Assembly: GCA_043718735.1 (NCBI GenBank)
Contig: JAYSVC010000032.1
Span: 1 to 41,161, forward strand
Source of the DNA: a bacterium
GTDB lineage: Bacteria > Patescibacteriota > Minisyncoccia > Phycocordibacterales > UBA5272
DNA: 41,161 nucleotides
Reading direction: 5' to 3'
Shown: piece by piece, positions 1-41,161 of the stretch
Layout of the letters: every line of letters starts with the position of its first letter
Position numbering within the stretch: position 1 is the first letter of the stretch
The notes under the pieces: generated by a model
The model's database searches: none
What the model saw: only the letters and a program-made list of their open reading frames with translations
Told to the model about the DNA's origin: nothing
Translations under genes and position numbers: made by a program

Positions 1-275
1 CCAAGATCTAAAAGCGTCTTTTCAAAATTCTCCATTGGAGTTTTACTTTTTTCTATATTCACAAAATTTATAGAATCAAATTTAAAACCATCTTTTAATT
101 CTGATTCTACAAATTCCACAACTCCGTTAAATCTTCCTGTAACTACAAGTCTTTTATTTGTTACTTTATTTATAAAGCTGTTACCAACCCCATAAAGATC
201 TCTTTTTTCTGGAGTCTTACCGAACATTCCATTTGCTATATTTGAGGTTAATGCACCTATTTTTTCTAATATCAT
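1..275 (-). CDS. hypothetical protein, partial (runs off window start)
   Basis: Manual translation from ATG at 275 gives MILEKIGALTSNIANGMFGKTPEKRDLYGVG..., open for 91 codons to the window edge; divergent from uvrA. Confidence 0.65.
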   Translation of the reverse strand, partial: MILEKIGALTSNIANGMFGKTPEKRDLYGVGNSFINKVTNKRLVVTGRFNGVVEFVESELKDGFKFDSINFVNIEKSKTPMENFEKTLLDL

Positions 276-383
276 AATACTAATTATAACAATAATATAG
301 AATAAAGCAAAGTATTTTTAAGGGTTTTTAATATTGTGTAATAAGCTTTTTTATTGTATAATGTATATAAGAAAAAGTTTTAT

Positions 384-2978
384 ATGAGCAAGAGTAAAGA
401 AATAGAGAAAATAATAGTGCGTGGTGCTAGAACGCATAATCTAAAGAATATAACAGTGGAATTACCAAGAAATAAGATGATTGTTTTTACTGGCCTTTCG
501 GGGTCAGGAAAATCTTCACTTGCTTTTGATACAATATTCGCCGAAGGACAAAGAAGATATGTTGAGAGTCTGAGTGCTTATGCAAGACAGTTTTTAAATC
601 AAATGCAAAAGCCTGATGTAGACGAAATAGTCGGCCTCTCACCTGCAATCTCTATTGACCAGAAATCAGCAGGTAGAAATCCTCGCTCGACAGTTGCAAC
701 CATAACTGAGATTTATGACTATTTAAGAGTTTTGTATGCGAGAGTTGGTAAGCCATACTGTGTTGACTGTGGAAGTAAAATACAAAGACTGAGTAATGAA
801 GAGATAATTAATTTTGTATTAGAGAAAATAAAAAAAGTAAAATACGAGGATATAAAAAAGTCTGTCATGGGTGTAGAGTTTTCTCATAAAAATGTAGTCA
901 TTTTATCTCCAATTATACGTGGAAGAAAGGGCGAGCATTATCAAATGCTTTATGATTTCCTAGGAAAGGGTTATACCGAGATTATGATTGATGGTGAAAG
1001 GAAGAGTCTAAGAGAAAGAATAGAAATGGATAAAAATAAAAAGCATGAGATAAGCTTAATAGTGGATGAGATAGCCATAGATGAATTCAAATTAAAAGAC
1101 AAGAATAAGGATGCTTTAATGAGACTGAATGAAGCTGTCGAGCGTGCAGTAACAGAAAGTGAAGGTCTGGTTGAGTTCGATATTCTTGGTGAGAAGAATA
1201 TTATGAGTAATAAGTTCTCATGTGCTAATTGTGGTTTTTCTTTCCCTGAGATAGAGCCTAGATTATTTTCTTTTAATTCACCTTATGGAGCGTGTGTATC
1301 TTGTAATGGTCTTGGTGTAAAATACATGGGAGCCCTCGACCCATGTGAAGATTGTAATGGAAAGAGATTAAGAAAAGAAGCTTTGAATGTTTTTCTTGAC
1401 GATGAGAATAAAATAAACATAGTTGATGTGACTGACCTGTCTATTGAAGATGCAAGAAAATATTTTGATAATTTGAACCTAACTGACAAAGAAAAAGAAA
1501 TAGCAAAAGTTGTAATAGCTGAGATACAAAGTAGGCTTGTGTTCATGTTAAATGTAGGTCTTAATTATCTGCAACTTAATAGACGTGCTGATACACTTTC
1601 CGGTGGTGAGGCTCAAAGAATTAGACTCGCTTCACAATTGGGAAGTAAGTTAGTTGGGGCATTATACGTTTTAGACGAGCCAACTATTGGTTTACATCAG
1701 AGAGATAATGACAGGCTGATAAAAACTTTGACTGAACTGCGTGATATGGGTAATACTATAATTGTTGTAGAGCACGATGAAGACACTATTTTTGCCAGTG
1801 ATTTTATGGTTGAGATTGGCCCAGCAGCAGGAGTGCATGGAGGACAAGTAATTGTTGCTGATTACTTGGAAGATTTGTTAACTGCAAAAACTAATAAGTC
1901 AAAATCTAGAACTCTTGCCTATCTTCGTGGTGAAGTGTCTATCCCTTATAATAAAAACAGACGTGAAAAACATGGTGAATTAAGTATAAAAGGTGCGAAC
2001 GCATTTAATATAAAAAATATGGATATAAAAGTTCCATTAAAAGTTATGAGTGTAATAACTGGTGTATCAGGATCTGGAAAGTCTACCTTAATGTATGAAA
2101 TAATAAATAGAAATCTAGAAGCTAGATTAGAAAAAAGACAAAGAAGTGCTAAGACTTTTAACTGTGAAAGCTTTACAGGATCAGAATACTTGTCACGATT
2201 AGTTTTAATAGATCAGGGTGCAATAGGTAGAACACCACGTAGTAATCCAGCAACTTATACGGGGGCATGGGGTCATATACGTGATATATTCTGTGAGACA
2301 GAGGAGGCGAGACTGCGTGGTTGGAAAGCTGGTAGATTTTCTTTTAATGTGCCTGGTGGTCGCTGTGAAGCATGTGATGGTAACGGTGAGATAGCTGTAG
2401 AGATGCATTTCCTTCCAACAGTTTACGTTACTTGTGATGTTTGTAATGGTAAGAGATTTATGAAAGAAACTCTTGAAGTAAAATGGAAAGGAAAAAATAT
2501 TTATGAAATATTAGAATTAACAGTAGAAGAAGCGCTTACTTTTTTTGAAGATATACCAGCAGTGCATGATAGGATAAAGAGCATGAATGATGTGGGTCTT
2601 GGTTATCTAAAATTAGGACAGAGCGCAACCACTCTTTCTGGTGGAGAAGCTCAAAGAGTTAAAATTTCTTCAGAACTTTACAGGCCACATGTTGAAAAAA
2701 CTATATACCTTTTAGATGAGCCGTCCATTGGACTTCATTATGATGACATCGCTAAGCTAATAGAAATATTAAACAAATTAGTAGATAAGGGTAATACAGT
2801 AGTGTTGATTGAGCATAATCTAGACATTATTAAAAATGCTGATTACATTATGGACATTGGTCCAGAAGGTGGAATAGGCGGTGGTAACTTAGTAGCTCAC
2901 GGCACCCCAGAGGATGTTTCTAATAACAAAAACTCACATACTGGAAAGTATTTAAAGAAGGTATTAAAACAAAAATAA
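384..2978 (+). CDS. uvrA: excinuclease ABC subunit A (lacks insertion domain)
   Basis: Two Walker A motifs ([16 protein letters not shown]), two LSGGEAQR signatures, LDEP motifs, CxxC zinc modules. ATG 384 (MSKSKEI) preferred over TTG 354. Confidence 0.97.
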
Positions 2979-2984
2979 AAGCAT

Positions 2985-4469
2985 TTAATCCACTACCTCC
3001 ACACCAAAAGCTTTGATTTGCTCACGCAACTCATCGCTAGTCGCCCAGTCTTTTGACTCACGGGCGGCTTTTCTTTTTGAAAATAAATCATCGACTATTT
3101 CTTGGTCATCTGAACTTAACTCATTTACATCTTTTGAAAAAGACAAATCAAGACCTAAAACTTTATTCATTTTTAAAATAGTAGAGTATTTGTGTTTAGC
3201 TTCTCTGTCACTTATCAGTTCCCACATAACGGCTAATGCTTTACTGGTATTCAAATCCTCACACAAGCATAATAAAAACTTCTCATACCAATCATCGCTA
3301 ATTCTATATTTTGTGGCATCAATAATATTATTTACGTCTTTTGCTGCTTCGTGCATGTATTTTTGTAACTTCTTCAAAGCATTACTAGACGCGTCTAGTG
3401 AATCATAAGAAAAATCTAATTCTTTTCTGTAGCTTGTAGTTAGTAATAAGTAGCGAAAAGAAGAAGGGGAGTATTCTGCGTCTATTAAAGTTTGTAATCT
3501 TAAGAACTCATCATTACTTTTACTCATCTTACCGCTCACATCATTTAAAAAGTTATTATGCATCCAATAATTCACAAATTGATTCTCTGTATTCTCACCG
3601 CTGTGAGCACAGACGCTCTGAGCTATCTCATTAGTATGATGCACTGGAACATGATCTATACCACCAGTATGTATGTCAAAATGCTTGCCCAGTATTCCTT
3701 CACTCATTGCTACACACTCTGTGTGCCAACCCGGAAATCCTACACCCCACGGTGACTCCCACTCCATTTGCCTTACTTCATTTTGTGGTGAGAACTTCCA
3801 TAGGGCAAAGTCTGTAATATTTTTCTTTTCTCCCTTAACATCTTCAACCCTTTTTCCAGATTCTAATCCAGAAATATTTAACTTTGCAAAGTCTGCATAA
3901 GCAGGATATTTGCTAGTGTCAAAATAAATACCATCACTAGTAGCATAAGTATAACCCTTATTTTCTAACTTTTTAATCAAAGCTATTTGTTCAGCTATAT
4001 AGTCAGTAGCACGTACAAAAGTAAACTTGTCACTAATTAATTTTTCTTTTTTATAGTTTTCTACAGAGTATTTTTCCCCTTCTTTTACTTTTGATTTTAT
4101 ATATTCATTATCGCCAGCATTTAAAAGATTTAAAGAAGCTAAAAAGTCTTCTGAGTAGTATTTTGCTATTTCCCAAGTGGATTTACCCGTCCTCTTACTT
4201 CCTTTTTCCATCTTGTCTTCACCATCATCACCATCACTTACTAAGTGACCAACATCGGTGATATTTATAACATGAGTTATTTCTGATTCTGGATAAATGG
4301 CTGACAAGGTATTATTTAAAATATCTGCAAATATGTAAGAGCGCATATTGCCGAGGTGCTGATAGTGATACACAGTAGGTCCACAAGAATATATTTTAAT
4401 ATCTTTTTCATTTATGGGAATAAAATCTTCAACTTGCCGGCTTTTTGTGTTATAAATCTTTAATTTCAT
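2985..4469 (-). CDS. cysS: cysteine--tRNA ligase
   Basis: CGPTVY, HLGN, DFALWK, PGWHTEC and KMSKS motifs. Start at MKLKIYNT (4469), downstream of TGCTATAAT. Confidence 0.97.
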   Translation of the reverse strand: MKLKIYNTKSRQVEDFIPINEKDIKIYSCGPTVYHYQHLGNMRSYIFADILNNTLSAIYPESEITHVINITDVGHLVSDGDDGEDKMEKGSKRTGKSTWEIAKYYSEDFLASLNLLNAGDNEYIKSKVKEGEKYSVENYKKEKLISDKFTFVRATDYIAEQIALIKKLENKGYTYATSDGIYFDTSKYPAYADFAKLNISGLESGKRVEDVKGEKKNITDFALWKFSPQNEVRQMEWESPWGVGFPGWHTECVAMSEGILGKHFDIHTGGIDHVPVHHTNEIAQSVCAHSGENTENQFVNYWMHNNFLNDVSGKMSKSNDEFLRLQTLIDAEYSPSSFRYLLLTTSYRKELDFSYDSLDASSNALKKLQKYMHEAAKDVNNIIDATKYRISDDWYEKFLLCLCEDLNTSKALAVMWELISDREAKHKYSTILKMNKVLGLDLSFSKDVNELSSDDQEIVDDLFSKRKAARESKDWATSDELREQIKAFGVEVVD

Positions 4470-4541
4470 GTTATTATATATAGTAAGTATTATAGCATAA
4501 AAATATACTATAAATAAATAATTAAAATCATTTTTAAATAT

Positions 4542-5135
4542 ATGAAAATTAGAAATCAACATGATATCAGTGATTTAATAGAAGCTTTTAAAGTAAAATC
4601 AAAATACTTTTTAAAAGTTTTAATATGGGTTTTTATGGTGTTGGTAATTATTTATGGCGTATTTAAAATAGTAAAATGGGGCGAGATTTTTAATAAAAAT
4701 TATGTAGAGTATGTTAATAAAAAAGAAGAGATAATCTTGCCAACAACAATAGGAGAGAGGGTTCTAAGTTACGAAGATAAATTATGGCTAAGTCTTTTTG
4801 TAAATAAATTAAAAAAAATAAATCTAGAGACATTAGAAATAAAAACATCAACTACCAGTAATCAAATTACTTTAAATGTTTCTCAGGACATTAAAAGTAA
4901 AGCAAGAGTGGACATACAAAAGATGTCTAATTTTGACATAAAATTAAAAATAAAAGATAATTTAGAAAACATTTGGATTAATTTTGTGAGTGTATACATG
5001 AGTAAAGAGGTAGAGGAACTGATAAAAAAAGGAAAAAAAATAGAGTACATAGATCTTCGTTTTGGTGCAAAAGTTTTTTATAAATTAAAAGAAGAGCCTG
5101 CAATAGAAAAAGCTACGAGCACAGACATAATTTAA
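4542..5135 (+). CDS. bitopic membrane protein, FtsQ/DivIB-like C-terminus
   Basis: Single N-terminal TM segment; C-terminal IEYIDLRFGAKVFYK resembles the FtsQ YIDLR motif. Confidence 0.55.
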   Translation: MKIRNQHDISDLIEAFKVKSKYFLKVLIWVFMVLVIIYGVFKIVKWGEIFNKNYVEYVNKKEEIILPTTIGERVLSYEDKLWLSLFVNKLKKINLETLEIKTSTTSNQITLNVSQDIKSKARVDIQKMSNFDIKLKIKDNLENIWINFVSVYMSKEVEELIKKGKKIEYIDLRFGAKVFYKLKEEPAIEKATSTDII

Positions 5136-5181
5136 AGTAATTTAATTTCACACAAAAGCATTTTTATGTTATCATGTTTTT

Positions 5182-6273
5182 ATGATAAAAGGATTTTGGG
5201 AAAAAGTGTACGATACTGCAAAAAAAGAAAATAGGCCTATATATACATTGGCACCAATGGCGGATGTAACTGATGCGGCATTTCGCCTTATGATAGCAAG
5301 ATACGGTAGACCTGACGTAACATGGACTGAGTTTGTGTCTTGTAATGGACTTATGAGTGAAGGGCGCACAGCCTTGAAAAGAGATTTAGAATATTCTGAA
5401 ATAGAGAGGCCAATAGTAGCACAACTGTTTACCAGTGTGCCAGAAAATATGGAAGGTGCAGCAAAACTGTGTCTTGAAATGGGGTTTGACGGAATAGACA
5501 TTAATATGGGTTGCCCGGTAAATACAATAGATAAGCAAGGTGCAGGAGCTCACCTCATAACCACCCCAGACTTGGCCCAAGAGATTATACGTGCGGCTCA
5601 AAGAGGTGTAGAAAATAAAATACCAGTATCAGTAAAAACTAGAATTGGTTTTAATAAAATAGAGCATAAAGAATGGTTACCGAAAATATTAGAATGTAAT
5701 GTGCCAGTTCTTACTGTACACCTTAGAACAAAAAAAGAAATGTCACTAGTGCCAGCCCATTTTGAACTGATAAATGAGATACAAGAATTAGTAAAAAAAC
5801 TTTCCCCAGAAACTATTTTAATTATAAATGGTGATATAAAAAATATAGGACAAAGTAATGAATTATATGAAAAATATAATTTTGACGGAGTGATGATAGG
5901 CAGGGGGGTATTTGGCACTCCTTGGTTATTTAACGTAGAAAGATATAAAAATAATTTAGAGTTTTCTTTAAAGGAAAAGTTGGAAATAATGCTAGAGCAT
6001 ACAAAACTTTTTGAAGAAAAACTTGCTGATATAAAAAGTTTTTCCATCATGAAGAAGCATTACAAAGCCTATGTGAATGGTTTCGATGGAGCAAAAGAGT
6101 TGCGAGAAAAACTTTTTGATACTAATAATTATAAAGAAGTAGAAGAAAAAGTATTACATTATATAAAAAATAATTTAGATAAAAATGGGAAAGTTATAAG
6201 ACTAAGAAGAAAGAAAAGTATTTTATTTTCTGTTGTGGATAAGATAATTTTTATAATTAAAAATAGATTATAA
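5182..6273 (+). CDS. dus: tRNA-dihydrouridine synthase (Dus family)
   Basis: LAPMA, DINMGCP, VSVKTRIG, NGDI and GVMIGRG motifs. Confidence 0.95.
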   Translation: MIKGFWEKVYDTAKKENRPIYTLAPMADVTDAAFRLMIARYGRPDVTWTEFVSCNGLMSEGRTALKRDLEYSEIERPIVAQLFTSVPENMEGAAKLCLEMGFDGIDINMGCPVNTIDKQGAGAHLITTPDLAQEIIRAAQRGVENKIPVSVKTRIGFNKIEHKEWLPKILECNVPVLTVHLRTKKEMSLVPAHFELINEIQELVKKLSPETILIINGDIKNIGQSNELYEKYNFDGVMIGRGVFGTPWLFNVERYKNNLEFSLKEKLEIMLEHTKLFEEKLADIKSFSIMKKHYKAYVNGFDGAKELREKLFDTNNYKEVEEKVLHYIKNNLDKNGKVIRLRRKKSILFSVVDKIIFIIKNRL

Positions 6274-6319
6274 TTAATGTATAAAAGTATTAAAAGAAAT
6301 AAATATTAAAAAATAAAAT

Positions 6320-6391
6320 ATGTCAAAACAAGGAAGAGATTTACACAGAAAAGAAACTAAAAAAGCAAAGAAAGTAGTAGTTAAGAAATAG
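6320..6391 (+). CDS. small Lys-rich basic peptide, 23 aa (MSKQGRDLHRKETKKAKKVVVKK)
   Basis: ATG after an A-rich leader like those of the core genes; TAG is immediately followed by a strong hairpin. Confidence 0.55.
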   Translation: MSKQGRDLHRKETKKAKKVVVKK

Positions 6392-6395
6392 TTAC

Positions 6396-6436
6396 TAGAA
6401 ATAAAAGGCCGAGCGAAGCTCGGCCTTTTATTTCTA
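6396..6436. terminator. bidirectional intrinsic terminator
   Basis: Perfect 19-bp inverted repeat tagaaataaaaggccgagc-gaa-gctcggccttttatttcta between convergent genes. Confidence 0.85.
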
Positions 6437-7105
6437 ACTTAAATCAGGTCTATCTATTTTCTTAAATGATCCTGGCTTCATGGCCCCAAGTCTCATATTA
6501 TGTATTCTGACTCTTCGTAGACTTACAATGGTAATATTTAAAGCATTTAACATTCTACGTATCTCATGTTTTTTACCTTCTATTAATGTTATGTTTACGT
6601 AGTGACCACCATCTTCAATAGCTACTTTTTTTGCAGGAGCATATTGTGCTTCTTGTGTATACATACCGCTTAGCATTATCTTTTCCACGCGTGGTGTCAT
6701 CTTTTCACGAGTCTTCACTCTGTATTCTTTTTCAATTTTATTTTCAGGATTTAACATCTCTTCGGTCAGTGTCGGGTCATTGGTGTACATAAGTAATCCT
6801 TCTGATTCTTTGTCTAGTCTACCAACTGGATGTAAATCTTTTAATCCTTCTGAGTTTTTAACTTCTGTTACTTCACCAACTGGTTTGTAATATAGGGCAT
6901 AACGTAACTCTTTTGTAATAAAAGCTGATCCAGCACGAACTTCTAACTCATCACCAGCCTTTAGTATTTGGCCTACGACAGCTCTTTCTCCATTTATGTG
7001 GACTTTCCTTGATTCTACTAGACGGTCAGCTTCACGACGAGAATAAAAGCCTGTTTCTTGCAGGGCTTTATTTATTCTATTTTCTTTCGTAATAGTTATT
7101 TTCAT
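6434..7105 (-). CDS. rRNA pseudouridine synthase, RsuA/RluB/E/F family
   Basis: N-terminal S4 domain (SRREAD), YKPVG, catalytic GRLD and EGKKHEIRRM motifs. Confidence 0.93.
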   Translation of the reverse strand: MKITITKENRINKALQETGFYSRREADRLVESRKVHINGERAVVGQILKAGDELEVRAGSAFITKELRYALYYKPVGEVTEVKNSEGLKDLHPVGRLDKESEGLLMYTNDPTLTEEMLNPENKIEKEYRVKTREKMTPRVEKIMLSGMYTQEAQYAPAKKVAIEDGGHYVNITLIEGKKHEIRRMLNALNITIVSLRRVRIHNMRLGAMKPGSFKKIDRPDLS

Positions 7106-7169
7106 TTAGATATAATATCACAAAATAACAACTTTGGCAAATATTTAATATTCTCTATCCTTTTAGTTT

Positions 7170-8342
7170 TTATTTTGTATCTACTAAGTTTCTTAATTTA
7201 TACAGTGAGTATATAAACATTAAAGAAAGAAAATAAAATATATAAGCAATGGGTAAACTAAAAGAAAGAATGATGGAAGAAATTAGTGGCATGATAATGT
7301 AAGCAATTACCCTGACACTACTGAACAGGGCAATGATAGAAATCTCTCCGGCATTTACTTTTTTATAAAAATAAATAGTACACATGCTCTCAACTAGTGA
7401 GGCACCTATACGAGAAATAAATAAAAAGATAGCAACAGTAAATAGGCTAACATTATTTATATTTGGAAAGATAATACTAATCAAAATTAACATTACAACA
7501 CCAATTATTAACATCTCTTTTTCTCCATATTTTTTATCTGCTATTATTCCAAGTTGATAAGGAAAAATAACAAATGGAATAAGTGCAAAAGGTAAAATGA
7601 AAGACAGATAAGTCTCAAGACTAATATTCAAATTATTGTTCAGAACAGTTGGTGCATATATGGCCATAGTTACAAAAAAACATTCCATAGCTAAAACAGC
7701 CAAGAACACAGCAAAAAGATTTTTGTTATGCATTACATGTTTAACTGCAGATAGCATGCTTGGATTCCTAAAATTTGGATCAGGGATATGAGCATAATTT
7801 TGTTTTATTAAAAATAATATTGGGATTAGGCATGATGCACTAACAATCCAAAGAACAGAAAAAGAATAAAGGGACAATATTTGACCAGCAGATAGGGCTG
7901 CAAACAAGATTCCAACATTCATTAATGTTAAAAATATACCACGGGTTTCACCTGTTTTTCCGTCGCTATCGAACTCTTCAATAAAAAAATTAAGTATAGA
8001 AAAGAAAAGAAAGCTACAGGTATTACTAATTACAAAAGCCAGAATAACCATCCAAGTTTCTGTCAAAAAAGACAAACTAAGAGTAGAGACAAAGCCAGTA
8101 AGCAATATTAAAAGCGATGTGTTGTAACTGTGATATTTTTTTACAAACCTACCAAGGTATACACTAAGTAAAAATGAAAATAACCCCATAAAACTGTATA
8201 CAACACCAATGTAAGAAGTTTCTATAAAATTAGCCAAGTAAGTGGAGGTCACATATAAAGGTATCGCAAAATGTAAGGCGTATAATATTGATATTATAAA
8301 ACTAATCATCAGTAAATGTTTCTTTTTATTTTTGTCTAACAT
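7170..8342 (-). CDS. MFS transporter
   Basis: About 12 hydrophobic segments in two halves; MFS motif-A-like GIIADKKYGEK. Confidence 0.85.
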   Translation of the reverse strand: MLDKNKKKHLLMISFIISILYALHFAIPLYVTSTYLANFIETSYIGVVYSFMGLFSFLLSVYLGRFVKKYHSYNTSLLILLTGFVSTLSLSFLTETWMVILAFVISNTCSFLFFSILNFFIEEFDSDGKTGETRGIFLTLMNVGILFAALSAGQILSLYSFSVLWIVSASCLIPILFLIKQNYAHIPDPNFRNPSMLSAVKHVMHNKNLFAVFLAVLAMECFFVTMAIYAPTVLNNNLNISLETYLSFILPFALIPFVIFPYQLGIIADKKYGEKEMLIIGVVMLILISIIFPNINNVSLFTVAIFLFISRIGASLVESMCTIYFYKKVNAGEISIIALFSSVRVIAYIIMPLISSIILSFSLPIAYIFYFLSLMFIYSLYKLRNLVDTK

Positions 8343-8420
8343 ATTTTTATTCTTTCATAATTATAACATAGAAAAAACCCAAATTTTGAGTTTGGATTTT
8401 ATTCTGTGTATTTTTATTTA

Positions 8421-10268
8421 TTAAATACTAATTATAATCGGAATTATCAGTGGTTTCTTTGCAGTTGCGTCTAATAGTAATATGCTAATTTCTTTTTTTA
8501 GTATATCTCTTAGTTCGTCTATGTTAAGATTTTTATTATTATCTAAGTATTTATCAACTACAAATCTTATTTGCTCACGCACATCCATCAGTAGTTCTTG
8601 TGATTCTTTTAAGTATATGAATCCACGTGATGATATGTCTGGAGATTTTTTTATTCTATGCGTTGCACTGTCTATGATTACAATAATAGAGAACACGCCT
8701 TCTTCGCCAAGGTTAAGTCTATCTTTTAATATGACATCAGAAACTTTACCAACACTTGTCCCGTCTACAACTAATAGGTCGCGTGGTGCAGATTCTTTTA
8801 ATATGACTATCTCTGTACCATTTTTCCTAATCTCTACCACTGAGCCATTGTCAGGTATTACTACATTTTCTTTTGGTAGACCTAGACACTTCATGGCTAT
8901 CTCAGCATGCATAGTTAAAAGATAATGATAACCGTGAACAGGAATAAAGAATTTTGGATTTATTTTTTTATGTATCCATTCTAATTCACCAGCATTAGCG
9001 TGCCCTGATGAATGAACATCACTAGTCCTGTAATGTATTAGATGGGCGCCTTGACGTGAGAGATTGTCTTTTAATTTTTGTACTGGGCGTTCATTACCAG
9101 GCACAATAGATGAGCTCATAAGTATGGTGTCGTATCTATTTAATTTTATATATTTATGATTTTTTAATCCAATACGCCCTAGAGCGGCAAAGTCCTCACC
9201 TTGCGCACCAGTTACTAACACTATTAATTTATTAGGTGGATAATTATCAATCTGGTCTATACTTATCATCGTCTCAGGCTTTACATCAAGTAATTCTGCT
9301 AGGCGAGTAACTTCAACATTTGTTTTCATGCTTCTGCCTTCTACAATTGCTTTCTTTCCATATTTTTCCGCCATCTTAAGCATGAATATCATGCGCTCCA
9401 CCTGTGAAGAAAAAGTAGAAATAATTAATCTTCCAGGAGTGTCACGAATAGCTGCTTCTACATTTGCATATACGATACTGTCAGAAATAGAGAATCCAGG
9501 GTTCTCACAATTAGTAGAGTCAGTCATAAGTAATAAAGTTTTTCTATCTTTGAAAACTTCATATTGCTTTTCTTCACGCTCACTCGGTATGCCATCTATG
9601 TGGTCAAGACGGAGATCACCGGTGTGTACTATGTCACCATATGGAGTTTCTATGATTATACCCATACTATCTGGTATAGCATGTGATACACCAAAAAAGT
9701 TTACTTTTAGATCACCAACAGTAACACTGCCACCTTTTTCAATTACATTTATTTTTAATGGTTCAAGATAAGGGAACTCCTCATGACGTTTTCTAATCAT
9801 TAAGTTTGTAAAGTTTCTGGCATAAATAGTCGGATTACCGATACGTGGCATAATATAGGGTATAGCACCAATATGGTCTAAGTGACCATGGGTTATGAAT
9901 ACTCCCTTTATTTTACTTGCCCTTTCTTCTAAATATTTTGTATTAGGTAATATAAAATCAATTCCCGGTGTTGATTGTTCTGAGAATTGTATACCACAAT
10001 CAACTATGACAATAGTGTCTTTGTATTCCACCATAGACATATTTCTGCCTATCTCTTCTAATCCACCAAGATGTATGATACGTATGTCACCATCAGCTAA
10101 GGCGGGTATGTGCGCAGTCTCGTCTGGTTCTCCCATGCGAGATTCGAATACTGGCTGTACTAATTTTTTATCTTTTTTTACAGGGGGCTTTCTGTCAAAA
10201 CTATTTTGTTTCGAAAAATTATTTTCTTTTTTTGGAGCTGGTACTGCTTTTTTGTTAAAATTGTTCAT
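8421..10268 (-). CDS. rnj: ribonuclease J (catalytic motifs intact)
   Basis: GGLEEIGRN, VDCG, THGHLDH, HTGD, DSTN, HSSGHA and PVHG motifs. Confidence 0.96.
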   Translation of the reverse strand: MNNFNKKAVPAPKKENNFSKQNSFDRKPPVKKDKKLVQPVFESRMGEPDETAHIPALADGDIRIIHLGGLEEIGRNMSMVEYKDTIVIVDCGIQFSEQSTPGIDFILPNTKYLEERASKIKGVFITHGHLDHIGAIPYIMPRIGNPTIYARNFTNLMIRKRHEEFPYLEPLKINVIEKGGSVTVGDLKVNFFGVSHAIPDSMGIIIETPYGDIVHTGDLRLDHIDGIPSEREEKQYEVFKDRKTLLLMTDSTNCENPGFSISDSIVYANVEAAIRDTPGRLIISTFSSQVERMIFMLKMAEKYGKKAIVEGRSMKTNVEVTRLAELLDVKPETMISIDQIDNYPPNKLIVLVTGAQGEDFAALGRIGLKNHKYIKLNRYDTILMSSSIVPGNERPVQKLKDNLSRQGAHLIHYRTSDVHSSGHANAGELEWIHKKINPKFFIPVHGYHYLLTMHAEIAMKCLGLPKENVVIPDNGSVVEIRKNGTEIVILKESAPRDLLVVDGTSVGKVSDVILKDRLNLGEEGVFSIIVIIDSATHRIKKSPDISSRGFIYLKESQELLMDVREQIRFVVDKYLDNNKNLNIDELRDILKKEISILLLDATAKKPLIIPIIISI

Positions 10269-10303
10269 ATTTTTTATTTTTTATTTTAATGCTAATTTTT
10301 ATT

Positions 10304-12022
10304 TTATACTTTTATTATTAGTGGTATAACTACAGGCTCTTTTGCTGTCTTAGTCATTAAGTATTTTTGTAAGACCATTTGTAATTCACCTTTTAAGTCA
10401 TCTATTTCTATGTGTCTATTTTTAGTTAAGTAGTCATTCATGATATCATTGATAATAACTCTTGCTCCATTTAGAAGGTCTTGTGACTCTTTTAAGAATA
10501 CAAAGCCACGCGTTGCTATGTCAGGAGTCTTTTTTAATTTATGTCCACGCATATCAAGTAATATGATTGCGAAGAATACACCCTGAGCCCCAAGGGTCTC
10601 ACGATCTTTTATTACTACATTATGTAATTTACCAATTTTGTTTCCGTCTACTACCACTATTTCACTTTCTACTTTTTCACGAGTGTTTGAGATACGTAAT
10701 CCATCAGTTTTAACTTCTATAACCATACCATTATCAGGTATTATAATATGATTTTCTGGAGTGCCTATTTTTCTCTCTATATCAGCATGCACACGCAACA
10801 TGTAGTGGCAACCAGAAACAGGGATAAAGAATCTTGGATTCATGCTTCTGTGTAAATCAGTGAGCTCATCAAAATTAGCACTGTTACTCATAAGTATATC
10901 ACCATATTTATAATGTTTTATAACACCTCCTAATCTCGAGATACTATCTTTTAAGTTTTGTGCTGAGCGCTGATTGTGTATTATGGGGTGCGTAGCTATT
11001 ATTATTACGTCTCCTTCTTCTATTTTTATATTGTCATTGTTGCCATCAGCTATCTTTGTAAGATTAACATCCTCACGACCTTCTTCTCCAGTGTTTAGTA
11101 TTACTATTTCGCTAGATTTATATTTATTTATATCTTTTACATCTATTATTAAATCCTTTAAATCACCAAGTAAGCCAGTCTCTTGAGCTGATAAAATATT
11201 CTCGCTTACTGTGTTACTGTCTAATATTATTTTTTTATTTAATTTTTCAGATATTTCTAAAATAGTTTTAATGTGAAAAATGTTATTTGCAAAAGTAGAA
11301 ACAATTATTTTTTTAGTAGCTCTTTTAAAAGTCTCTTCTATATCATTCTTAACATCTAAATAAGTGATTGACTTACCACCAGTTTCTGTATTCATTGATT
11401 CTGCTATCAAAAGCATGTTCTTAGAAGTAGAATTAAATGCATCTTTTATATTTTTAGTGTCATTAGTGTATATTATGTCACCACCTTCAGTTTTTACAGC
11501 TATAGAAAAATAGTCGGGAGTAGTATGGTTTATGGCTATAAAGTTTATGTCTATATCTCCTATGTTCATAATCATCTCTTCTTCTACTGGAACGAATTCC
11601 GTATTGTGACTTATACCTTTTGCTTCCATTCTCTTTTGTATAAGTGTATTAGTAAATAGTCTACCATAAACTCTTTTAATAGATAATTTTTCTATTAAAA
11701 ATGGTAAAGCTCCCGAGTTTTCTAAGCTACTATTTGTTATTATTACTCCCTTTATCTTGTCTATATTTTCTTCTAAGTATCTTGTGTTGGGGATTATATA
11801 GTCTACACCTGGCATTTTAGATGCTGAAAATTGGACTCCAGCATTCACTATTACTATACTATCTTTGTATTCTAAGGCTGTCATATTCTTGCCACACTCC
11901 TCAGTTCCGCCAAGATTTATAATACGTAAATTACCTTCTTTTAAAGGTGCTACATAACCACCTTTTCTTTCGAGTAGGTCGCTATTTTGTGTAAATTTTT
12001 TAAATGGTTTTCTATTTTGCAT
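10304..12022 (-). CDS. ribonuclease J paralog with degenerate metal-binding motifs
   Basis: Collinear with the neighbouring RNase J, but HGHLDH reads NSSLEN, HSSGHA reads LMSNSA and PVHG reads PVSG. Confidence 0.88.
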   Translation of the reverse strand: MQNRKPFKKFTQNSDLLERKGGYVAPLKEGNLRIINLGGTEECGKNMTALEYKDSIVIVNAGVQFSASKMPGVDYIIPNTRYLEENIDKIKGVIITNSSLENSGALPFLIEKLSIKRVYGRLFTNTLIQKRMEAKGISHNTEFVPVEEEMIMNIGDIDINFIAINHTTPDYFSIAVKTEGGDIIYTNDTKNIKDAFNSTSKNMLLIAESMNTETGGKSITYLDVKNDIEETFKRATKKIIVSTFANNIFHIKTILEISEKLNKKIILDSNTVSENILSAQETGLLGDLKDLIIDVKDINKYKSSEIVILNTGEEGREDVNLTKIADGNNDNIKIEEGDVIIIATHPIIHNQRSAQNLKDSISRLGGVIKHYKYGDILMSNSANFDELTDLHRSMNPRFFIPVSGCHYMLRVHADIERKIGTPENHIIIPDNGMVIEVKTDGLRISNTREKVESEIVVVDGNKIGKLHNVVIKDRETLGAQGVFFAIILLDMRGHKLKKTPDIATRGFVFLKESQDLLNGARVIINDIMNDYLTKNRHIEIDDLKGELQMVLQKYLMTKTAKEPVVIPLIIKV

Positions 12023-12030
12023 ATTTTTGT

Positions 12031-13695
12031 TTAATGTATTAATTTATAAATTGATGTAATTTTCTCTTGATATTTGTTTATGATTGACCAGATTTTTTCT
12101 TTTTCTTTATGCCAGTTCAGTATATCTCCGCTTAGTTCTTTTTTATTTGATATTTGTTTTGGGGTTTCTAAGGTTAAACCATTTTTTATTTCCAAATATT
12201 CTGTAGTGGTGTAAAGTGGTATATATGGATATTCTAAATAAAATTCTTCTTTCATATTTTCTAAAGAGTTTTTAATTTCTTCAGTAGAAGAGGAGGTTTT
12301 AATTAGTGTTAAGTTTTTATCAAAAGATGTGCTGGTATATCCTGTAATGTTAAGTCCTGGGGCATTACGTTGACTAGAGTGCCAAAATGCATACAAGTCT
12401 TCAGGGTTGTTTATCTCTATAGAGTAGAGAAGTATCTCAAAGTCTCTGTTTTTGATTATGTTATTTAATATTTCACTTTGGCTTTCTTTTACTATATTGA
12501 TATTAATATTTATTTTAGATAAAGATTCCTTTACTGACTCTGCTATTTTATTTTGTTTTTCATTGTCAACTATCGTTAAGTTTATATTTATTGGAGAAGT
12601 AGACACAGTTTCCGTCTCTGGTGTCTTATCTAAGTCACTTCTAAGGTCCGAAGCTGGAAAAAGATCAAAAGTTGGAATGTTTTTAGATTCTATAGAAGTA
12701 ACTAATTCATTTCTATTGATCGTGTAATATATAGATTCCCTTATTTTTTTCTTAGCTAATAAATCTTTTTTATTTCCATTTAAAAATAGGGCCGTTATCT
12801 TTGGAGTTACATGATTTATTTTTGTAAAATCTTCTGTGTCCTTATTTGAATTAAAAATTATATCTGCATCAGCACCGTCTTCTAAGTCTATTGTCATTTC
12901 CTCATACGTTTTGTATGTATTTATATTTATATATTTTAAATAAGGAATAGCGTATTTGTTATTGTTAGTTATTAGATTTATTTTTTTTATACTAGTATCT
13001 ATTTTTTCCACTGTATCTATTCTGTATATACCGCTAGTTACACTATAAAGAGATTTTTGAGAAGAGCTAAGTGTTTCAAATTTTTCATCTTCATAATCCT
13101 TTTTTGAGATTATGCCTAAGGTTAATATTTCATTTGTGTTAGAAAAATTTTTAGAAAGATTAAGTATAAAGTTTTCTTCATCTATCTTTTCAAAAGTTAA
13201 TCCTTCATATTTTACACGATTGATGCCATCTATTAGTATATTAGTAGCTAATTCATAAGTGAATATAATGTCATCTGTTGTTATTTTTTCTCCATTTGAA
13301 AATTTTAAGTCATCCTTTAATTGTATATTTATCCTTGTACCAGTATCGTCTTTTGTTATATTTTTTGCTAAGTCATTTATGTAATTATTATTAATATCTT
13401 TTTTTAATATTCCTGAATAAAGTAAACTACTGACAAAATTATCAATGTCTGAATGAGAGTAAAAAGGTAAAAAGTATTTAAAATTACCAATACTTGCAAT
13501 AGAAATAGTTTGATTTCTAGAGGGGGTGAGTGTTGTAAGCTTGCTTAGAAAGTATAAAGCAGAAACCAAAATAAGAATACCACATAGAAAAAAAGCAGAA
13601 CCAGAGTAAAAGCTCTTTTCTGGAGGTAGATTAAAAAGTGAGATTTTTAATTTCTCAAGTATCTTTTTTTCTTTGAATAGTTTTATGTCAATCAT
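12031..13695 (-). CDS. ABC-type substrate-binding protein (family 5, peptide/nickel-like), membrane-anchored
   Basis: N-terminal TM; KFSNGEKITTDDIIFTY, FWHSSQRNAPGLNITGY and PYIPLY motifs. Confidence 0.85.
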   Translation of the reverse strand: MIDIKLFKEKKILEKLKISLFNLPPEKSFYSGSAFFLCGILILVSALYFLSKLTTLTPSRNQTISIASIGNFKYFLPFYSHSDIDNFVSSLLYSGILKKDINNNYINDLAKNITKDDTGTRINIQLKDDLKFSNGEKITTDDIIFTYELATNILIDGINRVKYEGLTFEKIDEENFILNLSKNFSNTNEILTLGIISKKDYEDEKFETLSSSQKSLYSVTSGIYRIDTVEKIDTSIKKINLITNNNKYAIPYLKYININTYKTYEEMTIDLEDGADADIIFNSNKDTEDFTKINHVTPKITALFLNGNKKDLLAKKKIRESIYYTINRNELVTSIESKNIPTFDLFPASDLRSDLDKTPETETVSTSPININLTIVDNEKQNKIAESVKESLSKINININIVKESQSEILNNIIKNRDFEILLYSIEINNPEDLYAFWHSSQRNAPGLNITGYTSTSFDKNLTLIKTSSSTEEIKNSLENMKEEFYLEYPYIPLYTTTEYLEIKNGLTLETPKQISNKKELSGDILNWHKEKEKIWSIINKYQEKITSIYKLIH

Positions 13696-13781
13696 ATATT
13701 TATGATTGCAAAGTGACTCATTTATAAAGCTAGTAGACTTTTATGGCAGTGATCTATGTTATTTAACCTTGTCTTTATATA

Positions 13782-13997
13782 TTAAATAAAAGCATGATAA
13801 GCTAACGATAAAGCAAAAAGCACAGCAACAATTGTTGTTGATTTATATATTGTTGATTCTAATCCGCGACGTTTGAAGCTGGTCGCCGAGTCTTGTGAAA
13901 AGGCTCCACCAGCGTCAGTATTAGACCTTTGTATAAGGATTAATACTATTAATGTTACAGATAATATCACATTTGTAGCTAAAACGAGTGATTGCAT
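13782..13997 (-). CDS. secG: preprotein translocase subunit SecG
   Basis: 71 aa with two TM segments; ILIQ..GGAF..RRGLE pattern. Confidence 0.9.
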   Translation of the reverse strand: MQSLVLATNVILSVTLIVLILIQRSNTDAGGAFSQDSATSFKRRGLESTIYKSTTIVAVLFALSLAYHAFI

Positions 13998-14065
13998 GTA
14001 TACATAATAGCATATCTGCAGAATAATGCAAATATGTTATACTGCTAATTAGACATTTAATAACA

Positions 14066-15406
14066 ATGGCAAAAGTAGTAAAAAACATAATAACAGAAGA
14101 GTTAGTAAGACAAATAAGTCATGAGAAAAATGAGCCTTTTTGGATGTTGGAAAAAAGACTGGCTGCACTCGTTACTTTTTATGATATTTTAAAAGAAAAA
14201 GGAATGCCAAATTTTGGACCTGATTTGAGTGGACTTGATCTTGCAAAAATATCTTATTATAAATCACCAAAAACTGATGAGAAAAGTTCTTGGGCTGATG
14301 TACCACAAGACATAAAAGACACTTTTGATAAATTAGGAATACCGGCAGCCGAGCATGAATACTTGGGTGGCGTTGGTGCTCAGTATGACAGTGGTGTTGT
14401 GTATCACAAAGTAAAAGAGATATTAAAAAGGCAAGGAGTAGTATTTGAAAATATGGATACCGCCGTGCACATGTATCCAGAACTGGTGCAAAAGTATTTT
14501 ATGACTGATTGTGTGCCTGCTGGTGATCACTTGTTTACATCTATGCACGGTGCTGTGTGGAGTGGTGGTACTTTTATATATATACCCAAAGGTGTAAAAG
14601 CTTCCATGCCACTCCAAGCATATTTTCGTATGAATGAGCCCAGTGCTGGGCAGTTTGAACATACATTAATAATAGTAGATGAGAGGGCAAGTGTAGAATA
14701 TATAGAAGGTTGTAGTGCTCCAAAATATAATGCTAGTAGTCTCCATGCTGGATGTGTTGAGATATTTGTACACAAAAATGCAAAAGCAAAATATATAAGT
14801 GTAGAGAACTGGTCTAAGAATACATATAATCTCAATACAAAAAAAAGTATAGTATATGAAAATGGAGAGATAAATTGGATCAATGGCAACATGGGTTCAA
14901 AGGTCACTATGCTGTATCCTACTTCTATATTACTTGGTGATAACAGTAAATCAGAAAGTCTGGGCATAGTATTCGCAGGTGAGAATCAGAATCAGGATAC
15001 TGGATCAAAAGTAATACATATAGGTAAGAACACATCATCTGTAATTAAAAGTAAAAGTGTGAGTATGGATGGTGGAGTTTCTAATTATAGAGGATTTGTT
15101 CAGGTTGCAAAGTCTGCTCAGAATACAAAAAGTTATGTAAGTTGTGATGCTTTAATTTTAGATGAAAAGAGTAGTAGCACTACATTACCGATGAATAAAA
15201 TAGAAAATAAAAATGCCAACGTGACGCATGAAGCGACAGTTGGCAAGATTGGGGACAAGGAATTATTTTACCTTATGAGTCATGGATATTCAAAAGAAGA
15301 TGCTTACAGATTAGTTGTTGGTGGCTTTGTATCACCGATAATCCGCTCACTGCCTATTGAATATGCTATTGAGTTCAATAGGTTGGTAGAGCTTGAGATG
15401 GAGTAG
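14066..15406 (+). CDS. sufB: Fe-S cluster assembly protein SufB
   Basis: GVGAQYDS, AVWSGGTF, GQFEHTLI, YIEGCSAP and HEATVGKI motifs. Confidence 0.96.
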   Translation: MAKVVKNIITEELVRQISHEKNEPFWMLEKRLAALVTFYDILKEKGMPNFGPDLSGLDLAKISYYKSPKTDEKSSWADVPQDIKDTFDKLGIPAAEHEYLGGVGAQYDSGVVYHKVKEILKRQGVVFENMDTAVHMYPELVQKYFMTDCVPAGDHLFTSMHGAVWSGGTFIYIPKGVKASMPLQAYFRMNEPSAGQFEHTLIIVDERASVEYIEGCSAPKYNASSLHAGCVEIFVHKNAKAKYISVENWSKNTYNLNTKKSIVYENGEINWINGNMGSKVTMLYPTSILLGDNSKSESLGIVFAGENQNQDTGSKVIHIGKNTSSVIKSKSVSMDGGVSNYRGFVQVAKSAQNTKSYVSCDALILDEKSSSTTLPMNKIENKNANVTHEATVGKIGDKELFYLMSHGYSKEDAYRLVVGGFVSPIIRSLPIEYAIEFNRLVELEME

Positions 15407-15740
15407 ATGTATCAGCTTCCAAAGTTGTTTGCTCAATATCTGAAATAACCATGGTATAACTTTTGAGTGCAGGGGATGTGGTAATAATAAATGAATACAT
15501 TAGATTATCTACAATACAGTACCAATTTATTTTATATTCTGTTTGAGGGGTATACCACCCACCCTTGCTTTCATTTCTATTTTTACAAATCGTATATATC
15601 TTCTCTTTTAATTCAATAAGATTTACTTTGCAAATCAATATTTTCTTATTTGGAAAATGTGTTTGTATTTGCTCCAGAACATGAGTGTAGACTCTGTTTG
15701 CTTTGTTTTCAAGATTTTCTATTTGTCTATAGATACCCAT
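15375..15740 (-). CDS. orphan hypothetical protein A (121 aa)
   Basis: AGGAG SD upstream and its own promoter; 3' end overlaps the sufB 3' end by 32 nt. Confidence 0.7.
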   Translation of the reverse strand: MGIYRQIENLENKANRVYTHVLEQIQTHFPNKKILICKVNLIELKEKIYTICKNRNESKGGWYTPQTEYKINWYCIVDNLMYSFIITTSPALKSYTMVISDIEQTTLEADTSTPSQALPTY

Positions 15741-15760
15741 TTTAATTCTCCTATTTGATT

Positions 15761-15810
15761 AAAGAACAATTACAAAATCATAATACAATAAATACATGAT
15801 AATTACAAGT
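15761..15810 (-). repeat. 50-bp promoter/leader repeat, copy 1
   Basis: 45/50 identical to 17922-17971; contains TTGTAA-17-TATTAT and AATTGTTCTTT. Confidence 0.85.
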
Positions 15811-15872
15811 AAAAGTAGTGTGAAGCTATTAAAAGGTCACACAGGGAAAATAAAAACTTTTGAAATAAACAT

Positions 15873-15931
15873 TTGACTAAAACATTTAAATAGTGTAGTA
15901 TGAGGAAGTAATTTTTAACCTTTAAAAGGAG
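15873..15931 (+). promoter_or_regulatory. sigma70-type promoter and SD of orphan B
   Basis: TTGACT (15873), 17 bp, TAGTAT (15896); AGGAG at 15927. Confidence 0.7.
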
Positions 15932-15937
15932 AAATCG

Positions 15938-17032
15938 ATGAGTAAAAATATTGAAAAACTTAAAAAATTAGTCTTAAGAATGTTGCTTGATGGTGGTGGA
16001 GAGGGAGATACTTCACTCAGATTTGCTCAGGCATTAGTCAGAAAAGATAAAGATTTGGCTCATGAGCTTTGTTCTGGTGTAATAAATACAGAGAGAGAAG
16101 TTTCAGAGTTGTCTGACTCTCTTAGAAGTAAGATAGTAGAAGCGGAAGCTGAAAAACAAAAATTTTTTACAGAAAGTGACAAGGTTTCAGTACTTTTATC
16201 AGAAATATCTACATTACTTATTGATTTTGATGGTAAATATTTATCAAAATTAAATAAATCTTTTTCAAGTTATTCATCGTCAGATTTTTCACAGTTTCTA
16301 AAAACTCCAATGGTTATTAGAATTATAATTGATGCAAAATATAATTGGTTTGAAAAATTGATGATTATTATTTTTAATAAAAATCCAGAAACTTTACCAG
16401 TTCATATTTCAGATCAAGCTAGTCTCTTAAAAGATTTAGAAAGACAAACAATAGTCGCCGGTGAAGAATTGACTAGGTTGTTAGACAAGAAAAGCACGTT
16501 AGAAAATCTGGCCAATCTTCAATATATTTTAGTTCAAACAGTTGAACCAAAATCTGTTAAAGTGAAAGAGGTTACACTTCTTTCTGAAATAACAAAAAAG
16601 GAGGATCAGTTCAAAGCTGACGTAGCCTCAGAATTAGATATGTTCGACAAAATAGTTGAAAAGAAAAAAGCTGAGATATTGGCAATAAGGGAAGAGGCTG
16701 ACAAAGAGGCTAAGAAATTAGAAGAAATCAGGACTCGCATAGCAAAAGCTAATTTAAAATTAAAGTCAGTTGAAGATAAAATATCTCCATATGACAGAAT
16801 GGTCTTGAATGCTGATGCTTTGGAAAAAATACTTGAAAATGTAAGAGAGACAGGAAAAGTTAATAATGAGAGTGGTACAAAAGTAGACGAAAAGCTAGGC
16901 GTGTTACTATCTATGGGACTGCAGACATTATTTAACATACCATCACGTAAAGAAGCTGGTATAGCATATGTTAATGATAGTGAACTTCAAGTTCAGGTTA
17001 AAGACTTTAAAAAGGTGATACAAAATATATAA
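15938..17032 (+). CDS. orphan coiled-coil protein B (364 aa)
   Basis: Long ORF with E/K/L-rich helical composition, SD, promoter and terminator. Confidence 0.8.
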   Translation: MSKNIEKLKKLVLRMLLDGGGEGDTSLRFAQALVRKDKDLAHELCSGVINTEREVSELSDSLRSKIVEAEAEKQKFFTESDKVSVLLSEISTLLIDFDGKYLSKLNKSFSSYSSSDFSQFLKTPMVIRIIIDAKYNWFEKLMIIIFNKNPETLPVHISDQASLLKDLERQTIVAGEELTRLLDKKSTLENLANLQYILVQTVEPKSVKVKEVTLLSEITKKEDQFKADVASELDMFDKIVEKKKAEILAIREEADKEAKKLEEIRTRIAKANLKLKSVEDKISPYDRMVLNADALEKILENVRETGKVNNESGTKVDEKLGVLLSMGLQTLFNIPSRKEAGIAYVNDSELQVQVKDFKKVIQNI

Positions 17033-17036
17033 AAAC

Positions 17037-17062
17037 AACCCCACAAATTAATTTGTGGGGTT
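17037..17062. terminator. bidirectional terminator shared by orphans B and C
   Basis: aaccccacaaat-ta-atttgtggggtt inverted repeat. Confidence 0.8.
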
Positions 17063-17071
17063 TTATTCTAT

Positions 17072-17896
17072 TTAATTTATAGCCAAATATTTTTCGCGCA
17101 AGCCAGATGTTTTTATCAAACCAATTTGCTCAGTTCCAAACACATCGATAATATCATTAAGCTTCGCCCATTTGGCGAATTTGTAAAGCATCTTGTCATA
17201 CACATCTTCTTCGGTTGTAATTTTAGGATTTTTCATTGAGAAAAATCCTACATAGTCACACTCTTTTTCTAACTCTATTAAAGTAGAAAATTCACCGATA
17301 CTACCACCGGTACGTGGGTCATATTCTGTACCCAGTCCAATAAATTGGACAAAAACTTTTTTATTTTTTATGCTTTTAACATAATTAATAAAATCATTAT
17401 GATTACCTTCATCTTGACCATCACTTATAAAGCTAATGTAAATAACATCAGACAAGTCTCCACCCCCGACAGCCATTTTCATAGCTGGAAGATACAAAGT
17501 TCCTCGTTCCTCATTTTCAAAATTAGACCTGATAAGTGCCGCAGCTGAACCGTAGCGATTTTTAGTAATTTTACCAATATTTTTAGCAACATTACCGAGA
17601 CCAATACAATCAACTTCTGCATTCTCATTTTTAAGTAGACGATGAGACAGGGTGATGACACGCTCGGTAGCAATTTGCACGAATCCATTGTTAAAGTATA
17701 AGTCCATGGACCCACTGACGTCAGCTACTGATCTGAACTTATCAATTAATGGTTTGATAATGCCATGTTTTCTGAGTGCAGGGTCAAGTTCATGGGCTTT
17801 TTTTACGATGAGTAGTTCATCAGAAGATTTTGCTTCCATGTCCCGCTTATTAAAAATAGCAGGTAAGTTAGTGGGGTTCTTATTTTTGTCGGACAT
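17072..17896 (-). CDS. vWA domain protein, TerF-C-terminal-like (orphan C)
   Basis: MIDAS DVSGS, GTLYLPAM, FISDG and FVQFIGLG motifs. Start MSDKNKN follows AAGGAG. Confidence 0.8.
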   Translation of the reverse strand: MSDKNKNPTNLPAIFNKRDMEAKSSDELLIVKKAHELDPALRKHGIIKPLIDKFRSVADVSGSMDLYFNNGFVQIATERVITLSHRLLKNENAEVDCIGLGNVAKNIGKITKNRYGSAAALIRSNFENEERGTLYLPAMKMAVGGGDLSDVIYISFISDGQDEGNHNDFINYVKSIKNKKVFVQFIGLGTEYDPRTGGSIGEFSTLIELEKECDYVGFFSMKNPKITTEEDVYDKMLYKFAKWAKLNDIIDVFGTEQIGLIKTSGLREKYLAIN

Positions 17897-17921
17897 TTTT
17901 TCTCTCCTTGAGTTTTGGTTA

Positions 17922-17971
17922 AAAGAACAATTACAAAAACATAATACAATAAACAAATTATAATTGCAAGT
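17922..17971 (-). repeat. 50-bp promoter/leader repeat, copy 2
   Basis: 45/50 identical to 15761-15810; contains TTGCAA-17-TATTAT. Confidence 0.85.
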
Positions 17972-18039
17972 CTTGTTAGAATTATGGTATAATAGTTATA
18001 AGATTTATTTTTATTTATAAAATATAATACATAGTATCC

Positions 18040-18657
18040 ATGACTAACTACGGCTTAAAAGTAAATACAAAATATAATTTAAAAGATTATGAAGAAAAAG
18101 TAATGACTACTGCAGGAGATATTGTTTTATTTGAAAGTGGTATATATAAAATATATTGTGATGGAGATATTTTCATAAAGCATAATATTACGAACAGGCT
18201 AATACATATAAAATGTATTAGCACTCGTGATGACATAAAAATAAATATAGAGGCGAGTGGTATGGTGGGTGGCGCCGAAGGCGCCACCCATGAAGAAAAT
18301 GTTCCTAGGATTTGTTCTGACATATATCACGAAGTCTCAGCGCAAAATAAAAACATAGAAGTAAATATAAAAACAAAATGTGTGGTAGGTGATAATGCAA
18401 AAATAATATATAGATCAAATATAATGAGCTGTAATGGAAGTGGAACAGGAAGTCAAAAAGCAGAGTTTTTAAAAATTAATGATGGTAGCGAAGTGGATGC
18501 AGAGCCAAGCTTAAGCATATTGGGAGATAATTTTAAATGTTCGCACTCATTCTCTGTGACTAAAATAAATGAAGAAAAAGAAAATTACTTAGCTCTTCAT
18601 GGTTATGAAAAAGAAGATATAGAAAAAGAAATAGTAGAGAGTTTTTTAAATAGTTAA
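18040..18657 (+). CDS. sufD: short SufD-like (SufBD family) protein
   Basis: C-terminal VDAEPSLSI...KCSHS...YL..G....I...IVESFL pattern; directly upstream of sufS. Confidence 0.7.
   Translation: MTNYGLKVNTKYNLKDYEEKVMTTAGDIVLFESGIYKIYCDGDIFIKHNITNRLIHIKCISTRDDIKINIEASGMVGGAEGATHEENVPRICSDIYHEVSAQNKNIEVNIKTKCVVGDNAKIIYRSNIMSCNGSGTGSQKAEFLKINDGSEVDAEPSLSILGDNFKCSHSFSVTKINEEKENYLALHGYEKEDIEKEIVESFLNS
18266..18290. repeat. GC-rich intragenic palindrome
   Basis: tgggtggcgcc-gaa-ggcgccaccca, a perfect 11-bp stem. Confidence 0.8.
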
Positions 18658-18681
18658 ATATGCTATAATCTCAAGTAAGAC

Positions 18682-19935
18682 ATGAACAAAGAAGATTTTC
18701 AAATATTTGATAATTACAAAAAAGAAACTGGAGAAAACCTAGTTTATTTTGATAATGCATCTACTTCGCAAACCCCTCATCAGGTGTTAGATGTTATGAA
18801 TTATTATTATACGAATCATAAGACAAACATAGATAGGGGATTGTATAAAATAGAAGAAATATCTACTTCAAAATATGAAGAAGCTAGAAAAAAGATAGCT
18901 AACTTTTTAAATGTAGAAAATGATGAAGTTATATTTACTGGTGGAGCAACTGACAGTTCTAACAAGCTTATGACGTTAATAGAAAAACATCTAGCAAAAT
19001 ATCCAGACTTATATAAAACAAAAAACGAAATACTGGTAAGTGTAAATACTCATCACAGTGAATTTTTGCCATTACAAGAATATGCAAAGAGAAATAATCT
19101 AACAATAAAGATATTAAATAATTTAGAAGAGTTAGAAAAAGAGATAACAGAAAAAACTTTGCTGGCCTCTCTACAATTAGTTAGTAATGTTACCGGATTA
19201 ATTTTAAAAAAAGAAGATGTAAAAAAAATAGTAGTAAAATGTAAAGAATCACACGCATTTTCTATTTTAGATATCAGTGCAGGAGCGGGACATATAAATA
19301 TTAATTTAAAGGATTTGGATTGTGATGCGACTTACTTTTCTGCACACAAAATGTGTGGACCGTCAGGAGTTGGGGTTTTATTTTTAAAGAGATTATACAG
19401 TCGCGACATGTTACCTGTTTATGTTGGTGGTGGTATGGTGGGCGTTGTTAATGAGTTAGAAAGTAATTACAGGAGTGATATAAAAGCTTTTGAAGCAGGG
19501 ACGCAAAATATCCCTGCTGTAATAGGTTTTGCTGCTGCTGTAGATTATTTGGAAAAGATTGGATTAGATAATATATATAATCACAATCAGGAATTATTAA
19601 AATATTTTCATGAAAAGTTAAAGCAAGAAGAAAATAGAAATAATAAAAATAATATAAAAATCTATTCAGAAGAAAATCTGGAAAATAATATTGGAATAAT
19701 ATCTTTTAATATTAAAAATAATAGTGGAGAATTAATACATGCTCATGACGTGGCACAGATACTAGCTGATAATAATATTTGTGTTAGAAGTGGTCATCAC
19801 TGCGCAGCATTACTTATGAAAAAGTTAGAAGTATCAGCTGTTACCAGATTGTCTTTTTATTTTTATAATACAAAAGAAGATATTGATTTATTTTTTATTG
19901 CGATTAAAAAAGTCATAGATAAGTTTAGTGTTTAA
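18682..19935 (+). CDS. sufS: cysteine desulfurase, SufS family
   Basis: YFDNASTSQ, SAHKM (PLP lysine), FEAGT and RSGHHCA motifs. Confidence 0.94.
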   Translation: MNKEDFQIFDNYKKETGENLVYFDNASTSQTPHQVLDVMNYYYTNHKTNIDRGLYKIEEISTSKYEEARKKIANFLNVENDEVIFTGGATDSSNKLMTLIEKHLAKYPDLYKTKNEILVSVNTHHSEFLPLQEYAKRNNLTIKILNNLEELEKEITEKTLLASLQLVSNVTGLILKKEDVKKIVVKCKESHAFSILDISAGAGHININLKDLDCDATYFSAHKMCGPSGVGVLFLKRLYSRDMLPVYVGGGMVGVVNELESNYRSDIKAFEAGTQNIPAVIGFAAAVDYLEKIGLDNIYNHNQELLKYFHEKLKQEENRNNKNNIKIYSEENLENNIGIISFNIKNNSGELIHAHDVAQILADNNICVRSGHHCAALLMKKLEVSAVTRLSFYFYNTKEDIDLFFIAIKKVIDKFSV

Positions 19936-19939
19936 AATA

Positions 19940-19974
19940 AAAATAGCTTCACAAAAAAATTGTGAAGCTGTTTT
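19940..19974. terminator. bidirectional terminator between sufS and orphan D
   Basis: agcttcacaa...ttgtgaagct stem with A and T flanks. Confidence 0.75.
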
Positions 19975-19997
19975 GATTTGTGTTTTAGTTTTGATTT

Positions 19998-20264
19998 TTA
20001 ATTTCTAATCAAAAGCTTCTTCCATTCATCGATTGCTTGGCGATTGTTTACGCCAGAAACCAAAACGAGACAGCGGGGATGATTCATTGCTGAGGTTTTG
20101 TTGGGATTGTTTTCCAGCACTTCAACAAGTGAAAGGATGCCATTTTTAAAAGTTTTGTTAAACCATTTTTGTAGACGCACATACAATCGATGCATTTTTG
20201 TCTGCCAGTGACGACATCCAACTATGGCAACTTTTGCATATGAACTAAAATGTGTATTTTTCAC
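19998..20264 (-). CDS. orphan hypothetical protein D (88 aa)
   Basis: GTG start after AAAGGAG, with its own promoter and terminator. Confidence 0.65.
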   Translation of the reverse strand: MKNTHFSSYAKVAIVGCRHWQTKMHRLYVRLQKWFNKTFKNGILSLVEVLENNPNKTSAMNHPRCLVLVSGVNNRQAIDEWKKLLIRN

Positions 20265-20318
20265 GTGCTTTCTCCTTTAATATTAGTGCGAGACATTCAC
20301 ACTTTCATGGGAAATTAT

Positions 20319-20347
20319 ATAATACACTATATTATAACTTTTAGCAA
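20319..20347 (-). promoter_or_regulatory. promoter of orphan D
   Basis: TTGCTA, 17 bp, TATTAT. Confidence 0.65.
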
Positions 20348-20426
20348 GTATTAAATACAAAGTTATTTTGTTATAATAAAAATAAGATTAATTTATATAA
20401 TTAAATATTTAAAAATAAAGAATATT

Positions 20427-22115
20427 ATGACACAAGAAAATCAAAATAAAATAATAGAAAATACTACAAATAGTAAAGAGATAGCAGCTTTACTTTTCCC
20501 AAATATTGCAAATGGTGTAGAAAAAAATAGAGAGTATTTTGAGGCTGAGCGTCTAAAATTATTAGAAGCTCGTAAGCTCGCAGGACGAATGGGTTCAGGA
20601 GCTGAGACATTACGTGTTGCTCCATCTCCAACAGGATTCCCACATATTGGTCTGGTTTACATGGCGCTTATATCTTCTAAAATAGCAAGACAGACAAGCG
20701 GAACTTTTTGTCTACGCATCGAGGATACAGATTCTTTGCGTGAGATGGATGGTGCAAGGCAAATAATTATAGACACTTTGCTTGATTATAGTATAAAATA
20801 TGATGAGTATTATGTTCAGTCAGAAAGAGTAGAGCAGTATAAGGCTTTTGCATTTGAAATGGTTGATTTAGGTAATGCTTATCCATGCTTCATAAGAAAA
20901 GAAGAATTAGATGCATTACGTGAGATACAAACAGTAAGTAAGGTCCGTCCCGGCATATATGGAAAATATGCTACCAATCGTGACCTCTCTCTTGGAGAAA
21001 TAAAAAATAAAATTGACAATGGGGAAAAGTTTGTTTTACGCATGAAGGCAAGTGGTGATGTAAATAACAAGAATAAATTCGTAGATGAATTTCTGGGTGA
21101 GCACAGGATACCTGAAAATGATGAAGATTTTGTTTTGCTTAAAAGTGATGGTGTTCCAACCTATCACTTTGCGCATGTTGTTGATGATTATTTATTGGGT
21201 ACAACTTTTGTAACTAGGGCTGAAGAGTGGTGGTCTTCATTACCAAAACACGTTTCTCTTTGGAAGGCTCTTGATTTACCTTGTCCAAAATATGGACATA
21301 TAATGCCAATAAATAAAACAGAACAAAAAGTTTTAGAAGATGGAAGTATAAAAAATACAGTTAGAAAATTATCTAAAAGAAAAGACCCAGAAGCAAGCAT
21401 GAGTTATTACACTGATCAGGGGTATTCGTCAGATGCTGTGACTGCATATCTGTACAGATTAGCTAATCCTAATTTTGATGAGTGGTTTACAGAGAATGTT
21501 TCAGATAAAAAAGATAAGGCATACAAAATAGATGATTATGTTTTGAATATGGATGAGATGAAGCGTAGTAGCCGTGGACCATTACTTGATTTTGTAAAAT
21601 TAAATAATATTTCAAGTGATATTATATCGAACATGTCATCAAAAGACATTGCAGAAAAAGTTCTTTCTTGGTCCAAAATAAATGATAAAGATTTTTATAA
21701 TATCATATCAAAAGATATACCATATTTAGAAAAAGTATTAAACATAGAACGTGAGACAGAGAATCCTAGAAAAGATATATATAATTTATCTTGTGTAAAG
21801 TCTAATGTTTTTTATATGTTTGAAGATCTGTTTGAGGATGAAAAAGTTGATTTCGTATGTGATGAGAAAATATTAGAGAAAATAAAATCAATACTAAACA
21901 ATGACATAAATTACAAAGAAGATACGATACTAGAAGATTGGATGATTTTTATGAAAGAAGAATATGCAAAAATAAAAGAAGAGTTTAATAATATAAAATT
22001 CGGAGAGATGATGATGATAATGAGAAGACTAATAACAAAGAGAGAGAAGACTCCAAATTTGTATTTTATTTTTCAAACACTTGGAAAGGAAGAGATTTTA
22101 AGAAGGTTTAAATAA
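20427..22115 (+). CDS. gltX: glutamate--tRNA ligase
   Basis: RVAPSPTGFPHIG, LRIEDTD, PTYHFAHVVDD and KLSKR motifs. Confidence 0.95.
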   Translation: MTQENQNKIIENTTNSKEIAALLFPNIANGVEKNREYFEAERLKLLEARKLAGRMGSGAETLRVAPSPTGFPHIGLVYMALISSKIARQTSGTFCLRIEDTDSLREMDGARQIIIDTLLDYSIKYDEYYVQSERVEQYKAFAFEMVDLGNAYPCFIRKEELDALREIQTVSKVRPGIYGKYATNRDLSLGEIKNKIDNGEKFVLRMKASGDVNNKNKFVDEFLGEHRIPENDEDFVLLKSDGVPTYHFAHVVDDYLLGTTFVTRAEEWWSSLPKHVSLWKALDLPCPKYGHIMPINKTEQKVLEDGSIKNTVRKLSKRKDPEASMSYYTDQGYSSDAVTAYLYRLANPNFDEWFTENVSDKKDKAYKIDDYVLNMDEMKRSSRGPLLDFVKLNNISSDIISNMSSKDIAEKVLSWSKINDKDFYNIISKDIPYLEKVLNIERETENPRKDIYNLSCVKSNVFYMFEDLFEDEKVDFVCDEKILEKIKSILNNDINYKEDTILEDWMIFMKEEYAKIKEEFNNIKFGEMMMIMRRLITKREKTPNLYFIFQTLGKEEILRRFK

Positions 22116-22135
22116 TAGTAATTTTTACGAAAATA

Positions 22136-22160
22136 AAAAGCAGTAATATTTACTGCTTTT
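22136..22160. terminator. bidirectional terminator between gltX and orphan E
   Basis: aaaagcagtaa-tat-ttactgctttt. Confidence 0.8.
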
Positions 22161-22182
22161 GTTTTTTATTTAATTTAAAACA

Positions 22183-22620
22183 TTAAGACCATTTGGTTTT
22201 AATATATTTAGGGTCTAATTTCTTTCCTAGAAAATATAGTCTATTTTTAATTAAAATCATTGTTATTTTAAAAGCTTCTTCACTATACTTTCCTTTTAGA
22301 AATGATAAGTCAGTTTCCATGATGTTAATTTTTGAGAAAAATGTAGCATAGAGAACTTCACGATAATCACACTCACCCATAATACCAATATCAATAATGG
22401 CAATTTTTTCAGGAGTGCCTTTTCTGAACTCGGCACCCCCATCAAATTCGTCCTTTACCACAGGCAGGAGATACTCAGAAAGTTTTTTTAGTGTAGCTGC
22501 ATAAAGGTAAATTATTTCGCTATCAACTATTCCAGTCACAGCCACACACCGTTGCTTATAAACAGCGAAGACTTTATTTTTCTTTGGTAATATTTTCCTA
22601 CCTTCTGTCATTTGAACCAT
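22183..22620 (-). CDS. orphan hypothetical protein E (145 aa)
   Basis: Start MVQMTEG after TAAGGAG; own promoter. Confidence 0.7.
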   Translation of the reverse strand: MVQMTEGRKILPKKNKVFAVYKQRCVAVTGIVDSEIIYLYAATLKKLSEYLLPVVKDEFDGGAEFRKGTPEKIAIIDIGIMGECDYREVLYATFFSKINIMETDLSFLKGKYSEEAFKITMILIKNRLYFLGKKLDPKYIKTKWS

Positions 22621-22680
22621 TTTGAACTCCTTAGTTAAATTAAAGATTTTAGTTTGAAGGTTTATTTTCAAAGCTTTATT

Positions 22681-22709
22681 ATAATATAACATTATCTTTC
22701 TTTTTGCAA
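22681..22709 (-). promoter_or_regulatory. promoter of orphan E
   Basis: TTGCAA, 17 bp, TATTAT. Confidence 0.7.
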
Positions 22710-22813
22710 GTTTATTCTTAAGAAAATATTCACTGTATACTTTATATGAAATATATGTTATATTTAATTTTCAATTGTTCATTTTAATTAATTTTATTTT
22801 AAGGAGAATCAAG

Positions 22814-23338
22814 ATGACTTATGAACCAAGTAGAAGAAATCTAAGTGCTGTACTAATGATGTTGAACAATATCGAAGAAGCAAAGGAAGGGCACAATGAA
22901 AATCCCGCTGCAAAAGCAGGACATGAAGCAGGTAAAAAAATTTTAGCTATGCGAGAAGCAGAAAATCCAAAAATACTTAGTGATGAGCAAATAGAGGCCC
23001 AGCAAAAAGTTACTTTGAAATCAGGTAAAGAAGTAGTGCTTTTCACTTTTGGGCATAATTATGGACCAAGTCTACAGCCTAATTTTCGCTCATTAACAGA
23101 AATCGAATGCATAGAACTGTGTGAACTGAACCCTGATCTACCGGCAGAGTTTATGTTTATCGTAAATGATAAAGGTTTATATTTCTGCTACAACGATGAT
23201 ATCACTGCACTTGTTTCGCTTAATCCGTTGGACAGTCTTACTAAAGTTATGAAAAGTGATAACCCTATGCTTCAAAGTGATTTACCTTTTTGGCATCACT
23301 ATATATGTTATTTGCCTCAAATTAAATTAACTATGTAA
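22814..23338 (+). CDS. orphan hypothetical protein F (174 aa)
   Basis: Start MTYEPS after TAAGGAG; leader contains CAATTGTTCATTTTAA; terminator follows. Confidence 0.75.
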   Translation: MTYEPSRRNLSAVLMMLNNIEEAKEGHNENPAAKAGHEAGKKILAMREAENPKILSDEQIEAQQKVTLKSGKEVVLFTFGHNYGPSLQPNFRSLTEIECIELCELNPDLPAEFMFIVNDKGLYFCYNDDITALVSLNPLDSLTKVMKSDNPMLQSDLPFWHHYICYLPQIKLTM

Positions 23339-23376
23339 GATATATTTAATGTATAAAAAGTATTTTACATAAAAAC

Positions 23377-23402
23377 AAAAGCAAGAGAAATCTTGCTTTT
23401 TT
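23377..23402 (+). terminator. intrinsic terminator of orphan F
   Basis: aaaagcaaga-gaaa-tcttgctttttt. Confidence 0.8.
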
Positions 23403-23490
23403 ATTTTGTCTAGACTTTTTTTAAAAAATATGTTAATATAAGTGTAATAAAAATTCTAAAAATAAAAATAGAATATAAACAAAAACACAT

Positions 23491-24465
23491 ATGTTAACAG
23501 ATAAAGTAACTTTAAAATTAAGCGCCGGAAAGGGTGGTGATGGAGTGGTGCGTTGGAGACGTGAAAAAGGTATACCTTATGGTGGTCCTGCTGGTGGTGA
23601 CGGTGGTAAAGGGGGAGACGTATACCTGCGTGTAATACGTGACGTATATGCACTGGGTGAATACAGACAAAAACCAGAATGGTCAGCTAAAGAGGGTGAC
23701 AGAGGAGAGAAGAGGAGTATGCATGGAGCTAATGCTGGTGACCTGATAATGAATGTGCCAATAGGTTCTATAGTATATAATCGTGATTATGACATAACTT
23801 ATGACCTTTCAAATGATGGGGAATTAATCAAAATCTTAAAAGGTGGACGCGGTGGTCTTGGTAATGAGAACTTTAAGACGAGTACAAACAGAACACCAGA
23901 AGAGTTTACGAGGGGGCAATTAGGTGAGTCAGCTACTTTTGATATTGAGTTACGACTTATCGCTGATGTAGGACTCATAGGAAAACCAAATGCTGGCAAG
24001 TCATCACTACTTAACGCGGTCACTCGTGCTGGAGCAAAAGTTGGTGATTATCCATTTACGACACTCGAGCCTAATCTTGGAGTGTATCATGATTACATTT
24101 TGGCTGATATACCAGGTCTAATTGAGGGAGCTAGTGATGGAAAGGGTCTAGGAATAAAGTTCTTAAAACATATTAGAAGAACTAACACACTGGTGCATCT
24201 TATCGCATCTAACGAAGAAGATCCAGCAAAAGAATACAAGATAATTAGAAATGAATTAGAAAAGTTCGATCCTGAAATGAGTAAAAAGAGGGAAATAGTA
24301 GTTATATCTAAAACAGACTTAGTAAGTGAAACAGAATTAAAAGAGAAAGTAAAAGCTTTTGAAAAAGACACAAAAATAAAACCATTAACACTGACTCTTT
24401 TTGATGACAGGTCAGTTAAAAGCTTTGGAGATAATCTTATTTTAGAATTATCAAAAACAAATTAA
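23491..24465 (+). CDS. obg: GTPase ObgE/CgtA (short C-terminus)
   Basis: Gly-rich Obg domain; GKPNAGKS, YPFTT and DIPG motifs. Confidence 0.96.
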   Translation: MLTDKVTLKLSAGKGGDGVVRWRREKGIPYGGPAGGDGGKGGDVYLRVIRDVYALGEYRQKPEWSAKEGDRGEKRSMHGANAGDLIMNVPIGSIVYNRDYDITYDLSNDGELIKILKGGRGGLGNENFKTSTNRTPEEFTRGQLGESATFDIELRLIADVGLIGKPNAGKSSLLNAVTRAGAKVGDYPFTTLEPNLGVYHDYILADIPGLIEGASDGKGLGIKFLKHIRRTNTLVHLIASNEEDPAKEYKIIRNELEKFDPEMSKKREIVVISKTDLVSETELKEKVKAFEKDTKIKPLTLTLFDDRSVKSFGDNLILELSKTN

Positions 24466-24468
24466 AGG

Positions 24469-25053
24469 TTATTTTAAAAGTTGCTTATGTTTACCTGGGG
24501 TGAATATTCCTAAATCCCTATTCTTTAATTGCATACAAGATATGAGTGTATCAGTTACACTATTGCTATTTTTAGTTTCTGAAAATAAATTAAAACCGTA
24601 TCTTGGATAAGATATATCTTCTTTATTTATATCTTCTCTGCAAACTGCTGCCTGATCCCAGATTACATTTATATAATCTTTTGTGCCTGATGCTATTTCT
24701 ATGCCTGTGTCACCTATGTCTAACTTCCTAGTCTCTTTGTATAAGTCATAATCAAATATGTAAACTTTTAATTTATCTGTTTTTTTATCACCAATCATTT
24801 TTGCATTACCATTTTCATCAGTAGCTAGGCCATGTATCTGATGTAATACATTATCTTCATCATCTCGCATTTCTAGAAAAGTGTGTCCAGTTATACCGGC
24901 TAATAATTTATGTTCTCTTTTTTCTATTTTAAAATATCCAGACCCTTTTTTTATTTTAGGTCTAACATAATTATTATTCAATATTAAAAATATAAAAGAT
25001 AAAGCAAAAGTGATTTTTACTAAGTCTACTATTATGATTTTTAATTTATGCAT
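24469..25053 (-). CDS. hypothetical membrane-anchored protein
   Basis: 194-aa ORF with N-terminal TM, co-oriented downstream of gatB. Confidence 0.75.
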   Translation of the reverse strand: MHKLKIIIVDLVKITFALSFIFLILNNNYVRPKIKKGSGYFKIEKREHKLLAGITGHTFLEMRDDEDNVLHQIHGLATDENGNAKMIGDKKTDKLKVYIFDYDLYKETRKLDIGDTGIEIASGTKDYINVIWDQAAVCREDINKEDISYPRYGFNLFSETKNSNSVTDTLISCMQLKNRDLGIFTPGKHKQLLK

Positions 25054-25080
25054 AATTATTTTTACTTTGTATTATCTAAT

Positions 25081-26556
25081 TTAGAAACTTTTAATAATAT
25101 CAATAAAGGCTTTTGGATTGCCTGACCCAGCACTTTCTTTCATGCATTTACCAACGAAGAACATTTCTAATTTTATGGCACCTGCTTGGTATTCAAGCCA
25201 TTCTTTTTGATTATCAGCTATTACTTTTTCTACTATTTTTTTATTAGCTTCAGGGTCTACTACTTGTATCAAGTTTAATTCTTTAGCTTTTTCTTCCACA
25301 CTCAAATTAATATCACACTTCTCTTTCATTATCACCAACAATAAATCTTTGGCTCCACGAGAAGACAGTTTACCTTCATGAGTCATTTGAATTATTTCTG
25401 CCAAGTGATTTTCGTAAGGCAGGTTAGTAATATTTTCTTTACTCATAATACCAGCAATATCACTCAATAAATAATTAGCAGCTAACAACTTTACTTCTGG
25501 GCTATTTTTATAAATGTCATCAAGCAATTTACATACATTATCATAATAATTTGCAAGAGTAGTATTCTCTAATAATAAATATCTTTGTTTTTCTTGCAAC
25601 CCTAAATCAGCTAATCTTTTGTCTTTAATATTTGGTAATTCTGGAAGTTCTGATCTCATTTTTTCTATATCAAATATTTCATGTAAATACATCTTTGGTA
25701 AATCTGGATCAGGAAAGTATCTGTAATCATTTGCATTTTCTTTTTTTCTTTGAGAAAAAGTCTCTAATTTTACTTCATTCCAGCCACGAGTCTCCTGAAG
25801 TATCGTCTCACCTTTTGCTAACATGTCAGTGTGCCTATCTACCTCATACATAATTCCTTTCTCTACACTGTTAAAAGAATTAAGGTTTTTAATTTCACAT
25901 TTGGTGCCGAATACTTTTGGGTCTTTTGTAATTGAGATATTAGCTTCGAATCTTATCTGTCCCTTTTCCATGTCTGCATCACTAACTCCTAGTGTGCGCA
26001 GTAGTCTTTGATATTCTCTACAAAACTGAGCTGATGCTTTTGCTGCCTCTTCTTTTGAATTATAAGTTATGGCCTCAGTCACTAATTCCATCAGTGGCAC
26101 ACCAGCACGATTAAAATCAATTAACGTGTATAAACCTTTTTCATGGTCACTCTTAGCCGTGTCTTCTTCCATATGTATGCGGGTCAAATCAATTCCTGCT
26201 AATTTGCCACCACTAACAACAGGGTATTTGAATTGGGTTATCTGATATGCTTTTGGCATGTCAGGGTAAAAATAATTTTTACGGTCGAATTCAGTAAAAT
26301 TAGCAATGTCACCATCAACAGCGAGACCAACTTTTATTATAGACTCTATCGCTTTTTTATTAGCCACTGGTAATGCTCCAGGTTCTGCCAGACATACAGG
26401 GCAGACATTAGTATTTGCTTCAGAGTTGAAGGGGTCATTTTTACAAGCACACCACATTTTACTCTCAGTCTTTACTTCAGCATGAACTTCCATTCCAACT
26501 GTTACATAATACTTACCATCTAAATCTTTTGCTGTTTTGTTTGCTTCTATTTCCAT
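25081..26556 (-). CDS. gatB: Asp/Glu-tRNA amidotransferase subunit B
   Basis: GMEVH, CPVC..PGALP, FDRKNYFYPD, DFNRAGVPLME and YRYFPDPDL motifs. ATG 26556 preferred over GTG 26583. Confidence 0.96.
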   Translation of the reverse strand: MEIEANKTAKDLDGKYYVTVGMEVHAEVKTESKMWCACKNDPFNSEANTNVCPVCLAEPGALPVANKKAIESIIKVGLAVDGDIANFTEFDRKNYFYPDMPKAYQITQFKYPVVSGGKLAGIDLTRIHMEEDTAKSDHEKGLYTLIDFNRAGVPLMELVTEAITYNSKEEAAKASAQFCREYQRLLRTLGVSDADMEKGQIRFEANISITKDPKVFGTKCEIKNLNSFNSVEKGIMYEVDRHTDMLAKGETILQETRGWNEVKLETFSQRKKENANDYRYFPDPDLPKMYLHEIFDIEKMRSELPELPNIKDKRLADLGLQEKQRYLLLENTTLANYYDNVCKLLDDIYKNSPEVKLLAANYLLSDIAGIMSKENITNLPYENHLAEIIQMTHEGKLSSRGAKDLLLVIMKEKCDINLSVEEKAKELNLIQVVDPEANKKIVEKVIADNQKEWLEYQAGAIKLEMFFVGKCMKESAGSGNPKAFIDIIKSF

Positions 26557-26612
26557 AATTTTATAATTTATTTTCTTAAGCACATTATAGCATATTTTAT
26601 AATTTTTGTAAT

Positions 26613-26642
26613 AAAAAAAGCCGAACTTCCAAGTTCGGCTTT
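26613..26642 (-). terminator. intrinsic terminator of orphan G
   Basis: aaagccgaactt-cc-aagttcggcttt with a T-run on the minus strand. Confidence 0.8.
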
Positions 26643-26670
26643 AAAGCTAAAATTCTTTTTAGTTAAGTAT

Positions 26671-27637
26671 TTACAGTTGTATATACTTAGAGTTAGTAGC
26701 TTCTTTTGAAAGCTTTTTAAAGCTTTCAGTACAAGTTAACGCAGAGTGGTTAGTCACGCAGACAGCAATGACATTTTTCATGTCTTTTACTGTTGACCAG
26801 TTCCAGTCATCACCAACTTCATCACTAATCACTAACACATGTGTTGCTTTTTTATCAGCAAAAACATATTTTAGTGCTTTGTGAGTGTTTTCAATCGAAG
26901 TGTCACCAAACAGTTGCTGAGCTGTAAGAAGCTGTTAATGCTTGACGCAGACTAACATCATCAGTAGCATTATTAATGCTACGAACTTCAGATGAATAGA
27001 CATACAGTCCAGCAAATTTTTTACCACTTGCTTTTAGTGTGTCCATGACATACTGGGCTACCATTTGTCGTTTTGAATCCATGGACCCTGAGACGTCAAG
27101 TGCAACTGAAAGTGAATCATTCTCGGCTAGTCCTGCCACAGCACTTTTAATCGCTGCAACTTTTTCAGCTCCGAACACAGTCGTCATGTCTGATGACGTG
27201 TTATGCGCCACTGGGATTTTTATTTTCCAACCTGGCAACAGAGTGTTGGACCATGAGCGTTTGTAATTTTCATTACAGAACAGACTTTTGCTTTTGTGCA
27301 CTTTTTTATGAGCACGCTCGCAAGCATCTTCATACTCGCCAATCAACATTTTTGCATTGGCAAGAATCAACGCTTCGCGTTCAACGCCGTAACGGTCAGC
27401 AATAGCATTTAAAAACTCATCTTTTTTTACAGTGTGTTTTTTTGCTGTTGCCAAAGTTACTTGTGTTTTGATGTTTACTACAGGGGTAGTATTGACGACT
27501 GCACTTGGCGACACAGAAGTTGTTACTTGTCCTGAAGCTGTCGGATTTTTGCTTTTTACAGGAGCTTCATCACTGCAAGCAGTAATGAAGAGCGTAGCAG
27601 ATACTGCCAGCAGTAAGATTTTTTTTGAAATGAACAT
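26671..27637 (-). pseudogene. LysM + vWA lipoprotein (orphan G), frameshifted near 26920-26935
   Basis: Lipobox ITAC, LysM (HTVKKDEFLNAIADRYGV) and MIDAS DVSGS. The vWA domain continues in the +1 frame (FGDTSIENTHKAL...VLVISDE...YIQL*) to 26671. Confidence 0.78.
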
Positions 27638-27718
27638 GTTTCCCCTTTTTTAAGGTTTTAAAAATACATTTGTTTTTAATTAAAAGTTAATATAATTAAG
27701 ACAAATGCACGAACTTAT

Positions 27719-27793
27719 ATAATAGCATCGAATGTAATTAAAGTCAAGTAAAGAATATAAGCTTTTGCAAAAAAGACTCATAAATGCTAGTAT
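27719..27793. promoter_or_regulatory. back-to-back promoters of orphans G and H
   Basis: Minus strand: TTGACT-17-TATTAT (27747-27719). Plus strand: TTGCAA-17-TAGTAT (27765-27793). Confidence 0.72.
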
Positions 27794-27833
27794 TAAAAAG
27801 TATTTGTTTTTAACTTTTAATTAGGAGTCAAAA

Positions 27834-28469
27834 ATGCAAAACTTAAAGCAAGATGTTCTTTTTCCAGAGATAGAAATAGTGAAATCAGTCTTAGTCTTAT
27901 TGCCTTACAACACAGATCAGACTAGAATAGATATATTAAAGACAGTTTTATGTAAAACCCTAGAAGGCTTTGTTTTAAATGACAGCTCACTGCGTGATCA
28001 TGTTACTTTACTTGGTCCAGTAAAAATGTCAAAAGAGAAAGCTATGACCAGGGCACACAGAAGTAAGTGGCATGCAAATATAAATCATTTTTTTAACTTC
28101 AATGGTGGACTCTTTCTTTCTGTCGCAGATTTTTATTTTCATAAAAATATACTGTGCCTTAGACTGAACACAACCAGTCAGCATTTCAAAAAAGCAATAA
28201 TTAGGGAAAGAAAAAGTTATTATGATTCTCTTGTTTCTAATAATGACGCAAGCTTAGACCTGCACATCATACTCGGAACTTGTGACGGATCTAAAATTAA
28301 AAGTAACTTAAAACTACTTTCAAGATTGAGGAATACCTCAGAGTATGCTCATATTTTTAGTAAAGATTTTCATTTTCAAACTGCTCATTTTGTAAAAAGG
28401 GCGATAGAAGGTGCAAAATTTGAAAGATGGGCTAGTGGTCAATTGCAAACAGCTTCCTTCGACACTTAG
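27834..28469 (+). CDS. orphan H, possible 2H-phosphoesterase-fold protein
   Basis: HVTL motif and a second degenerate HIIL motif about 87 aa later; TAGGAG SD. Confidence 0.55.
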   Translation: MQNLKQDVLFPEIEIVKSVLVLLPYNTDQTRIDILKTVLCKTLEGFVLNDSSLRDHVTLLGPVKMSKEKAMTRAHRSKWHANINHFFNFNGGLFLSVADFYFHKNILCLRLNTTSQHFKKAIIRERKSYYDSLVSNNDASLDLHIILGTCDGSKIKSNLKLLSRLRNTSEYAHIFSKDFHFQTAHFVKRAIEGAKFERWASGQLQTASFDT

Positions 28470-28477
28470 TTAATTCT

Positions 28478-28513
28478 AAAAGCAAATAAGAAATACTTCT
28501 TATTTGCTTTTTT
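28478..28513 (+). terminator. intrinsic terminator of orphan H
   Basis: aaaagcaaataagaa-atac-ttcttatttgctttttt. Confidence 0.8.
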
Positions 28514-28561
28514 CTTTTTATGTTATAATTAGCTTAATATAAAATATCTCAAAATAACATC

Positions 28562-29350
28562 ATGCAAGACCAAGAGCTGACATTAGAAGAGTTTCAAAAT
28601 CTAAGTAAAATGCATTTAAGTGCAGAAAATATAGATAATAATAAAAATACTTTTGCGGTGAAGCAAGGTAGATTCGAAGGTCCATATACAAAGATTTTGG
28701 AGTTAATAGAATCTAGGAAATTAACCATATCAGAAATCTCTTTGTCTCAAATAGCTGATGACTACATTAATTATGTGAAGACATTAGAAACTGTAAACCC
28801 ATTAGACATATCACAATTTATACAGGTTGCCAGCACACTTATGCTGATAAAAGCAAAATCTCTACTACCTCAAATGGAATATACGAATGATGAGAAAGAA
28901 GAAGTAAATACATTAGAAAAGAAATTAGAATTACATAGAGAGTTAAAAATAGCTGAAGAAAATATAAAAGACATATGGGGAAAGAGTGTCTTATTAAGCA
29001 GAGAAGAAGTGAAGTATAAAGTAGAAAAAATATTCACACCTATTTCAGTGACATATGAAAATATTTTTTCTGTAGCAGTACTCACCCTTGCTAAAATGCC
29101 TAATTTTGAAAGGTTGAAGAATGTAGCAGTGCGTCAAGCGATAAAGTTAGAAGATGTAATAGAAAAAATGATAAGTAGAATCAGTGAAAGCATGACAAGT
29201 CTAAAGGATTTTGCAAAAAGTATGGGTGGTACTGAAAAAGAAGTGAAGAGGAATATTATAGTGAGCTTTTTAGCCTTATTAGAGCTGCTTCGCCATGGAA
29301 AGATAAATGCAGAAGAGAATGATGGTGATATAAGTATAAATAGTATATAA
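28562..29350 (+). CDS. scpA: segregation and condensation protein A
   Basis: FEGP..LL.LI, LIKAKSLLP and FLALLEL motifs. Confidence 0.93.
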   Translation: MQDQELTLEEFQNLSKMHLSAENIDNNKNTFAVKQGRFEGPYTKILELIESRKLTISEISLSQIADDYINYVKTLETVNPLDISQFIQVASTLMLIKAKSLLPQMEYTNDEKEEVNTLEKKLELHRELKIAEENIKDIWGKSVLLSREEVKYKVEKIFTPISVTYENIFSVAVLTLAKMPNFERLKNVAVRQAIKLEDVIEKMISRISESMTSLKDFAKSMGGTEKEVKRNIIVSFLALLELLRHGKINAEENDGDISINSI

Positions 29351-29416
29351 ATAAGTAAAAATAATAATTCAAAAAGAACTAAAAGTGTAGTATAATATAA
29401 CAGAGAAAAAAGAAAT

Positions 29417-29986
29417 ATGAAAAAAGAAGTAAAACAATTAGAAGAGATAGAAAAAAAAATCATAAATATAATTTTTGCTAGTGGAGAGGGGGTGGATATT
29501 TTGAGTATTTGCAAAATATTATCTGAAAATACTGATAATAAAATAGAAAAGAAAGAAGTAGAAGATAGTATAGAGAATATTAAAAATAATTTAAATAACT
29601 TAAGTCTAGAGTTAATAGTAAGTGAAAATAATAATTCTAAATTCCTCAGTATGACTACATCTCCTGACTATACAAAAATATTAGAGACTTATTTTAAAGT
29701 GCAAGTAGAGGAAGATTTAACCCCTGCTCAGTTGCAGACATTAACTATTGTTGCCTACCTAAAAGAAACAACAGTGCAAGAAGTTTCTTTTATACGTGGA
29801 GTGCAGTCTGTGCAGACGCTTCGAGCTCTGTCAACTCGTGGACTAGTAAAGAAAATAGGAGAAAAGTATTTTCTTACTTTAGAAGCTTTTAAGATATTGG
29901 GTATATCTAATAATGAAGACTTAAAAGATTATGAAAAAATAAACACTAATTTAAAATCAAAACTAAGTGAAGCTTTAAATGGTTAA
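29417..29986 (+). CDS. scpB: segregation and condensation protein B
   Basis: LQTLTIVAY and IRGV motifs; follows scpA. Confidence 0.9.
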   Translation: MKKEVKQLEEIEKKIINIIFASGEGVDILSICKILSENTDNKIEKKEVEDSIENIKNNLNNLSLELIVSENNNSKFLSMTTSPDYTKILETYFKVQVEEDLTPAQLQTLTIVAYLKETTVQEVSFIRGVQSVQTLRALSTRGLVKKIGEKYFLTLEAFKILGISNNEDLKDYEKINTNLKSKLSEALNG

Positions 29987-30003
29987 TGGAATATTTATAA
30001 AAT

Positions 30004-30903
30004 ATGCGTAAAATAAAAAAAGATAATATACAGAAAAAAAATCTTTTAATTGGTACACTTGTTGCTAGTTTAATTTTTTCGTTATGTTTCTTTTATTTTA
30101 AAGAGAAATTTAGATTTAATTTTAAAGAGAATATTTTTGAAGAAGATTATAAGAAAAATACTTTACTGATGTTTCAAAATGAAAAAGAAGGAAAAAAAGA
30201 TGCTATTACTAAAAATAATACAAACATTAAAATAGAAAAAGTATTTAAAAAAGAAGATATTTTAGCAAGAAGTTATGTTATATATGATTTAACTAATAAA
30301 AAATTAATTATCGGGGAGAAGGAAAATGAAAAAGTGCCATTGGCTAGTATTACAAAATTAATGACAGCTTATGTAGCACTTGAAAATTGTAATGACATAC
30401 TAAAATTAGAGCTAGATAGGTTACTAATCGCATCGAACAATGAAAGCTCAGACTATATAGCTGATAATTGTCCAAATAGTACGGAGTTTATAAAAAAAAT
30501 GAATGAAATAGCTAAAAAAAATGATTTAAATATGTCTTATGTTAATCCATCAGGACTAGACATAGATGAAGATTTGGAAAAAGAAATAGAAATGACTGCA
30601 AGTAATTATGGTAGTGCTATGTCAGTAGTCAAATTAATTAATTTATTTTATGATAAAAACCCAGAAATTTTAAGCCACACTACAAGATCTATGTTTTCTG
30701 GGATTAAAAATACTAATGATATAGTTGAGAAGATACCTTTTTTGATAGGGTCAAAAACTGGCTTTACTGATATGGCTGGCGGTAATCTGGTTACTATATA
30801 TGAAGTTACAAAAGAAGAGAGATTCGCAATAGTGGTGCTGGGGTCTACAAAAGAAGGTAGGTATAAAGATACTGAATTACTTCTTAATTATTATCTAAAA
30901 TAG
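30004..30903 (+). CDS. D-alanyl-D-alanine carboxypeptidase (peptidase S11)
   Basis: SITK, SNN, NPSGLD and KTG motifs; N-terminal TM. Confidence 0.9.
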   Translation: MRKIKKDNIQKKNLLIGTLVASLIFSLCFFYFKEKFRFNFKENIFEEDYKKNTLLMFQNEKEGKKDAITKNNTNIKIEKVFKKEDILARSYVIYDLTNKKLIIGEKENEKVPLASITKLMTAYVALENCNDILKLELDRLLIASNNESSDYIADNCPNSTEFIKKMNEIAKKNDLNMSYVNPSGLDIDEDLEKEIEMTASNYGSAMSVVKLINLFYDKNPEILSHTTRSMFSGIKNTNDIVEKIPFLIGSKTGFTDMAGGNLVTIYEVTKEERFAIVVLGSTKEGRYKDTELLLNYYLK

Positions 30904-30934
30904 TGATATAATTATAAGTAAAGAAAATAAAATT

Positions 30935-31999
30935 ATGAACCCGATAAATCTATTAAGTATATTATTGCCATCTATTATAACCTTTGCGGTTGGTATATTT
31001 ATAAGCTTTCCCATACACAGATGGTTAGTTAAAAATGAAATATGGAAAAAGAAAAATGTTGCAAAATCTATCGATGGAAAAGAGGCTCCTATATCTGCCA
31101 TGCTTCATAATGATGAAAAAGTAAAAGTGCCTAGAATGGGGGGGCTTATAATTTGGCTCAGTGCGCTCATTACTGCTGCAATTTTTTACAGTTTTAGTAG
31201 ATTGTTTAATTTTGAGATATTAAGTAAATTAGATTTTACTTCTCGTTCTCAGACTTGGTTGCCACTGTTTTCTCTTTTATTTGGTGGGATATTAGGAGCT
31301 ATAGATGATTTGTCTGTAGTAGAGTATTTTAAGTCAAAAGGGGCTTATGTTGGTGGAGGACTATCTTTAAAAGTCAGATTATTTTTTGTATTTTTAATTT
31401 CAATGTTTGTTTCTTATTGGTTTATATATAAATTAGACATGCATACCATACATATTCCTTTTTTTGGTGAAATATTTCTGTCAGCTTCTTTATTTGCAAC
31501 ACTTTTAATCGTTATGATGTTGGCTACTTATGCAGGAGGGATAATAGATGGTGTAGATGGTTTGTCTGGTGGGGTTATGATGATGATATATAGCGCTTAC
31601 GGTGTGATAGCTTTGACTCGTCATCAGTATGACATTGCCACACTTTGTTTTGTTATAGTTTCAGGTATACTTGCTTTTCTTTGGTTCAATATTCCGCCTG
31701 CAAAGTTCTATAATACAGAGACTGGCATGACCCCATTACTTTTAACTGTAGTTATTATAGCGTATTTAACCGACGGGATAGCTTACCTGCCAGTAATAGG
31801 TTTTTTGCTTTATGTTACCGTTGCTTCTACTATAATACAATTATTATCTAAAAAGTTTAGAGGTAAAAAAATATTTCTAGTTGCACCATTACATCACCAC
31901 TTTGAAGCAAAAGGTATGCCTAATTTTAAAGTTTCGATGAGATACTGGATTATAGCTTATTTTTGTGCGATAGCAGGTGTATTATTATCTTTCCTATAA
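30935..31999 (+). CDS. mraY: phospho-N-acetylmuramoyl-pentapeptide transferase
   Basis: VPRMGG, IDD, DGVDGL, FLWFN and APLHHHFE motifs. Confidence 0.93.
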   Translation: MNPINLLSILLPSIITFAVGIFISFPIHRWLVKNEIWKKKNVAKSIDGKEAPISAMLHNDEKVKVPRMGGLIIWLSALITAAIFYSFSRLFNFEILSKLDFTSRSQTWLPLFSLLFGGILGAIDDLSVVEYFKSKGAYVGGGLSLKVRLFFVFLISMFVSYWFIYKLDMHTIHIPFFGEIFLSASLFATLLIVMMLATYAGGIIDGVDGLSGGVMMMIYSAYGVIALTRHQYDIATLCFVIVSGILAFLWFNIPPAKFYNTETGMTPLLLTVVIIAYLTDGIAYLPVIGFLLYVTVASTIIQLLSKKFRGKKIFLVAPLHHHFEAKGMPNFKVSMRYWIIAYFCAIAGVLLSFL

Positions 32000-32006
32000 A
32001 AAAACT

Positions 32007-33122
32007 ATGCTAGAAAAAATATACGACAAATTAGAGATTGGCCATGTTAGTAAAAGTACCTTACTTCCTTTTTTAGCTATTATTTTTTTAGGAGCCATAG
32101 CCTTCTTTTCAGCTTCACTTGGTATTTTAAATAGAAATGAAATAAAGTTTTATGGCATGATAGAGAGTCAGATGTATGCATACTTAATTGGAATAATATT
32201 ATTATGTGTATCTTTTCTATTTTCCTATAAGTATGTGTATAAACTTTCACCTTACATTTACGCTTTAACTATACTTCTTTCTTTTTTAGTTTTTTTACCA
32301 GGTGTGGGGATCGCTCATGGTGGGTCGACTAGATGGGTAAATGTTTTCGGATTCTCACTGCAGCCAGCAGAATTGATAAAAATATCTACAGTGCTTATGA
32401 CAGCTTGGTATTTAAAAAAATATGATAGTAAAATAATGGACATAAAATATGCGTTATTAGGTTATTTATTAATAATGGGTCCTGTAGCTGTAGCTATGTT
32501 TTTGCAAAAAGATCTCGGGACTTTAATTGTTATTGGAGCCATTGTTACTGTAATATTTTTTACTTCTAAGAGTAAAGTCTCTCATGTTTTAAGTTTTATA
32601 GGTATAGGTCTTCTTGTTGCTTTGCTTTATGTATCACTCAACAGTTATGTTAGAAATAGAATATATGACTATGCAGGATTTAGGGGCAATAGTAAGGGTA
32701 TATCTTATCAGGCTGATCAGGCTTTGATAGCTATTGGTAATGGTGGTATTTTTGGCAGAGGACTAGGCAAAAGTATACAAAAATTCCATTATTTACCTGA
32801 ACCAGCAGGAGACTCAGTCTTTGCCGTATTTTCAGAAGAATTTGGTTTTTTAGGATCTGCAGCTGTAGTTTTTCTATTTGGTTTTTTATCTGTTAACTTG
32901 ATGATAAAATCAATTTTAATAAAAGATATTTTTATAAAAAATGTTATAATAGGATCAGCAGTAGTTTTATTCTTTCAAAGTTTACTTAATATTGGCTCCA
33001 TGTTAAAAATAATACCCTTATCAGGAGATACTTTACCTTTTTTCTCACAAGGAGGAACCTCATTAATTTCAAATTTTATTATCATGGGAATATTACTACA
33101 ATTAACTAAAAAATATATATGA
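32007..33122 (+). CDS. ftsW: SEDS protein FtsW
   Basis: RW..QPAE.IK, DLGT, LPE..D.VF..EE.G and PFFSQGGTS motifs; lies between mraY and murG. Confidence 0.9.
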   Translation: MLEKIYDKLEIGHVSKSTLLPFLAIIFLGAIAFFSASLGILNRNEIKFYGMIESQMYAYLIGIILLCVSFLFSYKYVYKLSPYIYALTILLSFLVFLPGVGIAHGGSTRWVNVFGFSLQPAELIKISTVLMTAWYLKKYDSKIMDIKYALLGYLLIMGPVAVAMFLQKDLGTLIVIGAIVTVIFFTSKSKVSHVLSFIGIGLLVALLYVSLNSYVRNRIYDYAGFRGNSKGISYQADQALIAIGNGGIFGRGLGKSIQKFHYLPEPAGDSVFAVFSEEFGFLGSAAVVFLFGFLSVNLMIKSILIKDIFIKNVIIGSAVVLFFQSLLNIGSMLKIIPLSGDTLPFFSQGGTSLISNFIIMGILLQLTKKYI

Positions 33123-34225
33123 AAATAATTTACACAGGAGGAGGAACAGGAGGACATTTTTACCCACTTATGGCTGTATCAGAACAGGTAAGGAAGTTGG
33201 TCTATAAAAATAAATTAGTTTTTCCAACAGAGTATTATTTTTCTTCTAAAAATATTTATCCTGAAATGCTTAGTAGTAAAAACATAAAACACTCTTGGGT
33301 TCCTAGTGGGAAAAATAGACTTTACTTTTCTTTTTTAAATTTTACAGATATGTTTAAGATTGGATTTGGTGTAATAGTAGCATTTTTTAAACTACTCATT
33401 ATCTATCCTGATGTAATATTTTCAAAAGGTGGCTATGATAGTATACCTACTTGCTTTGCCGCTTTTATACTAAGAATACCCATCGTCATGCACGATAGTG
33501 ATAGTATACCAGGAAGAGCCTCTTTACTTGTTTCTAGATTCGCATATCGCATCGCTGTTTCTTATGAGGAATCTATAAAGTATTTTAAGGATTCAAGTAA
33601 TATTGCTTTTACAGGTCAGCCAATATTAGAAAAGTATACAGCCCCAAAAGATTTTAATAGAGAATATAATGAGAACCCTAGAAAAAATATTTTAGTTATA
33701 GGTGGATCTACTGGTAGTTCTAAGATCAATGATGTTGTACTTGCTATTTTGCCTCAAATACTAGGTAGATATAATCTTATACATCAAGTAGGGGATGATA
33801 ATCTTCAGGACATAAGATCTAGAACAAGTGTTATTTTAAAAGACTATAATGCGGAAGCTTATGCAGTGTATGGTAGTTTAGATTTTACAAAAATATACCC
33901 CTCTGTAGATATTGTTGTAACTAGGGCAGGAAGTAGTTTATTTGAAGTAGCTAATTGGCAATTGCCTTCTATTGTGGTGCCTATTTCACAACAAGTTAGT
34001 AGAGATCAGACCAGCAATGCTAATGTATTTTACAGAAAAGGTATGTCACACGTTATAAATGAAAATAATTTGTCTCCAAACCTTTTACTTAACATAATTA
34101 CAGAAGTTTTAAACAATAAAGAAGAATATAAAAAAATGGTAAATGCTTGTAAAAGCATATCAAATATAAATGGTGCAGAAATAATAGCAAATGAGATAAT
34201 TGAGATATGTTATTCTCACAGATAG
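33119..34225 (+). CDS. murG: MurG glycosyltransferase
   Basis: GGGTGGHFYP, KGGY, GGSTG, RAG and DQ..NA motifs. Confidence 0.95.
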   Translation: MKIIYTGGGTGGHFYPLMAVSEQVRKLVYKNKLVFPTEYYFSSKNIYPEMLSSKNIKHSWVPSGKNRLYFSFLNFTDMFKIGFGVIVAFFKLLIIYPDVIFSKGGYDSIPTCFAAFILRIPIVMHDSDSIPGRASLLVSRFAYRIAVSYEESIKYFKDSSNIAFTGQPILEKYTAPKDFNREYNENPRKNILVIGGSTGSSKINDVVLAILPQILGRYNLIHQVGDDNLQDIRSRTSVILKDYNAEAYAVYGSLDFTKIYPSVDIVVTRAGSSLFEVANWQLPSIVVPISQQVSRDQTSNANVFYRKGMSHVINENNLSPNLLLNIITEVLNNKEEYKKMVNACKSISNINGAEIIANEIIEICYSHR

Positions 34226-35544
34226 TCTTAAATAGTAATAAAAATACTAGCAACAGCTTTTCTTTTAGACTAATAGTTGTAGTTTTTTTACTATCAGTCT
34301 TATTTTCACTGACCACTTTTGTTTCTAGGGCAGATACAAAAGAGGACTTAGCAAAACAAATACAAGAAAATAAAACAAAATTAGACTCTCTAGAAAAAGA
34401 AATAAATGAGTATAATATAAAAATAGCAAATACTAAAGGTGAAGCAGGAACATTGAAGCAAGCTTTGTCAATATTAGAAGCTAGGAAAAAAAATCTTAAT
34501 TTAGAAATAGATTCTGCAAATTTAAAAATAAAAAATACAGAATATGATATATATAAAGTGTCTGATAAGATAAAAGACTCAAATCAAAAACTTGAAAAGC
34601 TAAAACATGGAATGATATCTTCATTAAAAGAGATTAGATATTTTCAAGATGAAGATAATTATATGTTAACTTTTTTAGGTAAAAAAACCTTGAGCGATAT
34701 ATCTGGAGAAATTAACAACGCTGAAAGCTTTAAGAATAGCCTTCAAAAATCTACTACAAATGCCAGGGAAATAAAAGGTTTATTAGAAAAAGATAAAGAA
34801 GTCTATGAGGACAAATATAATATTTTAAAAGAGCAAAAAGAAGAGCTTAGCGATAAGAAGAAATTAGTAGAGCAGACTAGGGCAGAGAATGATAGATTGT
34901 TAAAAGAAACCAAATCAAAAGAAGATATATATAAAAAGAAATTAGCTGAAAGAAAAAAAATAAAAGAAGGTTTAGAAAAAGAAACGCTAGACTTTGAATC
35001 AAAATTAAAAGCTATAGTAAATATTAATCTTTTGCCTAAAACAGGAAATGGCATACTAAGTTATCCTATTAAAAAAATTAACATAACTCAATATTTTGGT
35101 AACACTTCCTTCTCTACTAAAAATCCCCAGGTATATAATGGAGCAGGTCATAACGGTATAGATTTTGCTGTCCCCATAGGGACAGCATTGTATTCAGCTG
35201 CAGATGGTGTAGTTATGGGTGTGGATGATAGCGATACTTCTTGCCGAGGAGCTTCTTATGGTAAATGGGTTTTAATAAAACACAATAATGGATTAACAAC
35301 ATTATATGCTCATATGTCAAGTTTTTCAGTATCTGAAGGACAAGCTGTAACATCAGGACAAAAGATAGGCTTAAGTGGTAATACTGGATATAGTACAGGT
35401 CCTCATTTGCATTTTACTGTTTATGCGACTCAAGGTGTGCATGTTGCTGGTCCCACAGAATATAAATCAAAGTCATGTGGCACATATATGCGTATACCTA
35501 TAGCACCTCGTAATGCTTACCTTAACCCACTTAGCTATTTTTAA
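34207..35544 (+). CDS. coiled-coil + M23 peptidase (EnvC-like architecture)
   Basis: Signal/TM segment, long coiled coil, HNGID, YAH and STGPHLH motifs. Confidence 0.9.
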   Translation: MLFSQIVLNSNKNTSNSFSFRLIVVVFLLSVLFSLTTFVSRADTKEDLAKQIQENKTKLDSLEKEINEYNIKIANTKGEAGTLKQALSILEARKKNLNLEIDSANLKIKNTEYDIYKVSDKIKDSNQKLEKLKHGMISSLKEIRYFQDEDNYMLTFLGKKTLSDISGEINNAESFKNSLQKSTTNAREIKGLLEKDKEVYEDKYNILKEQKEELSDKKKLVEQTRAENDRLLKETKSKEDIYKKKLAERKKIKEGLEKETLDFESKLKAIVNINLLPKTGNGILSYPIKKINITQYFGNTSFSTKNPQVYNGAGHNGIDFAVPIGTALYSAADGVVMGVDDSDTSCRGASYGKWVLIKHNNGLTTLYAHMSSFSVSEGQAVTSGQKIGLSGNTGYSTGPHLHFTVYATQGVHVAGPTEYKSKSCGTYMRIPIAPRNAYLNPLSYF

Positions 35545-35567
35545 AAAGTTATAGTATAATATTAAAT

Positions 35568-35681
35568 ATGATAACCCTCAGCTACATACAAATAATAATC
35601 GCCATACTTATAACTTTTGTTGTGGGTAAGTCTACAGGTGGACAGTTATGGGAAAAGTTTCTGTATGGAGATTTAAAATAA
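35568..35681 (+). CDS. small membrane peptide, 37 aa
   Basis: MITLSYIQIIIAILITFVVGKSTGGQLWEKFLYGDLK; TATAAT lies just upstream. Confidence 0.45.
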   Translation: MITLSYIQIIIAILITFVVGKSTGGQLWEKFLYGDLK

Positions 35682-35716
35682 ATTAGCTACAGAATTATAA
35701 TTATAAAAATATAAAA

Positions 35717-35818
35717 ATGATAAGAATAGAATTAAAAAGTTTTGCTTTGATGTTGGTATTAATATTTATATTAAGCGCTATCTATGGAGCCTATAAGCTA
35801 CACAAGGCCGTGCATTAA
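35717..35818 (+). CDS. small membrane peptide, 33 aa
   Basis: MIRIELKSFALMLVLIFILSAIYGAYKLHKAVH; A-rich leader; hairpin downstream. Confidence 0.45.
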   Translation: MIRIELKSFALMLVLIFILSAIYGAYKLHKAVH

Positions 35819-35845
35819 AAAAGCTACCAAAGTTAATGCCCAGAA

Positions 35846-35870
35846 ATAAAGCCTTCCTAAAAGGCTTTAT
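35846..35870 (+). terminator. hairpin, possible terminator
   Basis: ataaagcctt-cctaa-aaggctttat. Confidence 0.5.
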
Positions 35871-36131
35871 ATTTAAAGTATAGATAGTCGCAAAAGATAT
35901 ATTGTGCGACAACAGGTATGTAATAAACCTTTTAAAACAAAAAGACTAAGATGTGGCTAAATATAATAAACCTTATTAATTACAACCTCACCACTCTCCT
36001 CTTTTGTTTATATTCAGTTATTTTTTTATTATATAAAATAATAATATATAAGATGTTATCAACCTTCATCTCTAATTATTTTTCTCTAAACTTTTTTACT
36101 TTTGCCATTTTTTAGTATACAAGTAAACTAC

Positions 36132-36160
36132 TTGACAAAAATATAAATATAGTATATTAT
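36132..36160 (+). promoter_or_regulatory. promoter of orphan I
   Basis: TTGACA, 17 bp, TATTAT. Confidence 0.75.
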
Positions 36161-36227
36161 GTTTACTATAGATTAGTAACAATTCTGTTTTTAGTCTTTT
36201 GTACATATAATAATTAGGAGTTCTAAA

Positions 36228-36749
36228 ATGAGCACACTTTTCAACCCTACTGCATCCCTAACTGTAAATATTGACAATGATAAACACCCAACTTCACAGT
36301 TCTTTCTTAGTGATCAATACGCTAAAGTTATAAAAACTTATGGCAACCAGAATGAACTAATTTGGACAGATCCAGCAGTAACAAAAAATATTGCTGTTAA
36401 TAGTAAATTTTTGTCCGGTGAAGTAAAATTAAACTTTTACCCTCTCAGTAGAGATGGCAAAATATCCGATGAAAATGAATTTCAAAAACATGCTTTTGTT
36501 AGGCCGGCTGAGATCCTAGAAATCGTATCCTCATTGATCCGTCAAGGACTGGTTGAGAAAAGAAAAGAAGGTATACAGTCACGATCCTACGTATTGTACA
36601 CAGAAAATGGACATGTCTTTTTCAATAACTCTGTTTTTAGTTGGAACATTTATTTTAGAAATAACATATACTTGCTTGGAAAAACTCAATTTCCAGTATC
36701 TATGTATGAAATAGGTGAACATTGTACTGTAATCTCACTTGCAAAATAG
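36228..36749 (+). CDS. orphan hypothetical protein I (173 aa)
   Basis: TAGGAG SD, promoter and terminator. Confidence 0.75.
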   Translation: MSTLFNPTASLTVNIDNDKHPTSQFFLSDQYAKVIKTYGNQNELIWTDPAVTKNIAVNSKFLSGEVKLNFYPLSRDGKISDENEFQKHAFVRPAEILEIVSSLIRQGLVEKRKEGIQSRSYVLYTENGHVFFNNSVFSWNIYFRNNIYLLGKTQFPVSMYEIGEHCTVISLAK

Positions 36750-36767
36750 TAACTCAAAAAAGTTACT

Positions 36768-36796
36768 AAAAAGCGACATAAATATGTCGCTTTTTT
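36768..36796. terminator. bidirectional terminator between orphan I and ftsX
   Basis: aaaaagcgacata-aa-tatgtcgctttttt. Confidence 0.8.
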
Positions 36797-36825
36797 ATTT
36801 ACATAAGATTTAGGCTTTCCATTTC

Positions 36826-37743
36826 TTAAACACTCAAATATTTTCTAACTGCAAGCACAGAAGATATAATAGCCACCAAAGTCCCAGATACAAATAGAGT
36901 TAAAAATATTAATGGTATATTATCCAAATAATATGCATGTATACTATACCCTCCAAAAAAATCTACAGTCTTAGAGGTGATATATTTTGTAATAGGATAA
37001 AATATAATTGTAGTTATTAGTGAAGCTATAGCACCGTAGAGAACAGACTCAACTATGAATGGGCCACGTATATACATATCACTAGCACCTACTAGCTTCA
37101 TCACAGATATCTCATCTTTGAAAGTAAATATAGCAAGTCTGATAGTGTTATAAACAATCATAAGTGACATAGATATAAATATTATAATCATGGTTATACC
37201 AAAAGTATTGAACCAAGTTATAAGATTATTTAATTTCTCTATACTATCTTTTATATCTACATAGTTTATTTTGTCTATGTCCTTACTGTCATCACCTAGA
37301 AAATTCTCTGCAGTTATTTTTTGCATAATATCATTATAATCTGTAGTATCCTTTGCTATAACTTGAAAACTGGCACCAAAAGGATTTGTGTTAACTTCTT
37401 CTAACGCTTTTATTGTTGCTTCATCATTTTTATATTGCTCCTTAAACTTTGTTAAAGTATCTTCTTTTGAGACAAAATTAATATCTTTTACAGATGCTAT
37501 ACTTTGAAGTTTTTGTTTTATTGAAATAATAGATGCGTCTGTAGCGTCACTCTTAAGATATATGCTTATGTCTACCTTTGTTTTAATTTGTGTTATGGAA
37601 TTATTGAAAACATCTTTGAACATTAATATACTAGCTATTATGGAGAGAGTTACTACTAGTATAAAAATAGAAGAGATGGAGATTGTTCTATTTCTGTAAA
37701 AACCGTTGAACCCTGCTGTTATTATTCTTTTGAAAAGTTGCAT
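36826..37743 (-). CDS. ftsX: cell division permease FtsX
   Basis: NTIRL..EI.VMKLVGA..YIRGPF motif; four TM segments; follows ftsE. Confidence 0.94.
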   Translation of the reverse strand: MQLFKRIITAGFNGFYRNRTISISSIFILVVTLSIIASILMFKDVFNNSITQIKTKVDISIYLKSDATDASIISIKQKLQSIASVKDINFVSKEDTLTKFKEQYKNDEATIKALEEVNTNPFGASFQVIAKDTTDYNDIMQKITAENFLGDDSKDIDKINYVDIKDSIEKLNNLITWFNTFGITMIIIFISMSLMIVYNTIRLAIFTFKDEISVMKLVGASDMYIRGPFIVESVLYGAIASLITTIIFYPITKYITSKTVDFFGGYSIHAYYLDNIPLIFLTLFVSGTLVAIISSVLAVRKYLSV

Positions 37744-37764
37744 ATATTTTTTTAATTATTTTTT

Positions 37765-38442
37765 CTAAATGATGTATTTACCATTTTTGTCATCGCGAGA
37801 GACTTTTCCACCGTCCATGGTTATGACTCGCTTACCCAGATTATCTATTACTCCTTTATTGTGAGTGGTTAAGATGACAGTAGTTCCTAAGTCGTTTATC
37901 TTTTTAAAGATTTGAACTATGTCATAAGTGTTCACTGGGTCCAGATTGCCTGTCGGCTCATCCGCAATTATAATATCTGGCCTATTAACTATGGCACGGG
38001 CTATGGCTACACGTTGTTTTTCTCCGCCACTCATCTGATGTGGAAAGTGATGTAGTTTATCTTTTAGGTCAACAAGGTCTAAAACATGAGGAACATCAGA
38101 CCTTATCTCTGCATCACTCTTCCCTGCTGCCTCCATGGCAAAAGCTATGTTTTCATAAGCTGTTCTGTTAGGTAATAATCTAAAATCTTGGAATACTACA
38201 CCTATTTTTCTTCTGTAGTCGTTGAGCAATCTACCTTTTAGTGTGTGTATAGAAGTGGAATGAAAAGAAACTTTTCCATGTGTTGGTTTTTCTTCGGCTA
38301 GTAGTAATTTTATAAGTGAAGTTTTCCCAGCCCCAGAATGACCTACAATACTAACCAGTTCCCCTTTTTCTATGTTTATGTTTACACTATCTAGTATTTT
38401 TTTTCCAGCGTATTCCTTTGTGACGTTTTCGAAGTAAAGCAT
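37765..38442 (-). CDS. ftsE: cell division ATP-binding protein FtsE
   Basis: [23 protein letters not shown] and ADEPTGNLD motifs. ATG at 38442. Confidence 0.95.
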
Positions 38443-38455
38443 ATTTATATTATAA

Positions 38456-39343
38456 TTATAACGCACTTTCAGCCACAATGAAAGGTTCTATGTCCCCAGA
38501 GAGAACAGACGATATATCACTAGTTTCTACTCCTGTACGCACATCTTTTACTAATTTATATGGATGCATAACGTAGTTACGTATTTGATTCCCCCATTCT
38601 ATTTCTGTGGTTTTACTGATCATTCTACCCTCTTTCTCTCCCCTCTTTTCTTCTTGCTCTAATTTATAAAGTTTTGATTTTATTAATTTTAAAGCTTTTT
38701 CACGATTAGCTTCTTGTGACCTCTCTTCTGCAACATGAACACTGATTCCAGTTTTGATATGCACTATACGCACTGCTGTCTCACGCTTATTTACATTCTG
38801 CCCACCGGGACCACCTGCTTTTTGTGTAGTTATTTCTATATCTTCTGGTCTAATATTTATCTCTACTTCGTCACCGACTATGGGTAAAACTTCTGCCATT
38901 GCAAAGCTAGTATGTCTCTTTGCATTTGCATTAAATGGTGATATACGAACTAGTCTGTGCACACCAGATTCATTTTTAAGCGAACCGTAGACATTTTTAC
39001 CAGTAATTTCTACAGTTATATTTTTTATGCCTCCATGTTCATTATTGTGAACATGTAAAATAGACAAAGACCAGTTGTTTTTCTCAGCATATTTTCTATA
39101 CATTTCAAAAAGTATATTTGCCCAGTCTTCACTGTCATCACCACCAGCTCCAGAAATAATGTTTAGTATTGCCCCACCCTCTTCTAACACCCTCTCTCCG
39201 CCTACTTTTAGTTTTAGATTTTTTAACTCTTTTACTTTTTCTTGAGATGATAATTTATCGATCCAAAACTCTGCAGTCTGCATTTCATTTTCTATATTTG
39301 AAATCCTATTTTCTAACTCTTTTGTATCAAAGTTTTCTTGCAT
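38456..39343 (-). CDS. prfB: peptide chain release factor 2 (shortened domain 1)
   Basis: SPF stop-recognition motif, GGQ, and WGNQIRNY. Confidence 0.93.
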
Positions 39344-39415
39344 ATATTCTTAATCATATTATAACAAAAATCTAAAATCTTTTAGTATTTACTTTTATTG
39401 TTTTTATAGTATAAA

Positions 39416-40339
39416 TTATTTACCACTTACCATCGCACCACTGCTGATTTCAGCTATTTCTTGGGTTATTGCAGCTTGACGAGCTTTATTAAAATAAGTT
39501 TTTAACTCTTTTAACATGTCACCAGCATTGTCTGTTGCTGTTTTCATAGCTGCCATACGTGCTGCGTGTTCAGCTGCTCTGCCCCTAGTTACACTTCCTA
39601 GTATAATATTTTCTAATAAAACTCTTACAGCATATTCAAAAACTTCGGAAATATTTGGCTCAAAAGTGTATTCTAAATCATCGCTTAGATTTTCTTTACC
39701 AGTCTTCTCTTCATTATTTAAATTACCTTTATTATCAGAAAGAGTATCTTTAGAAAAAGGAAGCATTGTATTCTCGGTAACACTTTGTGTATTTACATTT
39801 GTAAAATCAATGAAGATCAACTTAACTTCTTTGTATTTATTTTCTTTAAATTCTAAAATTATTTTTTTTATTATAACCCTGGCATCAGTTGCTAAAAATT
39901 CTTTTCCAGAAAAAGCAGCTAGTATGTTACCTCCTTCTTTATCTGTACCACTATTAACATCAAACTTTTTTGCTATTTTTTCTCCATATTTACCTATGGT
40001 TATGAATTTTAAGTTACTTTTTTCTAAGGCATAATTTTTATAAATGTATCTGTAAAGGTTAGAGTTATAACCACCACAAAGACCTTTTTGACCAGCAACT
40101 AAAATTATTAAAATATCTTTTATTGCAAGATCATTCTTTTTTGAAGATAATACATGCTTCTCTCTTTGGTCACCTAAAATATTTATAATTCTTTTTGCTT
40201 CAATACCAAAAGATTTATAACCTTCAGCAATACTCACAGCTTTTTTCATCTTAGCAACAGAAACCATCTCCATCGTTCTTGTGATTTTTTTGATACTACC
40301 TGTTGATTTTATTTTACTCTTTATTAATTTAGTATTCAT
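39416..40339 (-). CDS. atpG: ATP synthase F1 gamma subunit
   Basis: KITRTMEMV, GLCGGYN, RMAAM..ATDNA and RQAAITQEI motifs. Confidence 0.96.
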   Translation of the reverse strand: MNTKLIKSKIKSTGSIKKITRTMEMVSVAKMKKAVSIAEGYKSFGIEAKRIINILGDQREKHVLSSKKNDLAIKDILIILVAGQKGLCGGYNSNLYRYIYKNYALEKSNLKFITIGKYGEKIAKKFDVNSGTDKEGGNILAAFSGKEFLATDARVIIKKIILEFKENKYKEVKLIFIDFTNVNTQSVTENTMLPFSKDTLSDNKGNLNNEEKTGKENLSDDLEYTFEPNISEVFEYAVRVLLENIILGSVTRGRAAEHAARMAAMKTATDNAGDMLKELKTYFNKARQAAITQEIAEISSGAMVSGK

Positions 40340-40373
40340 AAATATTACTTACTTATATAAAACTTTATATTTT

Positions 40374-41161
40374 TTATACTTTATATTCGCTTACGAAAAT
40401 ATTTAGAAAATCTTTTAACTCTGCTTCTATTTCTGGTGACCAGTTCTTAGAAAGATTTGCTTCTAAGTCATGATGATATGTGGTTAATTTTGTCTGCATT
40501 TTATTTTCAAAGTCTACTACATTTTTAACTTCCACCTTATCAATAAAACCATTATTAACAGCATAAATAGAAGTTACTTGTTGGCCTACACTCATAGGGT
40601 TACCATTAACTTGTTTTAATATCTCCACCGTTCTTTTTCCACGCTCAATAGTTTCTTTTGTTTTCGGGTCTAGGTCCGAGTCAAATTGAGAAAAACTCTC
40701 AAGTTCACGATACTGAGCCAGAGACAGCTTCATCATACCAGCATTTTTCTTCATTGGTTTTGATTGAGCTGCACCACCCACACGTGATACAGATAATCCG
40801 ACATCAACAGCAGGACGCACACCTTTGTAAAATAATCCAGAATCAGTAAATATCTGCCCGTCAGTAATGGAGATAACATTCGTCGGTATGTATGCTGATA
40901 TGTCACCTGCTTGAGTCTCTATGATTGGTAATGCTGTTATTGACCCACCACCATTTTCAGTATTCAGTCTACAAGCTCTTTCTAGCAATCTTGAATGTAA
41001 ATAAAATACATCTCCTGGATATGCTTCACGTCCTGGTGCACGCTTTAGGAGTAGAGACATCTCACGATAAGCTACGGCATGCTTAGAGAGATCGTCATAA
41101 ATAACTAAAACATCTTTTCCTTGTGCCATAAAATATTCTGCTATCGCTGCTCCAGTATAAG
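40374..41161 (-). CDS. atpA: ATP synthase F1 alpha subunit, partial (5' end outside window)
   Basis: [28 protein letters not shown] and SVSRVG motifs; frame is open to the window end. Confidence 0.97.

Follow-up and report, generated by a model that had tools for sequence, protein, structure and literature searches.

Shine-Dalgarno-led orphan genes in a small CPR bacterium whose 16S rRNA tail lacks the anti-Shine-Dalgarno sequence

Why would a bacterium whose 16S rRNA has lost the anti-Shine-Dalgarno (anti-SD) sequence keep a textbook ribosome-binding site in front of about one tenth of its genes? The question is raised by a window of 41,161 nucleotides, the whole stretch of DNA analysed, in which nine orphan genes (A to I) lie among conserved core genes. 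The window belongs to a 650 kb metagenome bin of 37 contigs and about 677 genes, for which gene calls and start choices were home-made, orphan D scoring below the caller's threshold.

Nine orphan units and two expression grammars

The ORFs of all nine orphans are present at the positions listed in Table 1. An SD box precedes each of them, AGGAG 6-7 nt upstream of the start codon in eight and AGGGG at 4 nt in G. TTGNNN is found exactly 17 bp 5' of TATTAT or TAGTAT in A, B, C, D, E, G, H and I, while the promoter of F consists of the extended -10 TGTTATATT alone. Hairpins followed by a T run occur downstream of B to I, a single bidirectional one serving B and C. Orphan A, which has no terminator, runs 32 nt into sufB at its 3' end. 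The remaining 29 called genes of the window have no SD at their start, and no integrase or transposase domain was detected among the window ORFs scanned. These signals, their lack in housekeeping genes and the absence of mobility genes had all been described in the initial annotation and were confirmed here. An internal TTG in scpB flagged as an SD-led start was judged spurious. In the segment 15300-29000 terminator-like sites are in excess (14 versus 5.5 +/- 2.2 in shuffles). Scanning this segment for a generic -35/-10 consensus gives chance-level counts (63 versus 65.6 +/- 7.6), so that the promoter calls rest on the 17-bp spacing, on conservation in the sister species (genome G005, compared below with the present genome, G000) and on genome-wide enrichment of the boxes. 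Orphan G is split between two frames by a break at the T run 26908-26910, its vWA domain continuing in the other frame; a contig from run X4 has one base fewer at 26909, which by our reading brings the two parts of G into one frame there.

Table 1. Orphan genes A to I and their expression signals (window positions)
Feature	Position	Strand	Description
Orphan A	15375..15740	-	121 aa, no family, TGA stop; G005 ortholog 54% identical
A regulatory module	15748..15808	-	TTGTAA, 17 bp, TATTAT, GTTCTTT leader, AGGAG 7 nt before ATG; 50 nt 90% identical to the module of unrelated gene C
B regulatory module	15873..15931	+	TTGACT, 17 bp, TAGTAT, AGGAG 6 nt before ATG; in G005 promoter conserved, SD kept despite diverged flanks
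Orphan B	15938..17032	+	364 aa, no family
B/C shared bidirectional hairpin terminator	17037..17062	.
Orphan C	17072..17896	-	274 aa; vWA-TerF-like domain (PF10138, E = 8e-19)
C regulatory module	17904..17969	-	TTGCAA, 17 bp, TATTAT, GTTCTTT leader, AGGAG 7 nt before ATG; SD degraded in G005
D terminator hairpin	19939..19970	-	conserved in G005
Orphan D	19998..20264	-	88 aa, GTG start
D regulatory module	20272..20347	-	TTGCTA, 17 bp, TATTAT, AGGAG 7 nt before GTG; conserved in G005 though the ORF behind it differs
E terminator hairpin	22135..22160	-
Orphan E	22183..22620	-	145 aa, no family; G005 ortholog 50% identical, leader nearly identical
E regulatory module	22627..22709	-	TTGCAA, 17 bp, TATTAT, AGGAG 6 nt before ATG
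F regulatory module	22756..22806	+	extended -10, GTTCATT leader, AGGAG 7 nt before ATG
Orphan F	22814..23338	+	174 aa, no family
F terminator hairpin	23377..23402	+
G terminator hairpin	26613..26642	-
Orphan G	26671..27637	-	lipoprotein-type signal, LysM, vWA domain
G regulatory module	27642..27747	-	TTGACT, 17 bp, TATTAT, AGGGG 4 nt before ATG
H regulatory module	27765..27827	+	TTGCAA, 17 bp, TAGTAT, AGGAG 6 nt before ATG; conserved in G005
Orphan H	27834..28469	+	211 aa, no family
H terminator hairpin	28478..28513	+
I regulatory module	36132..36220	+	TTGACA, 17 bp, TATTAT, AGGAG 7 nt before ATG; 30 nt recur in the module of an SD-led gene on contig C10 that is unrelated to I
Orphan I	36228..36749	+	173 aa, no family; G005 ortholog 74% identical
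I terminator hairpin	36769..36796	+

The dispersed class of autonomous single-gene units proposed from the window extends to the whole genome, where two distinct expression grammars are used. SD-led genes number roughly 60-84 of about 677, and 585/669 starts have no SD-like motif. GGAG ends 5-9 nt before the first ATG in 55/664 genes, versus 5 and 10 for two control windows placed farther 5'. The start positions of AGGAG peak at -11 (35), -10 (16) and -12 (12) with about 1 per position elsewhere, and 64 of the 95 intergenic AGGAGs on both strands have a start codon 4-10 nt later. The leader of SD-led genes, of about 40-80 nt, often carries a GTTCWTT or CTCTTT box. TTGACAA is found upstream of 12/82 SD-led genes versus 5/544 others, TAGTAT-type boxes are also enriched there, and a terminator follows 44/82 versus 118/538. 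Among genes with a -10 box, a good -35 box accompanies it in 15/46 SD-led versus 20/277 non-SD genes; the extended TG is present in 6/46 versus 171/277, the box lies 5-9 nt from ATG in 0/46 versus 70/277, and its median distance to the start is 55 nt versus 22 nt. Core genes have TGnTATAAT promoters 5-35 nt from ATG and about a quarter of them look leaderless. Their leaders, when present, are short, A-rich and devoid of SD, consistent with a 16S tail that reads AUUCC at the position expected for CCUCC.

Orphan status, turnover and portable modules

The SD grammar is tied to ORFan status. No Pfam match was obtained for 68/84 SD-led genes versus 35/140 non-SD genes, the latter a random sample of the 545 (odds ratio 12.75, p = 1.3e-16), an association that the initial annotation had suggested testing. 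SD-led genes have a higher GC content (35.6% versus 32.6%, p = 4e-6) and about fivefold more TGA stops (14/83 versus 17/543, p = 7e-6), also in G005 (9/56 versus 18/565). Orphan B has 3 homologs, itself counted, in 5.8 billion proteins, orphan H has 3 matches in 1.84 billion representatives, and the matches of orphan C are restricted to close relatives. No donor homologs of the orphans turned up in the collections searched. PHROGs matched 4/68 proteins, PADLOC gave 2 weak matches among 84, and for neither of two proteins tried was a close viral relative found.

The orphan cassettes are insertions with high turnover, since two congeners (G012 and G010) have sufB next to sufD, an empty site of the kind that the initial annotation had suggested seeking. 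In G000 and G005 this slot is filled by A, B and C; G001 and G007 have different ORFs there, most of them SD-led. Three different small ORFs occupy the D slot behind similar leaders, those of G005 and G008 being barely related or unrelated to D. Orthologs in G005 were found for 45/84 SD-led versus 465/562 other genes, with median amino-acid identities of 76.6% versus 87.3%. This turnover therefore favours the horizontal acquisition that had been put forward as the mundane alternative. The part of that alternative invoking independent recent acquisition in the strain does not stand, as eight of the nine window orphans occupy the same slots in the sister species. The regulatory modules are portable: they are common to unrelated ORFs, and different ORFs follow them in the same slot across species. 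In seven SD-SD pairs, genes unrelated to each other have 29-85 nt upstream in common. Links of this kind, though in 26-fold excess, are few.

A selected box facing a 16S tail without anti-SD

The genome's own 16S has no anti-SD. Its 3' tail, AUUAAUUCCAAA instead of CCUCC, is read on its own contig C34 and on contig C7 of G005 and is shared by five more congeners, all seven tails seen in the genus being of the anti-SD-less type. This outcome is sharper than expected when a check of the 16S end was proposed, and the assembled part of the genome therefore encodes no SD-competent ribosome. Neither CCTCC nor CTCCT occurs in the 155-1,549 bases downstream of 16S at five loci, four from the same genus and one from elsewhere in the order; the order-level relative G020 has one CCTCC and one CTCCT, 257 and 757 bases downstream. 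Ribosomal proteins uL1 and bS21 were looked for in this genome and not found. In order-level relatives with tails lacking CC, the excess of AGGAG-N5-7-ATG is small.

The SD box is nevertheless under purifying selection in this anti-SD-less lineage. Between G000 and G005, one species pair and therefore one evolutionary replicate, SD columns are identical at 166/175 (95%) versus 972/1225 (79%) of the other leader columns (p = 7e-8), and 29/35 five-base boxes are intact versus 14.4 expected. In seven unalignable leaders 33/35 SD columns are kept. Positions -1 to +4 are conserved at 85-97% versus 79-88% for the flanks. The box is, moreover, shaped for a canonical anti-SD. It reads A-A-G-G-A-G, with 56 GGAG versus 16 GGAA despite leaders having 4.6 times as many As as Gs (p = 2e-28); either base could pair with the U that the own tail presents at this last position. 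GGAG is preceded by A in 48/56 cases, where the own tail would favour U, and the final G and leading A are both conserved between species.

Origin of the cassettes and readers of the box

We lean, with slightly better than even confidence, towards the hypothesis that the orphans are ORFan cassettes that turn over fast, carry portable terminator-promoter-SD modules and occupy insertion hot spots between the conserved core genes of a small CPR bacterium lacking both uL1 and the anti-SD. Each cassette comprises a sigma-70-type -35/-10 promoter, a leader, AAGGAG 5-7 nt before the start and usually an intrinsic terminator. The cassettes may come from a gene pool with canonical SD translation, such as unsampled phages, plasmids or other bacteria; with no donor, phage or mobility gene found, it is composition and expression signals alone that point to this origin. 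They could be shuffled through recombination between conserved modules, and their SD box would still serve, in the cell that carries them, to start translation or to control its start. A possible reader is the UCC that survives in the 16S tail, through GGA-UCC pairing with one extra G-U pair; this is a tentative proposal to which we give less than an even chance, a different reader being about as likely. In its favour, SD-led leaders form duplexes with the own tail at a mean of -4.7 kcal/mol versus -1.9 for core leaders, and the AGGAG-N5-7-ATG excess is small in the order-level relatives without CC. Against it, core leaders have no complementarity to this tail, and the motif, with its preference for GGAG and for a preceding A, is a poor match to residual UCC pairing. 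Among candidate readers, the surviving UCC is the sole one with any sequence support.

That different reader could be, though we find it rather improbable, an RNA-binding protein or a small RNA with a CUCCUU-like stretch that recognises AAGGAG in the same cell and switches the whole class, in which case the ORFan genes would form a separately regulated programme. Selection on all six positions, even those unable to pair with the own tail, the common leader boxes and the distinct promoter class would be accounted for. However, no CsrA was found, the G000/G005 comparison yielded no conserved free CUCCU-bearing intergenic RNA, Rfam gave no match in the window, and the canonical 5-7 nt spacing is dictated by 16S geometry and not obviously needed by other readers.

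Somewhat less probable still is that the boxes are undecayed, functionless relics of transfer from SD-using organisms, the genes being translated, if at all, like core genes. The tuning of the motif to an anti-SD absent from the cell agrees with this, as do the GC content and TGA usage of SD-led genes, their patchy distribution with empty sites, and the spacers 3' of the box, A-rich as in core leaders. The difference in conservation between box and flanks in two anti-SD-less species argues against relics, and so does retention of the box in unalignable leaders. AT-biased mutation should erode Gs first, eight of the nine window orphans are older than the G000/G005 split, and donors were not found in the collections searched.

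It is very unlikely that these messages are read by ribosomes with a canonical anti-SD, whether those of another cell, such as the host on which this presumed epibiont would live, or ribosomes made from a second rRNA operon missing from the assembly. Box, stop-codon use and GC are indeed shifted towards a canonical bacterial grammar maintained by selection, the proteins evolve fast like arms-race factors, and 16S sequences lie at contig ends, which allows for further copies. But the genes are scattered without transfer borders, N-terminal hydrophobic signals are as common in them as in core genes, all genus 16S tails seen are anti-SD-less, and there is to our knowledge no precedent for bacteria handing dispersed chromosomal transcripts to one another. 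The fragmented bin and the low score of D could suggest an artefact, with DNA of an SD-using organism assembled or binned into this genome, or with spurious ORFs. This is largely refuted and hardly credible: along a single contig orphans and core genes alternate, the junctions are covered by independent contigs from four runs not marked as source, G005 has the same arrangement, and the ORFs remain open at 46-79% identity.

The cassette hypothesis that we favour has parallels in phage biology. In build and portability the orphan cassettes resemble phage PeSLs, which are terminator-promoter-SD cassettes, and morons.

Orphan genes A to I and their surroundings

The window corresponds to one entire 41-kb contig (C26) of the source genome, which comprises 650 kb in 37 contigs, with 32.6% GC and an estimated completeness of ~92%. 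Housekeeping genes form the backbone of the window: uvrA, cysS, dus, a pseudouridine synthase gene, two tandem RNase J genes, secG, sufB, sufD, sufS, gltX, obg, gatB, scpA, scpB, mraY, ftsW, murG, ftsX, ftsE, prfB, and genes of ATP synthase subunits. The nine orphan genes A to I are flanked by such genes and have a chromosomal location. No integrase or transposase domain is found among the window ORFs scanned, as the initial annotation had reported. A chimeric arrangement is refuted by contigs from sequencing runs not marked as source, which span the junctions between orphans and core genes.

Eight of the nine proposed genes are intact open frames. The exception, G, is present at its place but not as one open frame: it is broken at a T run (26908-26910), past which its vWA domain carries on in a second frame. 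The break consists of one extra T; a contig of run X4, from a co-occurring strain (depth 4.3 of 12.8), has one base fewer at 26909, with which G would read as a single frame. Three causes are considered for the break: an error of assembly, a homopolymer switch, or a pseudogene at strain level. The expression signals first read around the orphans all hold. Each gene is preceded by a Shine-Dalgarno box (SD), AGGAG at 6-7 nt from the start or, in G, AGGGG at 4 nt. Eight of the nine have a TTGNNN -35 box exactly 17 bp from TATTAT or TAGTAT, while F has an extended -10 only. A hairpin with a T-run follows B to I; A has no terminator and overlaps sufB. The other window genes, including the housekeeping ones, start without an SD and have TGnTATAAT-type boxes near the ATG and A-rich leaders. 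Between 15300 and 29000, terminators are in excess (14 vs 5.5 by chance). A generic promoter scan of the same region is at chance (63 vs 65.6), hence the promoter class rests on exact spacing, conservation and genome-wide enrichment.

C encodes a vWA-TerF-like protein and G a lipoprotein with LysM and vWA domains; the remaining seven orphans are familyless. Structure prediction with AlphaFold2 failed for I and E (mean pLDDT 36 and 38) because homologs are wanting. ESM Atlas gives for I only CPR hypothetical clusters, the nearest from Minisyncoccota, which is a placement lead only. For E, the nearest clusters consist of fragments from the C-terminus of type IV coupling proteins (TraG-D_C), with a score of 0.91 and 153-160 shared features, below the reliable range; Pfam does not back this sub-threshold lead. 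A partial relative of H, 810 aa long, carries spurious Pfam matches only. The stop codons of A (at 15375) and G are TGA.

Other features of the window were observed along the way. The second of the tandem RNase J paralogs has no clear metallo-beta-lactamase match. The RF2 homolog is short (295 aa), matches the prfB profile from position 115 onward only, and has a promoter-like box directly upstream; the programmed frameshift site of prfB in other bacteria depends on an internal SD. Two uncalled hydrophobic mini-ORFs of 37 and 33 aa, each with a -10-like box just upstream, lie in the 680-nt 'empty' stretch before I and are likely small membrane proteins. An SD-like GAGGAG precedes a GTG whose frame closes after three codons, and may be the remnant of a lost SD-led cassette.

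Positions of the features discussed (L numbers, other loci; C34, another contig of the source genome)
Feature	Sequence	Positions	Strand
Orphan A	window	15375-15740	
Orphan B	window	15938-17032	
Orphan C	window	17072-17896	
Orphan D	window	19998-20264	
Orphan E	window	22183-22620	-
Orphan F	window	22814-23338	
Orphan G	window	26671-27637	
Break in G	window	26905-26912	
Orphan H	window	27834-28469	
Orphan I	window	36228-36749	
Tandem RNase J paralogs	window	8421-10268, 10304-12022	-
Hydrophobic mini-ORFs	window	35570-35682, 35718-35818	+
GAGGAG-GTG stump	window	~35985-36005	-
Short RF2 homolog	window	38456-39343	-
Nucleotide-metabolism trio	L015	5562-9140	-
Isoleucyl-type synthetase with insertion	L031	10632-14156	-
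Conserved non-coding stretch	L034	1000-1349	
ORFan run	L037	12589-17977	+
PheRS beta chain with insertion	L049	2182-4650	+
Hairpin at the 16S tail	C34 (L045); also L050, L051, L054	~165-190 (C34)	

A genome-wide class of SD-led genes

A simple codon-score caller yielded 677 genes. An SD-like motif is absent at 585 of 669 starts; when only first-ATG starts are counted, 55 of 664 genes have a GGAG whose end lies 5-9 nt upstream, and control windows give 5 and 10. The positions of AGGAG have a sharp peak at -11, and the genome-wide consensus is A-A-G-G-A-G. Among 88 SD candidates, 20 have a Pfam match, four of which (L14, RNase H, CTP synthase, dCTP deaminase) are N-truncated false calls. The suspected link between SD and orphan status extends to the whole genome: 68/84 SD-led genes have no Pfam match vs 35/140 non-SD genes, the latter drawn at random from 545 eligible ones (odds ratio 12.75, p = 1.3e-16). 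The two classes also differ in expression signals and composition (table below); the GC and TGA shifts make the composition of SD-led genes atypical, both modestly. The sister species (G005) repeats the pattern, with 56 SD-led genes out of 621, TGA stops in 9/56 vs 18/565, and a GGAG:GGAA ratio of 54 to 12.

Properties of SD-led and non-SD genes in the source genome
Property	SD-led	Non-SD
Terminator present	44/82	118/538
Median upstream gap	143 nt	67 nt
Good -35 box	15/46	20/277
Extended TG	6/46	171/277
-10 box 5-9 nt from ATG (leaderless spacing)	0/46	70/277
GC content	35.6%	32.6%
TGA stops	14/83 (17%)	17/543 (3%)
Median length	190 aa	230 aa

Annotated SD-led genes lean accessory, coding for DHFR, thymidylate kinase, PhoH-PIN, an AEP-like primase, a Tad4-like domain, HSDR_N, a GDSL lipase, solute-binding proteins, and a PurA-like enzyme with two phage-family neighbours. 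At locus L015, three SD-led genes in a row (an adenylosuccinate-synthetase homolog, phrog_2971 with E = 4e-52, and a phrog_3043 kinase) are a phage-like nucleotide-metabolism module. Three other explanations of the class were discarded: a secretome role (N-terminal hydrophobic segments in 19% vs 21%), expansion of paralogous families (SD-led genes in just 3 small blastp families), and TGA recoding (RF1 and RF2 both present, tRNA-UCA absent). Elsewhere, an isoleucyl-type aminoacyl-tRNA synthetase carries an inserted histidine-phosphatase domain (residues 523-683) and a PheRS beta chain an inserted NlpC/P60 domain (residues 370-471).

SD-led genes turn over faster than the rest. In the sister species, the nearest one (GltX 83% identical), an ortholog exists for 45/84 SD-led vs 465/562 non-SD genes, with median identities of 76.6% vs 87.3%. 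A, B, C, E, F, G, H, and I occupy identical slots there at 46-79% identity, the neighbouring core proteins being 72-97% identical. The slot of D keeps promoter, leader, SD, and terminator, but its ORF has hardly any similarity to the one in G005 and no relation to that in G008. The initial annotation had listed sufB/sufD among possible empty sites, and the two genes indeed lie 50-60 nt apart with no insert in the relatives G012 and G010; in G001 and G007 the junction holds other ORFs, mostly SD-led. Upstream modules common to unrelated SD-led genes amount to seven pairs, a 26-fold excess; the modules upstream of A and C have 50 nt in common at 90%, and that of I shares 30 nt with a gene on another contig of the source genome (C10). 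An ORFan run at L037, with three SD-led genes and intergenic regions that repeat one another (at 92% over as many as 89 nt), resembles a PeSL-type hyperplastic region on a small scale.

Independent horizontal acquisitions had been the mundane alternative. Close homologs in a donor lineage were not found: same-genus relatives are the only ones returned for B, C, and H from collections of 5.8 and 1.84 billion proteins, and a scan of C against GTDB species-representative genomes returned the G005 locus alone. A phage origin found little support, with PHROGs matches for only 4/68 Pfam-less SD-led proteins; no structural or integrase genes were seen, and two SD-led proteins, one of them B, gave no close relative when scanned against viral contigs. 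Known defence systems likewise account for almost none of the class (PADLOC 2/84, weak partial matches). Composition and stop-codon use suggest that the cassettes derive from a pool using canonical signals, for which no donor was found.

The SD box and the 16S rRNA tail

The initial annotation had pointed to the 16S rRNA 3' end as the place to look for an anti-SD (CCUCC); the end was found and the motif was not. Contig C34 of the source genome begins with this 3' end, where Rfam matches model positions 1339-1533, and the sequence after helix 45 is AUUAAUUCCAAA. At the corresponding place, the canonical tail of 13 bases given by Amin et al. has CCUCC (PMC6107228). The same variant tail is found in G005 and five other congeners, and in two other families of the order even CC is missing. 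The 155-1,549 bases 3' of 16S contain no CCTCC or CTCCT at four same-genus loci and one other order-level locus; another order-level relative, G020, has one of each, 257 and 757 bases downstream. An alternative internal anti-SD found little support in the 16S of the two congeners compared, G012 and G006: the sole CCTCC common to both (position 338) appears helical from sequence, and G006 has one further CCTCC at position 199. The altered tail can pair with the sequence just downstream as a small hairpin. Its pairing shows covariation within the order, being UUCC..GGAA in this genus and, in two other families, UUCA..UGAA and UUCAA..UUGAA; the hairpin may serve in processing or be the folded form of the tail. 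No match to uL1, bS21 or CsrA was obtained in the genome; the uL1 profile PF00687, matched in 14/14 control genomes, is unmatched in a genome whose 92% completeness prevents proof of absence.

The SD box of the minority is shaped for the canonical anti-SD and not for the genome's own tail. The bases at the box are GGAG in 56 cases, GGAA in 16, GGAT in 6, and GGAC in 0, although the leaders contain 4.6 times as much A as G. GGAG is preceded by A in 48/56, where the own tail would favour U. With SD-led leaders, the canonical tail forms duplexes of -7.8 kcal/mol on average and the own tail duplexes of -4.7. Core leaders do no better with the own tail than a control window (mean -1.9 vs -2.6 kcal/mol), and a new SD matching the variant tail in core genes was rejected, tail-complementary 5-mers not being enriched. 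In 35 orthologous leader pairs of the source genome and G005, which form one species pair and one evolutionary replicate, SD columns are identical in 166/175 vs 972/1225 for other leader columns (p = 7e-8), and 29/35 boxes are fully intact vs 14.4 expected. Seven otherwise unalignable leaders keep 33/35 SD columns. Positions -1, G, G, fourth G, and +4 are each kept in 33/34 pairs, the flanks in 79-88%. Sequestration of the SD in cis by CTCTTT/TTCTTT leader boxes is weak (unpaired probability 0.36 vs 0.42 with shuffled upstream sequence, p = 0.02), and the share of SDs that are mostly paired is 76% vs 73%.

The cassettes lie in a bacterial chromosome whose ribosome is incapable of canonical pairing with their SD. 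Selection keeps the box, and so it is read by something. The UCC surviving in the own tail, with which GGA could pair together with one G-U pair, is the only candidate with support in the sequence; such pairing leaves the preference for the fourth G and for the preceding As unexplained. About as likely, the reader could be a protein or another RNA. A CsrA-type protein has no match in the genome (PF02599), and a trans-acting anti-SD RNA was rejected because the intergenic CTCCT/CCTCC segments conserved with G005 are tRNAs, rRNA, antisense SD copies, and a gene remnant; an Rfam search of the window gave no match. A 350-nt non-coding stretch, 97.7% identical in G005 and without an Rfam match, looks like gene remnants and a 22-codon ORF. 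Ribosomes from a second rRNA operon are a further alternative: a CCUCC tail or a second operon would dissolve the paradox, and a single rRNA operon with a mature 16S tail ...AUUCCAAA would support it. The most exotic alternative, ribosomes of another cell, would make of SD, stop-codon use, and composition an address label by which ORFan transcripts are meant for the CCUCC ribosomes of the host of a presumed epibiont; we consider it highly improbable. If it were true, the ORFans would be poor templates for the own ribosomes and would encode effectors that reach the victim in the form of RNA or DNA and undergo translation there.

Whichever the reader, a natural system in which the tail is gone and the box kept makes it testable whether only the 16S tail reads the SD. 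Presence or absence of the SD is also a simple sequence flag to sort accessory cassettes from the core in the mostly unannotated CPR genomes.

Comparison with known systems

Bacteroidetes initiate translation independently of the SD, with A-rich SD-less leaders and a few SD-led regulatory genes, and keep a hidden anti-SD. A-rich SD-less leaders are also the rule here and SD-bearing exceptions rare, but the anti-SD sequence itself has changed, and it is ORFans instead of ribosomal genes that make the exceptions. The T-DNA genes of Agrobacterium belong to a bacterial genome and have the expression grammar of another cell. They offer an analogy for the other-cell reading only, T-DNA being one bordered transferred segment whereas the orphans are dispersed.

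Anti-SD loss in some Parcubacteria, and the overall scarcity of SDs in such organisms, are already known (PMC9297842, PMC6107228). The Parcubacteria subgroup without the anti-SD motif overlaps the uL1-less group (Tsurumaki et al. 2022, PMC9297842), and the source genome resembles it by a 16S without CCTCCT, uL1 not found, small size, and mostly SD-less genes. An SD-keeping minority seems to be absent from the account of that subgroup by Tsurumaki et al. Amin et al. (2018, PMC6107228) describe that, where the anti-SD is absent, there is neither genome-wide SD enrichment nor a variant SD fitting the variant tail; the same holds here for the bulk of genes. As presented, their survey deals with whole-genome motif enrichment, so a 10% subclass would not register. 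What seems new is that, in an anti-SD-less genome, purifying selection maintains a textbook SD in a coherent gene minority of notable size, which coincides with the fast-turnover ORFan fraction and a different promoter class. No report of such a minority came up in literature searches on anti-SD and translation initiation in Patescibacteria, the Candidate Phyla Radiation or Parcubacteria.

Phage morons are described as independent transcription units lying between genes adjacent in relatives and spread horizontally (Bacteriophage 2012, PMC3594210). The orphans resemble them, at sequence level, by a promoter and a terminator per unit, A lacking the latter, and by insertion between genes adjoining in relatives (the sufB/sufD slot); they differ by having no prophage context. 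The PeSL modules of T4-type phages, as described by Arbiol et al. (2010, PMC2839356), combine a stem-loop terminator, sigma-70-type -35/-10 boxes, an SD, and a start codon, and they flank ORFans; copies recur in the phage genome, and insertions, deletions, and replacements occur there between close relatives. Here, too, terminator, sigma-70 promoter, and SD modules flank the orphans. The seven pairs of shared modules and the D slot, with different ORFs behind a conserved leader and terminator, may reflect similar repetition and replacement. The setting differs, a cellular chromosome among housekeeping genes instead of a phage hyperplastic region, as does the SD, mismatched to the resident ribosome. 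PeSL cassettes also form mini-circles. The class would behave like morons or PeSL cassettes, in which ORFans lie between portable terminator-promoter-SD modules where genes are inserted and replaced (PMC2839356). This suggests that gene turnover in the chromosomes of ultra-small bacteria, too, is driven by such modules, familiar from phages.
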